From the NCBI GenBank assembly GCA_963705105.1, contig CAVPIW010000006.1:922989-954988 (forward strand): a DNA stretch of 32,000 nucleotides. Direction: 5' to 3'. The stretch comes from an uncultured Nitrospiraceae bacterium (GTDB lineage: Bacteria > Nitrospirota > Thermodesulfovibrionia > Thermodesulfovibrionales > Dissulfurispiraceae). Under the pieces are notes generated by a model, which saw nothing but the letters and a program-made list of their open reading frames with translations, made no database searches and was not told where the DNA came from. Below, in pieces: positions 1 to 32,000 of this stretch (positions are counted from its first letter, which is position 1; every line of letters starts with the position of its first letter). Made by a program: the position numbers and the translations under genes.

Positions 1-268
1 GATCCTCCCCTCCAAATCTTTCATATCACCGCCAGACGCGCAGTGGAATTTACACCCGCAAATCTTGTCCGGGGCCATTTCATCAAGAGCGCGGATTTCC
101 GAAGAAGTCCATCCTTATCGAAACGATGTCGCAACGAGCCTGTCCTTCCGAAGGTCCGCAGAGAACGCCAGTGCCGATAAAGGCCAGAGAGTCCTCTGAG
201 AAATCAATGTGTCACCATGGGGTGTTGCAGAGGCTTTCCAGGCATAGGCCGGATAAGCAAAGAAACCC

Positions 269-297
269 TTGACAGATGGTCTTTTCTCGGATATGAT
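269..297 (+). promoter_or_regulatory. sigma70-type promoter TTGACA-17 nt-TATGAT
   Basis: TTGACA at 269-274, a 17-nt spacer and TATGAT at 292-297, about 150 nt upstream of the ATG at 447. Confidence 0.5.
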
Positions 298-446
298 TGA
301 CTCAGGAATGACGCAGCTTCCCGACAAAGCCACACCACCCGAGAGGTTGGGACGGAAAGTAGAGGGTTGTGCATCTGTCCCGTCTCAGGCGGAGGGACAG
401 GAATGGTCGGGCTGCCGACGGCAACGTGCCAACAGGGAGGGAAATC
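298..446 (+). promoter_or_regulatory. long 5' leader, candidate cis-regulatory RNA (weak GEMM-I-like features)
   Basis: GNRA-capped hairpin CCACCC-GAGA-GGTTGG (335-350) is followed by GACGGAAAG (351-359). Two alternative pairings compete: 361-366:379-385 versus 375-381:394-400. SD AGGGAGG lies at 434-440. Confidence 0.25.
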
Positions 447-1790
447 ATGAAACGAACGATACGTGTCGCCTCAGCATGCTTCGCAGCGATCTGCATTATA
501 TCTCTATCAGTATGTATCGACTCAGCCCGGGCAGTGAAGTTTCCCATCACCTACGAAGGGACGGTCCAAGTCAAAGCTTCCTTTCCACACGGCAGCTGCC
601 AGGGAGATGCGAAGATGAAAATCACCCTTTATGCTGACGGGAGATTGCAGGAAACCACCGATGCAATCATCATCGAAAACGCGACAGGCTGCGAGATTGC
701 CTCAATCGACAGCATGCAGCAACCGTGGAGAGTGCACCAGGGTACACATGACAAAGCCGGCAGTTTCTCGCTCAAAATGGCCTATGTCACCGTCACCGGA
801 ACTTTTGGTGATCAACAGATCAGCGGTACGGGAACGTTCTCCGACGCCTATATGACCGAGACCTATACCTTTACGCTCTTCGTGCAGGGCAGTGCCCAGA
901 ACCGGCAGCCCGAGATCGCCCTGTCGCCTGCCGACTATCCCTTTTTTCAGTTAAACGTGCTGATGAATAATGGATTCACCATCGCCATCCGCGACGAAGA
1001 CGGCCTGCAAGACAGCACGGGCAACTGGAAGATCGATTGGGGAACCCTTCGGCTGACGATGGACGGCATCGATATCACCGGCCACTTCCTGGACAAGATA
1101 ACGAAGAATAACATCTTCTCCGTTGAGACGACGAGCAAGGAGCTGCGGCTACACATCACACCCGACCCGGTGAAGTTCATGGTGGAGCACGACGTCTTCT
1201 TCATCCTCAAGAACGGCACCCACATCATCGAGCTCAGCATCTGCGATACGGGCAAGCTCTGCGGAAGATCGGCATACTCCATCTACTTCGGCCCCTTCAT
1301 CCTGACAGGGCCGGTAGATCACCAGAACTGTGACGTGACACTGACGCCGGACCAGCCGTTGAGTTGGGGAAATTACTTCACCCCTGATTTCCTTGTTCTC
1401 GGGAACACCGGGCTCGACTACGGGAAAAACGCTCTATTCTTCGTTTTGATGAACACAGCTCAAGAACTGGAGGCAAGTTTCCAGTTTGACACACGCCGTG
1501 TTCCATTTCACGGCCTCACACCTAACCAGGAGGCCTTGGTGCGTCTGGGATTAAACGGTTGGAGAGATACGATAGTTCCTGTCTTTGACTCACAGAGTAT
1601 CCCGACTGGTCATCTTGAGTACATTCTCAAGACTGATCTTACCCAAGATTCTGCCCTGCGGGCAACGGGCCTTTTCGCCACCAATCCGCGGCTTCATGGA
1701 CCTCTGAAACTCTACTCAACGGTCATTGACCAGGAAGACCAGGCGTACCAACTCGGCATCATCGATTTTACATTGTGCCCGGGGAACTAA
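447..1790 (+). CDS. exported hypothetical protein (Sec signal peptide, no recognised domain)
   Basis: ATG at 447 is preceded by AGGGAGG. The N-terminus MKRTIRVASACFAAICIISLSVCIDSARA looks like a signal peptide. The track ORF 369-1790 was trimmed to this start. Confidence 0.8.
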   Translation: MKRTIRVASACFAAICIISLSVCIDSARAVKFPITYEGTVQVKASFPHGSCQGDAKMKITLYADGRLQETTDAIIIENATGCEIASIDSMQQPWRVHQGTHDKAGSFSLKMAYVTVTGTFGDQQISGTGTFSDAYMTETYTFTLFVQGSAQNRQPEIALSPADYPFFQLNVLMNNGFTIAIRDEDGLQDSTGNWKIDWGTLRLTMDGIDITGHFLDKITKNNIFSVETTSKELRLHITPDPVKFMVEHDVFFILKNGTHIIELSICDTGKLCGRSAYSIYFGPFILTGPVDHQNCDVTLTPDQPLSWGNYFTPDFLVLGNTGLDYGKNALFFVLMNTAQELEASFQFDTRRVPFHGLTPNQEALVRLGLNGWRDTIVPVFDSQSIPTGHLEYILKTDLTQDSALRATGLFATNPRLHGPLKLYSTVIDQEDQAYQLGIIDFTLCPGN

Positions 1791-1932
1791 GATGCATCGT
1801 CGGAGGAACGGGGAAAGGAACCCATAGCCCGCCGCACGCGGACTTCTGTGAGCATTAAAGGTTCAAAATGACGGAGAATGGATAACGAGAAAAACTTGGA
1901 AAGGAGACGGCCCGGCTATCAGGCTGCCGATC

Positions 1933-2616
1933 TTATTTCCTGAAAGTATAGGACTTCACTTTTATCCTCACGGCATGGTTGCGCAGCTCGATGTTCAGCC
2001 GCGACGGATACCATTGGAGTATCGGCGACAGGTCGGCCGCCTCACCCTCCTCGACATCGATCCTTGCCGGCTCATTGTAGGTAATCCTGAGAGAGTCGCC
2101 GTTATTCAGTTCTATGACCTGTTCCACCGGCAGCAGGGTGTCCTTGCTGACCGTCACCTTCGTGCTCGAATTTCTCAGCATATAGAGCCCCGCCTCTTCC
2201 GTGACGGCGTAATCGGGAACGTTCCACCAGAAAATGCCGCTCCTCAGGCCGTCGACGAGGAGGGTGCTCCTGTTCCGGTCAATCTTCGGCGTGCTCCTGA
2301 TGGCACCTTCCTCCTCATGGATCTCCCCTGCAAGAAAACCGAGGTAATAAAGCCTGAGGGTCAATGCCTTCTCCGAGAGGGATAGGAAGGCGTCGCCGGT
2401 CATGACGGAGTCCTCCTTCCTGTATTCAACGGCGAGCACCGCCTCAATGGACTTGATACTCCTCAGGTCCGCAAGGGCCTGATCGAGGGTTATGCCTTCA
2501 TGGCGGGGGACGTCGGCCCGTTTCACCGCGCAGGAAGCCATGAGAGAGAGGGCCACCAGCATGGCCGTCAGCACGACAACCGCACGCAACCGGGACATGC
2601 TCACCTTATTGTTCAT
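1933..2616 (-). CDS. putative lipoprotein (lipobox LMASC), function unknown
   Basis: 227-aa ORF with N-terminus MNNKVSMSRLRAVVVLTAMLVALSLMASC, i.e. a signal peptide plus lipobox Cys. It lies directly downstream of radA on the same strand. Confidence 0.75.
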   Translation of the reverse strand: MNNKVSMSRLRAVVVLTAMLVALSLMASCAVKRADVPRHEGITLDQALADLRSIKSIEAVLAVEYRKEDSVMTGDAFLSLSEKALTLRLYYLGFLAGEIHEEEGAIRSTPKIDRNRSTLLVDGLRSGIFWWNVPDYAVTEEAGLYMLRNSSTKVTVSKDTLLPVEQVIELNNGDSLRITYNEPARIDVEEGEAADLSPILQWYPSRLNIELRNHAVRIKVKSYTFRK

Positions 2617-2685
2617 GAGCCATACCTTTTTCCGGACCTCCGACTCTTAGAATCACCTGTTCCCGCCCCTTCTCATCGTCCCTCC

Positions 2686-4047
2686 TTATACCGATAACCG
2701 CTCCAGGGCATCCTCCACATTGTGAACGCCCTCCACGGCAAGTCCGAGGTCGTCCTTCAGCCTCTCGGCATTTCCCCTGGGAATGACGGCCCTGCGGAAG
2801 CCGATCTTCGCCGCCTCCCTGAGCCTCGCCTCGGCCTGCGCAACGGCACGCACCTCGCCCGACAGGCCGACCTCACCGACAACAACCGTCGCCGCGTCGA
2901 TGATCCTCTCCCTGAACGAGGAGACGATGGAGGCGACGACTCCCAGGTCCGCCGCAGGCTCGGCGATCTTAAGGCCGCCCACGATGTTGACGAAAACGTC
3001 CATCGTCCCCAGGTGAAGGCCCGCCCTTTTTTCGAGGACGGCGATGAGGAGATTGACGCGGTTGAAATCGATGCCCATGCTCGTCCTGCGCGGCATGCCG
3101 AAGGTCGTCGGCGAGACGAGGGCCTGCACCTCCACGAGCAGGGGACGGGTCCCCTCCATACTCGCGATGACGGCCGAACCGGACACGCCGGCAGGCCGCT
3201 CCGACAGGAAGAGCTGCGACGGGTTGTCGATCTCGATGAGACCGCGGTCCGTCATCTCGAATATGCCGATTTCATTGGCCGCGCCGAAGCGGTTCTTGAT
3301 GGCGCGGATGACGCGGTAGCTGTATCCGCGGTCCCCCTCGAAGTAGAGGACCGTGTCGACAATGTGCTCCAGCACCTTCGGCCCCGCGATGGCGCCCTCC
3401 TTCGTGACGTGGCCGATCAGGAACAGGGGGATCTCTTCCTTTTTCGCGAAGACCATGAGCTTCGCCGCGGACTCCCTGATCTGGCTCACCGACCCGGGGG
3501 CGGAGGTAAGCTCTTCGGTGTAGACCGTCTGGATCGAGTCGATGACGATGACCCGTGGTTTGATCTCACGGGCGACGTCGATGATCCTCTCGATGACCGT
3601 TTCCGGGTAGAGGACGATGGACGGGTCGGCGACGGAAAGCCTGTCGGCCCTCAGCTTTATCTGGACAGGAGACTCTTCACCCGAGACATAGAGGACCTTC
3701 TTCCGCTGCGCTGCGATGCGTGAAACAGCCTGCAGAAGGAGTGTCGACTTCCCTATCCCCGGGTCTCCGCCGATGAGAACGACGGCGCCTTTGACGAGAC
3801 CTCCCCCCAGCACCCGGTCGAACTCCCTGATGCCGACGGCATCCCGTTCCTCGCCGCTGCTCGGGATCGAGTCAAGGGACTGAAGAACCGCCGCGCGTTC
3901 CTGCCCCCCCGAGGTTCTCAGTGATTTCGGCGGCTGCCGCTCCTCGGAGAAGCTGTTCCAGGCCCCGCAGTCGGGACACCTGCCGAGCCACTTGTGACTC
4001 ACGTGGCCGCACCCCTGGCACTGAAAGACGTTCCTGGCCTTAGACAT
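2686..4047 (-). CDS. radA: DNA repair protein RadA/Sms
   Basis: N-terminal zinc finger CQGCGHVSHKWLGRCPDCGAWNS, Walker A GGDPGIGKST, KNRFG motif and a Lon-like C-terminal region. Confidence 0.95.
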   Translation of the reverse strand: MSKARNVFQCQGCGHVSHKWLGRCPDCGAWNSFSEERQPPKSLRTSGGQERAAVLQSLDSIPSSGEERDAVGIREFDRVLGGGLVKGAVVLIGGDPGIGKSTLLLQAVSRIAAQRKKVLYVSGEESPVQIKLRADRLSVADPSIVLYPETVIERIIDVAREIKPRVIVIDSIQTVYTEELTSAPGSVSQIRESAAKLMVFAKKEEIPLFLIGHVTKEGAIAGPKVLEHIVDTVLYFEGDRGYSYRVIRAIKNRFGAANEIGIFEMTDRGLIEIDNPSQLFLSERPAGVSGSAVIASMEGTRPLLVEVQALVSPTTFGMPRRTSMGIDFNRVNLLIAVLEKRAGLHLGTMDVFVNIVGGLKIAEPAADLGVVASIVSSFRERIIDAATVVVGEVGLSGEVRAVAQAEARLREAAKIGFRRAVIPRGNAERLKDDLGLAVEGVHNVEDALERLSV

Positions 4048-4831
4048 GGAGAAGCCTCATCCCCGTGCCTAGACTGACGGAAAGACGGATGCATTCGTCG
4101 ACATATTCCTTCGCTTTCCGGGCCGCCTCATGGACGGACGATCCCCTTGCGAGAAGGGCCGTTATAGCGGCGGAATAAGCGCAGCCCGTGCCGTGATAGA
4201 CTCCCTTCGCACGCCTGCCTGTGATGGGATGAAACCGGCTTCCGTCGAAAAGAAGATCAAGGGTCTGTCCCGCGCCGGGCCTTCGTCCTTGAAACTCGTC
4301 GGTATGGCCTCCTGTGATGATGACGTCCCCTGCTCCCCTGTCCCTGATGGCGACTGCGGCCCTCTCCATATCTTCCTCGCTCCTGATGGAGATGCCGGAA
4401 AGTACCGCCGCCTCGGAGATGTTCGGCGTGATCACCCTGGCCAATGGGAGGAGCTCGTCCCTGATCACATCGATGACGCCCGGTTCGGCGAGGTGCGTGC
4501 CCGTCGATGAGACCGTGACGGGGTCGATGACGAGATTCTCCAGATCGAATCCCCTGACGACCTTCACGACGGTCCTGACGGCGCCCGCCGTATAGAGCAT
4601 GCCCGTCTTGAGTGCATCGGGCCTGATATCGTTGATGAGCACCGTGAGCTGCTCATCGAGGAAAGCATCCGTGACGGGCACGACGGCGGCGACCTGAGAC
4701 GTGTTCTGGGCTGTCAGGGACGACACCGCCGAGAGGCCCCAGACGCCGAAGTGCCTGAAGACCCTGATGTCCGACTGGAGACCAGCCCCTCCCGTGGGAT
4801 CGGAACCTGCTATGGTAAGGGCGACTTTCAT
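4040..4831 (-). CDS. thiD: hydroxymethylpyrimidine/phosphomethylpyrimidine kinase
   Basis: [25 protein letters not shown]... is the typical ThiD N-terminus, and [10 protein letters not shown] lies near the C-terminus. The gene overlaps the radA start by 8 nt. Confidence 0.9.
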
Positions 4832-4870
4832 GGTTATGCTTGATTTTATTATATCAGCCGGTGCAAACGA

Positions 4871-4900
4871 TTGACAAACGTGCGTCTCATAGAGTAAATT
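4871..4900 (+). promoter_or_regulatory. sigma70-type promoter for rplM-rpsI
   Basis: TTGACA at 4871-4876, a 17-nt spacer and GTAAAT at 4894-4899 (or TAAATT with an 18-nt spacer), ~50 nt upstream of the rplM ATG. Confidence 0.45.
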
Positions 4901-4947
4901 ACATATCTATTTTGCGTTCCCGCGTAATTTTTAAGGAAGGTGCATAC

Positions 4948-5382
4948 ATGAAGACGGCATTTGCGAAGAAGGAAGACATCGAACGGAAATGGTATGTGGT
5001 CGATGCGAACAACCTCGTCCTCGGCAGGATGGCCACAAGGATAGCATCATTCCTCAGGGGCAAACACAAACCGATATTCACCCCCCATGTGGACACCGGG
5101 GATTTCGTCATCGTCGTCAACGCCGACAAGGTGAGGGTGACGGGGAACAAGCTGAACGACAAGAAATACTACCATCATACCGGGTATATCGGGCATATCA
5201 AGGAAAAGACCCTGAAGGACAGGATGAAGAGCGAACCCGAAAAGGTGATCGAAGACGCCGTGTGGGGCATGCTTCCCAAGAACCGCCTCGGCAGGCAGAT
5301 GATCAAGAAGCTCAAGGTTTACCGCGGCCCTGACCATAGCCACAGCGCCCAGAAACCGGAACCGATCGACGTAACCAAGTAA
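4948..5382 (+). CDS. rplM: 50S ribosomal protein L13
   Basis: [52 protein letters not shown]... with SD AAGGAAGG upstream. The track ORF 4840-5382 was trimmed to ATG 4948. Confidence 0.95.
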
Positions 5383-5396
5383 GGAGAACAGAATCG

Positions 5397-5789
5397 ATGG
5401 CGTCAATCCAATACAGCGCAACAGGGAGAAGGAAACGGTCCGTGGCCAGGGTGGCCCTCATCCCCGGCACCGGCAAGATATCCGTCAATGAGAGGGATGT
5501 GGATTCGTATTTCCCCCGCGAGACCCTCAGGATGATCATCAGGCAGCCCCTCCAGATTACCGGGGTGATCGGCAAATACGATATCGTCGCCAATGTCCAC
5601 GGCGGCGGCCCGAGCGGCCAGGCGGGCGCATTGAGGCACGGCATCGCCCGCGCCCTTGTCAACGTCGACACCGATCTCAAGCCGAAGCTGAAAAAGGAAG
5701 GTCTTCTCACGAGAGATCCCAGAGAGGTGGAGCGGAAGAAATACGGTCAAAAGGGAGCGAGAAGCCGGTTCCAGTTCTCCAAGAGGTAA
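5397..5789 (+). CDS. rpsI: 30S ribosomal protein S9
   Basis: The 130-aa product ends ...[17 protein letters not shown], the canonical S9 C-terminus. It follows rplM directly. Confidence 0.95.
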
Positions 5790-5830
5790 ACGCGTCACCG
5801 TCGCCGGTACGCCTATACTGTATAGTTATG

Positions 5831-5860
5831 AGGCCCGTCTCCGGACGGGCCTTTTTGTTT
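5831..5860 (+). terminator. intrinsic terminator after rpsI
   Basis: Perfect 9-bp stem AGGCCCGTC/GACGGGCCT with loop TCCG, followed by TTTTGTTTT. Confidence 0.85.
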
Positions 5861-5871
5861 TCCCTGTCGTT

Positions 5872-6086
5872 CGTTGTGAAAAGGCGGGGCGAAGCACTCT
5901 GAAAAGCAGTGACAGTGTGAGTGTGAGTGTCAGTGAAAGGAATCGTTCTTATATCGACGCTGCCGTCCTGGTATTCGTGACCTTGTTCCGACTGTCGACT
6001 GCCGACAATGACTTTAATGACTCAATGACTTAATGACTTGTGCGGTGGCATCGTCGCCCCGCCTTTCCGGAAGGAGTATGCAACGA
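5872..6086 (-). repeat. MITE-like intergenic element, copy 1 (inverted relative to the other copies)
   Basis: Near-identical to the copies at 14353, 19310, 23633 and 25174 when reverse-complemented. It lies between the rpsI terminator and the argC SD. Confidence 0.9.
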
Positions 6087-6115
6087 CAGTTTCTTTTCAA
6101 GAGGAGGGAACAAAA

Positions 6116-7156
6116 ATGCTGAAGGTTGCTATATGCGGGGGAAGCGGGTACACGGGAGCGGAGTTGTTGCGGATTCTTGCCCATCATCCCGAAGTGGAGA
6201 TCACCGCCGTCACGTCCGAGAAGTCCGCCGGCAAGAGGGTAACGGACCTCTTTCCCCATCTCCGCCGGTATCATGACCTCACCTATGAGGGATTGGACAA
6301 GTCCACGCTCCTGTCGAAGGCCGACCTCTTTTTCATGGCCCTGCCCCATGCCGCCTCGCAGGAGGCGGTGGACCTCTTCTTCCGCGAGGGCAGGAAGGTC
6401 ATCGATCTCTCCGCCGACTACCGCCTGACGGACCCCTCGGTCTATGAAGAATGGTACAAAACGCCGCATAACTGCCGGGAGACGCTGAAATCGGCCGTCT
6501 ACGGCCTGCCGGAACTCCACAGGGAGGAGATCGGGAAATCCTGTCTCATCGCAAACCCCGGGTGCTATCCTACAAGCGCCATCCTCGGTCTCTGCCCCGC
6601 CATTCAGCAATCGATCATCGATACCGGCAGGATCATCGTCGACTCTAAATCGGGCACGTCCGGCGCCGGGAGGAAGGCCGAAACGGCCTTCTCGTACTGT
6701 GAGGTCAACGAAGGGTTCAAGGCATACGGCATCGGCGTGCACCGTCACACACCCGAGATAGAGCAGGAGCTGTCCGGCATTGCAGGAAAGCCGGTCCGCA
6801 TCACCTTCACACCCCACCTCGTCCCCATGGACAGGGGCATCGTCTCGACCATATACGCGCCTCTCCTGAAAGACATCGACACCCCGGACGTCCTGTCCAT
6901 ATACAGGGACCGGTACGCGAATGAACCTTTCGTGACAGTCCTGGACGAGGGCAGATACCCGAACGCCAAGGACGTGCGGGGCACGAACGCCTGCATGATC
7001 GGCGTCAAGGTTGTGAAACGGACGGGGACGCTCGTCATCGTATCGGCCATCGACAACCTCGTCAAGGGCGCATCCGGGCAGGCCGTGCAGAACATGAACA
7101 TCCTGGCGGGATTCGGGGAGACGACGGCACTTGAGGCGATGGGGCTGTTTCCGTAG
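6116..7156 (+). CDS. argC: N-acetyl-gamma-glutamyl-phosphate reductase
   Basis: MLKVAICGGSGYTGAELLRILAHHPEVEI..., active-site region NPGCYPTS, SD GAGGAGGG upstream. The track ORF 6038-7156 was trimmed to ATG 6116. Confidence 0.93.
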   Translation: MLKVAICGGSGYTGAELLRILAHHPEVEITAVTSEKSAGKRVTDLFPHLRRYHDLTYEGLDKSTLLSKADLFFMALPHAASQEAVDLFFREGRKVIDLSADYRLTDPSVYEEWYKTPHNCRETLKSAVYGLPELHREEIGKSCLIANPGCYPTSAILGLCPAIQQSIIDTGRIIVDSKSGTSGAGRKAETAFSYCEVNEGFKAYGIGVHRHTPEIEQELSGIAGKPVRITFTPHLVPMDRGIVSTIYAPLLKDIDTPDVLSIYRDRYANEPFVTVLDEGRYPNAKDVRGTNACMIGVKVVKRTGTLVIVSAIDNLVKGASGQAVQNMNILAGFGETTALEAMGLFP

Positions 7157-7160
7157 CGGT

Positions 7161-7188
7161 ACGACAGTGTCAGTGAGAGTGTGAGTGG
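7161..7188 (-). repeat. solo GT-rich hexamer tract resembling the internal (CACTGA)n module of the MITE-like element
   Basis: ACGACAGTGTCAGTGAGAGTGTGAGTGG resembles GACAGTGTGAGTGTGAGTGTCAGTG of copy 1. No other part of the element is present here. Confidence 0.5.
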
Positions 7189-7194
7189 AATGGA

Positions 7195-7228
7195 GGGGGC
7201 GAGGCGAAACCTCGCCCCCTTGTTGTGT
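7195..7228 (+). terminator. hairpin terminator between convergent argC and the protease gene
   Basis: Perfect 10-bp stem GGGGGCGAGG/CCTCGCCCCC with loop CGAAA (7195-7219), followed by TTGTTGTGTG. No U-tract on the minus-strand side. Confidence 0.7.
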
Positions 7229-7242
7229 GAAGTGTCTGAAGC

Positions 7243-9879
7243 TTAAGGCGCGACGAAGCCGGTTGCCCAGAGGTAATAGCCGCTCAGACTCCCTGCAGGG
7301 GTCACGACCGTCAGCAGGAAATAGTTGCCCGTCGGGAAATAGTGGAGCGGGAAAGTCGCATAGAGATGCTCGTCGATGGGTCCCGTCGTATTGGACCTCC
7401 ACTTGGGCAACGGGAGGGCTGCCGGCTGGAGGCCCAGGTCCTCCCGGATCATCCAGATGAGATCCCCGCTAAGGGCGGGTGCGACCAGGGCAAGGTAAAT
7501 ATCCACAGGACCGGTGAATTCCGGGAACCCCACCCGCAGATTGAGCACACCGCCCTCAGGCGTCCCTCCCGTGAACGGCCGGGCGAGAGACGGATTGGGA
7601 TCGTAGACCGGCGCCGCCAACGGAAAATAGGTATCAATGAAAGCCCCCGTCGGCACCGCCATGGGGTTGCAGCCCGTCTCCGCAGCGCCGTGGGTCAGGT
7701 CGCCGCTGTAGTAAACCCAGGCCTTCGTTGTCCCCGAGGGCAGCCCGCTGACGACAAATGTGCCTTCGGCGCTGGCGTTCACGTACCGGATCTCCTTCGT
7801 GCCGCCAACGAGCAGTTCGACGGCAATCCTGGCGTTCGGGACTGCAGGGATGAGCCGCCCTGAGAGGATCGCGATCGGCGCCGCCACCGCCTGCCTTGCC
7901 TCGCATTCGATCCTCGTCCTGTTCACGAGATGCGTCCAGAGATCTACGCCGCCGATGGGGATGAAGGTGTCGGCATAGGGCACATAGGCCTCGATCTTCG
8001 GCTTCCCGATGAATCCGGGACGCTCGTCCATCTGCCTGGAATCGCGCGGATTTTCAGGTCTCCCCGACGGCAGGGCCATAAAGAAGACCGTCTCCTTGCC
8101 GCCCGGCGGCAGGTCCAGGGTTTCGGGCTCGACGATGACGGCCCATCCCGGAGGGATGTCCTTGACACTGAAGTGGACCGGCGTCCGGCCGTCGGTGAAG
8201 GGATTGAACACGGTGATCGACTGACCGGCGCCATCATAAGGACTGCCGGCGCTCGTGTCGAAGTGGCTGACGTTCTCCTGGGCCACATTATTCGCCGTGC
8301 TCAGCTCACCGGCGATGTCCTCGATCTCTGCCTTGATACAGGTGTGCTGTCCTACCGAAGGCTTCCAGATCACATAGTCCTCGACAGTGTCGCCGGCTGC
8401 GACGGTCGGGAAGATGATCGTCCCGAGAAACCCCCAGTCCGGTCCTGCATCACCCATGCCGGGAGGGTCGTTCTGGAACACCTGGACGCGTACGTTCGTG
8501 GCGACGCCGGGCCCGATGTTCCGTATCCGCACATAGACACGGTTGTCATGATCTACCCAGGCGTCGTCTCCGTTGCCCGTGGGATTCCCGCCGCCGTCTG
8601 TGTAGCGGTAGGTGTCGAAGCCGTTCTTTGCGCTGTCGATCCAGATATCGACTGTCTCATGGGGAGGCGCTCCCCAGGGGATGATCATGGGATCGGGTTT
8701 GGCCGACGGAGGCAGCAGGTACCGGATGCGGACGGTGTAATTGTTCCCCGTCTGGCTCAGAACGTCCACCGTGAGGTTCCGCGAGGGATCCGTAAAGGAT
8801 TCGCCGACGCCGAGGGGCGCCTGGTCGAGGTTCAACGCCGAGGGGTTCTCCAGCACGATACATTTCAGGATGTTCATGGGGTCTTCGTTGACGATGGAGA
8901 CGAGGACACCCTCGCTCGGCAGGTTCTCGTCGCCGCTTATCTGCCGCCGGTTTTCAATGACGTACCCGTTGAAGGGGGACCCGCTTGTGAAGGGGATCCT
9001 CACGATCTGCGTGCCCCCGGCTGTAAAGAGCTCCTGCGGTGCGATCGTTATCGTCCTGTCGATGTCGGCGCCCACGGGAGGCCCGACGGTCTCTATTCTC
9101 GGGGAGGCCGCGCCGGTCCATCCCGGTATCCATCCCCGCTGCGACTTCGCGTAGCCGATGAAGTGATTGATACCAGGGCTGAGCCCCATGATGTCCCAGG
9201 GAGTGATGACGTCACGGGTCAGGCCGGGGTTCCAGCGGATGTCACCGTAATGCGTCGGCAACCCCAGTTCGTGCCCCAGTTCATGGGCAGCCACGGAACC
9301 GGCCTGATCGAAATTCCGTGCCTCTCCGACCGTCGCGCCCAGCCATTCGTTGACGATCGCCATGGTCATGAACCGTTTTCCGACGGAGGAGCCGCCCTCG
9401 ACGAAATAGCTCTCGATCCCCTCATTGACCCGCCACCACCAGGGGCCGCCGCCCTGGCCGCCGAAACCGTCCCAGTTGGTGATGACGAGGACGCGGTCGT
9501 AGTTCGCCATATTGACGTCCGGATCGATGAGGTTGATGGCGTCCTGCCCCGTTTTGGAGAAGTCGTAGGACGCCGAGGCGTAGCCCAGGTTGTACCAGGT
9601 CCCGGCAGGGGACGTCTCGAAAATGAAATTCGTCTGGTTGAATGTTGCACCGTTGTAGAAAGTGTTGACCTCGTTGTTGAGAAGATTCACCCAGTCTGTG
9701 CAGGTGCCAAGCCTCGTCGTTGCATCATCGCTCCACCTCACACAGATGACGAGGACAGGCTGGTTCACGCCGATGTGGCTCCTCGACGCAGCATAGACAT
9801 CAGATACCGCTGCGACGAGAGACAGAACAACTGCCAGTACAAGAAACACCCGAAAACAGGATCGCTTCAATGCTCTCAT
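7243..9879 (-). CDS. large secreted zinc metalloprotease (HExxH), tentatively M6/InhA-like, with CARDB-like and C-terminal beta-sandwich regions
   Basis: ATG 9879 is preceded by AAGGAGGTG. Signal peptide MRALKRSCFRVFLVLAVVLSLVAAVSDVYA. Metal site AAHELGHELGLPTHYG. The track ORF was trimmed from 10008. The family assignment is from memory of M6 motifs. Confidence 0.8.
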   Translation of the reverse strand: MRALKRSCFRVFLVLAVVLSLVAAVSDVYAASRSHIGVNQPVLVICVRWSDDATTRLGTCTDWVNLLNNEVNTFYNGATFNQTNFIFETSPAGTWYNLGYASASYDFSKTGQDAINLIDPDVNMANYDRVLVITNWDGFGGQGGGPWWWRVNEGIESYFVEGGSSVGKRFMTMAIVNEWLGATVGEARNFDQAGSVAAHELGHELGLPTHYGDIRWNPGLTRDVITPWDIMGLSPGINHFIGYAKSQRGWIPGWTGAASPRIETVGPPVGADIDRTITIAPQELFTAGGTQIVRIPFTSGSPFNGYVIENRRQISGDENLPSEGVLVSIVNEDPMNILKCIVLENPSALNLDQAPLGVGESFTDPSRNLTVDVLSQTGNNYTVRIRYLLPPSAKPDPMIIPWGAPPHETVDIWIDSAKNGFDTYRYTDGGGNPTGNGDDAWVDHDNRVYVRIRNIGPGVATNVRVQVFQNDPPGMGDAGPDWGFLGTIIFPTVAAGDTVEDYVIWKPSVGQHTCIKAEIEDIAGELSTANNVAQENVSHFDTSAGSPYDGAGQSITVFNPFTDGRTPVHFSVKDIPPGWAVIVEPETLDLPPGGKETVFFMALPSGRPENPRDSRQMDERPGFIGKPKIEAYVPYADTFIPIGGVDLWTHLVNRTRIECEARQAVAAPIAILSGRLIPAVPNARIAVELLVGGTKEIRYVNASAEGTFVVSGLPSGTTKAWVYYSGDLTHGAAETGCNPMAVPTGAFIDTYFPLAAPVYDPNPSLARPFTGGTPEGGVLNLRVGFPEFTGPVDIYLALVAPALSGDLIWMIREDLGLQPAALPLPKWRSNTTGPIDEHLYATFPLHYFPTGNYFLLTVVTPAGSLSGYYLWATGFVAP

Positions 9880-10021
9880 GTAATGCACCTCCTTGCGATT
9901 AGAAAAAACAGGTTGTGTTTCCTGAAATCCCGCTTCATCCCCATGATCAAAAATACCTGTGCCGGGGTCAACAAAAGACCGACAAAAGTTCATACTCACG
10001 AATACCACAGAAAATGCCCAT

Positions 10022-10071
10022 TGTCAACAAAAAAATGTTCTCATCATCTGATATCCGATTTTTTGTTGACA
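10022..10071. promoter_or_regulatory. 13-bp perfect inverted repeat in a divergent intergenic region, each arm containing a TTGACA box
   Basis: TGTCAACAAAAAA (10022-10034) and TTTTTTGTTGACA (10059-10071) are exact reverse complements separated by 24 nt. Confidence 0.6.
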
Positions 10072-10094
10072 TCCCTGACTTTCATCCCTATACT
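10066..10094 (+). promoter_or_regulatory. sigma70-type promoter TTGACA-17 nt-TATACT
   Basis: TTGACA at 10066-10071, a 17-nt spacer and TATACT at 10089-10094, ~35 nt upstream of ATG 10129 with SD AAGGAGGG. Confidence 0.6.
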
Positions 10095-10128
10095 TGATGC
10101 AAGGTCACCAGAAAAAAGGAGGGTACAC

Positions 10129-10618
10129 ATGAGAAAAGTCATTATCGCGGCATTTTTCCTCGGCATTCTGCTCTTCAGCGTCTCACCTGCCCCGGCACTT
10201 GATATCATCGAACATCCCCGTTTTTGTCCTCGATCCGTGTCTCTTCGCAACTGCGACGGTCGATGTGACCCCCGAGACATGGTACGACATTTCGGGCACA
10301 CCGCCAGGCCCGTACTTCAGCTCCATCATCAGGTACGACATAAGTCAGTCCGGCACGACGATCGGCAACGTGATCAGCAGCTACAAGAGGGTGACCATCG
10401 GCGGCGAAAAGAAAATATCCATGGAAGACACGATAATCGCGGGTGATGTGGTCATCTACGGCAGGTCGTCGAAAACCGGCTCCGGGATCATGGGGGCAAG
10501 GGGGATCGTCGTCGGCATCACCGACAGGGGCAGACCCATCACAGGCAATACCATCACCTATCTTCTGTCGAGCTTCGGCGGAAACAACAGGCTCTGCTTC
10601 TTCGTCACAACACCCTAA
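10129..10618 (+). pseudogene. small secreted protein gene with a frame disruption (signal peptide in one frame, mature beta-rich part in the +1 frame)
   Basis: ATG 10129 encodes MRKVIIAAFFLGILLFSVSPAPA, then Arg/His-rich junk. The +1 frame from ~10199 encodes a plausible 139-aa sequence ending at 10618. The switch must occur near the C4/T5 runs at 10222-10231. Confidence 0.6.
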
Positions 10619-10628
10619 GCATTTCTCA

Positions 10629-10657
10629 GCGAGGGACGGCCTGTCGTCGTCCCTCGC
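10629..10657 (+). terminator. stem-loop downstream of the secreted-protein gene (no U-tract)
   Basis: 10-bp perfect stem GCGAGGGACG/CGTCCCTCGC with a 9-nt loop. No T-run follows, so terminator function is uncertain. Confidence 0.35.
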
Positions 10658-10700
10658 CTGGTGACCTCCCCCCTTCCACTCCCATTCGACAGGCAAAGTC

Positions 10701-11055
10701 AACCTTATTGTTGCAATACACTCCCGGGAAAGGCGGAGCGACGATGCCACCGCAAGAGTCATTAAGTCATTGAGTCATTAAAGTCATTGTCGGCAGTCGA
10801 CAGTCGGAACAAGGTCACGAATACCAGGACGGGAAGGCTGATGTGGTGAAAAGCCTTTCCTCTAAGATACCTTGTTTATCCCCAGACCACCCTCTGCCGT
10901 GTCTATTGATACCGGAAGCCCGTCAGGCAACAGGCGCTGAACACCTTGCAATGTCTCATCATCGCATTGGAGAGGCTTTGAACTATATCTGCCTTCCCGG
11001 AGGCGCGTCGGTTTCAGCGGGGCCTTGAGGCGCTTCGCCCCGCCTTTCTATGCAA
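10701..11055 (+). repeat. MITE-like element, copy 3, variant with ~190-bp replacement module
   Basis: 10701-10837 matches the left two-thirds of the family and 11030-11055 matches the right terminal repeat (GCGCTTCGCCCCGCCTTTCTATGCAA). The stretch 10838-11029 is unrelated to the usual hexamer module. Confidence 0.8.
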
Positions 11056-11063
11056 GGTCAAAC

Positions 11064-13012
11064 CCATCTTCTACAGTTGGACCCGAAAAGCGCTCCGAAT
11101 CAGACATAAGAATCTATGAGAAACAGGGTGATATGAGGAGAGGAATTGGAAAGAAGCTCAAAACATAGTGCCACGTCATAGCCATTATAAGCTTGCCAAT
11201 AGGGATTAGAATGGGTATAATATTAATGTCATGTTCATCAGAATCAAACCATCCGGCCCCCGCTCCTATCTGCAGATCGTTGAAAGCCGATGGGAAAACG
11301 GCAAGGTCCGCCAGAAAGTCATCGCCACCCTGGGGCGTGTCGATAAACTCCGGGAATCGGGAGCTTTGGACAGCCTCGTACGCTCGGGGGCGCGGTTTTC
11401 AGAAAAGCTTGCCCTGCTTGATGCCTATGACAAGGGAGAGGTTCCGTCTGTGGGACAGCAAAAGATCGGACTGCCTCTGGTGTTTGGCCGACTATGGAAG
11501 GAACTCGGCATCCCGGACGTGATCACCCGCGTGCTGTCGCAGAGGAAGTATCAGTTTGCCGTGGAGAGGGCGATCTATCTGACGGTGCTGCACCGGCTCA
11601 GCGCATCGGGCTCTGACAGGGCGGCGGACAAGTGGAAGGACGACTACCGGATTGAGGCGGCGGAGGGGATCGAGCTGCACCACCTGTACCGGGCGATGGC
11701 ATGGTTAGGGGAGGAGTTGCCGGAGGACGACCAGGAAGGGGCGACACCCTTTGCCTGCCGGTGCACGAAGGACCTGATCGAAGAAGGGATCTTTGAGCGC
11801 CGGAGGGACCTGTTTACAGATCTCACCCTGGTGTTTTTTGACACCACGAGCATCTATTTTGAAGGAAATGGGGGAGAGGAGATCGGGCAGTTGGGCAACA
11901 GCAAGGACCACCGGCCTGACCTTCTGCAGATGGTGGTGGGTGTGATCATCGACAGCGCGGGTCGGCCGTTGTGCTGTGAGTTGTGGCCGGGCAACACGAC
12001 GGACGTCAAGAGCCTTCTTCCCGTCACCGAGAGATTACGCAAGCGGTTTGGGATCCAGCGGGTCTGTGTCGTGGCGGACCGGGGGATGATCAGCGCGGCG
12101 ACGGTCAAGGAGTTGCAGACGGGGGAGGTCCCGTACATCCTGGGCGCCCGGATGAGGAGACAGAAAGAGGTCACCCAGGAGGTGCTCAGCCGGGCGGGCA
12201 GGTATGAGGAAGTGTATCCCAAGGGTGCGGACAGCAAAGCGCCCTCACCGCTGAAAGTCAAGGACGTGCGTGTTGACGACAGACGGTACGTCGTCTGTTA
12301 CAACGAGGATCAGGCCAAGAAAGACGCTCTTGACCGGCAGAGTATCGTTGCCTCCCTGCGGGACAAACTGCAGCAGGGACACAAGACATTGGTGGGCAAC
12401 AAGGGGTACCGGAAGTACCTCAAGGCGACGGGGCAGAGGTTCGGGATCGATGAGGACAAGATCAAGGCGGAGGGACGGTATGACGGCAAGTGGGTCCTCA
12501 GGACGAACACGACACTGCCGGCGCGGGAGGTGGCGCTGCAGTACAAGCAGCTGTGGATGGTGGAGCAGATCTTCCGGAGCATGAAGAGCATCCTCAGCAC
12601 GCAGCCCATCTACCACAAGTGTGACGAGACGATCCGGGGGCATGTGTTCTGCAGTTTCCTTGCATTGGTGCTGATCAAGGAACTGCAGGGGCGGATGGAA
12701 AGGAAGGGGTGGCAGGCGGAATGGGCTGATGTGATCCGTGACCTGGAGAGGGTCGAAGAAGTGACGATCCGGACCGGTACGAAGGAGGTCCTTCTCCGGA
12801 GCGACCTCAAGGGACAAGCCGGCAAGGCGTTTCAGGCGGCGGGCGTGGCTGTGCCGCCGACAGTCAGGATACTGAATCAGACTGCATTGGACATGGAGAC
12901 GTCATGACAGTGAGCGTGAAGCTGACAAGGGGATTCCTAGTGCCACGCCCTTCTTGCGCCCTCATATCCCCTTGTTATAAGAAAGTTATTTTCTTGCTAC
13001 TGTAGAAGATGG
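11064..13012 (+). mobile_element. insertion sequence, IS4 superfamily (IS1634-like), apparently intact
   Basis: Terminal inverted repeats CCATCTTCTACAGT (11064-11077) and ACTGTAGAAGATGG (12999-13012). They are flanked by the direct repeat (G)GTCAAAC at 11056-11063 and 13012-13019. A single 558-aa transposase ORF lies inside. Confidence 0.85.
11231..12907 (+). CDS. DDE transposase, IS4 superfamily (IS1634-like)
   Basis: N-terminus MFIRIKPSGPRSYLQIVESRWENGKVRQKVIATLG. Candidate DDE residues lie in FFDTTSIYF, VVADRGMIS and YKQLWMVEQIFRSMKS (Y-R-E-K-like signature). Family recall is from memory. Confidence 0.85.
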   Translation: MFIRIKPSGPRSYLQIVESRWENGKVRQKVIATLGRVDKLRESGALDSLVRSGARFSEKLALLDAYDKGEVPSVGQQKIGLPLVFGRLWKELGIPDVITRVLSQRKYQFAVERAIYLTVLHRLSASGSDRAADKWKDDYRIEAAEGIELHHLYRAMAWLGEELPEDDQEGATPFACRCTKDLIEEGIFERRRDLFTDLTLVFFDTTSIYFEGNGGEEIGQLGNSKDHRPDLLQMVVGVIIDSAGRPLCCELWPGNTTDVKSLLPVTERLRKRFGIQRVCVVADRGMISAATVKELQTGEVPYILGARMRRQKEVTQEVLSRAGRYEEVYPKGADSKAPSPLKVKDVRVDDRRYVVCYNEDQAKKDALDRQSIVASLRDKLQQGHKTLVGNKGYRKYLKATGQRFGIDEDKIKAEGRYDGKWVLRTNTTLPAREVALQYKQLWMVEQIFRSMKSILSTQPIYHKCDETIRGHVFCSFLALVLIKELQGRMERKGWQAEWADVIRDLERVEEVTIRTGTKEVLLRSDLKGQAGKAFQAAGVAVPPTVRILNQTALDMETS

Positions 13013-13150
13013 GTCAAACAATACATTTTTTCGCAAAGCCGCAAAGAGCGCAAAGAAAGCCGGAGTGCAGGCACGTTGAAACTCCCCTCCGGAATGGCGC
13101 ATTATAAAAGCCTGTCGATTATCCATTCTCATACACGGGGATAACGAACA

Positions 13151-14347
13151 ATGAAAAAAAAGCTGACAGTGAAGATTCCGAAGGGATACCTCTTTTCAGC
13201 CGTCGAGGCGGCCGTCAAGAAGCCCGGAAGAAAAGACGTGGCCCTCATCGTTTCCGAATGCGAGGCCGTCATGGCCGGCATGTTCACGATGAATACCGTC
13301 AAGGCTGCGCCGGTGAAGCTGGACATGAGGCGCATCAGGACCGGCAGGGGACAGGCCATTGTCGTCAACAGCGGCAATGCCAATGCCTGCACGGGCGAAC
13401 GGGGCATGCGGGACGCCAAAGAGATGGCCGTACTCACCGGCCGCGCGCTCAGGATGAAATCCTCCGCCGTCTACGTCTGCTCCACGGGCGTCATCGGCAC
13501 TCCCCTGCCCATGGAGAGGGTCGGGTCCGCAATACCCGGACTGGCCGCAGCGCTCGGGCAGGGGACCTTTCAGGACGTTGCCGCCGCCATAATGACGACC
13601 GACACATTCCCGAAGTTGTTCAGCAAAACGGTAAGGATCGGGAGCAAGGATGTCACTATTGCGGGTGTCTGCAAGGGGGCGGGCATGATCAGCCCGCACA
13701 TGGCGACGATGCTCTGCTTCATCATCACCGATGCGCTCATCGACCACGGGTCCCTCGACGCCTCTCTCAGGAGCGCCGTCGCAACGTCCTTTCACAGGAT
13801 CACCATCGACGGAGACATGTCGACGAACGACACCGTCCTCGTCATGGCCAACGGCATGGCGGGAAACGCCCCCATCATGACGGGCTCCCGGTCGTACCGG
13901 ATCTTCGCGTCGGCGCTCTCGGACGTGGCCTCTACGCTGGCGGCAATGGTCGCGCGCGACGGCGAGGGCGCGACGAAACTCGTCGAGATCGAGGTCAGGA
14001 ATGCCTTCAGCAAGGCCGAGGCAGAGAGGGGGGCCTTTGCCGTGGCGAATTCGCTTCTCGTCAAGACCGCTATTTACGGCAATGACGCCAACTGGGGAAG
14101 GATCATGGCAGCCCTCGGCTATTCCGGCATCCGCATGCGGGAGGACAGGACGGACATTTCCCTGAACGGTCTCAGGATCGTCAGCAGGGGTCTTGGAACG
14201 GGCAGGGACGCCGATGCAAATGAGCGGCTCAGGGCGAAAGAGGTGAAGATCGTCGTCGACCTTCGCATCGGTAAGGGATCGGCGAAGGTGCTCACCTGTG
14301 ACATGACGGAGGATTACGTCAAGATCAACGCCGAGTACAGGACTTAA
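13151..14347 (+). CDS. argJ: bifunctional ornithine acetyltransferase/N-acetylglutamate synthase
   Basis: 398 aa. Contains KGAGMISPHMATMLCFIITDA (autoprocessing ATML site) and the C-terminus DLTEDYVKINAEYRT-like motif (CDMTEDYVKINAEYRT). Confidence 0.93.
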   Translation: MKKKLTVKIPKGYLFSAVEAAVKKPGRKDVALIVSECEAVMAGMFTMNTVKAAPVKLDMRRIRTGRGQAIVVNSGNANACTGERGMRDAKEMAVLTGRALRMKSSAVYVCSTGVIGTPLPMERVGSAIPGLAAALGQGTFQDVAAAIMTTDTFPKLFSKTVRIGSKDVTIAGVCKGAGMISPHMATMLCFIITDALIDHGSLDASLRSAVATSFHRITIDGDMSTNDTVLVMANGMAGNAPIMTGSRSYRIFASALSDVASTLAAMVARDGEGATKLVEIEVRNAFSKAEAERGAFAVANSLLVKTAIYGNDANWGRIMAALGYSGIRMREDRTDISLNGLRIVSRGLGTGRDADANERLRAKEVKIVVDLRIGKGSAKVLTCDMTEDYVKINAEYRT

Positions 14348-14352
14348 ACCTT

Positions 14353-14581
14353 AACCTTATCGTTGCAACACACTCCCGGGAAAGGCGGAGCGATGATGCC
14401 ACCGCAAAAGTCATTAAGTCATTGAGTCATTAAAGTCATTGTCGGCAGTCGACAGTCGGAACAAGGTCACGAATACCAGGACGGGAAGGAAGCGTCGATA
14501 TAAAAACGATTCCTTTCACTGACACTGACACTCACACTGTCACTGTTTTTCAGAGCGCTTCACCCTGTCTTTCTGCACAAC
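14353..14581 (+). repeat. MITE-like element, copy 4
   Basis: Starts 6 nt after the argJ stop and ends 14 nt before the moeA stop (convergent genes). The right terminal repeat is degenerate (CTTCACCCTGTCTTTCTGCACAAC). Confidence 0.9.
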
Positions 14582-14594
14582 TTGCAGGGGAACG

Positions 14595-15830
14595 TCAGAA
14601 CAGACGGACCTGCACGGTCTCGCCTTCATCGACGCCGAGTTTGGCCGGCGGGACCACGACGATGCCGTCGGCCTTCACCAGGGTCGTGATGAGGCCCGAC
14701 TTTCCGAGGACCGGCACCGCGACGACCACACCGTCCCGATCTTCCAGGGCCACCCGGACATGGTCTTCCCTGCCCGCAGCGGAGGCGACGCCCTTGGCCA
14801 TCGTCGCAGTCACCTGCGCGGAGACGGGCAGCCTTTCCTCAACCCCGCCCAGTCGATCGAGCAGGGGACGGATGAAAAGGTCAAAACAGACAAAGATGGC
14901 CGCCGGGTGACCGGGAAGTCCGAAAACGGGCTTCCCCGACACGATCCCGCCGATGACCGGCTTTCCCGGCTTGAGCGACGCCCCGTGGAAGAGGACGCCC
15001 GGCGTGCCGGCTTCATTGATGATGCGGGCCGTCATGTCCTTTATCCCCGCCGAAGTCCCTCCACCGACGAGAATGATGTCCGAATCCCGGATCGACTGCC
15101 CGATCACCGCGCCGATATCATCGGATCGGTCGGAAATGATCCCTTTCCGGACGGGGATTCCGCCGTGTTCGGCGATGAGACCGGCAAGCGTGTATGAGTT
15201 GATATCCCGCACCTGGCCGGGTCCGGGCGTGCTGCCCGCCGGGACGATCTCGTCACCCGTCGCGATGATCGAGACGACAGGTTTCCGGAAAACGCCGACC
15301 CTCGTCATCCCCAGGCCGGCAAGGGCGCCGATGTCCTGGGGACGGAGCCTGCGGCCTTTCATGAGCACCGTCTCGCCCCGCCTCACGTCGTCTCCGCGCT
15401 GAATGACGTTTTCATAAGGGGCGACGGCATGCACCACCTCGATCATGTCATCGGAGACCGCCTGGGTGTGCTCCACCATGACCACCGCGTCGGCGCCGTC
15501 GGGCAGCATGCCGCCCGTGGGCATGCGCGCCGCCTCTCCCGGTCCGAGGGTGAAGCCGGGAGCAGCTCCCATGAATACCTCTCCCGTGACAGTGATATAG
15601 ACCGGGGCGGTCTCCCTGGCGCCGAAGGTGTCCGCCGCCCTGAGGGCGAAACCGTCGACGGTGGAACGCGAAAAGGCGGGAAGGTCTTCCGGCGACAGGA
15701 AATCAGAAGCAAGGACGCGCCCGCAGCAGTCCTCCAGCTCCAGGGTCTCCGTCCCGGGCGACGTGGTCGCGAGACCGGAGATGATGAGGTGAAGGGCCTC
15801 GGAGGGGGAACGGTAGGTCTTGTCGAACAT
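14595..15830 (-). CDS. moeA: molybdopterin molybdotransferase
   Basis: 411 aa with typical MoeA sequence (SPEDLPAFSRSTVDGFALRAADT..., GGTSAG, LPGHPAA). Confidence 0.9.
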   Translation of the reverse strand: MFDKTYRSPSEALHLIISGLATTSPGTETLELEDCCGRVLASDFLSPEDLPAFSRSTVDGFALRAADTFGARETAPVYITVTGEVFMGAAPGFTLGPGEAARMPTGGMLPDGADAVVMVEHTQAVSDDMIEVVHAVAPYENVIQRGDDVRRGETVLMKGRRLRPQDIGALAGLGMTRVGVFRKPVVSIIATGDEIVPAGSTPGPGQVRDINSYTLAGLIAEHGGIPVRKGIISDRSDDIGAVIGQSIRDSDIILVGGGTSAGIKDMTARIINEAGTPGVLFHGASLKPGKPVIGGIVSGKPVFGLPGHPAAIFVCFDLFIRPLLDRLGGVEERLPVSAQVTATMAKGVASAAGREDHVRVALEDRDGVVVAVPVLGKSGLITTLVKADGIVVVPPAKLGVDEGETVQVRLF

Positions 15831-15854
15831 GGGGACGGAAGAAAACGCGCTCCC

Positions 15855-16541
15855 TCAGAGGGGGCGCCTCGTCAGGACGGATGCTTCCCTGCCGTTCTGC
15901 AGAAGGTCGAGCATCCTGGCGACGGACTCGTCATGGAGGCCTGCAATGTATTCCCTGTCGATGCTCCTCGCCCTCCTCCTGTTCAAAAGGGACAGCAGGA
16001 CGATCCCCTTGTAGATCCTCCTGTTCGTCTTGAAGGAAAATATGAACCGGTCGAGGGAGCCCTCGAGGAATAAATCATTGCGCTTCTGGACGGTCTTGCT
16101 GATGCCGATGAACTGAAGCCAGTGGACTTTGTCGATGATGCTGTCGGCCTTCAGCTCGACCCAGGTGTGACCGACGTCCCACTTCTCTTCCGTGAGCGTC
16201 TCGTGGGCGACCGTATCTGCCGCGAGGTGGCTCAGGTAGCCGTAGACGAATGATTTCGACGGCCCGTCATCGGCCTGATCGAGGAGGCGGAGAGCCACGT
16301 CCCAGCTGTGGGAGCTCCGCTCATCGGGAAGGTATTTCTTTCCCAGAATAATATCGGCCATGAGGTTGCCGTACAGGAAATCCTGCCTGTACTGCCTCAT
16401 CACCGCATAGACGGCTGCCGGGATGAGAGGGCCGTATGAAAAAAGCTCGCTTCCCAGGTAGAGGTGCGTCATCGGCCCCCAGGCCCATGCCGACGAGGGC
16501 AGAAGGATGATTGAGAAGAGGAGGACGAACGGCATCGTCAT
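15855..16541 (-). CDS. zinc-dependent phospholipase C family protein (secreted)
   Basis: Signal-like MTMPFVLLFSIILLPSSAWA, then WGPMTH..., HSWD, YLSHLAADTVAHE. ATG 16541 overlaps the pepA stop (ATGA) and has SD GAAGGAG upstream. The track ORF was trimmed from 16631. Confidence 0.75.
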   Translation of the reverse strand: MTMPFVLLFSIILLPSSAWAWGPMTHLYLGSELFSYGPLIPAAVYAVMRQYRQDFLYGNLMADIILGKKYLPDERSSHSWDVALRLLDQADDGPSKSFVYGYLSHLAADTVAHETLTEEKWDVGHTWVELKADSIIDKVHWLQFIGISKTVQKRNDLFLEGSLDRFIFSFKTNRRIYKGIVLLSLLNRRRARSIDREYIAGLHDESVARMLDLLQNGREASVLTRRPL

Positions 16542-18010
16542 GACGACATCTCCTTCAGAACGTGCAGCAGAAGCCTCACGCCGATTCCCGTCGCGCCCTT
16601 CGGGAGATAGGGTTTGTCCTTGTCGTTCCATGCCGTCCCGGCGATGTCGAGATGCACCCAGGGCGTCTCAGCGGCACATTCCTTCAAAAAATAGCCCGCA
16701 GTGACGAGGGACCCCGTCTTGCCGCCCGAATTCTTCAGGTCCGCCACATCGCTCTTTATGTATTCCTTGTATTCGTCGTACAGAGGCATCCGCCAGACCC
16801 GCTCCGATGTCTCTTCTGAAGCCTTCCTGATCGCATCCATAAGCGCCTCCCCCGTTCCCATCATGGCGATCGCCTCGTTGCCGAGGGCGACAGAGCAAGC
16901 TCCCGTGAGGGTCGCGATATCGATGACGGCCGCCGGCCTGGCATGCCGCAGGGCATACCCGATCCCGTCGGCGAGGGCGAGACGGCCTTCGGCATCGGTG
17001 TTTATGATCTCAATCGTCTTTCCCGCGATTGTCTTCACCACGTCGCCGGGCTTCGAGGCCCTCCCCCCGGGGAGGTTCTCCGTCGCCGGCAGGACGGCCA
17101 TGACATGAACGGGCAGCGCCAGCTCAGAGACGGCCTTGATGACGCCGAGGACTGCAGCCCCCCCGGCCATGTCATACTTCATCTTTTCCATGCCTTCGGC
17201 CGGCTTCAGGGAGATCCCGCCGCTGTCGAAGGTGATGGATTTACCGATGAGAGCGATGGGCGGCTTCCTGGCGCCCTTGTATTCGAGCACGATGAATTTG
17301 GGTGGCTCCTCCGATCCCCGGGCCACGGAGAGATAGGACTCCATCCCCTCGCGCTCCGCATCGCGGCGCTCCAGAACGGTCACCTTCACCTTCCTCCCCG
17401 CAAGTGTCTTCGCCGCCTCGGCAAGCACGCCGGGCGTCATGTCGTTCGACGGGGTGTTGATGAGGTCACGGGCAAAGTTCACCGCCGAAAGGGTTGTCCT
17501 GAGCCACTTCAGGTCCGGGTCTCCGCCGCCGAGGACGATGACCTCTTTGAGCTCCTTCGGCTCCTCCGGCTTCTTATACCTTTCATAGAGGTACAGGCCG
17601 AGGAGTCCGCCCTCCAGGAAGTAATAGACAGGTTTTCGGGCCGTCGGCTGAGCAAGGGTGATGCGCTGCAGGAGTCTCGTCGACAGGGCGACTTTCCCGG
17701 CGCCGATATCCCTCAGAAGAGTGAGGGCCTTTCCGCCGGCCTGCCGGAGTTTCTCCGGAGAGACCAGGGACTCCTTTCCGAAGCCAACGAGAAGAAGGCG
17801 GGCTGCGTTGAGGTTCCTGACATGGATCAGTGTGAGCTGGTTCTGCTTCCCCTTGAATTCGCGCGAGGCGATGGTCCGCCCGATGAGCCCCCCGATGACT
17901 GTGTCGATGTCTCCGTAGATGTCGGGGTTCGGGTCTTCGAAGCAGGGCAGGATGACCGCGTCCGCCCCTGTATCGAGTTCCGTGACGGCGTCAATCCTGA
18001 TGTCTGTCAT
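16538..18010 (-). CDS. pepA: leucyl aminopeptidase (M17)
   Basis: 490 aa with the NTDAEGRLALAD signature and VLPATENLPGG motifs. Confidence 0.93.
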   Translation of the reverse strand: MTDIRIDAVTELDTGADAVILPCFEDPNPDIYGDIDTVIGGLIGRTIASREFKGKQNQLTLIHVRNLNAARLLLVGFGKESLVSPEKLRQAGGKALTLLRDIGAGKVALSTRLLQRITLAQPTARKPVYYFLEGGLLGLYLYERYKKPEEPKELKEVIVLGGGDPDLKWLRTTLSAVNFARDLINTPSNDMTPGVLAEAAKTLAGRKVKVTVLERRDAEREGMESYLSVARGSEEPPKFIVLEYKGARKPPIALIGKSITFDSGGISLKPAEGMEKMKYDMAGGAAVLGVIKAVSELALPVHVMAVLPATENLPGGRASKPGDVVKTIAGKTIEIINTDAEGRLALADGIGYALRHARPAAVIDIATLTGACSVALGNEAIAMMGTGEALMDAIRKASEETSERVWRMPLYDEYKEYIKSDVADLKNSGGKTGSLVTAGYFLKECAAETPWVHLDIAGTAWNDKDKPYLPKGATGIGVRLLLHVLKEMSS

Positions 18011-18614
18011 CGTCCTCCCCCTGAGGTTCCCGGTGCCGTTTCAGCGGCCTGTTGAACTCGTTCATCGCCCCGTCGAGGCCCCGGATAATGATGGCAGTGA
18101 CGGCATCAACCGCCTTTATTATAGCATCTTTGACAAGGTCCTGTTCAGAGGGGGAAAACTTCGACAGGACAAACTCATGGGCGGGTGCATCAACAGTCCT
18201 GCCGATGCCGATCTTGACCCGGGCAAAATCCTTCGTGCCGAGCGACTGGATGATCGACTCGATGCCGCGGTGACCGCCCGAAGAACCGCTCCGCTTTATT
18301 TTGACCCTCCCGACGTCCATATCGAGGTCATCGTGGACGACGATAAGGGCTTCGCCGGTCCCTTCCCTCTCCCGTCCTGCTCTTCTCATGACGCCGAGAA
18401 CAGCCGCGCCGCTCCTGTTCATGAAGGTGAGCGGTTTCAGGAGGACGATGTCACGCCCGTCGACAACACCCCGTCCGAGGCAGTATTCCTGTTTTTTTTC
18501 AAGGGAAATGCCCCACTCCCCGGAAAGGGCATCGATGACCATGAACCCGACGTTATGACGCGTTCGTGCGTATTTCCTGCCGGGATTCCCCAGCCCGGCG
18601 ATAATCGTCATCAA
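17991..18614 (-). CDS. pth: peptidyl-tRNA hydrolase
   Basis: MMTIIAGLGNPGRKYARTRHNVGFMVIDAL... is the canonical Pth N-terminus. The gene overlaps the pepA start by 20 nt. Confidence 0.93.
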   Translation of the reverse strand: MMTIIAGLGNPGRKYARTRHNVGFMVIDALSGEWGISLEKKQEYCLGRGVVDGRDIVLLKPLTFMNRSGAAVLGVMRRAGREREGTGEALIVVHDDLDMDVGRVKIKRSGSSGGHRGIESIIQSLGTKDFARVKIGIGRTVDAPAHEFVLSKFSPSEQDLVKDAIIKAVDAVTAIIIRGLDGAMNEFNRPLKRHREPQGEDDDRHQD

Positions 18615-18632
18615 GGCCTTCGGACCGGCCTG

Positions 18633-19277
18633 TTAGCCTTCGGCCTCCTCTGCTTTCTTGCCCTTCTTGATAATTTCGGGCTCCGCCGTCTCCACCTCCT
18701 CAACAACAGGAGCAGCGGCCTCTTCCTTGATCGCCGTCACCGTGACGATAAGCTCCTCGGGATCGGTGAGCACCCTGATCCCTTCGGCGAGTTTCAGATC
18801 GCCCACATGAATGGACTGCCCGATGCCGAGGGGGCTGACGTCGACATCGACGTGGCCCGGGATCTTGTCGGGCAGACACTCGATCTCGATTTCCCGGATC
18901 CCGTGCTGAAGCAGCCCGCCGTCCCTCTTGACGCCGACGGCTTCGCCGCTCGTCACAATATGCACCGCGATTTTCAGCATCTCCGTCGCCAGGATCTCCT
19001 GAAAATCGACATGGATCAGGCTGCTCGTTATCGGGTCGATCTGGTAATCCTTCATGATCGCCTGCCGCGTCTTGTCGGCGAAATTGAGATTGACCACGAC
19101 CTGCTCCCCCCCGGACCTGCTGATAAAGGACGTCAGCTCACGCTTCGAGATCTGTATGGGTTGGGACGTCCCTTCCCTGTAAAGGACCGCGGGGATGACG
19201 TTGTTCCTCCTCAGGTCGCGCGCGGCGCCCTTGCCCTTTCTCTCCCTCTTTTCGACATCAAGTGTCACTCTTTCCAT
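18633..19277 (-). CDS. rplY: 50S ribosomal protein L25/general stress protein Ctc
   Basis: 214 aa, N-terminus RERKGKGAARDLRRNNVIPAVLY, acidic/Lys-rich C-terminal tail. It sits in the usual position upstream of pth. Confidence 0.9.
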   Translation of the reverse strand: MERVTLDVEKRERKGKGAARDLRRNNVIPAVLYREGTSQPIQISKRELTSFISRSGGEQVVVNLNFADKTRQAIMKDYQIDPITSSLIHVDFQEILATEMLKIAVHIVTSGEAVGVKRDGGLLQHGIREIEIECLPDKIPGHVDVDVSPLGIGQSIHVGDLKLAEGIRVLTDPEELIVTVTAIKEEAAAPVVEEVETAEPEIIKKGKKAEEAEG

Positions 19278-19309
19278 GTATCCTCCTCATGATCATTCAT
19301 TCGAGTATT

Positions 19310-19575
19310 ACCGTATCGTTGCATGGCTACCCCGGAAAGGCGGAGCGAAGATGCCACCGCACAAGTCATTAAGTCATTGAGTCATTAAAGTCATTGTCGG
19401 CAGTCGACAGTCGGAACAAGGTCACGAATACCAGGACGGCAGCGTCGATATAAAAACGATTCCTTTCACTGACACTGACACCCACACTGACACTGTTTTT
19501 CAGAGCCCTTTCACTGACACTGACACTCACACTGTCACTGTTTTTCAGAGCGCTCTGCCCTGTCTTTTCAGCGCC
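19310..19575 (+). repeat. MITE-like element, copy 5, with internal 45-bp tandem duplication
   Basis: Family sequence plus two 45-nt units (19464-19508 and 19509-19553) that differ at 3 positions. It lies between the rplY start and the prs stop. Confidence 0.9.
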
Positions 19576-19579
19576 CGCA

Positions 19580-20521
19580 TCAGACGAAAAGCGAGCTCAC
19601 CGACGACTCGTCGTGTATCCTCTCGATCGCGTCGCCGAGCAGAGATGCAACGCTCAGGACTTTAAGCTTCCTGCAAATGACGGCCTTGTCTTCAAGGGGA
19701 ATCGTGTCCGTCGCGATGACCTCCTCGAGAGCCGACGCATTGATCTTGTCGATCGCCGGTCCGGACAGAACGGCGTGGGTACATGCCGCAAGCACCCGGT
19801 TCGCCCCGCCTTCCTTCAATGCGAAGGCCGCCTGTGCCATCGTCCCGGCCGTATCGATCATGTCGTCGAGAATGACGGCGTCTTTCCCCCGGACGTCGCC
19901 GATGACGTGCATCACCTTTGACACATTGGCTGCCTCCCGTCGCTTGTCGATGATGGCGAGATGGGCGTCGAGCCTCTTCGCAAAGGCCCTGGCACGCTCC
20001 ACACCTCCCGCGTCGGGCGAGACGACGACGAGGTCCCTGTATTCACCCCGCTTGATAAACTCGAGCAGGACCGGCGCCGCATAGAGATGATCGACAGGTA
20101 TGTTGAAGAAGCCCTGGATCTGCCCGGCATGGAGATCGATCGTCAGGATCCGGTGCGTCCCCGCCGCTGTGAGAAGATCGGCGATCAGCTTCGACGTGAT
20201 CGGTACCCTGGGCTGGACCTTCCTGTCCTGACGCGCATACCCGTAATAAGGAATGACGGCGGTGATCCTCCGGGCCGAGGCCCTCTTCAGGGCGTCGATC
20301 ATGATAAGCAGTTCCATGATGTTCGTATTCACGGGCGTGCAGGTGGACTGGATGACGAAAACGTCGTAGCCGCGGATGTTCTCGTTGATCTGGACCTGGA
20401 TCTCTCCGTCGCTGAACGTGTTGACCATCGCGTCCGCAAGGGGTATCCCAAGGTGCTTGCTCACCTTCAGGGCGAGGGCTCCGTTCGAATTACCGGTCAA
20501 CAACTTAATGCCGTTTGCCAT
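19580..20521 (-). CDS. prs: ribose-phosphate pyrophosphokinase
   Basis: [20 protein letters not shown]..., [34 protein letters not shown] lies before ATG 20521. The track ORF was trimmed from 20545. Confidence 0.93.
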
Positions 20522-20622
20522 GCATACCTCCGGGAAATATTCCATATCACACCGGCACGACGCCCCTTCTCATTCCGTCCTGATCCGGACAAAGAAATAT
20601 GAAGCGCTGCCTGCCTGATCAA

Positions 20623-20694
20623 CTGGGGCGCCAGGATTCGAACCTGGGAATGGCAGATCCAAAATCTGCTGACTTGCCGCTTGTCGACGCCCCA
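20623..20694 (-). tRNA. tRNA-Gln (anticodon UUG)
   Basis: The reverse complement reads TGGGGCG...GCAGA-TTTTGGA-TCTGC...GGTTCGAATCC...CGCCCCAG. It has a 7-bp acceptor stem, a TTG anticodon in a 7-nt loop and a T-loop GTTCGAATC, and is closely similar to E. coli tRNA-Gln. CCA is not encoded. Confidence 0.9.
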
Positions 20695-20752
20695 TATAGT
20701 CGTCTGGAACACGCGATATGCCCCGTGATCAACATCGGGACATCTCCGGCCC

Positions 20753-21619
20753 TCACAGGGACCGGTCCGTCAGGGTTTTCACCACCCTGCTCCAGCAGTC
20801 GGGGAACCTCCCCGCCGCCCTGCCCGCATCTTCGCTGCTGTCGAAAAGGCCGAAAAGGGCGGACCCGCTGCCGCTCATGAGGGCAGCCGCAGCGCCCGCA
20901 TCGAGAAGCCGCTTCTTCAGATCCCCGGCGACGGGATGGTCGTCGAAGACGGTCTCTTCAAAGTCATTGTGCAGCAGGGATGCCAGGCGGGACCTGTCCC
21001 GCGATTCAATGTACCGGTAAAGTAAGTTGATATTATGATATTCATCCCTTTTGTTTGTCAACGCAGCCGGCCCCCTGTTCAGCCTCCGGTAAGCCTCCGC
21101 CGTCGACACGGACAGGGCCGGTTTGACGATCAGGAGATCATATGATACGGTAGCCGGCAGCGGCTCCAGTTTCTCCCCCCTCCCTGCCGCGATCGCGAGA
21201 GGGCCGGCCATGAAGAACGGCACGTCCGAACCGAGTGACGCCCCGAGGGCCATGAGCTCCGGATCGGGCAGGGACAAGCCCCACAGGGCGTTCAGCCCCC
21301 GGAGAGTCGTCGCCGCATCGCTGCTCCCGCCGCCCAGCCCCGCGCCGGCGGGGATCTCCTTTCGCAGTGTGATCCGCGCGCCTTCGCGACAACCCGTGTA
21401 TTCCCGCAGCGCCCGGGCGGCCCGGCAGACGAGATTGTCCTCTGCAGGCAGCGCCATGTCCGACTCCAGGTGAAACGTGCGGGAGGGCAGAAAGATCAGG
21501 ACATCGCTGAGACTGACGCGCTGCATCAGGGACAGGATATCGTGATATCCGTCATCCCGCCTGCGCAGAACGTAGAGGGTCCAGTTTATTTTTGCGGGTG
21601 CTTCGAGCGTCAGGGTCAT
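20753..21619 (-). CDS. ispE: 4-diphosphocytidyl-2-C-methyl-D-erythritol kinase
   Basis: APAKINWTLYVLRRRDDGYHDI..., GHMP kinase motif IPAGAGLGGGSSDAA. Confidence 0.9.
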   Translation of the reverse strand: MTLTLEAPAKINWTLYVLRRRDDGYHDILSLMQRVSLSDVLIFLPSRTFHLESDMALPAEDNLVCRAARALREYTGCREGARITLRKEIPAGAGLGGGSSDAATTLRGLNALWGLSLPDPELMALGASLGSDVPFFMAGPLAIAAGRGEKLEPLPATVSYDLLIVKPALSVSTAEAYRRLNRGPAALTNKRDEYHNINLLYRYIESRDRSRLASLLHNDFEETVFDDHPVAGDLKKRLLDAGAAAALMSGSGSALFGLFDSSEDAGRAAGRFPDCWSRVVKTLTDRSL

Positions 21620-21645
21620 CGATCCTGAGGAAACGGGAGAGGGGC

Positions 21646-23412
21646 TCAGCGCTCCCCGGATTGACGAAGCTCCTTCAGCTTCTGCTCGACCCGGTCTTTC
21701 AGCCCCTCCTCCTTCTCGTGCTGGCGGAGGGACTTTTCATAACTTTCGATCGCCTTCGCGGGATCTCCCAGGGTCTTGTACACATCGCCGAGATGCTCAA
21801 AGAGAACGGGGTCGTCCTTCACCAGCTCCTGGGCGCGCAGCAGGGTCTTGAGAGCGTCGTCATGCCTCCCGAGCCTGAAATAGACCCAGCCGAGACTGTC
21901 GATGATGTACCCGCTGTCCGGCTTCAGATCAAGGGCCCGCTGAATGAGGGCAAGGGCTTCCTCGAGGTTGATCCCCTTGTCCGCATAGGAATAGCCGAGA
22001 TAGTTGAGGGCATCGGCATGCTTCGGGTTCAGCTCGATCGTCTTTTTGAGTGTGGCCACCAGCTCATCGAACTTCCCCGTTTTTTCATACACGACGGCCA
22101 TGAGAAAGTTGAGCTCGTCATTGTCGGGGAACTTTCCGAGCGCTCCCGTCACCACCTCACCGGCCTTGCCGTAGTCCTTGAGCGATATGTATGCATTCGC
22201 CAGAAAGGCATAGATATCAGGTTTATCCTTCTCGAAGGTGAGCACCTCCTCGTAAATCCGTGCCGCTTCAGCGTACTTGTTCTGCTTGCCATAGACCGAA
22301 GCCAGGGTGAGAAAAGCGCTCACATTTTTCGGATCTGCAGCAAGGATTTTTTTCAGTTCCGCCGCCGCCTCTTCATATCGCTGCAGCTCGGCCAGGACAA
22401 GGGCGAGGTAATACCGGGCCGACGCGTTGTCCGGGCGGGCTTCGAGTACGAGCCTGAACTCGTCGATCGCCTTGTCGAACTGGTTCTCCTGGACATACAG
22501 GAGGCCCAGCCGCTGGTGCAGGTCGATGTTCAGAGGCATGTCCTTCGCCGCCTCTTCGAGCTCCCTGATCGCCTTTTCGTAAGACTTGTCGGCCACGTAA
22601 AGCTGGGCGAGACGCTCCCGGGCATAGAGATTGTGAGGGTTGACGACAAGCACCTTCTTGTAATACTCCTCAGCCTCAGCGGGTTTGCCCCTGAGCTCGT
22701 TGATTATGCCGAGATTGAAATAGGCGGCATCGAAGGAGGGGTTGATCCCGATGATGGTGATGAAGCGCTCTTCAGCCTTTTGATATTTCTTGTCCTCGAG
22801 ATCCATCGAACCGAGGTAATACAGGGCCATGATATTTTCAGGCTCCTTTACGAGCACGTCGTCGAAGACCGCCCGGGCCTTCCCGCTCTCCCTTTTCGTC
22901 GCGTACATCGCGCCGAGATGGAGCCTCGCATCTATCCTCTCAGGGTCTTTTGAGATCACCTTTTCGTAGAGTGGAATCGCTTCGTCGAGCTTCTTCTGTG
23001 AGCCGTAGAGCTCGGCCAGCAGCATGAGGGCCGGGATGTGATCGGACGTCTCCTGCAGGACCTTCTCGAGTCCCGCGACGGCGTCCGATATCCTGCCCAG
23101 CTTGACGTACATCCGGCAGATCTGCGTCTTGACATGAGCTGACGACGGATCGATCTCGAGCACCTTCCCGTAATGTTCCAGGGCCGCCTCCCACTTCCCC
23201 CTGATCTCCGCTTCATATCCCAGAAAGTATTCGAGATAGGCCGACTGCACGTACTTCTCCGCTGTGTCAGAGCGCTGCGGTTTCGTTATTTCGGCATAAA
23301 AAGCGAAGACGGGGCCGCTCTGTGCAGTCAGAATGACGGACAGAAAGAGGGACAGCGAGACGATATATGCAGACATCAATAGTCTTCTCCGGCGAAAGGA
23401 TTGATCTATCAT
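21646..23412 (-). CDS. TPR-repeat protein with N-terminal signal/anchor
   Basis: 588 aa of repeated 34-aa TPR-like units (…A..Y..vL..dP.n..A...La.lY…). N-terminus MIDQSFRRRRLLMSAYIVSLSLFLSVILTAQS. An alternative start is at 23376 (SD GGAGAAG). Confidence 0.85.
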   Translation of the reverse strand: MIDQSFRRRRLLMSAYIVSLSLFLSVILTAQSGPVFAFYAEITKPQRSDTAEKYVQSAYLEYFLGYEAEIRGKWEAALEHYGKVLEIDPSSAHVKTQICRMYVKLGRISDAVAGLEKVLQETSDHIPALMLLAELYGSQKKLDEAIPLYEKVISKDPERIDARLHLGAMYATKRESGKARAVFDDVLVKEPENIMALYYLGSMDLEDKKYQKAEERFITIIGINPSFDAAYFNLGIINELRGKPAEAEEYYKKVLVVNPHNLYARERLAQLYVADKSYEKAIRELEEAAKDMPLNIDLHQRLGLLYVQENQFDKAIDEFRLVLEARPDNASARYYLALVLAELQRYEEAAAELKKILAADPKNVSAFLTLASVYGKQNKYAEAARIYEEVLTFEKDKPDIYAFLANAYISLKDYGKAGEVVTGALGKFPDNDELNFLMAVVYEKTGKFDELVATLKKTIELNPKHADALNYLGYSYADKGINLEEALALIQRALDLKPDSGYIIDSLGWVYFRLGRHDDALKTLLRAQELVKDDPVLFEHLGDVYKTLGDPAKAIESYEKSLRQHEKEEGLKDRVEQKLKELRQSGER

Positions 23413-23432
23413 GGACAGATCTTCAGCCCTGC

Positions 23433-23464
23433 AGAAAAAGAAGAGGGGTCTCGACGAGACCCCC
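23433..23464 (-). terminator. intrinsic terminator of the mini-gene
   Basis: The minus strand reads GGGGTCT-CGTCG-AGACCCC followed by TCTTCTTTTTCT. It starts 24 nt after the mini-ORF stop. Confidence 0.75.
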
Positions 23465-23487
23465 GATGTAATCCAAAGCCCCGGTGT

Positions 23488-23550
23488 TTAGCAGGAGCTC
23501 TTGCACTTGCAGGTTGTTGATACCTTCTTTGAAACTTTCCTGATCACCAT
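23488..23550 (-). CDS. 20-aa Lys/Cys-rich small ORF MVIRKVSKKVSTTCKCKSSC (candidate small protein or RiPP precursor)
   Basis: Too short for the ORF track. ATG 23550 has GGAGGTG 12 nt upstream, its own extended -10 promoter, and a terminator right after the TAA at 23488-23490. Confidence 0.4.
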   Translation of the reverse strand: MVIRKVSKKVSTTCKCKSSC

Positions 23551-23605
23551 GTTGACTCTTCACCTCCCCTTCAAAGGGAATACGAAGGCTTCATGCCCCG
23601 CTGAC

Positions 23606-23614
23606 ATTATACCA
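23606..23614 (-). promoter_or_regulatory. extended -10 promoter TGGTATAAT
   Basis: The minus strand reads ...GATTTATGGTATAATGTCAGC..., a perfect TATAAT with an upstream TGn. The -35 position coincides with the edge of MITE copy 6. Confidence 0.5.
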
Positions 23615-23632
23615 TAAATCAGGTTCTTCTTT

Positions 23633-23855
23633 ACCTTATCGCTGCAATACATTCCCGGGAAAGGCGGAGCGAAGATGCCACCGCAAGAGTCATTAAGTCA
23701 TTGAGTCATTAAAGTCATTGTCGGCAGTCGACAGTCGGAACAAGGTCACGAATACCAGGACGGCAGCGTCGATATAAAAACGATTCCTTTCACTGACACT
23801 GACACTCACACTGACACTGTTTTCAGAGTGCTTCGCCCCGCCTTTTCATGCAACG
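23633..23855 (+). repeat. MITE-like element, copy 6
   Basis: Full-length copy. Its right terminal repeat CTTCGCCCCGCCTTTTCATGCAACG ends 8 nt from the radical SAM stop codon (23863-23865). Confidence 0.92.
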
Positions 23856-23862
23856 CCCCGGA

Positions 23863-25038
23863 TCATGCCGGAAAATCCTTGAGCCCGTAAGCGGAGCATT
23901 TGTAAGGATCGCGTCTCCCCTGCCCCAAAGATGTCTCCGCCCTGAAACGGCAGCCCCCACGGCATACATCGATGTGGCCGCAGGAGATGCGCGCACATTC
24001 CAGCTCATCGAGACGGACGGGACTGACCCGGCCCCACGCTGCGCGGAGCCCCCCGCTTACCTTCCCTGCCGGTTTGTCCCCGTAGAAGGCGCATTTGGCG
24101 ACCGTTCCGTCCGCCAGGACCGAGGCGAGATGGAGACCGCAGCCGTAACCTTTACCGCCGCCATGGAGCCCTCCCCCGAATCCATAGGAAAAATAAGGGC
24201 CGGCGATCTCGGGAGGGACCTGGAAGAGCGCGTTTTCAGCGAAGCTTCCCGAGACGCAGGGGACATCGACGGTCCAGTCCCTGATGCCCATGCCCCTGAA
24301 AAGGAGATCCATTCCGTCGAATTCCTCCAGGTTTTCCCGGTGCACCATCGTGGCGACCGAGACGGACATCCCTTCAGAAAGGGCGTCACCGATCCTGTCC
24401 ATCACCTTACCGTATGTCCCCTTCCCCCTCAGGGCCTCGTGGCCGTGCTCCATGCCGTCGACACTGAACTGGATCTCGTCGACGTTGAGCCCCCTGATGA
24501 GGTCCTTCCGGAGCAGGAGACCGTTTGTAAAGAGGACCTTCCTGAAGGCGTAAAACGGCAGATCGTTGTTGAACTCCTGAAAGCTGCTGTGCAGGAGGGG
24601 CTCACCGCCGCTGATGAGGAGCCGCAGCCCCTGCATCTCCTCGAATTCGCGGAGCACGCGACGCAATGAGTCGATGGGGAGTTCTCTGTCCGAAGGCTTT
24701 CCGATGTAACAATGCCTGCACCGGAGGTTGCACTTCGTCGTGATCTGGAGCTCGAGGTACCGCAGGGACGGGACGGGGGATTTCAGCAGAGGCGGTCTCC
24801 TGACGGCAACACGCCTCTCCGTCAGCAGGCCCTCGGAAAGACAGTCGTCGATAAAAGACCGGTCGGCCTGCGAGCCGTCGCACCCTTCGTCGGAGGCGCA
24901 TCCCTGCAGGAAGGAGAAGGCACTGTCGTCGACCTCATAGAGTTCGTCATTCTCAATATCATAGACAGAGGGTTCTTCAAGCCGTTTAAGGGCACATCTG
25001 TCTGAAAGATAGTATCGCACCATGTATTCTACCATCAT
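23863..25038 (-). CDS. radical SAM/SPASM domain protein with N-terminal PqqD/RRE-like extension (peptide-maturase-like)
   Basis: CNLRCRHC (CxxxCxxC) follows a ~95-aa N-terminal region. C-terminal Cys cluster: GCGLHLASVLADGTVAKC, CARISCGHIDVCRGGC and YKC, a SPASM-like pattern. Confidence 0.85.
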   Translation of the reverse strand: MMVEYMVRYYLSDRCALKRLEEPSVYDIENDELYEVDDSAFSFLQGCASDEGCDGSQADRSFIDDCLSEGLLTERRVAVRRPPLLKSPVPSLRYLELQITTKCNLRCRHCYIGKPSDRELPIDSLRRVLREFEEMQGLRLLISGGEPLLHSSFQEFNNDLPFYAFRKVLFTNGLLLRKDLIRGLNVDEIQFSVDGMEHGHEALRGKGTYGKVMDRIGDALSEGMSVSVATMVHRENLEEFDGMDLLFRGMGIRDWTVDVPCVSGSFAENALFQVPPEIAGPYFSYGFGGGLHGGGKGYGCGLHLASVLADGTVAKCAFYGDKPAGKVSGGLRAAWGRVSPVRLDELECARISCGHIDVCRGGCRFRAETSLGQGRRDPYKCSAYGLKDFPA

Positions 25039-25151
25039 CCCTCAGCATCGGGGATCATGGTACAGCGATGCGAAATGCTTGCCCCTTCCGACACCAGGAC
25101 CATGAGGGGGATCGCTTCAGCACTCAAGAAGAGACGGATCGGCGGCCTCAT
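25035..25151 (-). CDS. hypothetical 38-aa upstream ORF overlapping the radical SAM start (ATGA); doubtful
   Basis: MRPPIRLFLSAEAIPLMVLVSEGASISHRCTMIPDAEG. Its stop TGA overlaps the rSAM ATG. There is only a weak SD-like GGTGGA 2 nt before the ATG. The longer track ORF runs into the MITE. Confidence 0.2.
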   Translation of the reverse strand: MRPPIRLFLSAEAIPLMVLVSEGASISHRCTMIPDAEG

Positions 25152-25173
25152 AGTCCACCGGGGCAGCGAGATA

Positions 25174-25391
25174 AACCTTATCGTTGCAATACACTCCCGG
25201 GAAAGGCGGAGCGAAGATGCCACCGCAAGAGTCATTAAGTCATTGAGTCATTAAAGTCATTGTCGGCAGTCGACAGTCGGAACAAGGTCACGAATACCAG
25301 GACGGCCGCGTCGATATAAAAACGATTCCTTTCACTGACACTCACACTGTCACTGTTTTTCAGAGCGCTTTGTCCCGCCTTTGCATGCAAC
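25174..25391 (+). repeat. MITE-like element, copy 7
   Basis: Full-length copy with one hexamer unit fewer than copies 4 and 6. It lies between the rSAM upstream region and the high-GC block. Confidence 0.92.
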
Positions 25392-25536
25392 AGAAAGGTT
25401 AAGAAAGAAACTGTCGGAACCCGGGTATGGGCCGTCCCGTCAAGGCGGCTGTTCATCGCCTGTTCGAGACAGAAACATTTTCCCGTGAGCCCGCCGCCGG
25501 GTCACTGGCAGAGCCGACGGTCGAGACCCCTGCACG

Positions 25537-25986
25537 TCACGTTCCGCGCCGCCCCACGGCGTCGCGCAACGTGGTGATCATGTGCTGCAAGATCGCCATC
25601 AACGCCGCGGCGGTCATACCGAGCATCAGCACGCCGTTCACAGCCTCGAGCGGGCCGAGCAGCCTGCGCTCGCGGCTCATCACGATGTCACCGTAACCGA
25701 GCGACGTGAAATTCACGGCCGAGTGGTAAATCGCGTCGTACGGCTGCTCGAACTCGCCGAGTCCAAGGAAGAGCCCGCCCCACAGAGCGATTTGCACAAA
25801 GTTGCCGACCATCATCACCACCGTCACGACGATCAACGGGGCAATGCCCACCAGGAAGCCGCGGCCACTGCCGATCACCGACGATCGCCCCACGTAGTAG
25901 CGCACGCACCAGAAGGCCACGGCCACCTGCACGATCAGGCACAGCAACGTCACCGGAAGGCCGATCAGAAAATTGACCAGTGTCAT
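25537..25986 (-). CDS. small K+-channel-like protein (TM helices plus pore loop with TSLGYGD)
   Basis: The 149-aa product carries the selectivity-filter-like sequence NFTSLGYGDIV. ATG 25986 overlaps the stop of the upstream gene (ATGA). The track ORF was trimmed from 26073. Confidence 0.8.
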   Translation of the reverse strand: MTLVNFLIGLPVTLLCLIVQVAVAFWCVRYYVGRSSVIGSGRGFLVGIAPLIVVTVVMMVGNFVQIALWGGLFLGLGEFEQPYDAIYHSAVNFTSLGYGDIVMSRERRLLGPLEAVNGVLMLGMTAAALMAILQHMITTLRDAVGRRGT

Positions 25987-27029
25987 GGTGTCTCCTTCGA
26001 TAGGATCATAGAGGTCGCTGCCGGAGGCGATCTCCGGTCGCGCCAGCGCTCGAGCGCCCACACGGTCGCCCATGCGTAGAACGCGACACCGACGAAGAGG
26101 CTCACGCGCATCGCGGCGCCTTCAAGCACGCTCTTGCCGCTTGCGCTGTCCTCGATCGCCGGACCGAGCAGGATCAGCGCGGTGATCAGGGCGTTGCTCC
26201 AATAGGACGGCGGGTACCGGGTGCGCCGCATGCGGTAGAGCGCCGAGCCCGCCCAGAGCGACGCGGCCATCAACCACAGCACGAGCATCCACAAGCTCGG
26301 CCAAAGCGACAGGCCAAGCCAGACCGCGAGCGCGATCAGCGCTCCCATCAGCGTCGAACCGACCAGCTCACGTCCGGCGGTTCGCGCATCGGTCTCGCCG
26401 GCCTGCTGGCCGAGCGCCACCGTCTTCATGATCGCCGCCAGGTAGAATGACGGGTCCGTCAGCGCGAGCACGAACACCGGCATCACGATCAGCGTGCCGC
26501 GCAGCGCGATCCAGCGCGCCATCGCGGGATCCGGCCGGATCCCTTGCCGTGTGGCCCCCGGCGTCGGCGGGTCAGGAAAGACGGCTGCCGACACTGCGCC
26601 GACGAGCGTGCCGACAAGCACGCCGACCGCGAAGGTCTTGCTGAGTACGCCGACCAGAGCCTGCTCGGATACGCCGGCCACCGGAACCAGCGTGAAAGCC
26701 AGAACCAGGACCGTGGTCAGCGGGTTGCGCCTCAACCGCCCGACGAAGAACAGCGCGAACAGCAGCGCCGCGGTCACGAGCAGGCCGGCGAACGCGAAGT
26801 GCTGGAGCAGGGGGACCATCGTTACGCCGGCAGCGACCATCAGCGACAGCGCGCACGCGACGACCACCGCCTTCAGCAGCGGCAGCGGCGGTCCCGGCTT
26901 GGATAGTACGAGCACCGCGAGGATGCAGACGAGGTACGGAGCCTGCAGCGCCATTCCGTAAGCGACAAACGCCGCCAGGCCTGTGCCGACCGTCAGCCGC
27001 AGCGCCGCCTTGTCGCCCCGGGACATCAT
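25983..27029 (-). CDS. polytopic inner-membrane protein, FUSC/DUF2955-like putative efflux component
   Basis: 348 aa and very hydrophobic, with multiple predicted TM helices. It sits directly after a HlyD-type gene with overlapping stop and start. The family name is tentative (from memory). Confidence 0.75.
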   Translation of the reverse strand: MMSRGDKAALRLTVGTGLAAFVAYGMALQAPYLVCILAVLVLSKPGPPLPLLKAVVVACALSLMVAAGVTMVPLLQHFAFAGLLVTAALLFALFFVGRLRRNPLTTVLVLAFTLVPVAGVSEQALVGVLSKTFAVGVLVGTLVGAVSAAVFPDPPTPGATRQGIRPDPAMARWIALRGTLIVMPVFVLALTDPSFYLAAIMKTVALGQQAGETDARTAGRELVGSTLMGALIALAVWLGLSLWPSLWMLVLWLMAASLWAGSALYRMRRTRYPPSYWSNALITALILLGPAIEDSASGKSVLEGAAMRVSLFVGVAFYAWATVWALERWRDRRSPPAATSMILSKETP

Positions 27030-28195
27030 CAGTACAGGTAGGTGACCCAGCTGACGAACCGCATGTAGAACGCGGCGAGCGCATTCATCAGCGGATGGTC
27101 GCCGGTGTAGACCAGCACGTCGGCCTGGCCTCCGACACGCGCCATCTTCAGCCGCGGGAGTTCGGCGGGGTCGAATTCGACGGCGACCGGGATGCGCTGC
27201 GCCTGGCGCAGCCAGTCGCGGCTGTTCTTCACGACCGGCAGCGTTCCGGGCGGCGAAGTCTGCTCGCCGCCGACGCCGATGCCGATGCTGCGTACGCGAC
27301 CCTTCAGCACTTCGCCCGGCAACACGTCGAGCACGATCGCGACCTCGTCGCCGGGACGGACATTGCCGATGTTGTTCTCGGTCAGGTCGGCGCTGATCCA
27401 GAGGTCCTGCATCGCAACTAGCGTCATGACCGGCGCACCGGGCTGCGCGAACTGCCCCACTTCGGTGCGCAAGTCGGTGACGACGCCGCGCACCGGCGCC
27501 AGCACGCGGGTGTGGCGCAGGTCCAGTTCCGCCTTCTCGACAGCCGTCACCGCGCCGCGCAGCTGCGAGTTCTCGCCGCCGCTGCTCCCGGCCGCCTCCT
27601 GGGCTTGCCGCAGGTCGGCTTGCGCACGGTGCACCTTGCTGCGCGCTTCTTCCCGAGAGGCCTGCGCCATTTCCAGCCGGCGCACCGAGATCGTGCCCGG
27701 ATCTTCCCGGTAGAGACCTTCCAGGCGACCCGCATCGCGCTCGGCGAGGTCGAGGCCGGATTCGGCCACCGCAAGCGAGGCCCGCGCCGCGTCGACGGCC
27801 GCCGCCGACGCTTGGACCGAACTGCGGACCGATTCGAGGTCGGTGCGCGCCCGCTCCAACGCGATGCGATAGGGCTGCGTGTCGATGTCGAACAACCGCT
27901 GGCCGGGCTGCACCTCGTCGTTGTTGCGGATGTGCACCGCCGTGACCTTGCCCGCAACCTCGGCCGCCACGGGCACGACAAAGGCCTGCAGGCGCGCCTG
28001 CGACGTGCTTGGCGTCAGGCGGTCGCCGACGAAATAGAACGTGAGGCTCCCCACGATGAGCGCCGCGATTACGACTGCACCCACACGGGTCCCGCGTCCC
28101 GTCGGCGAACTCTTCGCCGGCTCCGCCGCTGTGGTTGCATCCCCAGCCTGGCCGGCGGCCGGCGGAGCGGACGTTGACGCTGGATCCTGGTTCAT
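27029..28195 (-). CDS. HlyD/EmrA-type membrane fusion (periplasmic adaptor) protein
   Basis: MNQDPAS..., a single TM helix (VGAVVIAALIVGSLTFYFV), a coiled-coil region and beta-barrel motifs (VLAPVRGVVTDL, RPGDEVAIVLD). ATG 28195 overlaps the OMF stop (ATGA). The 651-aa track ORF N-terminal extension is rejected. Confidence 0.88.
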   Translation of the reverse strand: MNQDPASTSAPPAAGQAGDATTAAEPAKSSPTGRGTRVGAVVIAALIVGSLTFYFVGDRLTPSTSQARLQAFVVPVAAEVAGKVTAVHIRNNDEVQPGQRLFDIDTQPYRIALERARTDLESVRSSVQASAAAVDAARASLAVAESGLDLAERDAGRLEGLYREDPGTISVRRLEMAQASREEARSKVHRAQADLRQAQEAAGSSGGENSQLRGAVTAVEKAELDLRHTRVLAPVRGVVTDLRTEVGQFAQPGAPVMTLVAMQDLWISADLTENNIGNVRPGDEVAIVLDVLPGEVLKGRVRSIGIGVGGEQTSPPGTLPVVKNSRDWLRQAQRIPVAVEFDPAELPRLKMARVGGQADVLVYTGDHPLMNALAAFYMRFVSWVTYLY

Positions 28196-29796
28196 CTTGT
28201 CTCCTCCGGCAGCGGTGGAAGGAATTCGGTCGCCGGTGACGGAAGGGGCGCCGTCAGCAGATTTCGCCAGTCGCTGCGCTCGGACATCGCTGCCTGCGTG
28301 GCATCGTCGAGCACGGGCCGCAGCCGGCCAGCCTCCCAGCCGCCCCCCAATGCCTTGTACACGGCGATCAGGTTCTTCGCGACGTTGCCCTCGCTTGTCA
28401 CCAGGCGCTCTTGCTGGTTGAACAGCGCGCGTTGCGAATCGAGCACACGCTGAAAGTCGACCAGCCCCTCGCGATACTGAAGGGTGGCGATGTCCAGCGA
28501 GCGGCGCGCCGCCTTTACCGCCTCGCGCAGGATGTCGACCTGCGCGCGACTGCGTGCGAAGCCCGTGGCGACGTCGTCCAGTTCGCGAGCGGCCCGCAGC
28601 ACCACGTCCTGATACTGCTCGTACAGTTGCTGGAAGCCGGCATCCTGTACAAGCACCTGGTTCGTTAGGCGGCCGTAGTCGAACACGTTCCACACCAGCG
28701 CCGGCCCGAGCACCCAGCCGAGCGTGCTGCCCGTCGAACCGACCGAGGCGGCCGACAGCGCTAACGATCCGGCGAGGGCGATCGAAGGATAGAGCGCCGC
28801 CTCGCTGACGCCGATCTGCGCCGACTGCGCGGCCAGCTGCAATTCGGCCGCGCGCACGTCGGGACGCCGGCGCAGCAGCGCAGCGGGCAGCCCGTCGATC
28901 ACGCTTAGCGGCGCATCGGGAATCTTCGCACGCCCACTGCTCATCTCTGTCAGCGGTCCTGGCGGGCGCGCGAGCAGCACGCACAACGCGTTCTGCGCCT
29001 GGCGCAGGCTGCTTTCCAGCTCCGGAATCGTGGCCAGCGTGCTCAGGTACTGCGACCGCGCCTGCTGCACATCGAGTTCCGAGTCGTTGCCGCTGCGGAA
29101 CAGCCGTTCGGTGATCTCCAGACTCCGTTGCTGGAGGGCGGCGTTATCGTGCGCAAAGTCAAGGTGGCGCTCGATTGTGCGGATTGCCGCGTAGAGACTC
29201 GCCGTCTGCGCTGCCACCAGCACCTGGACGTCATCGTACTGCGCGATGCTGACGAAGTACGCGGCGTCGGCGGATTCGATGCCACGCCTGAACTTTCCCC
29301 AGAAGTCGATCTCCCAGGCGATGTCGAAGGCCACTCCCGCAGACCAGTAAGATTGGCCGCGGTCGTCTTCCGCGCGCCTGAAAACCGCTTCGCGGCTGCT
29401 GCTGCCCTCGCTGCCCACGCGCAGCACCTCGCCCGTCACCTGTTGCAGCTGCGGATACAGTGCACTGCCGGCGATGCCGAGCCTGGCGCGCGCCTCCATG
29501 ATGCGCATGCCGGCGATCAGCACGCCGGGATTCACGCGCTGCGCCTCGCCGACCAGGCGGTCGAGCGCAGGGTCGCCGAACGTGCGCCACCACTCGTCGT
29601 GCGGCACCGGGGCGCGAGGCGGCGCGGCGTCGACGAGCGCACGCCACTCCCCGCCCGGCCAGTCCCGCAACCACGGCACCTGCGGGCGCGCGAAATCAGG
29701 TCCGACCGTTGTGCACGCGCCGAGCGCGAGCGCGGCAGCCAGTGCCATCAGTGACAACAGAGGGCCGCGCATCGCGGCCGTCGCCGAGCGTATCAC
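28192..29796 (-). CDS. efflux outer-membrane factor lipoprotein, NodT family
   Basis: Lipobox ALALGAC followed by TTVGPDFARP, the typical NodT/OprM-family N-terminus. 534 aa. The start could instead be Met9 at 29772. Confidence 0.9.
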   Translation of the reverse strand: MIRSATAAMRGPLLSLMALAAALALGACTTVGPDFARPQVPWLRDWPGGEWRALVDAAPPRAPVPHDEWWRTFGDPALDRLVGEAQRVNPGVLIAGMRIMEARARLGIAGSALYPQLQQVTGEVLRVGSEGSSSREAVFRRAEDDRGQSYWSAGVAFDIAWEIDFWGKFRRGIESADAAYFVSIAQYDDVQVLVAAQTASLYAAIRTIERHLDFAHDNAALQQRSLEITERLFRSGNDSELDVQQARSQYLSTLATIPELESSLRQAQNALCVLLARPPGPLTEMSSGRAKIPDAPLSVIDGLPAALLRRRPDVRAAELQLAAQSAQIGVSEAALYPSIALAGSLALSAASVGSTGSTLGWVLGPALVWNVFDYGRLTNQVLVQDAGFQQLYEQYQDVVLRAARELDDVATGFARSRAQVDILREAVKAARRSLDIATLQYREGLVDFQRVLDSQRALFNQQERLVTSEGNVAKNLIAVYKALGGGWEAGRLRPVLDDATQAAMSERSDWRNLLTAPLPSPATEFLPPLPEETR

Positions 29797-30925
29797 TCGA
29801 GGTGCCCGGCGTCCGCGTTGGCCGGCGGGAGCTTCGCCTCCGATTTTTCTCCGCGACCCAGCTCATGAAGAGCTGGTAGCCCAGCGCCAGCAGCGTCGCG
29901 CCGACGAACATCCCGAGAATGCCCGCAGCCGCCATCCCGCCGAGAGCGCCGAGCAGAATGACCGGCATCGGCGCCTCGACCCCGCGGCCCAGCATCAACG
30001 GCTTGAGGACGTTGTCGGCCATGCCCGAGACGATCAACAGCACAGTGTAAGCGATCGCCTCGAACGTCCCGTAGGTGCCGGTCCACCAGATATAGCCGAT
30101 CGCCGGCAGAGTGACGATGAGCGCCGGCACTTGGGCGATGCCGAGCACCAGGACGATGGCCGCCAGCGCGCCCACCCAAGGCACGCCGGCGATCAGCAGG
30201 CAGACGCCGACGATGATGGCCTGAATGAACGCGACACCGATGACGCCTTGAGCGACCGCGCGGATCGTCGCGGTGACAAGCACGGTATACTCGGCGCCGC
30301 GCTCATCGCCCGCGAAGCGCCTGAAGATCGACTCGCAGCTCCGCGCGCCTGCCTCCCCGAAGGCCATGACGATCCCGGCGATGATCAGCGCGGCGACGAA
30401 CAACAGGAGCCCGGTGCCGATGCTGGCGACAAAGCCGAGCGCAGCCTTGGCGATTTCGCCGAGCTTCGGCTGCATGCTCTGCACCAATCCCGGCAGATCC
30501 GCGTAAGCCTGCGACCAGACGGCGTACACCTTACCGCCGACCACCGGCCATTGAGCCACCGATTCGCGCGGTGCCGGAATCTTGAGCGTGTTGTTCTGCA
30601 CGTCGATGATTAACTGTTGCAAGGAGTCGCCCAGCGAACTCATCAGCAGGGCGGTCGGCACGACGATCACCATGAAGCCGAGGAGCACCAGCAGCGTAGC
30701 CGCCAGCCCCTGCTTGCCGCCGATCTTGCGAGCCAACGCCTGATGCAGCGGATACAACGAAACGGCCAGGATCACCGCCCAGATCATCAGCGTCAGGAAC
30801 GGCGAAAAGACCTTAAAGCACAGGAGGGCCAGGGCGAGGATCAGGCCGGCACGAATCAGGACATCCAGCAAAAGGGATGCTAACCGGTGTTCGAGTTCTT
30901 GATCAAGCTGGGGGGGGGTGTTCAT
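29696..30925 (-). CDS. AI-2E family transporter (PerM/YhhT-like permease)
   Basis: 409 aa, multi-TM, with a typical AI-2E layout (FSPFLTLMIWAVILAVSLYPL..., VPALIVTLPAIGYIW...). SD GGAG lies 7 nt before the ATG. The 3' end overlaps the OMF start by ~100 nt. Confidence 0.85.
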   Translation of the reverse strand: MNTPPQLDQELEHRLASLLLDVLIRAGLILALALLCFKVFSPFLTLMIWAVILAVSLYPLHQALARKIGGKQGLAATLLVLLGFMVIVVPTALLMSSLGDSLQQLIIDVQNNTLKIPAPRESVAQWPVVGGKVYAVWSQAYADLPGLVQSMQPKLGEIAKAALGFVASIGTGLLLFVAALIIAGIVMAFGEAGARSCESIFRRFAGDERGAEYTVLVTATIRAVAQGVIGVAFIQAIIVGVCLLIAGVPWVGALAAIVLVLGIAQVPALIVTLPAIGYIWWTGTYGTFEAIAYTVLLIVSGMADNVLKPLMLGRGVEAPMPVILLGALGGMAAAGILGMFVGATLLALGYQLFMSWVAEKNRRRSSRRPTRTPGTSSDTLGDGRDARPSVVTDGTGCRARARRVHNGRT

Positions 30926-30995
30926 GGTTCATCTCCAGTAGTTTAGGAATTTCTTTCAGCATATAGTTGAAAATGTCGCAGGGTCCGTCATACGA

Positions 30996-31268
30996 TCATT
31001 CCCCCTTCGGGAGGTCGGCGTCTCTCGCGACGTATGAAAACCTGAAGAGGGGAAAAGCATGACATCGGCTGCAACCGGCGTTTGCAGGGTCTTTTTTCCG
31101 ATAACTTAGATTGACTGCAGCGTGAAAAGGAATGCCCCGCCAAGTGCGGAATACCCGCTTCAAGATGTTCGGGAAGGTGCAGGTCCGCCGAAAGATCCAA
31201 TAGTAACCGTGCTGCAATTCCTCCGCGGTCATTCTGTTGTGATACTTTGACCGATTTTGCTCCGACAC
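30996..31268 (-). pseudogene. C-terminal remnant of a B12-binding radical SAM (DUF4070-like) gene
   Basis: The translation ...HNRMTAEELQHGYYWIFRRTCTFPNILKRVFR... resembles the C-terminal DUF4070 region. No upstream coding continuation exists on this strand. Confidence 0.35.
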
Positions 31269-31844
31269 GCCTTATCCCATCTATTCGATCTTATCGGAAG
31301 AAATAGGGTAAGTCAAGGAGACAGGCAGCCTTTTGCATCGTTTGGGGGGGAAAGTAACTGTCTCATATTACCGAAACGGGATATCATGCAGCCACTGCAT
31401 GAAAATCAGAATCTGTTATTCAGAGACTACAAGAGTTCCTCTGAAGAAAGCAGCATGACCCCGAAAAAGCAGTTCCGTGAGCGCGCTGATTCCCAGTGAT
31501 AGAACTAAACCGCTGCGCGGTGGTGATGAGTGGTCAGCGCAGTGAAACTGAATAGAGCTTTATTCTCTTTGTAGAGGCGTCCCGTTCGGCTCCCCTTGTT
31601 GAACAATCCCCATCGTCTTACAATCTCCTTTTGGTGTACCTGACGGCATGAGCTGTCGGATATTGATACCAGAGGAGTATCTGCTCTTTCAATGTGCTCA
31701 TGCAACTGTGCTCAGCATCGCATTCCCCCCGAGCGAAGCGAGGGGGGAACGCTGAAGCTCATGGGGAGGCGTGAGCATCACGCCGATCCCATGAAGCGCC
31801 ACGTTATAGTTCACCGTTTCGTTTCATATTGAATAGATACAACC

Positions 31845-32000
31845 TCACGAAAACAAGAAAGAACATACAATAAGCAATATGCCAGCTACGGATGTAAACG
31901 CGGCAAACCTATAGCTACTGTCGAGCAAGTCCATGTTATTCCGCAGTCTTCGATATTCAGCCTCTGAATTCTCAGCGTACTTGTATTCACTATCAAAAAG
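31845..32000 (-). CDS. 3' end of an unidentified gene running off the window (C-terminal TM anchor)
   Basis: Open frame from the window edge: LFDSEYKYAENSEAEYRRLRNNMDLLDSSYRFAAFTSVAGILLIVCSFLFS, stop at 31845-31847. Low-GC sequence. Confidence 0.3.
   Translation of the reverse strand, partial: LFDSEYKYAENSEAEYRRLRNNMDLLDSSYRFAAFTSVAGILLIVCSFLFS

Follow-up and report, generated by a model that had tools for sequence, protein, structure and literature searches.

The 32-kb stretch of DNA analysed here (the window) comes from an uncultured bacterium whose nearest named relatives we take to be Nitrospirota/Thermodesulfovibrionia. Scattered among its housekeeping genes are six copies of a non-coding, intergenic repeat of 223–355 bp, a family that occupies ca. 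5% of the window. All six were found within about 2–10 nt of where an initial annotation had placed them. They are given here from tip to tip (CC...GG), together with the parts of the reference copy and a probable fragment.

5863–6089, − strand: c1, short form, 227 bp, with the rpsI terminator on one side and the argC ribosome-binding site on the other
7160–7230, − strand: probable fragment, a reverse-complement hexamer tract (CAGTGTCAGTGAGAGTGTGAGTG) and then a compact GC hairpin
10703–11057, + strand: c2, long form of 355 bp, with the core and an additional ~171-nt module
14355–14590, + strand: c3, short form in which the deletion junction differs (CCAGGACGGGAAGGAAGCGTCG)
19311–19579, + strand: c4, short form containing an internal 45-bp tandem duplication (19462–19506 and 19507–19551)
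23634–23861, + strand: c5, short form, the reference copy
23634–23648, + strand: left tip of c5
23658–23674, + strand: left arm of c5
23674–23763, + strand: 90-nt core of c5, with the GTCATT units at 23689–23719 and the box at 23744–23763
23791–23819, + strand: hexamer tract of c5
23831–23847, + strand: right arm of c5
25176–25398, + strand: c6, short form lacking one hexamer unit

As had been annotated, the copies are strictly intergenic and often abut stop codons, namely those of argJ (14347), moeA (14595), prs (19580) and a radical-SAM gene (23863). For instance, c3, whose right arm is decayed, occupies the entire spacer separating the stop codons of argJ and moeA, two convergent genes, and c5 ends 1 nt short of the radical-SAM stop codon. 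Copy c6 lies between the point where the radical-SAM gene starts and that where a small ion-channel-like gene (25537–25986, − strand) stops. Orientation with respect to the neighbouring genes is mixed; c1 is antisense to both rpsI and argC, and c4 is located between prs and rplY/ctc and is antisense to both. The extra fragment mentioned in the annotation likely corresponds to 7160–7230, directly after the argC stop codon, where the hairpin reads GGGGGCGAGG-CGAAA-CCTCGCCCCC-TTGTTG.

Two sequences of the repeat, GTCATTNNGTCATTNNGTCATT and GGTCACGAATACCAGGAC, occur exactly six times each in the window, compared with 0.00 and 0.03 occurrences, respectively, expected from shuffles. The copies had been described as near-identical, and this holds for a core of ~110 nt, invariant in all six and also in the old ones with decayed ends, but not for the ends, which diverge by up to about 25–30%. 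The terminal inverted repeats are real, although they extend further out than had been described, to CCTTATCGTTGCA... and ...GG. The left tip is CCTTATCGTTGCA, followed by (A)T, and the right tips vary more than the left ones, reading, as reverse complement, CCTTTCTGTTGCATG in c6, CCGGGGCGTTGCATG in c5 and CCTGTCGTTCGTTG in c1. About 25 nt inward of the tip there is a 17-nt GC-rich inverted arm (GGAAAGGCGGGGCGAAG / CTTCGCCCCGCCTTT), neither side of which is self-complementary; the termini are, then, compound, with a 15-nt tip plus a 17-nt subterminal arm. The five interior modules previously listed are all present (four GTCATT units, CAGTCGACAGTCGG, GGTCACGAATACCAGGACGG, CGTCGATATAAAAACGAT and a (CACTGA)n tract with a T-run), except that c2 lacks the last two and carries instead a different stretch of ~200 nt. 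Overall, three phased tracts of short-period repeats make up the interior, and the 90-nt core is GTC-phased, containing the four GTCATT units, GTCGNCA units and the GGTCACGAATACCAGGACGG box. The short form is an imperfect palindrome over most of its length.

We compared the window with four related assemblies, drawing on the loci L119, L121/L122, L123, L124 and L125. The sister genome GCA_023156085.1 (L121/L122) is syntenic with positions 1827–25019 of the window, at 87–95% identity, and contains one copy in 33 kb versus the six in our 32 kb. The site of c1 is cleanly empty in L121 (GGCCTTTTTGTTTT^TCTGCAAGAGG) and filled in L123, whose source is an independent Logan assembly, 99.9% identical; a further locus, L126, stops short of this site. 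Likewise, c2 is absent from L121 and has an orthologue in L119 (709–1070), there without the neighbouring insertion sequence (IS). At the c5 site, L122 contains 39 nt of unrelated or degenerate sequence. The fragment at 7160–7230 is probably old, because it lies inside a block that aligns with L121. The presence and absence of copies at orthologous sites in relatives show that the family is mobile. The initial annotation had considered that the copies might be assembly artefacts; they are not, because independent assemblies (L119, L122, L123 and L124) carry copies at the same places. In related strains, contigs assembled from short reads are broken within the elements (at the start of L123 and at the end of L125), which suggests a high copy number also in the relatives. 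The family appears to be new and lineage-specific, and it has recently multiplied in this genome.

The family is also wider than first described, with long and short forms and with other interiors behind the same ends. The orthologue of c4 in L122 (11730–12102) is a full long form, indicating that c4 is an old insertion that lost the extra module. This L122 copy contains every short-form module plus the ~171-nt module, located between CCAGGACGG and CGGCGTCGATAT, and shows the standard form of 223–236 bp to be an internal-deletion derivative of a form of ~360–375 bp; sizes reach about 375 bp in L122, against the 355 bp of the longest copy in the window. The same termini are also found around type B and type C interiors and on mini forms. 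At the c6 site in L124, where the flank is 96% identical and runs into the right arm, a type B interior lies between the same two ends. The argJ–moeA spacer, occupied by c3 in the window, contains a type B interior in L119, a 55-bp solo end in L121 and a third interior in L125, that is, three different interiors across four genomes, and the orientation of its long and short ends is opposite between genomes. Additionally, solo or mini versions of the GC-rich arms are found again in the sister genome. In our reading, these elements constitute a superfamily comprising the long form, the short form derived from it by deletion, and two or more further interiors that share the termini.

In agreement with their annotation as non-coding, we found no conserved ORF in the elements, the candidates being short, interrupted in orthologues or different between forms. 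We thus rejected as coding a 9-codon ORF following GGAG-N5-ATG at the left arm; one of 61 aa within the extra module, interrupted by a stop codon in L122; an antisense ORF of 36–38 aa lacking a Shine-Dalgarno sequence, frameshifted in c3 and with a different N-terminus in the long forms; and an ORF running through the type B interior of L124, which is frameshifted in L119. Comparison of the window with Rfam 15 at the gathering threshold retrieved tRNA-Gln alone and no match to the element, and permissive scans of c2 and c5 yielded only chance matches (E above 3). Promoter or terminator signals in the element did not exceed those of shuffled sequences, and by eye its ends do not fit the sigma-54 or sigma-70 consensus. 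The arms could be ruled out as a standard terminator, with 150–300 nt enclosed between them. The folding z-score is modest (about −1.9, either strand), and none of the 57 predicted pairs showed compensatory base-pair changes.

Perfect 4-bp duplications flank three independent insertions with CC..GG tips: c1 (GAAA/GAAA in the orientation of the element; TTTC at 5859–5862 and 6090–6093), c2 (TCAA at 10699–10702 and 11058–11061) and B_L121 (TTAA/TTAA). The flanks of c6 (TAAA and TTAA) and of B_L119 match in three of the four nucleotides, and the 4-bp flanks of the older copies c3, c4 and c5 show no duplication. The duplicated target sites are A/T-rich. A perfect 4-nt match is expected by chance with a probability of 0.005 per pair of flanks, although the tips were chosen after viewing the flanks, which somewhat inflates the significance of the matches and makes this evidence good, not airtight. 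An 8-bp duplication was also considered for c1 (GAAAAGAA vs GAAAACAA), but a length of 4 bp was preferred, since it suits c2 and B_L121 as well.

The sole transposase gene of the window belongs to an IS1634-family IS (11064–13013), flanked by a 7-bp duplication (GTCAAAC) and, as previously pointed out, with ends unrelated to those of the element (14-bp TIRs, CCATCTTCTACAGT). The mobilising enzyme was said not to be evident, and the ~75 kb covered by the window and the fetched loci agree with this: they contain no autonomous element with matching tips, no RAYT or TnpA gene, and we saw in them no IS1380-type transposase or IS with the tip CCTTATCGTTGCA. Tips of the IS1380 family start with CC. 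Members of this family, such as ISEcp1 and ISPme1, resemble the element in generating target duplications of 4–5 bp (PMC12116815), 4 bp in our case, as expected for an IS1380-derived MITE, and in their divergent right ends, which the family misrecognises or tolerates (PMC9330008). The 4-bp duplications and variable right ends thus point, if weakly, to the IS1380 family, a lead rather than a finding; the ends of ISEcp1 have no demonstrated similarity to the tip of the element. An origin from the IS6 family, suspected from the TTGCA motif, was rejected: IS6/IS26 elements are characterised by GG tips, a cTGTt...caaa motif in an inverted repeat of 14–20 bp and 8-bp duplications (PMC7986276), whereas here we found CC tips, TCGTTGCA instead of CTGTTGCAAA, and 4-bp duplications.

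Using GTCATTNNGTCATTNNGTCATT as a loose pattern against a genome collection, the element was present in none of the 118 loci among the matches listed, which were unrelated 8-nt tandem repeats (from Mucilaginibacter, Chitinophagaceae and others). The 20-mer GGTCACGAATACCAGGACGG had no match in viral contigs and a single chance match, inside a coding ORF, in JGI metagenomes, and BLAST comparisons of the long form with plasmids and phages yielded no match. We found nothing relevant in the literature on MITEs in Nitrospirota. The proposal that this is an undescribed family is thus upheld in Rfam, plasmids, phages, viral contigs and the JGI 20-mer scan.

Comparison of orthologous copies revealed that the 90-nt core is 97–99% identical and the ends only 72–76%, with fourfold-degenerate sites differing by 10–13%. 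The core of c2 shows a single difference in 90 nt with that of L119, against 13.3% at the fourfold sites of argJ (P about 4e-5); with the other sister genome there are 2–3 differences in 89 nt against a neutral divergence of 10.1% (P 0.005–0.017). In the 171-nt module next to the core, one comparison gives a near-neutral value (9.6%) and the other indicates conservation (2.3%). A core better kept than the ends is unusual for a selfish MITE. This excess conservation would be due either to gene conversion or to selection on the core.

In our opinion, the copies are probably a lineage-specific, non-autonomous DNA transposon of an ordinary kind, constituting a new MITE superfamily. They can be assigned to this class because they are smaller than ~500 bp, have no coding capacity, possess terminal inverted repeats and 4-bp duplications, and are dispersed, with presence/absence among relatives; indeed, the empty and filled sites and the duplications back the MITE-like reading of the initial annotation. 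A DDE transposase encoded elsewhere in the genome would bind the tips and move the element in trans, with insertion occurring preferentially just downstream of genes. Once inserted, copies might diversify by slippage in their 6–8 nt repeat tracts and by internal deletion, and might recombine or convert through their shared ends, which would give rise to swapped interiors and to the mosaic c1.

The annotation had also suggested, from the iteron-like GTCATT units, an RNA function or one in protein binding, as opposed to a purely selfish element. The element could be primarily functional, an RNA or protein-binding repeat platform with a GTC-phased core under selection, its MITE-like termini serving only to spread the core; possible roles are titrating an RNA- or DNA-binding protein, as a sponge or decoy, or stabilising mRNA 3' ends. 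The divergence of the core, far below that of fourfold sites in both comparisons (1/90 vs 13.3% and 2–3/89 vs 10.1%), its invariance in all six copies despite the decayed ends of the old ones, and the frequent placement right behind stop codons all argue for a function of this kind. Nevertheless, the element lacks an Rfam match, promoter, terminator and compensatory changes, folding of either strand gives a z-score of only about −1.9, and, given the mixed orientation of the copies, neighbouring transcripts would carry either strand. Moreover, the disparity of the 171-nt module (9.6% vs 2.3%) fits a recent conversion or exchange better than uniform selection, and the core is replaced by other interiors at the same sites without apparent harm. 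We thus regard a primarily functional element as unlikely. Slightly more doubtful still would be a MITE chassis bearing the 90-nt GTC-phased core as a selected module that acts as an RNA or offers arrayed binding sites to a host or transposon protein, with termini that let cargo A, B or C be swapped at fixed chromosomal sites; if true, this would be a 'cargo-carrying MITE' system and not a decaying selfish repeat.

The swapped interiors might also suggest that the conserved ends are fixed recombination sites, at which a site-specific recombinase exchanges interiors A, B and C as cassettes without transposition of whole units. This would explain why the orthologous ends at the c6 site enclose a type A interior in the window and type B in L124, as well as the three interiors in four genomes of the argJ–moeA spacer. 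We consider it highly improbable, because c1 arrived with its own ends at a site where the sister genome lacks them, there is no recombinase gene nearby, the opposite orientation of the ends at the c3 site fits independent insertions, and homologous recombination through the 40–50 bp of shared ends accounts for the swaps without a dedicated enzyme. We give even less credit to REP/BIME/REPIN-like palindromes that depend for their mobility on a RAYT (HUH tyrosine transposase) or on an IS200/IS605-type mechanism acting on single-strand hairpins. REP units are self-palindromes of 20–40 nt with a GTAG head, REPINs are ca. 100 nt, and they do not generate target duplications and are associated to a RAYT gene. 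Our copies resemble them in being extragenic and abundant, in the imperfect palindrome of the short form and in the solo or mini GC-rich arms of the sister genome; however, they span 223–375 bp, the young ones have 4-bp duplications, their arms are not self-complementary and lack a GTAG/CTAC head motif, and neither the window nor the fetched loci contain a RAYT or TnpA gene.

The element shares with other bacterial MITEs, such as Correia/NEMIS of Neisseria, Nezha of cyanobacteria and Chunjie of Geobacter, its small size, lack of coding capacity and of an internal transposase, multiple copies, terminal inverted repeats and short duplications, as well as presence/absence among relatives and a location that is intergenic or tolerated in operons. 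It differs from them in its three phased repeat tracts, compound termini and a core better kept than the ends, and showed no sequence similarity to anything in our searches (Rfam, plasmids, phages, viral contigs and the JGI 20-mer scan). Like BOX elements of Streptococcus pneumoniae and the BIMEs of enterobacteria, it is modular and has a variable number of internal units, in this case the length of the hexamer tract, the 45-bp duplication, the optional 171-nt module and the alternative interiors. To our knowledge, neither BOX nor BIMEs have target duplications or defined transposon-like tips, unlike the element, to which they show no sequence relationship. The ERIC/IRU sequences of enterobacteria are likewise imperfect palindromes in transcribed intergenic DNA, with internal insertion and deletion variants and a sequence kept across species beyond the expectation for junk DNA, although ERIC is of ca. 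127 bp, belongs to another phylum and has no sequence similarity to the element; we know of no study tying its mobility to target duplications. The question of whether selection or gene conversion preserves such a conserved sequence was raised long ago for ERIC elements.

The element fragments the short-read assemblies of relatives and sits at synteny breakpoints, and it needs to be masked before calling intergenic RNAs or regulatory motifs in these genomes. Together, our results describe a family whose recent multiplication took place in an uncultured and little-studied relative of Nitrospirota. Its old and young, long and short, and swapped-interior copies at orthologous sites represent a small natural experiment for asking whether selection or gene conversion maintains the conserved interior.

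Repeat finding and alignment bore out the family of short, non-coding MITE-like repeats proposed in the initial annotation, with six copies (c1 to c6) in their expected places, five on the plus strand and one inverted. Aligning all forms, we placed the outermost ends, or tips, at CC...GG; the refined copies sum to 1,538 bp, about 4.8% of the window.

Copies of the repeat in the window, refined tip to tip
5863-6089, minus strand, c1
10703-11057, plus strand, c2
14355-14590, plus strand, c3
19311-19579, plus strand, c4
23634-23861, plus strand, c5
25176-25398, plus strand, c6

Around 110 nt are invariant across all six copies in the alignment. The core, a GTC-repeat part of about 90 nt with four GTCATT units, has two motifs, GTCATTNNGTCATTNNGTCATT and GGTCACGAATACCAGGAC, that each occur exactly six times, with 0.00 and 0.03 occurrences expected from dinucleotide shuffles. 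Inside the tips lie inverted GC-rich arms, whose 17-nt motif is confined to the six copies save for one chance match with three mismatches in prs. The interior modules listed in the initial annotation were all found, except that c2 lacks the CGTCGATAT box and the hexamer tract and has about 200 nt of other sequence in their place.

The surrounding genes are a housekeeping set, and the best non-self homologues of ArgJ are about 70% identical, the named ones being mostly from Nitrospirota/Thermodesulfovibrionia.

Genes of the window
5397-5789, plus strand, rpsI
6116-7156, plus strand, argC
13151-14347, plus strand, argJ
14595-15830, minus strand, moeA
18633-19277, minus strand, rplY/ctc
19580-20521, minus strand, prs
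23863-25038, minus strand, radical-SAM protein
Elsewhere in the window, radA-like gene, thiD, pepA, tRNA-Gln, ispE, TPR protein, membrane-fusion protein and AI-2E transporter

All six copies are intergenic, as had been noticed. Four of them (c1, c4, c5 and c6) are antisense to co-directional genes on both sides, c2 is in sense orientation and c3 occupies the spacer between the convergent stop codons of argJ and moeA; a promoter, leader or terminator unit would not be oriented in this mixed way. Directly 3' of the argC stop, at 7160-7230, a reverse-complement hexamer tract (CAGTGTCAGTGAGAGTGTGAGTG) adjoins a compact GC hairpin whose tail is T-rich (GGGGGCGAGGCGAAACCTCGCCCCCTTGTTG), and this may be an old, collapsed element relic now acting as a terminator. 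At the left end, positions 1-1930 are not syntenic with the sister genome (GCA_023156085.1) or with L126, another related locus; neither ORF 369-1790 (473 aa) nor ORF 1933-2616 (227 aa) has a match in Pfam or NCBIfam, and the 227-aa protein has a homologue in L126, where the region beyond differs.

The only transposase in the window (11231-12907; NF033559, E=1e-115) is indeed unrelated to the repeat. It belongs to an IS1634-family IS (11064-13013) whose own TIRs, CCATCTTCTACAGT, are perfect over 14 bp and whose duplication, GTCAAAC, is 7 bp long. This IS sits 6 nt past the right tip of c2 and is missing from the related loci L119 and L121, indicating a recent insertion.

Cluster members of the window proteins led us to five further assemblies.

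Related assemblies and their identity to the window
L121/L122, GCA_023156085.1 (sister genome), 87-95%, syntenic with window 1827-25019
L119, GCA_035562495.1, 88-93%
L123, Logan ERR11561443, 99.9%
L124, JGI, 96%
L125, JGI, 90%

The c1 site is cleanly empty in L121, reading GGCCTTTTTGTTTT^TCTGCAAGAGG right behind the rpsI terminator, so that the whole 227-bp unit, including its ends, is an insertion in the window lineage. The c2 copy is absent from L121 and is present in L119 as a long form (ca. 355-375 bp) without the IS. At the c3 site, ends of this kind enclose another interior, type B, in L119; L121 shows just a 55-bp solo end, and in L125 the same end leads into a third interior (ATTAGACAGCAGACAATAGAC...). 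The L122 locus contains a full long form at the place of c4, and 39 nt of unrelated or degenerate sequence at that of c5. At the c6 site of L124, the 96% flank identity extends into the right arm and restarts at the left end, the interior being of type B and not type A as in the window; a diverged three-unit GTCATT fragment adjoins, and the gene beyond is hisB, where the window has the radical-SAM gene. Overall, 33 kb of the sister genome contain one GTCATT copy versus six in the window, together with other superfamily members: a type B element (L121 330-589), two mini forms and a solo end. Mini members, some 55-75 bp long and with the same tip and a single arm, were found in sister genomes (L121 13468-13525 and 14217-14290; L119 1-60), the corresponding places of the window being without them.

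These comparisons also dispelled the concern that the copies were assembly artefacts, and show that they have been gained and lost recently. The short-read contigs L123 and L125 begin or end inside elements, as expected of a high-copy repeat. Many genes of L121/L122 (JALMRU010000003.1) are split, with pepA in three parts and fragments of 162 aa for Prs, 176 aa for IspE and 179 aa for ArgC, suggesting that indel errors were left uncorrected in GCA_023156085.1. This assembly is labelled Desulfobacterales bacterium at NCBI; the named ArgJ homologues nearest to the window protein are mostly from Nitrospirota.

Conservation is good at the left tip, CCTTATCGTTGCA(A)T, and the right tips are variable: GCAACAGAAAGG in c6 and in type B of L124, GCAACGCCCCGG in c5, GCAACTGCCGGG in type B of L121, GCAAGG in c2 and CAACGAACGACAGG in c1. 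The 17-nt arms, GGAAAGGCGGGGCGAAG and CTTCGCCCCGCCTTT, lie some 25 nt in from the left tip and immediately inside the right tip.

Four-nucleotide flanks of the elements (left / right, matching positions)
c1, GAAA / GAAA, 4/4
c2, TCAA / TCAA, 4/4
Type B element of L121, TTAA / TTAA, 4/4
Type B element of L119, TTAC / TTAT, 3/4
c6, TAAA / TTAA, 3/4
c5, TTTA / ATCA, 2/4
c3 and c4, no duplication, 0/4

The probability that a pair of flanks matches perfectly by chance is 0.005; because the tips were picked after viewing the flanks, the true significance is somewhat lower. Three perfect matches in about eight independent insertions are hard to obtain by chance, and we conclude that the element duplicates 4 bp of A/T-rich target on insertion.

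All modules of the short form (223-236 bp) are found in the long copy of L122, which has in addition a module of about 171 nt lying between CCAGGACGG and CGGCGTCGATAT, so the short form is an internal-deletion derivative. The deletion junction is common to c1, c4, c5 and c6 (CCAGGACGGC, followed by AGCG, or CGCG in c6) and differs in c3 (GGACGGGAAGGAAGCG). The other differences are typical of slippage, c6 being one hexamer unit short and c4 having 45 bp duplicated in tandem. Copy c1 is a mosaic, its left end and CACAAG variant being like c4 and its right end, GAGTGCTTCGCCCCGCCTTTTCA, like c5.

The best-supported reading is that the repeat would be a non-autonomous DNA transposon, mobilised in trans by a DDE transposase recognising the tips; no transposase for these tips was found in the ca. 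75 kb of the window and fetched loci. IS1380 tips start with CC. Elements of this family produce 4-5 bp duplications (PMC12116815), and their misrecognition of right ends is known (PMC9330008); both properties fit the variable right tips seen here. An IS1380-like enzyme is a lead, not a claim of membership. An IS6 origin, suspected from the TTGCA motif, was rejected because IS6 elements have GG tips, a cTGTt..caaa motif and an 8-bp duplication (PMC7986276), none of which fits the repeat. The family also departs from REP/REPIN/RAYT systems in size, duplications and self-complementarity, with no RAYT gene seen in the same ca. 75 kb, and a dedicated cassette-exchange recombinase is unnecessary, no gene for one lying nearby.

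Comparison of c2 with its L119 orthologue gave one difference in 90 positions of the core (98.9% identity) and four in 171 of the module (97.7%), the ends being 72-76% identical; as neutral references for L119, argJ fourfold sites differ by 13.3% and non-element spacer by 8-10%. Between the window and GCA_023156085.1, the core differs at 2-3 of 89 positions (P 0.005-0.017), the 171-nt module at 9.6%, which is neutral, and the left end of c4, against L122, at one of 39; fourfold sites differ by 10.1% overall, with single genes ranging from 3.5% to 19.6%. Conservation above that of neutral sites is thus consistent for the core but not for the module, and at least one old copy, c2, has ends that decayed as fast as neutral sequence or faster.

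For the conservation of the core we favour gene conversion, in which young copies would overwrite old ones by way of the shared ends, together with exchange between lineages, which would also account for the swapped interiors and the mosaic c1. The gene-to-gene spread of divergence hints at such exchange: fourfold divergence from L121/L122 is 3.5% in pepA, 5.1% in ispE and 19.6% in prs, an unevenness that suggests recombination between lineages in the region. Purifying selection on the core would likewise keep it below neutral divergence, and we consider it unlikely.

Searches for a function of the element returned no Rfam match at gathering or permissive thresholds; promoter- and terminator-like sites were not above shuffles, none lying inside elements. 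Single copies fold with a z-score of about -1.9 on either strand, essentially as a long imperfect palindrome. RNAalifold on the five short copies gave 57 pairs, none with a compensatory change, and the covariation term was positive (unfavourable), a weak test given near-identical copies. Arm differences are mostly G:C to A:T transitions yielding G-U or A-C pairs, and by eye only one arm pair differs at both of its bases, being G-C in type A and A-T in type B of L119. Across forms or genomes, no ORF holds up. An antisense ORF of 36-38 codons with a hydrophobic centre (VSVSERNRFYIDAAVLVFVTLFRLSTADNDFNDSMT) recurs on the minus strand of the core in c1, c4, c5 and c6; it has no Shine-Dalgarno, a GTG start within the hexamer tract, a frameshift in c3 and another N-terminus in long forms, and is probably not a gene. 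BLAST of the long form against plasmids and phages gave no match, and a core 20-mer had none in viral contigs and a single chance match in JGI metagenome contigs. Among the matches listed for the loose pattern GTCATTNNGTCATTNNGTCATT are many genomes of Mucilaginibacter and Chitinophagaceae (L004, L007, L015, L019 and others), where it often occurs as adjacent pairs 24 nt apart, which points to an unrelated tandem repeat with an 8-nt period.

The family is a real, previously undescribed and lineage-specific MITE superfamily, notable for its density, for its compound termini with interchangeable interiors and for a core better conserved than its ends. Its significance would increase sharply only if selection were shown to act on the core.

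Follow-up and report, generated by a model that had tools for sequence, protein, structure and literature searches.

A conserved 20-codon Lys/Cys-rich peptide gene beside a radical-SAM gene in Thermodesulfovibrionia: a likely RiPP precursor/maturase pair resembling SCIFF

A 20-codon open reading frame on the minus strand of the window (the whole 32,000-nt stretch of DNA analysed here) is, judging by its conservation in relatives, a genuine gene for a Lys/Cys-rich peptide that is kept across a class of Nitrospirota, and we are highly confident that it is translated and coupled to the radical-SAM gene that precedes it. The likely role of the peptide is that of a RiPP precursor, with the upstream radical-SAM/SPASM-type enzyme as its maturase; from the genomic context we infer that the enzyme modifies the peptide. 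Our best reading of the two genes is a new precursor/maturase pair that resembles SCIFF and is not itself a SCIFF member.

The peptide gene and its signals

An earlier sequence-only reading had described a complete mini transcription unit lying between a radical-SAM gene, which encodes 391 aa and is matched by Pfam Radical_SAM (23863..25038, minus strand), and a TPR gene on the other side (23412-21646). Both flanks and every element of the unit are present as it had described them, and each element is conserved across about 140 loci. On the minus strand the unit comprises an extended -10 promoter with a TATAAT, TGGTATAAT (23606..23614), read directly from the sequence and with no recognisable -35; a leader of about 48 nt carrying a Shine-Dalgarno sequence, GGAGGTG (23561..23567, likewise read directly), 10 nt 5' of the ATG; the 20-codon ORF MVIRKVSKKVSTTCKCKSSC with its TAA (23488..23550; ATG at 23550, TAA at 23490-23488); and an intrinsic terminator (23433..23464), for which a terminator scan gives the stem GGGGGTCTC-GTC-GAGACCCCT of 9 pairs, 6 of them GC (23464-23444), followed by the T-rich tail CTTCTTTTTC. 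A longer peptide ORF is ruled out by an in-frame TGA 12 nt 5' of the ATG. Taken by the window alone, these signals would not be statistically special: terminator-like sites number 9 against 5.4 expected, and a two-hexamer promoter scan of the window did not call the -35-less peptide promoter. The unit stands above chance because the ORF and its signals are conserved across loci, not because of window statistics.

The spacer of 312 nt between the radical-SAM stop codon and the peptide ATG (23551..23862, minus strand) is lineage-specific, an oddity of the window's lineage. The same gap is found in one other locus, L081, whose radical-SAM gene is 93% identical, and measures 15-122 nt in the other loci. 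The spacer contains repeats, with (CAGTGT)n spanning 23791-23819 and (AATGACTY)n spanning 23687-23720, and between the window and L081 its last ~80 nt, which hold the promoter and UTR, are 100% identical while its middle has diverged.

The same 20-codon ORF was present in 69 of the 81 loci reached via the neighbouring radical-SAM gene and, among the matches listed, in 75 of the 80 metagenome stretches reached via the peptide DNA pattern. The radical-SAM-anchored loci alone contribute 69 distinct DNA sequences that encode 56 distinct peptides, every one exactly 20 codons long, and at least 112 distinct peptide sequences were counted in a further tally. Their consensus, M-[TVK]-I-[KR]-K-[VI]-s-K-K-x-[AS]-x-T-C-K-C-K-[SG]-S-C-stop, agrees with the earlier description of a very basic peptide with a CxCxxxC C-terminus, in that a basic N-terminal part is joined to an invariant T-C-K-C-K-x-S-C core. 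This 8-residue core is extremely conserved: the three Cys are invariant, the last of them is always the C-terminal residue, and a position-by-position logo gives I3, T13, K15, K17 and S19 as unforced invariant residues. We propose a split into a basic leader (residues 1-12) and the core T13-C14-K15-C16-K17-x-S19-C20. A leader of 12 residues is short, which we counted against the RiPP precursor reading.

A comparison of synonymous with non-synonymous change in relatives, as the sequence-only reading had advised, gave pS 0.81 versus pN 0.16 over the whole peptide (pN/pS 0.19) and pS 0.84 versus pN 0.03 over the core (pN/pS 0.04). The amino-acid sequence is thus held while synonymous sites are saturated, and the near absence of replacements at such saturation argues that the ORF is translated. 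All three stop codons are used among the peptide ORFs. Homologues with a disrupted ORF, which that reading had named as the sign of an sRNA or of nothing, were looked for with nhmmer, and no degraded or frame-disrupted copies were found.

The signals around the ORF are conserved as well. A TG[GA]TATAAT-like box lies 60-75 nt (in some loci 85-118 nt) 5' of the ATG in 108 of the 141 loci listed (77%), against 9.4% of random 135-nt windows. In most relatives this box falls within the last codons of the radical-SAM gene, as TAT-GGT/GAT-ATA-ATN, where GGT is always chosen though it makes up 17% of Gly codons, and where Gly/Asp interchange is tolerated; in the window, L081 and the orphan loci the box is retained in noncoding DNA. 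Its codon usage suggests that the embedded -10 box is under nucleotide-level selection. Almost every one of the 69 listed loci has a strong Shine-Dalgarno sequence of the GGAGG/GGGGG type 6-10 nt 5' of the ATG, and a hairpin with a T-run is found within 110 nt 3' of the stop codon in 95 of the 140 loci listed (68%), compared with 6% of random windows. By these signals, the unit qualifies as a predicted independent sigma-70-type transcription unit with an intrinsic terminator.

Two covarying hairpins are predicted in the 5'UTR. Hairpin 1, GGGGC-AUGAA-GCCUU (23585..23599, minus strand), has a covarying stem and a conserved NNGAA pentaloop; RNAalifold, applied to 36 UTRs, assigns it 6 pairs with compensatory changes in all of them. 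Hairpin 2, UUCCCU-UUGAA-GGGGAG (23564..23580, minus strand), is an anti-SD stem that pairs with the 5' portion of GGAGGTG; 94% of its cells are paired, CG to UA double changes occur in 6 sequences, and it is predicted in both the MFE and the centroid structure of the window transcript. For the two hairpins jointly, 90% of cells are paired as opposed to 27-57% in slid controls, and 0 of 500 shuffles reach the observed value. AUGAA-type hairpins are ~40-fold enriched 5' of the peptide relative to the remainder of the loci; one more hairpin with an AUGAA loop, on the plus strand of the window at 29865, lies within a GC-rich coding region and was taken as chance. The predicted transcript as a whole folds no more stably than shuffled sequence (z = -0.53), and we reject the notion of a structured RNA throughout its length, the covariation being limited to the 5'UTR.

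These hairpins, together with the shortness of the ~165-nt predicted transcript, could be claimed for another reading, also raised earlier, in which the unit acts as a small regulatory RNA, its ORF being incidental or a product of chance; so could the fact that the ORF was never called and is missing, by exact look-up, from a collection of 15 billion proteins. Such an RNA would not explain why synonymous change in the core is saturated and replacements are near zero, why the length is fixed at 20 codons in front of any of three stop codons, or why a strong Shine-Dalgarno sequence is correctly spaced. Coding constraint of this strength, the lack of frame-disrupted homologues, the unremarkable fold of the transcript and the outcome of the Rfam search, in which the window matched tRNA-Gln only and the surroundings of the locus gave two chance snoRNA matches at E<=10, lead us to reject this reading as extremely improbable.

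No known family claims the peptide either. Exact look-up of ten peptide variants found none of them in the collection of 15 billion proteins; the peptide and a 33-aa extended form matched nothing in Pfam or NCBIfam even at E<=10; and the ORF is without annotation in the genome of the cultured Dissulfurispira thermophila. Two further roles, a type I toxin and an upstream leader-peptide attenuator, were rejected, the peptide being hydrophilic and basic, with a terminator 3' of it and with variable downstream genes.

Linkage to a radical-SAM enzyme with an RRE-like domain

Among the 81 loci reached from the radical-SAM gene, the peptide ORF lies directly downstream and co-oriented in 69 (69 of about 77 assessable); 3 more end too early to tell, and nine radical-SAM loci lack the peptide. 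In the opposite direction, and among the matches listed, a radical-SAM gene lies directly upstream in 48 of 69 assessable peptide-first loci, while on 19 of the 69 contigs the flanking DNA covered shows the peptide gene but no radical-SAM gene; about a quarter of the listed peptide copies stand alone, in unrelated contexts. Because of these 19 orphan peptides and nine orphan radical-SAM loci, adjacency has to be described as strong but not obligatory. No conserved third gene, be it for a protease, an exporter or a tailoring enzyme, accompanies the pair in 80 loci. The TPR gene was considered as a partner and rejected, TPR-ispE-prs synteny being found in just 24 of 80 loci; by this measure the TPR neighbour lies outside the peptide/radical-SAM system. 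A genome scan yielded candidate stretches of which 484 were confirmed as relatives, and the distribution is apparently class-wide in Thermodesulfovibrionia.

The partner enzyme matches Pfam PF04055 (Radical_SAM) at E=6e-18 and probably starts at Met6 (25023). It carries the radical-SAM motif C103-N-L-R-C107-R-H-C110, all three Cys of which are invariant in 24 homologues, and, in the same homologues, seven invariant C-terminal Cys arranged as C300-x10-G311-x4-C316 ... C348-x4-C353-x5-C359-x3-C363 ... C381. This spacing is of the SPASM type with C-x4-C in place of the canonical C-x2-C (C-x9-15-G-x4-C ... C-x2-C-x5-C-x3-C ... C). The Pfam SPASM and PqqD models do not match the isolated enzyme domains even at E<=10, nor does any other Pfam or NCBIfam model match the N- or C-terminal domain taken by itself at that threshold, and in an AF2 model of the enzyme (pLDDT 78) the SPASM-type region is of low confidence (pLDDT 29-53). 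Better modelled is an N-terminal RRE-like domain (about residues 7-75, pLDDT 83 to about 90) of beta-beta-beta-alpha-alpha order, with strands 8-11, 15-19, 23-27 and 32-35 and helices 38-47 and 60-68. Its 15 best Foldseek matches in the PDB are all RRE-containing proteins, though with weak E-values (best 0.012): TbiB1 comes first (probability 1.00, TM 0.56-0.58, E-values of 0.012 or higher), and lasso B1, ThcOx, LynD/TruD, CteB and SuiB are also matched, again at weak E-values. The domain is acidic and bears an invariant motif, D-E-L-Y-E-x-D. The model thus suggests an enzyme with an RRE-like, peptide-binding domain.

The best full-length solved relatives of the enzyme are SkfB, SuiB and CteB, aligned by Foldseek over 374-432 columns, with SkfB scoring best (HMM E=5e-22; Foldseek E=2e-14 over 374 aligned columns; about 20% identity). 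The enzyme falls into none of the curated NCBIfam maturase families: 67 NCBIfam families are matched via the radical-SAM core only, none near its own cut-off. The best of them, WgkB (1e-20, core domain only), reaches 74 bits against a cut-off of 650, the SkfB model 50 against 300, PqqE 42.6 against 381 and MftC 60.6 against 265; the SCIFF maturase model is not among the best 25 of the 67.

The orphan copies bear on the question of whether the peptide is modified at all. It might act as it is, as a tiny basic metal-, nucleic-acid- or ribosome-binding protein with CxCxxxC as a metal site, in which case adjacency to the radical-SAM gene would stem from shared regulation or from the peptide being an accessory subunit of the enzyme. 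Three invariant Cys in a short span, the strongly basic sequence, a promoter and terminator of its own and the solitary quarter of listed copies would suit such a protein. So would what we take to be a loose resemblance of its N-terminus to ribosomal protein bL36, a resemblance that we set aside in view of a different Cys spacing and the lack of a supporting family match. A simple metal site, however, would not require T13, K15, K17 and S19 to be kept as strictly as the Cys, which they are; neither Pfam nor NCBIfam offers a match, ribosomal families included; and the pair is kept while all other neighbours change. The RRE-like domain of the enzyme, moreover, calls for a peptide substrate, for which the peptide is the only conserved candidate. 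We consider an unmodified peptide quite unlikely. The coupling of a RiPP-type peptide to the radical-SAM gene, already raised as one possibility from the window's sequence, is favoured by the adjacency and the RRE-like domain, and the peptide is probably the substrate of the enzyme.

Known systems and a proposed mechanism

Literature searches with the motif strings, and for radical-SAM enzymes or RiPPs of Nitrospirota and Thermodesulfovibrio, turned up nothing on this family, nor was anything on it found in a compendium paper covering 15,000 rSAM-RiPP enzymes. Among described systems, SCIFF is a class-wide Cys-rich peptide with a radical-SAM/SPASM maturase and thioether chemistry, too invariant for a typical bacteriocin (PMC8326336). 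Like SCIFF (CteA/CteB, Tte1186a/Tte1186; ranthipeptides), the pair described here consists of a small peptide rich in Cys, Lys, Thr and Ser with a basic N-terminus and a single radical-SAM enzyme with RRE-like and SPASM-type parts, conserved throughout a class and accompanied by no dedicated exporter or protease; moreover, CteB, the SCIFF maturase, ranks with the partner enzyme's best relatives in both sequence and fold. Whereas SCIFF has about 45 residues with 6 Cys, this peptide is a 20-mer with 3 Cys, the last always C-terminal; it occurs in Nitrospirota instead of Clostridia, and it is encoded downstream of the enzyme, with a promoter of its own embedded in the enzyme CDS. It does not show the six Cys in forty-five residues of the SCIFF family, nor does it match any NCBIfam or Pfam model even at E<=10.

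The sactipeptide system SkfA/SkfB is similar in that SkfB, the best-scoring solved relative, joins an N-terminal domain to a radical-SAM domain in a thioether-forming maturase; the identity is about 20%, however, and the peptides are unrelated. The twitch domain of SkfB holds a single auxiliary cluster, whereas the partner enzyme shows a complete set of seven Cys in a SPASM-type pattern, and genes for export and immunity, part of the skf operon, do not occur at the peptide/radical-SAM loci. NxxcA/NxxcB and other streptococcal RaS-RiPPs likewise have a short precursor with a small conserved C-terminal motif, cross-linked there by one radical-SAM/SPASM enzyme; the partner enzyme's WgkB score, the best in NCBIfam, nevertheless lies far from that model's cut-off. 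Streptococcal RaS-RiPP systems are regulated by quorum sensing and come with transporters. Lys-Trp-type C-C chemistry is impossible here, the peptide having no aromatic residues. N-x-x-C, in turn, is a beta-thioether motif (PMC8326336). By analogy, the core may consist of two consecutive X-x-x-C units (T13..C16, K17..C20) of an N-x-x-C-like kind.

With PqqA/PqqE and MftA/MftC the pair has in common a very short (20-30 aa) conserved precursor, an RRE-dependent radical-SAM/SPASM-type enzyme and a housekeeping-like distribution. This raises a further reading, that the peptide, like PqqA or MftA, is processed into a small cofactor or a metal-binding molecule, the radical-SAM enzyme performing the first step and generic proteases freeing a Cys/Lys-derived product for core anaerobic metabolism. 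Extreme conservation of the 8-residue core across at least 112 peptides is typical of cofactor precursors, not of bacteriocins, and the class-wide distribution with its 484 confirmed relatives is of the same kind; a Cys that is always last is reminiscent of the C-terminal chemistry of MftA, the enzyme is detectably related to PqqE and to the mycofactocin maturase, and some loci lie amid genes for rubrerythrin, SOD and 2-oxoacid:ferredoxin oxidoreductase. That redox neighbourhood, however, is found in just 12-28 of 80 loci, and the PqqE and MftC model scores are far below their cut-offs. The PQQ and mycofactocin systems need several accessory genes, whereas here the neighbourhood of the pair shows no conserved gene for tailoring, for a peptidase or for a carrier, and no further pathway genes are linked. 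Since the peptide contains neither Glu/Tyr nor Val-Tyr, its core chemistry would have to differ from that of both. In this version, a class-specific cofactor or metal/sulfur-handling molecule of Thermodesulfovibrionia, as opposed to a cross-linked natural product, would be made by a single radical-SAM enzyme acting on T-C-K-C-K-x-S-C-COOH, with supply set by the riboregulatory 5'UTR and the hidden promoter; we consider it unlikely.

For the preferred precursor/maturase reading we propose the following sequence of events, of which the steps up to termination of the RNA are backed by the comparative data. The extended -10 box is predicted to serve the peptide gene as a promoter of its own; in Dissulfurispira thermophila the predicted start lies ~7 nt 3' of TGATATAAT, in the 3' end of the radical-SAM gene. 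A promoter buried in the enzyme's last codons, as in most relatives, would uncouple the levels of peptide and enzyme, and the small gene is predicted to be highly expressed. The ~48-nt 5'UTR bears the 5' AUGAA-loop hairpin and the anti-SD hairpin, the very strong Shine-Dalgarno sequence directs translation of exactly 20 codons, and the intrinsic terminator closes the predicted ~165-nt RNA. The basic, beta-strand-prone M-x-I-K-K-V-S-K-K part of the peptide may then dock on the acidic RRE-like domain, whereupon the T-C-K-C-K-x-S-C core would enter the active site. There, a SAM-derived 5'-deoxyadenosyl radical would take a hydrogen from an acceptor residue, and a Cys thiolate held at a putative auxiliary SPASM Fe-S cluster would close a thioether ring of the sactionine or ranthionine type, possibly up to three of them. 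Thioether cross-linking of the invariant core is a plausible, still tentative, assignment. Given that no protease or exporter is linked and that the core is frozen class-wide, a physiological or signalling peptide, a role also discussed for SCIFF, is likelier than a variable bacteriocin.

Implications

With this pair the radical-SAM RiPPs gain an entire family of likely precursor/maturase pairs, which seems to extend through a class of sulfate-reducing and related Nitrospirota and which has been invisible until now because 20-codon genes are never called. As with SCIFF in Clostridia, the frozen core and the missing export genes speak for a physiological, not an antibiotic, role, and the family provides, next to SCIFF, a model of far smaller size and greater simplicity for the role of "housekeeping" Cys-rich RiPPs. 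If the peptide is the substrate, its 20 residues and 8-residue core would make it one of the most compact radical-SAM substrates, and thus attractive for enzymology and for the engineering of peptide cyclisation. Finally, the embedded promoter and the covarying 5'UTR show clearly how coding and regulatory constraints can overlap.

The peptide gene and its conservation

All the signals claimed by the sequence-only reading are found on the minus strand of the window at their claimed places: by direct reading, an extended -10 element (TGGTATAAT, 23614-23606), a Shine-Dalgarno (SD) sequence (GGAGGTG, 23567-23561) and the ORF MVIRKVSKKVSTTCKCKSSC (ATG at 23550, TAA at 23490-23488), and, by a terminator scan, a GC-rich hairpin of 9 pairs, 6 of them G-C (23464-23444), followed by a T-rich tail. 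A longer reading frame is excluded because an in-frame TGA sits 12 nt 5' of the ATG. As had also been stated, the unit lies between two minus-strand genes, one for a 391-aa radical-SAM protein upstream (25038-23863) and one for a TPR protein downstream (23412-21646), beyond which follow, in order, ispE, tRNA-Gln and prs. By statistics drawn from the window only, the promoter and terminator signals of the unit are unremarkable, and the case therefore depends on comparing other genomes.

Homologues of the enzyme number in the thousands, and the best 120 of them, 56-93% identical, come nearly all from Nitrospirota of the Thermodesulfovibrionales/Dissulfurispiraceae type. An enzyme-first scan taking one genome per species gave 80 loci, which with the window make 81 sources. 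A 20-codon ORF ending in C-K-C-K-x-x-C-stop lies 3' of the enzyme gene and co-oriented with it in 69 of them; among the remaining 12, three contigs stop too early, one of these with a truncated copy of the ORF, and nine enzyme loci truly lack an adjacent peptide ORF. The logo of the 69 loci reads M1 [TVKI]2 I3 [KR]4 K5 [VI]6 s7 [KR]8 [KR]9 x10 [AS]11 [TLMVI]12 and then T13 C14 K15 C16 K17 [SG]18 S19 C20, while all 69 DNA sequences are distinct and stops of all three kinds occur. Codon analysis yielded pS 0.81 vs pN 0.16 for the whole peptide and pS 0.84 vs pN 0.03 for residues 13-20; synonymous sites are therefore saturated and the amino acids held. When the loci without the peptide were searched with nhmmer, using a profile of the peptide gene, zero degraded or frame-shifted copies were returned. 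The unit might alternatively have been an sRNA in which the ORF is incidental, a choice that the sequence-only reading had left to precisely these comparisons; saturated synonymous sites and the lack of disrupted copies favour the peptide. We regard it as highly probable that the ORF is a genuine gene, that it is translated and that it is coupled to the enzyme.

Linkage and genomic surroundings

Metagenome contigs were also scanned with a degenerate DNA pattern for T-C-K-C-K-x-S-C-stop, giving at least 120 matching stretches; 80 of these were analysed as loci, of which 75 clearly belong to the family and have a proper start and SD. Core invariance in this peptide-first set is partly forced by the search pattern, the unforced invariance being that of the enzyme-first set; the two sets combined hold 112 distinct peptide sequences. 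Where enough upstream DNA was present (n=69), a radical-SAM gene lies immediately 5' in 48 loci and nearby in a different arrangement in 2, while 19, in mutually unrelated contexts, have none within the DNA examined. These 19 loci and the nine enzyme loci without the peptide show that linkage of the two genes, though usual, is not universal.

Lone peptide genes, about a quarter of copies, usually retain the -10 box and SD (L084, L087, L105, L107, L109, L120, L132, L136, L137, L140, L144, L148, L152, L158, L160 and L161). Enzyme genes without an adjacent peptide make up ~12% (L018, L020, L029, L031-L033, L045, L052 and L058); in L031-L033 the place of the peptide gene is taken by an ORF whose translation, judged by eye, is DsrE-like, and a methyltransferase-like ORF lies 3' of the enzyme in L020 and L045, where the peptide gene is missing.

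The TPR-ispE-prs arrangement 3' of the pair is confined to ~24 loci, the close relatives of the window organism, and the window genes 5' of the enzyme have counterparts in none of the related loci. All-against-all clustering of neighbour ORFs revealed neither a protease nor an exporter nor any additional tailoring enzyme accompanying the pair, which is the only conserved unit at the locus.

Directly 5' of the radical-SAM gene, with a 4-nt overlap, the window carries two small minus-strand ORFs of 66 and 73 aa (25035-25456), with no Pfam or NCBIfam match and no counterpart among the 80 related loci; they could be genes particular to this lineage, or could be non-genic. Farther off, a block of ~69% GC (26000-30000; ~58% elsewhere) encodes a DUF2955/FUSC-like protein, an HlyD-type adaptor and, named by eye, a 534-aa ORF resembling outer-membrane factors and a 409-aa ORF resembling AI-2E-type permeases; the block was probably acquired horizontally as an efflux island. 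In loci unlike those of Dissulfurispiraceae, the pair often stands beside a divergent ~112-aa Cys-rich protein without a Pfam match (CxPFCxYYKPGKNEELxCxG…CxxCDFxExDCDF; L023 3631-3969 and equivalents, 28 loci). Other frequent flanks there are rubrerythrin-like proteins, Fe/Mn superoxide dismutase, DUF1284 and 2-oxoacid:ferredoxin oxidoreductase; examples of flanking genes lie at L039 5348-5848, L061 5366-5944 and L026 2676-3146. Such flanks hint weakly at surroundings concerned with redox or oxidative stress.

Promoter, structured leader and terminator

If TG together with 5 or more of 6 matches to the hexamer, or else a perfect hexamer, counts as a box (TG[GA]TATAAT), an extended -10 element occurs 15-150 nt 5' of the ATG in 108/141 loci, against 9.4% of random windows from the same loci, at a modal distance of 60-75 nt. 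In 56 of the 61 box-bearing genome loci it lies inside the last enzyme codons in constant phase, reading TAT-GGT/GAT-ATA-ATN, that is Tyr-Gly/Asp-Ile-x (L001-L080, ~5120-5140). Its Gly is encoded by GGT every time (17% of Gly codons in these genes) and its Ile by ATA in 51 of 52 cases (40% usage), and the Gly/Asp exchange, chemically radical, corresponds to the free N of TGNTATAAT. The fixed codon choice and the exchange at the free position therefore indicate that selection acts on the DNA and not on the protein. Nearly all loci have a GGAGG-type SD 6-10 nt 5' of the start, and 95/140 have a hairpin and T-run within 110 nt past the stop (6% background). Judged by these signals, the peptide gene is transcribed as a unit of its own.

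The window and its closest relative, L081 (enzyme 93% identical), have a differing enzyme end, …AYGLKDFPA, and carry the -10 box inside a 312-nt noncoding spacer, whose last ~80 nt (promoter and leader) are 100% identical between the two and whose middle has diverged. The spacer (23551-23862), unusually long, contains the arrays (CAGTGT)n at 23791-23819 and (AATGACTY)n at 23687-23720 and, just past the radical-SAM stop (~23852-23841), GCATGAAAAGGC, which resembles a relic of an AUGAA hairpin. These arrays and the relic-like element suggest an ancestor with a compact arrangement that was later interrupted by an insertion or duplication.

RNAalifold, applied to 36 leaders (alignment A4), predicts two hairpins on the minus strand: hairpin 1, a 6-bp stem with a conserved pentaloop, mostly AUGAA (in the window at 23599-23585), and hairpin 2, a short stem in which CCC/CUC/CUU pairs with the G residues that open the SD (in the window at 23580-23564). 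In these helices 90% of cells are paired, against 27-57% with slid partners, and double-change cells number 41 against 11.7 ± 2.8 in shuffled alignments (0/500 shuffles equalled the observed value). Hairpins with an NNGAA loop are enriched ~40-fold at the leader position relative to the remainder of the loci. No Rfam family matches the leader hairpins, and the stability of the whole transcript is not unusual. Hairpin 1 would be a putative mRNA-stability or protein-binding element, and hairpin 2 a putative translation tuner.

The enzyme, its possible chemistry and known families

The enzyme has a Radical_SAM domain with the motif C103xxxC107xxC110 and a SPASM-like C-terminus with seven invariant Cys, spaced C-x4-C instead of the canonical C-x2-C. 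Its ~90-residue N-terminal domain, strands then helices in a confident AlphaFold model, finds its best PDB matches in the RiPP recognition elements (RREs), domains that bind leader peptides, of TbiB1, a lasso B1 protein, ThcOx, LynD/TruD, CteB and SuiB, with weak E-values (at least 0.012) and a consistent ranking. The SPASM and RRE assignments are based on motif and fold and have no HMM match. For the model of the whole enzyme the best alignments are to SkfB, SuiB and CteB (374-432 columns), and among PDB sequences searched with a profile SkfB comes first (5e-22) and CteB next (1e-12). By these models the enzyme looks like a peptide maturase.

The acidic, invariant RRE strand D31-E-L-Y-E-x-D37 would be complementary to the leader I-K-K-V-S-K-K of the peptide. 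The RRE-like domain also has conserved Cys (24840-24900): C47 and C66 are each present in 90% or more of homologues, and C53 in the majority. The window ORF as listed begins MMVEYMVRYYLS (25021-25038); since homologues begin at MRYYLS, the true start is probably Met6, ATG 25023.

We think it likely that the peptide is the substrate of the enzyme; that the reaction yields thioethers we hold only tentatively, at somewhat less than even odds. Among the best structural relatives of the enzyme, thioethers are made by SkfB and CteB, whereas SuiB joins Lys to Trp through a carbon-carbon bond. In the peptide there are three invariant Cys and zero aromatic residues. SCIFF (six Cys in forty-five) is described in the review literature as a class-wide Cys-rich peptide cross-linked by a radical-SAM/SPASM enzyme, and an antibiotic role is argued against there (PMC8326336). 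Because of the kinship with SkfB and CteB, the three Cys without an aromatic residue and the SCIFF precedent, the thioether reading is the best supported; RRE-guided, radical-mediated cross-linking would then occur inside T13-C20. The spacings T13-x-x-C16 and K17-x-x-C20 also recall the N-x-x-C motif of NxxcA, and C20, being obligatorily C-terminal, would also permit chemistry that involves its free carboxylate.

In its working the system resembles those of SCIFF/ranthipeptides or sactipeptides, yet it lies outside those families, since the peptide matches no family model even at E<=10 and has half the length and half the cysteines of SCIFF, and the enzyme falls under every family cut-off (NCBIfam: no curated family approached, best 74 bits vs 650). 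The pair fits the broad kind of an RRE-dependent radical-SAM/SPASM RiPP pair. By exact look-up of ten variants the peptide is missing from a collection of 15 billion protein sequences, and nothing on the pair was found in the literature that could be searched.

The embedded -10 box is a clear example of one stretch of DNA under both coding and regulatory constraint. The peptide gene is unannotated in the complete genome of a cultured strain, Dissulfurispira thermophila T55J (AP022873.1; L202 4195-4257), yet the unit there is intact: it encodes MVIRKVSKKGATTCKCKGSC, has TGATATAAT, an AUGAA hairpin, an SD and a terminator, and occupies a gap between two called genes in which none is called. This organism is a ready experimental system for the unit.

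Follow-up and report, generated by a model that had tools for sequence, protein, structure and literature searches.

A Radical SAM/SPASM Enzyme and an Adjacent 20-Codon Gene Form a Candidate Peptide-Maturation System in a Dissulfurispiraceae-Like Nitrospirota Chromosome

A gene for a radical SAM enzyme and a gene of 20 codons that follows it on a Dissulfurispiraceae-like (Nitrospirota) chromosome probably form a two-gene module, a new peptide-maturation system. The enzyme, as read from its sequence and predicted structure, joins an RRE to a radical SAM core and a SPASM domain, and its ribosomal substrate would be the 20-residue peptide encoded beside it. The pair, found here in a window of 32,000 nucleotides (the whole stretch of DNA analyzed), is undescribed and occurs again in hundreds of anaerobic bacteria. 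Neither the enzyme subfamily nor the peptide is covered by a model in Pfam or NCBIfam, searches with the peptide having found nothing in either collection, and literature searches on the peptide motif, related radical SAM RiPPs, and SPASM-cupin proteins returned nothing relevant. If the pairing is true, one enzyme with a 20-residue substrate would be among the smallest RRE-dependent radical SAM systems. The pair offers a testable target for new Cys- or Lys-centered radical chemistry and a means of testing how an RRE recognizes a leader of ~10 residues. The features of the locus are collected in Table 1.

Table 1. Features of the enzyme–peptide locus and copies of the repeat, in window coordinates
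Feature	Position	Strand	Basis or remark
Intrinsic-terminator-like hairpin (9-bp stem, 6 G-C pairs) and T-run	23434..23464	(-)	~23 nt past peptide stop
20-codon precursor-like gene encoding MVIRKVSKKVSTTCKCKSSC	23488..23550, stop codon included	(-)	ORF and conservation
Shine-Dalgarno sequence GGGGAGGTG	23561..23569	(-)	Read from sequence; 10 nt 5' of peptide start codon
MITE-like repeat copy between enzyme and peptide genes	23633..23855	(+)	8 nt from enzyme stop
Radical SAM/SPASM peptide-maturase-like gene	23863..25038	(-)	391 codons, longest ORF
SPASM domain, seven conserved Cys	23887..24150	(-)	Alignment and TIGR04085
CxxxCxxC radical SAM cluster motif, C103/C107/C110 (CNLRCRHC)	24709..24732	(-)	Read off sequence
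N-terminal RRE-like domain (about residues 6-75), four β-strands then two helices	24814..25023	(-)	Predicted structure
Second MITE-like copy, upstream of enzyme	25175..25391	(+)	~137 nt from first ATG; 93% identical to 23633 copy
Further repeat copy	5872-6068		Inverted
Further repeat copy	10702-11055		Variant core
Further repeat copy	14350-14572		
Further repeat copy	19308-19570		

Domain Architecture of the Enzyme

More than 100 full-length homologues, 56–93% identical to the enzyme, carry the names Nitrospirota, Thermodesulfovibrionales, or Dissulfurispiraceae. They begin at the position of Met6 (MVRYYLS) of the 391-residue ORF, and the true start of the enzyme is therefore probably position 25023. 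A preliminary description of this DNA had read a radical SAM site and a Cys-rich, SPASM-like C-terminus from the letters, and both readings held. The enzyme is a member of the radical SAM superfamily: the three cysteines of its cluster motif are invariant in an alignment of 31 homologues, Pfam Radical_SAM (PF04055) reaches 65.9 bits (cut-off 29.5), and a fold search superimposes the predicted core on structures of radical SAM enzymes. At the other end, seven cysteines (C300, C316, C348, C353, C359, C363, and C381) are invariant in the same alignment, with the spacing C-x15-C ... C-x4-C-x5-C-x3-C ... C. The region is a SPASM domain, matched by TIGR04085 in the last 108 residues over profile positions 4–93 of 93 with 27.6 bits, barely over the cut-off of 27; Pfam PF13186 (SPASM) found no match in the enzyme, and Pfam scans of its isolated N- and C-terminal parts returned nothing. 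Matched over its full length, the predicted fold resembles SkfB, SuiB, and CteB, and also anSME, while the best sequence matches in the PDB are SkfB, CteB, and PqqE.

RREs are small three-stranded β-sheet folds packed on helices that bind the leader peptide. The N-terminus had been likened to a PqqD-like RiPP recognition element, and this likeness is borne out by the predicted fold and not by a Pfam match: PqqD (PF05402) does not match the sequence, and the N-terminal 90 residues have no Pfam hit up to E=10. AlphaFold models the N-terminal ~75 residues with confidence, at a pLDDT of about 90, and the domain model has a pLDDT of 83.6; when the isolated domain is compared with the PDB by Foldseek, the top 20 fold matches are all RREs, among them TbiB1, a lasso B1 protein, ThcOx, LynD/TruD, TigE, CteB, and SuiB. 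By its modeled fold the domain is an RRE, at E-values that are modest, the best being 7e-3 (TbiB1 5v1v, TM 0.57).

The 20-Codon Gene

The peptide gene starts 312 nt from the enzyme stop codon on the same strand, where a Cys-rich mini-gene of 20 residues had been noticed at ~310 nt. Comparison across homologous loci shows that it is genuinely coding and kept under purifying selection. Its 71 distinct DNA versions are each exactly 20 codons long, the column entropy at codon positions 1, 2, and 3 is 0.40, 0.41, and 1.20, and a GGAGG-type ribosome-binding site precedes the gene in essentially all homologous loci; the constant length, the threefold higher variation at third positions, and the ribosome-binding site exclude a spurious ORF. 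Genes of 20 codons, which gene callers skip, are reliably recoverable from conservation alone.

The consensus of the peptide is M-x-I-[KR]-K-[VI]-x-K-K-x-[AS]-x-T-C-K-C-K-x-S-C. Residues M1, I3, C14, K15, C16, S19, and C20 are invariant among the 60 unique peptides from loci found through the enzyme (enzyme-first loci), an invariance found with those positions left free in the search. The module usually ends in a terminator: of 186 loci, 99 have a terminator-like hairpin at most 90 nt past the peptide stop, as do only 2 of 186 shuffled controls. A scan for sigma-70 promoters in window positions 23300–25600 gave no hits.

Conservation of the Enzyme–Peptide Pair

The peptide follows the enzyme homologue in 72 of 84 enzyme-first loci, always with 20 codons. 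Starting instead from the peptide, a metagenome scan found it in 119 loci, and the enzyme adjoins it in 84 of the 93 that could be assessed. Conservation of the pair extends to at least 484 species-level genomes and to many metagenome contigs. In Thermodesulfobacteriota the enzyme occurs in a fused form with the peptide upstream of it, and the two genes thus stay adjacent across two phyla and an inverted gene order. The preliminary description had staked its proposal on such persistence of the mini-gene beside homologues, and had named a sulfatase or a quinohemoprotein as neighbors that would speak against it; no homologue was found next to either, no sulfatase occurs among the called or clustered neighbor genes, and the mini-gene is the sole constant neighbor. 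Peptide tail subtypes, moreover, track enzyme clades. By these comparisons the locus has the hallmark of a RiPP locus: the gene for a precursor and that for its modifying enzyme lie together and are inherited together.

In nine enzyme loci the peptide does not occur within 4 kb, a DsrE-like gene taking its place in three of them, and nine assessable peptide genes (about 10%) have no enzyme nearby, so that the adjacency is strong and not absolute. The stand-alone peptide genes lie by genes for YHS-domain proteins, a Met-rich protein, catalase, Hyp/NiFe-hydrogenase proteins, and glutaredoxin/rubredoxin. Recurrent neighbors of the pair itself are rubrerythrin, Fe/Mn superoxide dismutase, and nitroreductase. 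Both sets of neighbors point to a role in redox, metal, or sulfur handling. The enzyme had also been called an orphan, which is apt for this lineage but not for others, where it is accompanied by, or fused to, a Cys-rich domain and a small cupin; sequence searches of Pfam, NCBIfam, and the PDB give no relative of the Cys-rich accessory protein.

As had been observed before, no protease and no other precursor-type gene adjoins the enzyme in the window. An efflux set (DUF2955-like, HlyD, OEP) lies 1–5 kb upstream of it. The HlyD/OEP genes were considered as an exporter and set aside; they belong to a block of 68–69% GC and are absent from the 25 neighbor-gene clusters most widely shared among the 84 enzyme-first loci, which include no peptidase or exporter cluster at all. 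Since protease, exporter, and immunity genes are lacking and both genes pass down vertically amid housekeeping genes, the product of the pair is probably a small modified peptide that works within the cell. Together with the oxidative-stress and metal-related neighbors, this inheritance and the lack of export and protease genes suggest a physiological rather than an antibiotic role in strict anaerobes, and the product may be related to cofactors, redox chemistry, or metals.

Comparison with Known Maturation Systems

The enzyme reaches the cut-off of no NCBIfam maturase equivalog (WgkB, StsB, SkfB, ACGX, and others), the best score being 74 bits where 650 are required. SkfB (TIGR04403) scores 50 against 300, StsB 44.6 against 625, PqqE 42.6 against 381, and MftC 60.6 against 265. 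The heme-pathway enzymes NirJ1, AhbC, and AhbD score about as high as the peptide maturases, and sequence alone therefore leaves the substrate class of the enzyme unfixed.

Among the closest known systems is SCIFF, the CteB-type ranthipeptide system of Clostridia. Its maturase CteB has the same three-part architecture and is among the best matches by both sequence and fold, and in both systems a short Cys-rich precursor gene lies beside the enzyme. SCIFF is widely conserved among anaerobes by vertical descent and has no protease or exporter of its own. In contrast, the SCIFF precursor has ~45 residues rather than 20 and the C-K-C-x-x-S-C tail of the peptide described here is unrelated to it; the present system belongs to Nitrospirota and Thermodesulfobacteriota, is joined in many lineages by a Cys-rich domain and a cupin as accessories, and its thioether is putative.

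The sactisynthases SkfB, AlbA, and ThnB likewise use an N-terminal RRE and Cys donors, as proposed here, and SkfB heads the PDB matches both in sequence, at 82.5 bits, and in fold, with 385 aligned columns. SkfB, however, has a twitch domain where the present enzyme has a full SPASM domain. Sactipeptide loci include genes for export, immunity, and proteolysis and are distributed sporadically, whereas the module described here has none of these genes and is vertically inherited.

The precursors of PQQ and mycofactocin are also very short. In PqqA/PqqD/PqqE and MftA/MftB/MftC, precursors of ~23–30 residues have their reactive positions close to the C-terminal end, the first step falls to an RRE-dependent radical SAM/SPASM enzyme, the product is intracellular, and the systems are conserved as a physiological trait rather than as an antibiotic. 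PqqE and MftC are among the matches of the enzyme. The RRE, a separate protein in those systems, is fused to the enzyme here, the peptide has no Glu/Tyr or Val/Tyr pairs, and no pqqB/C/D/F or mftB/D/E/F genes occur near enzyme homologues, among called genes or the 25 most shared clustered neighbors. Finally, anSME is also a SPASM radical SAM enzyme, acts on Cys/Ser side chains, and matches the fold over its full length. It has no RRE, and its substrates carry a C/S-x-P-x-R motif; the present enzyme has a predicted RRE fold, its peptide does not contain that motif, and the anSME model NF010321 gives 9.7 bits against a cut-off of 441.

Proposed Mechanism

We infer the modification of the peptide and its chemistry from family resemblance only. 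The RRE would take up the conserved, basic first half of the peptide (M-x-I-K-K-V-x-K-K) as an extra β-strand, which would bring the invariant C-K-C-x-x-S-C of the C-terminus to the active site. About 10 residues are left for recognition in a precursor of 20, which is short for RRE-dependent systems, a caveat already raised in outline by the preliminary description. The SPASM domain would hold two auxiliary Fe-S clusters, and a peptide thiolate may ligate one of them at the active site, as in CteB, while the 5'-deoxyadenosyl radical would take a hydrogen from the peptide. The most likely outcome would be at least one intramolecular thioether of the sactionine or ranthionine type, from the sulfur of a cysteine to a carbon of Lys15, Ser19, or a neighboring residue, with C14, C16, and C20 present as donors. 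Sactipeptides carry such links on Cα, ranthipeptides on Cβ or Cγ. By analogy with these families a Cys-derived thioether is our leading guess, and other Cys-centered chemistry, C-terminal oxidative decarboxylation or formylglycine-type oxidation, may occur in its place.

A wider proposal is offered tentatively, as a possibility somewhat to be doubted. The C-K-C-x-x-S-C peptide could be the precursor of a new radical-SAM-matured intracellular cofactor, or that cofactor itself, serving as a thiol/thioether redox, metal, or sulfur carrier within the core physiology of anaerobes that reduce sulfate or live in syntrophy (Thermodesulfovibrionia, Desulfobaccales, Syntrophobacterales). It would then stand beside PQQ and mycofactocin rather than antibiotic RiPPs, with the Cys-rich domain and the cupin as further maturation partners in many lineages.

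Alternative Readings of the Peptide

The peptide could instead be an unmodified small binder of metal or sulfur (a mini-metallothionein, a chaperone, or a persulfide carrier) that works alongside an enzyme with another substrate, such as a cofactor, a heme-like molecule, or a protein. This would account for the stand-alone peptide genes and their neighbors, for the peptide-less enzyme loci and the DsrE-like genes in three of them, and for NCBIfam scores to NirJ and Ahb enzymes that are similar to those to peptide maturases. The predicted RRE, a peptide-recognition fold, argues against it, as do an adjacency that outlasts a change of gene order across phyla and peptide subtypes that co-vary with enzyme clades. 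Extra precursor copies elsewhere in the genome are, besides, common in RiPP systems. An unmodified binder is unlikely on balance, and the peptide as substrate of its neighbor is preferred.

A second alternative holds that the mini-ORF is an attenuation leader for TPR-ispE-prs, translation of its Lys and Cys codons governing the terminator that follows. There is indeed a strong terminator-like hairpin between the mini-ORF and the TPR gene in the window, and such hairpins are common past the mini-ORF in other loci. The comparative data nevertheless make this reading very improbable. TPR-ispE lies downstream in only about 27 of the 84 enzyme-first loci, and the gene after the peptide is convergent in 33 of 68. 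Conservation at the amino-acid level covers the peptide over its whole length, beyond the few codons of a regulatory stretch. The ORF tracks the enzyme and not any fixed downstream operon; across genomes, the peptide travels with the enzyme rather than with TPR-ispE-prs. As a separate observation, the TPR protein matches the MamA model above its cut-off, which was treated as a repeat artefact.

The Repeat Element

The repeat that separates the two genes spans ~225 nt and has terminal inverted repeats that match imperfectly, GAAAGGCGGRGCGAAG / CTTCGCYCCGCCTTTYC (core ~17 nt). It has at least six copies in the window, 92–97% identical across the shared part, in both orientations and in intergenic positions. 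It is thus short, non-coding, bounded by terminal inverted repeats, and present in many copies, as bacterial MITEs are; unlike them, some copies keep the ends around a different core (window 10702-11055 and the closest relative, L207). No clear target-site duplication is seen at the aligned flanks of the copies. A DDE transposase gene (11231-12907) adjoins the variant copy; no transposase cognate to the repeat was found. Rfam finds only tRNA-Gln in the whole window, so the repeat and the inter-gene gap are not a known RNA family, and the fold of the repeat as RNA has a modest z-score of -2.05, which arises from pairing of the inverted ends.

The preliminary description had seen the look of a composite cassette in the two same-orientation copies that flank the enzyme, placed by it at 8 and ~135 nt and found at 8 and ~137 nt, and had itself cautioned that the spacing of copies is general in the window. 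The caution was justified: copies occur in intergenic gaps every 1.5–5 kb, so that the bracketing of the enzyme is incidental. That a mobile cassette bounded by these copies carried the radical SAM gene here, for which the GC-rich sequence upstream of the second copy, different from that of relatives, might be cited along with their placement, is hardly credible, since the order enzyme - peptide - TPR - ispE - tRNA-Gln/prs is kept in relatives without these repeats, the peptide gene would fall outside the cassette, other gaps hold the repeat as well, and between the same two genes L207 has a relative of the element that shares its ends but not its core. The gene order is ancestral, and the copy between enzyme and peptide is a later insertion, incidental to the system. 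A spacing of ~90 nt had been reckoned for the two genes before it, which agrees with gaps of about 20–160 nt in repeat-free relatives, and the insertion left the ORF, the ribosome-binding site, and the terminator intact.

A conserved 20-codon gene follows the enzyme

In the window, a ribosome-binding site (GGGGAGGTG) lies 10 nt upstream of the start of the 20-codon open reading frame that follows the radical SAM/SPASM enzyme. In Dissulfurispira thermophila and two long contigs from metagenomes, the gap between the enzyme and TPR genes encodes MVIRKVSKKGATTCKCKGSC, MVIRKVSKKGSTTCKCKGSC and MVIKKIAKKTATTCKCKGSC, each beginning approximately 50 nt past the enzyme stop. In every one of 71 distinct DNA versions the frame is 20 codons long and is preceded by a GGAGG-type site, and column entropies at codon positions 1, 2 and 3 are 0.40, 0.41 and 1.20. 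These three features together indicate a translated gene under purifying selection and do not fit an RNA element or a chance ORF. The preliminary description had proposed this mini-gene as a candidate substrate.

Among 60 unique peptides from loci found via the enzyme, a set whose search left these positions free, M1, I3, C14, K15, C16, S19 and C20 are invariant, while K5, T13 and K17 are almost so. A terminator-like hairpin follows the gene in 99 of 186 loci, compared with 2 of 186 shuffled controls. A terminator behind the peptide gene is a layout known from RiPP precursor genes, and it is also found here where the peptide gene precedes the enzyme.

Features of the window and of homologous loci (L numbers; L207 is the closest relative's contig)
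Feature	Location	Strand	Remark
Enzyme ORF	23863-25038	-	391 codons
20-codon ORF, MVIRKVSKKVSTTCKCKSSC	23488-23550	-	312-nt gap downstream of enzyme
Strong terminator-like hairpin	23464-23444		Downstream of peptide gene
Repeat copies	~23633-23855; 25175-25391		Either side of enzyme
Further repeat copies	5872-6068 (inverted); 14350-14572; 19308-19570
Variant-core repeat copy	10702-11055
DDE transposase gene	11231-12907		Just downstream of variant-core copy
tRNA-Gln (anticodon TTG)	20623-20694	-	Between ispE and prs
TPR protein	21646-23412	-
K+ channel-like gene	25537-26073		Low-coordinate edge of GC-rich block
AI-2E transporter gene	29696-30925		High-coordinate edge of GC-rich block
Element of closest relative	L207 3144-3350		Between enzyme and peptide genes
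Cys-rich protein	Among L026-L083, e.g. L053 3613-3954	-	Uncharacterised
Small cupin (weak Cupin_2 match)	L085 6505-6846; L086 6497-6847; L029, L067		Fused in L039, L057, L078
DUF1284 protein	L003 7573-7977; L014, L016, L019, L052, L066, L077, L082		Divergent, upstream of enzyme

Linkage of peptide and enzyme

A species-level genome scan returned 484 enzyme relatives, and the best 80 of these loci, with three synteny loci and the window, make up a set of 84. In 72 of them the enzyme is closely followed by a 20-codon family gene, which in four has a GTG or TTG start; one further peptide gene is cut by a contig end, two contigs are too short to tell, and in nine loci no peptide gene was found within 4 kb. 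The TPR-ispE-prs genes lie downstream in only about 27 of the 84, and the gene after the peptide is convergent in 33 of 68 loci. Gene order thus assigns the peptide to the enzyme and not to the TPR operon. Three of the nine peptide-less loci (L034, L035, L036) have a DsrE/DsrF-like sulfur-relay gene immediately after the enzyme.

Metagenome contigs were also scanned with a back-translated peptide pattern. At least 120 stretches matched; among the matches listed, 119 are apparently genuine and hold 120 peptide genes, one contig (L195) having two. The enzyme adjoins 84 of these 120 listed genes, lying upstream in 65, downstream in 16 and otherwise nearby in 3; it is absent near nine that have enough flanking DNA, and its presence is not assessable for 27. 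The pair is also rearranged in other ways: in L132 an opposite-strand peptide gene is separated from the enzyme by 25 nt, contig L195 has its two peptide copies at a distance of 1.9 kb, and in L147 a 2.1-kb insertion parts enzyme and peptide, with TPR following the peptide.

In a neighbour-joining tree of 136 enzymes, the peptide tail subtypes (...TTCKCKGSC, ...[TL]TCKCKSSC, ...FSGLCKCKASC and ...RGLCKCKSSC) follow the enzyme clades, and peptide-less enzymes are spread over the tree rather than forming one clade.

Sequence and predicted structure of the enzyme

All homologues begin at the sixth residue of the ORF (MVRYYLS...), so the true start is probably at 25023. Radical_SAM is the sole Pfam domain (65.9 bits, residues 98-242). 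When aligned with 30 homologues, the CxxxCxxC motif (C103, C107, C110) and seven C-terminal cysteines (C300, C316, C348, C353, C359, C363, C381) prove invariant. The SPASM model TIGR04085 matches the final 108 residues at its threshold (27.6 bits, cut-off 27). Both results agree with the radical SAM site and Cys-rich SPASM-like C-terminus first described. No NCBIfam equivalog comes near its cut-off: the top model, WgkB, scores 74 bits against 650, with NirJ1 and similar heme-pathway enzymes about equal.

The full-length AlphaFold model (mean pLDDT 82.7, last 30 residues poorly defined) can be superposed over its whole length on SkfB, SuiB and CteB, solved RRE-radical SAM-SPASM/twitch peptide maturases that are also its top PDB matches by sequence. 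Modelled in isolation, residues 1-90 (pLDDT 83.6) form four strands followed by two helices, and all 20 top PDB fold matches are RREs, namely those of TbiB1 (in complex with a leader peptide), a lasso B1 protein, ThcOx, LynD/TruD, TigE, CteB and SuiB. The E-values are weak (best 7e-3, TM 0.57), yet the match list is specific. The RRE suggested earlier for the N-terminus is therefore favoured by predicted fold, while the PqqD resemblance found no sequence match in Pfam.

Accessory proteins and neighbours

In 33 loci a divergent gene immediately upstream of the enzyme encodes a Cys-rich protein of approximately 110 residues (LC..FC.YYKP...C..C.F..DCDF...PCGGF). Among 1.84 billion representative proteins, approximately 60 full-length members of the enzyme family turned up, five of them (P0124, P0128, P0130, P0134, P0140) approximately 500 residues long with this domain at the N-terminus. 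Relatives of these long forms are named as Thermodesulfobacteriota (Desulfobaccales, Syntrophobacterales, Desulfobacca), and the gene fusion links the Cys-rich protein to the enzyme. Three long-form loci carry the 20-codon gene upstream of the enzyme, encoding MKIRKVQKSKRGLCKCKSSC, MKIKKVAKASQGLCKCAKSC and MKIRKLTKTSRGLCKCHSSC. The Cys-rich protein has no sequence relative in Pfam, NCBIfam or the PDB.

At least 15 loci have a small cupin, either fused to the Cys-rich protein or encoded nearby, which may add a third or fourth component to the system. In eight loci, mostly those with the TPR-ispE arrangement, a DUF1284 protein occupies the divergent position instead; it matches the 'CXXX repeat peptide maturase' model very weakly (15.8 bits). 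None of the three proteins is encoded in the window. The genes that recur nearby encode rubrerythrin-type proteins (31 loci), Fe/Mn superoxide dismutase (12), nitroreductase (7) and DsrC-like proteins. Neither a protease nor an exporter is found in the 25 neighbour clusters that most loci share.

A candidate enzyme-substrate pair

Taken together, the results support an enzyme and a substrate dedicated to each other, of the RRE-dependent radical SAM/SPASM kind. The mechanism proposed is modelled on CteB, SkfB and PqqE: the basic N-terminal half of the peptide would bind the RRE as a leader does, leaving the invariant C-K-C-x-x-S-C tail as the target of the radical chemistry. For the reaction itself a thioether is the favoured guess, a tentative one at rather less than an even chance.

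The main rival reading has the peptide bind metal or sulfur in unmodified form, as a simple companion of the enzyme. It is kept alive by stand-alone peptide copies (L114, L146, L174, L186, L172, L179, L191), whose tails often read ...SCKCHQSC. These copies adjoin YHS-domain proteins, a Met-rich secreted protein, catalase, HypA/HypB with NiFe-hydrogenase, or glutaredoxin/rubredoxin, neighbours that hint at a metal or oxidative-stress role. Two findings count against an unmodified binder: the predicted RRE fold, and peptide subtypes that co-vary with the enzyme clades. A possible cofactor-like, redox, metal or sulfur role is in keeping with where the system occurs and with the genes around it.

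The enzyme subfamily, the peptide and the Cys-rich partner all lack a model in Pfam and NCBIfam, and the literature searched mentions none of them. Though its kind is known, the system forms a new family. Its substrate of 20 residues, its vertical inheritance in the manner of housekeeping genes and its new accessory domains are unusual.

Chromosomal setting

The repeats are approximately 225 nt long with imperfect inverted ends. The two copies flanking the enzyme ORF lie 8 nt and about 137 nt from its ends, and these distances were correctly described. The accompanying idea of a composite cassette does not hold. The window shares the order enzyme-small gap-TPR-IspE-Prs-L25-Pth-PepA-phospholipase C-like-MoeA with D. 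thermophila and two long metagenomic contigs, which indicates that the enzyme gene is in its ancestral chromosomal position and rules the cassette out. The closest relative, a Dissulfurispiraceae MAG with a 93% identical enzyme, carries at this site between the two genes an element with both ends shared and a different core; the insertion is therefore old or recurrent and not a cassette boundary. The variant-core copy in the window likewise shares both ends and differs internally.

Between 26000 and 30000, GC content is 68-69%, compared with approximately 58% elsewhere, and the block encodes an adaptor of the HlyD family, a DUF2955-like membrane protein and an outer-membrane efflux protein. 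This efflux island was probably acquired horizontally; its gene types and those of the two genes at its edges are absent from the 25 most shared neighbour clusters of the homologous loci. The TPR protein exceeds the NCBIfam cut-off for the magnetosome protein MamA (243 bits against 200) by way of six separate matches to its repeats, which is most likely an artefact of the TPR repeats. Its counterparts in relatives begin with a signal sequence like that of lipoproteins, and there the gene is always followed by ispE.

Follow-up and report, generated by a model that had tools for sequence, protein, structure and literature searches.

The window, that is, the whole 32,000-nt stretch of DNA analysed here, carries towards its right end a block of ~5.4 kb with ~68% GC. 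The block holds a single minus-strand operon of five translationally coupled genes, all intact. The features of the locus are the following.

25175..25385, no strand assigned: copy of a dispersed MITE-like repeat of ~211 nt (family D1/I1-I8), the left neighbour of the block and outside the presumably transferred DNA
25392..25536, minus strand: spacer or 3' trailer that separates the last gene from the repeat; GC climbs here from 0.54 to 0.67 (100-nt profile)
25537..25986, minus strand: two-TM K+-channel-like protein, 149 aa (Pfam Ion_trans_2; TSLGYGD filter motif), last gene
25983..27029, minus strand: DUF2955 inner-membrane protein, 348 aa, with 12 predicted helices (DUF2955 profile and predicted fold)
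27029..28195, minus strand: periplasmic adaptor (membrane-fusion protein, MFP), probably of the EmrA/MdtN/AaeA type, 388 aa (Pfam HlyD_D23, HlyD_3, Biotin_lipoyl_2)
28192..29772, minus strand: NodT-family outer-membrane factor (OMF) lipoprotein, 526 aa (TIGR01845; Pfam OEP, two matches)
29696..30925, minus strand: AI-2E family (PerM/YdiK-like) permease, 409 aa (PF01594), first gene of the operon
25451..29718, no strand assigned: segment of 4,268 bp that a co-occurring variant lacks; it extends from OMF codon 19 to a point 86 nt beyond the channel gene
30931..31320, minus strand: upstream region of the operon, low in GC (0.45-0.57), host-type or otherwise non-donor DNA
31288-31467 and 31483-31677, no strand assigned: two other dispersed repeats in the right flank, with blastn copies on contigs C7 and C12 (72-78%) and C14 (88%, 195 nt)

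Starts overlapping stops, Shine-Dalgarno sites and a lipobox can be read in the operon, and Pfam and NCBIfam profiles bear out the five gene identities proposed in a preliminary description of this DNA. The AI-2E permease matches PF01594 in full length (101 bits, cutoff 34.3; model positions 6-323 of 327) and scores 183 with the YdiK equivalog, below the cutoff of 305. Its 3' end overlaps the start of the OMF gene by 77 nt. The OMF carries a signal peptide and an LGAC lipobox, reaches 327 bits with the outer_NodT model TIGR01845 (cutoff 210) and is 24% identical to Escherichia coli MdtP (E=5e-23). The ATG of the adaptor gene overlaps the OMF stop downstream of a GGAGGAG Shine-Dalgarno sequence, and its product is 32% identical to E. 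coli MdtN (E=3e-35). Among the NCBIfam models, the adaptor matches MdtN (1e-57; 196 bits vs 376) and EmrA/EmrK (1e-51; 176 vs 391) below the equivalog cutoffs and passes the generic RND_mfp model (110 vs 94.9). The start of the channel-like gene likewise overlaps the preceding stop, with AAGGAG ahead of it; the protein scores 35.7 bits with PF07885 (Ion_trans_2; cutoff 22.5) and has weak sequence matches in the PDB to NaK/Kv pore regions.

The DUF2955 protein belongs to a small family (407 representative clusters in 1.84 billion proteins), on which a literature search returned nothing relevant. The window protein itself matches DUF2955 at E=9e-4 (19.6 bits, below the cutoff of 25.5) and FUSC_2 at E=0.19; among its aligned relatives, DUF2955 is matched by 39 of 39 (best 3.7e-17) and FUSC_2 by 8 of 39. 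An AF2 model computed from 10 close sequences was unusable (pLDDT 45.7) and was rebuilt with 39 diverse sequences, yielding a pLDDT of 93.2. Foldseek aligned this model to those of AaeB and YdhK with a TM-by-query of 0.65-0.75 and a probability of 1.00. For AaeB the TM was 0.71 by query and 0.40 by hit, the latter being low because the cytoplasmic domains are absent from the DUF2955 protein. A PDB sequence search gave no match, Foldseek against the PDB gave spurious MFS matches only (TM 0.2), and hhalign of DUF2955 profiles against E. coli MdtO was not significant (E=0.11). As modelled, the protein looks like a minimal membrane domain of the AaeB/FUSC type and is presumed to be the inner-membrane component of a pump. 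The operon most likely encodes a tripartite exporter like AaeAB or MdtNOP, with small organic or aromatic acids or comparable toxic solutes as its substrates. The AI-2E permease and the putative K+ channel would then be accessory partners conserved alongside it.

The preliminary description had singled out the block as an abrupt compositional island, and the three GC values it had counted by hand are exact (26041-26100, 70.0%; 21661-21720, 58.3%; 31861-31920, 43.3%). Its GC content at 25392-30930 is 67.3%, compared with 58.5% at 1-25391, 48.4% at 30931-32000 and 57.1% in the 4.23-Mb host genome, where 5-kb windows have a standard deviation of 3.2%. This corresponds to z=3.4 genome-wide, equal or higher GC being found in only 0.9% of the 5-kb windows. 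In a 1-kb sliding profile, GC stays at 0.66-0.70 across 25.5-30.5 kb and at 0.51-0.65 in the rest of the window. Tetranucleotide usage (TUD) of the block correlates with the genome profile at 0.65, which lies in the lowest 5% (mean 0.87). The strong G/C bias claimed for third positions is present in all five genes (GC3 0.83-0.87; 0.867 in the channel-like gene), compared with a genome median of 0.73 and a 99th percentile of 0.85 among long ORFs. The contrast with the backbone genes of the window is real but quantitative and modest, because the backbone is itself rich in GC3 (mostly 0.74-0.80). In composition and oligonucleotide usage alike, the island differs from its host. As a separate observation, the same assembly contains other odd stretches: 38-84 kb of contig C6 has 65-76% GC with eukaryote-type domains, and contig C3 is high in GC along its whole length.

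A modest GC3 gap, together with GC1 and GC2 that are raised in the island genes as well, as hydrophobic proteins would give, is also what one would see if the cluster were native and vertically inherited, owed its high GC to local mutation bias or to membrane proteins rich in Ala, Gly and Arg, and had been lost by the relatives. The likewise atypical tetranucleotide usage argues against this explanation, and so does the distribution of the island. Its left flank (19.5-25.2 kb; prs, tRNA-Gln, TPR and radical SAM) is syntenic with conserved gene order in 40/40 relatives (41/41 genomes), and the named best matches of the backbone prs belong to Nitrospirota, Thermodesulfovibrionales, Dissulfurispiraceae or Dissulfurispira (at most 81%). 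Island DNA, however, occurs in 0/40 of these relatives and 0/300 genomes of the class, save noise below 150 nt, and a DUF2955 homolog (E<=1e-10) in 0/300 class genomes. To the right of the island, synteny is not conserved: in 7 relatives, the neighbours of the radical SAM gene have their counterparts on other contigs of the host genome (C4, C9, C11, C18). This break runs across the whole family, so that no clean empty site can be demonstrated. The atypical composition continues for ~12 kb further right as a low-GC accessory stretch, and the island is the left end of a mosaic accessory stretch of roughly 18 kb.

The nearest named relatives of the island genes are all betaproteobacterial, with 66-82% amino acid identity, whereas paralogs in the own genome are 28-38% identical and the DUF2955 and channel genes have none there. 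A native origin appears extremely improbable. For the adaptor, all named homologs come from Betaproteobacteria (Ramlibacter with 78%, Dechloromonas, Variovorax, Accumulibacter, Azonexus). All five genes are found collinear on the Burkholderiales contig L030 (70-76% GC), with 78% nucleotide identity over 5,351 nt and next to an acyl-CoA dehydrogenase gene whose product is 89% identical to that of Piscinibacter. Four Accumulibacter loci (GC 60-69%) also carry the five genes in collinear order; they are the 4 relevant loci returned by a contig scan with adaptor peptide patterns, which were too strict. The permease is 68% identical to its L030 counterpart and 60-65% to those of Accumulibacter. Most close homologs are unnamed metagenome proteins, which leaves ~10 named sequences and the contexts of L030 and the Accumulibacter loci as the basis of the donor label. 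In the adaptor tree, one clade (SH-aLRT 99) unites the seven copies from low-GC contexts; it is the sister group of L030 and lies within the betaproteobacterial sequences, its neighbours being Ramlibacter, Variovorax, Accumulibacter, Dechloromonas and Azonexus. Phyletic absence, betaproteobacterial relatives, a collinear donor-type locus and the tree strongly support the earlier suggestion that a proteobacterial-looking efflux cassette was acquired horizontally in an accessory region.

The direction of transfer has to be weighed separately. In the order of Accumulibacter, a DUF2955 homolog (E<=1e-30; identity up to 77%) is present in 7/301 genomes only, so the operon is sporadic and accessory there too, and a third party could have been the immediate donor. 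Transfer from Thermodesulfovibrionales into Burkholderiales, or from a third high-GC donor to both, would be in keeping with such a pattern. The cassette GC of 68%, however, fits L030 and Accumulibacter and not the 57% host, and the operon equals its flanks in composition in L030 but stands out in every low-GC context. Moreover, the copies in low-GC contexts make up one shallow clade inside a deeper betaproteobacterial diversity. We therefore regard a reverse or third-party transfer as improbable and prefer a Burkholderiales-type donor.

The edges of the transferred DNA can be placed quite closely. The GC climb within 25392-25536 puts the left end of the foreign DNA inside the spacer, roughly at 25450-25536; the cassette-bearing contig L021 is similar over 25488-25539 (90%), and in L020, L022, L030 and L031 homology ends at 25536-25557. 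On the right, the drop in GC takes place over the initial ~60 nt of the AI-2E gene, and homology of the donor type ends at ~30870, in agreement with an edge near the start of this gene and an upstream region already low in GC. The upstream region, 30931-31320, has no homology to any donor-type locus. A promoter scan upstream of the operon found 2 sites vs 0.9 expected (weak), one of them sigma-70-like at 31316-31288, and an Rfam scan of the island edges and leader gave no match. The gene remnant previously reported in the right flank was not confirmed: a 90-aa ORF at 30996-31268 (minus strand) lacks a Pfam match (E<=5) and a paralog in the genome, and the two dispersed repeats are found there instead. 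Neither Pfam nor paralogs supported this ORF as a radical SAM remnant.

A copy of the MITE-like repeat does adjoin the island, as had been noted for the left boundary, yet a mechanistic role for it is not supported. The repeat gives 483 blastn HSPs on 17 contigs of the genome, of which only 9 are at least 150 nt long, and its Logan word depth is 250-340 vs ~7 on the flanks. Within 20 kb on the left side of the island, six long copies are found next to ordinary syntenic genes. At the island there is one copy, on the left side, and none on the right; near the cassette in four other host contexts (L020, L021, L022, L031) there is no copy. With neither two-sided flanking nor recurrence at other insertion sites, the case for MITE-mediated insertion is weak. 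The island also shows no mobility signature of the usual kind. Direct or inverted repeats are lacking at its ends (best local alignments score 17, the chance level), and no integrase or transposase was found in or adjoining the block. The nearest transposase-like gene (Y1_Tnp) lies ~3.6 kb to the right of the island, beyond the window, and the tRNA-Gln gene (20623-20694) is 4.7 kb away with syntenic genes between. Since integrase, tRNA edge and direct repeats are missing, transformation followed by illegitimate recombination would be the default guess for the mechanism.

Chimeric assembly had been named as the alternative to acquisition; in that case a betaproteobacterial fragment would have been wrongly spliced or binned into a Nitrospirota contig at repeat copies. 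In its favour, the assembly is evidently of the metagenome type with 19 contigs, a multicopy repeat lies at the left edge, where the X1 Logan contigs break, and C6 and C3 contain the odd stretches described above. Nonetheless, the block lies within a contig of 1.11 Mb and is flanked on either side by host-type sequence and host repeats. Independent Logan contigs bridge the right edge (X1, 30839-31301; X2, 30658-31094; X5 also crosses 30925), and an X2 contig (25357-25879) bridges the left edge at 25392-25537. The X1 and X2 contigs come from two different studies, those of X2 being ~93-97% identical with the same arrangement. In X1, a contig also connects the AI-2E gene with the host-side spacer, and word depth is similar on the island (~3.5-10) and on the flanks (~6-12). 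In addition, four more contigs carry the high-GC cassette within low-GC, Thermodesulfovibrionales-like flanks. An assembly artefact is thereby largely refuted already and is left with a minimal probability.

The cassette is also informative about what followed its arrival. L020, L021, L022 and L031 carry it with 83-95% nucleotide identity as a high-GC block in flanks of 48-60% GC. These flanks match Thermodesulfovibrionales genomes at 70-82%, the placement of L020, L021 and L031 at order level resting on nucleotide matches of 70-74% only. Synonymous divergence (dS) is 0.08-0.45 for the cassette and 1.2-1.6 (saturated) for the backbone, so that the cassette is 5-15 times less diverged between lineages than backbone genes; this implies a spread within Thermodesulfovibrionales and is a further argument against a native cluster. 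The dN/dS values of 0.17-0.41 indicate that the cassette genes are under purifying selection. A 254-aa protein encoded beside the cassette in L021 and L031 has no mobility-related domain. Loss can be seen as well: one X1 Logan contig (963 nt, depth 9.7), on which the deletion variant rests, joins 25370-25450 directly to 29719-30579 with 1 nt of microhomology. The two ends of this deletion share no repeats (best local alignments at chance level).

In four contigs, the donor-type AI-2E gene is reduced to remnants and a different low-GC AI-2E gene (36% identical) occupies the same place, which looks like a non-orthologous replacement that keeps the partnership. This hints at a bolder reading, to which we give only a small chance: the five genes could form one obligate functional module, in which a minimal AaeB-like tripartite exporter cannot do without an AI-2E-family permease and a dedicated K+ channel. 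Such a module would pass from phylum to phylum, and afterwards within Thermodesulfovibrionales, as a self-contained cassette with no recognisable mobility gene. The channel may then serve, for example, charge or K+ compensation of organic-anion export.

With its composition, gene content, absence from the sampled relatives, betaproteobacterial affinity, assembly continuity and a divergence below that of the backbone, all directly observed, the block is very probably an operon acquired horizontally from Burkholderiales-type Betaproteobacteria by a Thermodesulfovibrionales (Dissulfurispiraceae-like) chromosome. The five genes would have entered together as one unit, just to the right of the conserved prs, tRNA-Gln, TPR and radical SAM block, where synteny among relatives breaks. 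The operon would have kept its donor-like 68% GC, moved between lineages of the order after entry, and now probably be disappearing again from part of the population. As gene transfers across phyla go, we consider the case well supported but ordinary, and it does not overturn current understanding. It illustrates cleanly how anaerobic sediment Nitrospirota have recently received genes from aerobic or facultative Burkholderiales, and how these genes have since spread further and are being lost again. Because independent assemblies separate a real transfer from chimeras here, the island can serve as a calibrated positive control when methods of island detection or quality checks on metagenome assemblies are evaluated. 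It further highlights an uncharacterised operon type (AI-2E, OMF, MFP, DUF2955, K+ channel) that is conserved across lineages, and the predicted fold would give the DUF2955 family a structural link to AaeB-type exporters.

In the wider context of gene exchange, interphylum transfer of magnetosome gene clusters involving Dissulfurispiraceae is reported in a preprint (bioRxiv 10.1101/2022.03.28.486042). The locus resembles classical inter-phylum islands in its atypical GC and oligonucleotide usage, patchy distribution, foreign affinity and position at a synteny breakpoint in an accessory stretch. It differs from classical genomic islands in that integrase, tRNA attachment site, flanking direct repeats and conjugation or phage genes are missing, and in that the unit is one small operon of 5.4 kb. 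Similarly, the putative channel shares with 2-TM K+ channels of the KcsA/NaK type a pore domain above the Pfam cutoff (Ion_trans_2) and the GYGD signature. Unlike these, it has 149 aa with no recognisable gating domain, and its gene always comes at the end of an efflux operon, translationally coupled to the gene before it.

Closest in organisation are two systems of E. coli. AaeAB mediates p-hydroxybenzoate efflux and consists of the adaptor AaeA and the PET/FUSC-family membrane protein AaeB; MdtNOP comprises the adaptor MdtN, the FUSC-type protein MdtO and the NodT-type OMF MdtP. Like them, the island encodes an OMF in one operon with an adaptor, probably of the EmrA/MdtN/AaeA type, and an inner-membrane protein that may belong to the FUSC superfamily. 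Its inner-membrane protein, however, has 348 aa vs 655-683 and is devoid of cytoplasmic domains, belongs to DUF2955 and not to FUSC/ArAE, and has no significant profile match to MdtO. The gene order also differs (OMF, MFP, inner-membrane protein), and genes for an AI-2E permease and a K+-channel-like protein are added, which are kept in all five-gene loci seen.

The high-GC stretch at 25392-30930 is a real compositional island. Its GC content is 67.3%, compared with 58.5% for 1-25391 and 48.4% for 30931-32000, and 1-kb sliding windows stay at 0.66-0.70 across 25.5-30.5 kb and at or below 0.65 in the rest of the window. Set against the genome (4.23 Mb, 19 contigs, 57.1% GC), the block has a GC z-score of 3.4, with only 0.9% of 4,142 genome-wide 5-kb windows (sd 3.2%) equally GC-rich, and its tetranucleotide correlation with the genome profile (0.65 versus a genome mean of 0.87) falls in the lowest 5%. 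These measures confirm the abrupt block of the preliminary description, whose three single-line GC counts (70.0%, 58.3% and 43.3%) we reproduced exactly. The block holds five genes with overlapping stops and starts:

30925-29696, minus strand: AI-2E family permease, 409 aa (PF01594, 101 bits)
29772-28192, minus strand: NodT-family outer-membrane factor (OMF) lipoprotein, 526 aa (TIGR01845, 327 versus 210 bits; LGAC lipobox)
28195-27029, minus strand: EmrA/MdtN-type adaptor, 388 aa (32% identity to E. coli MdtN, E=3e-35)
27029-25983, minus strand: DUF2955 membrane protein, 348 aa (family assigned via relatives and fold)
25986-25537, minus strand: K+-channel-like protein, 149 aa (Ion_trans_2; TSLGYGD motif)

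The G/C bias claimed for their third positions stands at a GC3 of 0.83-0.87 (long ORFs: median 0.73, 99th percentile 0.85), but since backbone genes of the window mostly reach 0.74-0.80, the contrast is a matter of degree.

Homology to all other cassette copies stops at 25536-25557 on the left, and homology to L030, a Burkholderiales-type metagenome contig, stops at ~30870 on the right, 55 nt inside the AI-2E gene. GC climbs across 25400-25500 and drops across 30800-30900, so the originally proposed limits are correct within ~100 nt. The idea that the island begins at a MITE copy did not hold. Parts of this 211-nt repeat gave 483 HSPs on 17 contigs, only nine of them at least 150 nt long; six of these nine lie within 20 kb left of the island (5877-25385), beside ordinary syntenic genes, and the ~470 others are short fragments, a pattern suggesting that one full-length subfamily of a modular element expanded in a local burst. 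Beside the cassette in the four other host contexts (metagenome contigs L020, L021, L022 and L031) the repeat is absent. The copy at 25175-25385 is a neighbour of the insert, not its end. Similarly, no recognisable gene remnant, as had been reported for the right flank, was found there. This flank contains one weak promoter-like site and the following repeats:

31288-31467 and 31483-31677: dispersed non-coding repeats, with copies on contigs C7, C12 (72-78%) and C14 (88%, 195 nt)

An Rfam search of the island edges and right flank matched no family, and the island showed no integrase, att-like repeat or tRNA edge.

Chimeric assembly had been put forward as an alternative to horizontal acquisition. 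The window occupies 922989-954988 of the 1.11-Mb contig C6, whose ends are 948 kb and 158 kb away from the block; to the right of the block, host-type composition and host repeats return from ~966 kb of that contig. We aligned Logan contigs, assembled independently of this assembly, to 24000-32000. Data set X1, from freshwater sediment, provides exact-match contigs inside the cassette at a word depth of ~3.5-10, comparable to the ~6-12 of both flanks (repeat: 250-340), and a 463-nt contig crosses the right edge (30839-31301). On the left, X1 contigs are interrupted solely by the multicopy repeat, and one of them connects the spacer on the host side with the AI-2E gene. Contigs of X2, from a different study and ~93-97% identical, cover the radical SAM gene, cross the left edge (25357-25879, from the repeat end through the spacer into the channel gene) and span 26142-28886 and 30658-31094, while X5 contigs also cross 30925. 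With the right junction bridged in three data sets, the left in X2, and the depth of the block matching its flanks, a misassembly is not supported.

The host backbone is Thermodesulfovibrionales: the named best matches of the prs gene, all at or below 81%, are Nitrospirota, Thermodesulfovibrionales and Dissulfurispiraceae bacteria and Dissulfurispira thermophila. DNA to the left of the island (19.5-25.2 kb), with prs, tRNA-Gln, a TPR protein gene and radical SAM, has a match in the same order in 41 of 41 genomes searched. Neither 40 relatives nor, apart from matches below 150 nt, 300 class genomes contained the island DNA, and those 300 also lack a homolog of the DUF2955 protein at E<=1e-10. 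All five genes are single-copy in the genome, with best native paralogs 28-38% identical and no paralog for the DUF2955 and channel genes.

The closest relatives lie elsewhere. Adaptor homologs number in the thousands, and the named ones among the best 120 are all betaproteobacterial (Ramlibacter at 78%, Dechloromonas, Variovorax, Accumulibacter, Azonexus and Burkholderiales MAGs). In L030 (70-76% GC) the five genes are collinear with those of the island and align in a single 5,351-nt stretch at 78% nucleotide identity; an acyl-CoA dehydrogenase encoded in its flank shares 89% identity with the Piscinibacter sakaiensis enzyme, and the remaining named matches of this contig are Comamonadaceae or Burkholderiaceae. 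Four Accumulibacter genomes encode all five genes at 55-67% amino acid identity. The operon is accessory in the order of Accumulibacter too, given that the DUF2955 gene occurs in 7 of 301 sampled genomes (up to 77% identity). A maximum-likelihood tree of 120 adaptors unites the copy of the window with six others from low-GC contexts in one group (SH-aLRT 99), sister to L030 and nested among betaproteobacterial sequences. Horizontal acquisition, the other reading of the preliminary description, is thus well supported, with Burkholderiales-type Betaproteobacteria as the source, by absence in relatives, best matches, the collinear L030 and the adaptor tree.

The four closest metagenome contexts keep the order OMF, adaptor, DUF2955 and channel at 83-95% nucleotide identity, as a 68-71% GC block within 48-60% GC flanks that match other places of our genome at ~70% and genomes from other Thermodesulfovibrionales families at up to 74-82%. 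Measured from the window, dS is 0.08-0.45 in cassette genes but 1.2-1.6 in housekeeping genes of the flanks, so the split of these lineages is much older than the cassette. Together with the single adaptor clade, this contrast suggests that the cassette entered the order once and subsequently spread laterally. A dN/dS of 0.17-0.41 indicates that the cassette genes were kept functional. Of the donor-type AI-2E gene, only remnants of 30 aa (87% identity) and 104 aa (75%) persist in L020 and L031, and a different gene lies upstream of the cassette:

L020:300-1400, L021:1440-2540, L031:3-1100 and L022:7700-8190: AI-2E gene of 48% GC, common to the four contigs at 89-96%

This gene, 36% identical to that of the island and without an ortholog in our genome, is possibly a non-orthologous replacement. 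With the donor-type gene reduced to remnants in these contexts, the original five-gene unit is most complete in our genome. The single X1 contig that connects spacer and AI-2E gene (963 nt, depth 9.7) fuses 25370-25450 directly to 29719-30579; the joint has 1 nt of microhomology, and the contig shows 7 differences. It suggests that a co-occurring strain lacks 4,268 bp, from codon 19 of the OMF gene to a point 86 nt beyond the channel gene.

Atypical tetranucleotide usage goes on to about +43 kb in window coordinates as a 49-55% GC stretch. Its genes encode an IS200-like Y1 transposase fused to a DnaA_C-type HTH, along with an alkyl sulfatase, a pair of PmbA/TldD-like proteins, one HEAT-repeat protein and an AAA_14/DUF4143 ATPase. 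As gene order right of the radical SAM gene also varies among all relatives examined, the island sits at a breakpoint inside an ~18-kb mosaic accessory region. The Y1 transposase, which is RAYT-like (323 aa, C6:957389-958360, L019:3890-4861, minus strand), ~3.6 kb right of the window's end region, could mobilise one of the genome's abundant small repeat families. An intact IS1634-family transposase (388 bits versus a cutoff of 100) lies in the backbone at 11231-12907, plus strand.

The genome has further odd stretches. Outside the window, C6:~38000-84000 comprises ~46 kb at 65-76% GC, free of MITE fragments; its part L041 (C6:44000-63999) encodes a 1,670-aa ORF with Ribonuc_2-5A and zf-CCCH domains (L041:4706-9715, minus) and an ORF with Nrap_D6 (L041:12531-15683, plus). 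With such eukaryote-type domains in a Nitrospirota contig, this stretch is a chimeric join or else a very odd acquisition. C7:1-30000, the whole of C3 (9.2 kb) and C9:1-2000, at 65-73% GC with atypical tetranucleotides, encode OmpA, SulP/STAS, Sel1/PDZ, Ser/Thr kinase-TPR and VIT/VWA proteins and are candidates for other foreign islands or binning contaminants.

The island is an instance of a well-known phenomenon. Modest extra interest comes from its secondary spread, with no mobility genes visible, among Nitrospirota of sediments, from the population-level deletion seen on one contig, and from the conserved, uncharacterised layout of AI-2E, minimal AaeB-like pump and K+ channel. The DUF2955 protein itself scores a weak 19.6 bits on the DUF2955 model (cutoff 25.5), but each of the 39 aligned relatives hits DUF2955, and 8 hit FUSC_2 as well. 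An AF2 model from this alignment (pLDDT 93.2) resembles the AlphaFold models of AaeB and YdhK (TM-by-query 0.65-0.75, probability 1.00); TM-by-hit against AaeB is only ~0.40 because AaeB is twice as long. PDB sequence and structure searches found no matching solved structure, hhalign gave no significant match to MdtO, and a place in the AaeB/MdtO family proper is not established. In E. coli K-12 (4295000-4312000), mdtNOP adjoins the alkyl sulfatase gene yjcS, which the alkyl sulfatase gene ~5 kb right of the island (L019:5285-7381) recalls, probably by coincidence. The OMF and adaptor families and the AaeB-like predicted fold suggest that the operon would act as a tripartite exporter of the AaeAB/MdtNOP type whose FUSC-like membrane component is minimal. 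Unlike AaeAB and MdtNOP, it adds two conserved genes, for the AI-2E permease and the K+-channel-like protein.
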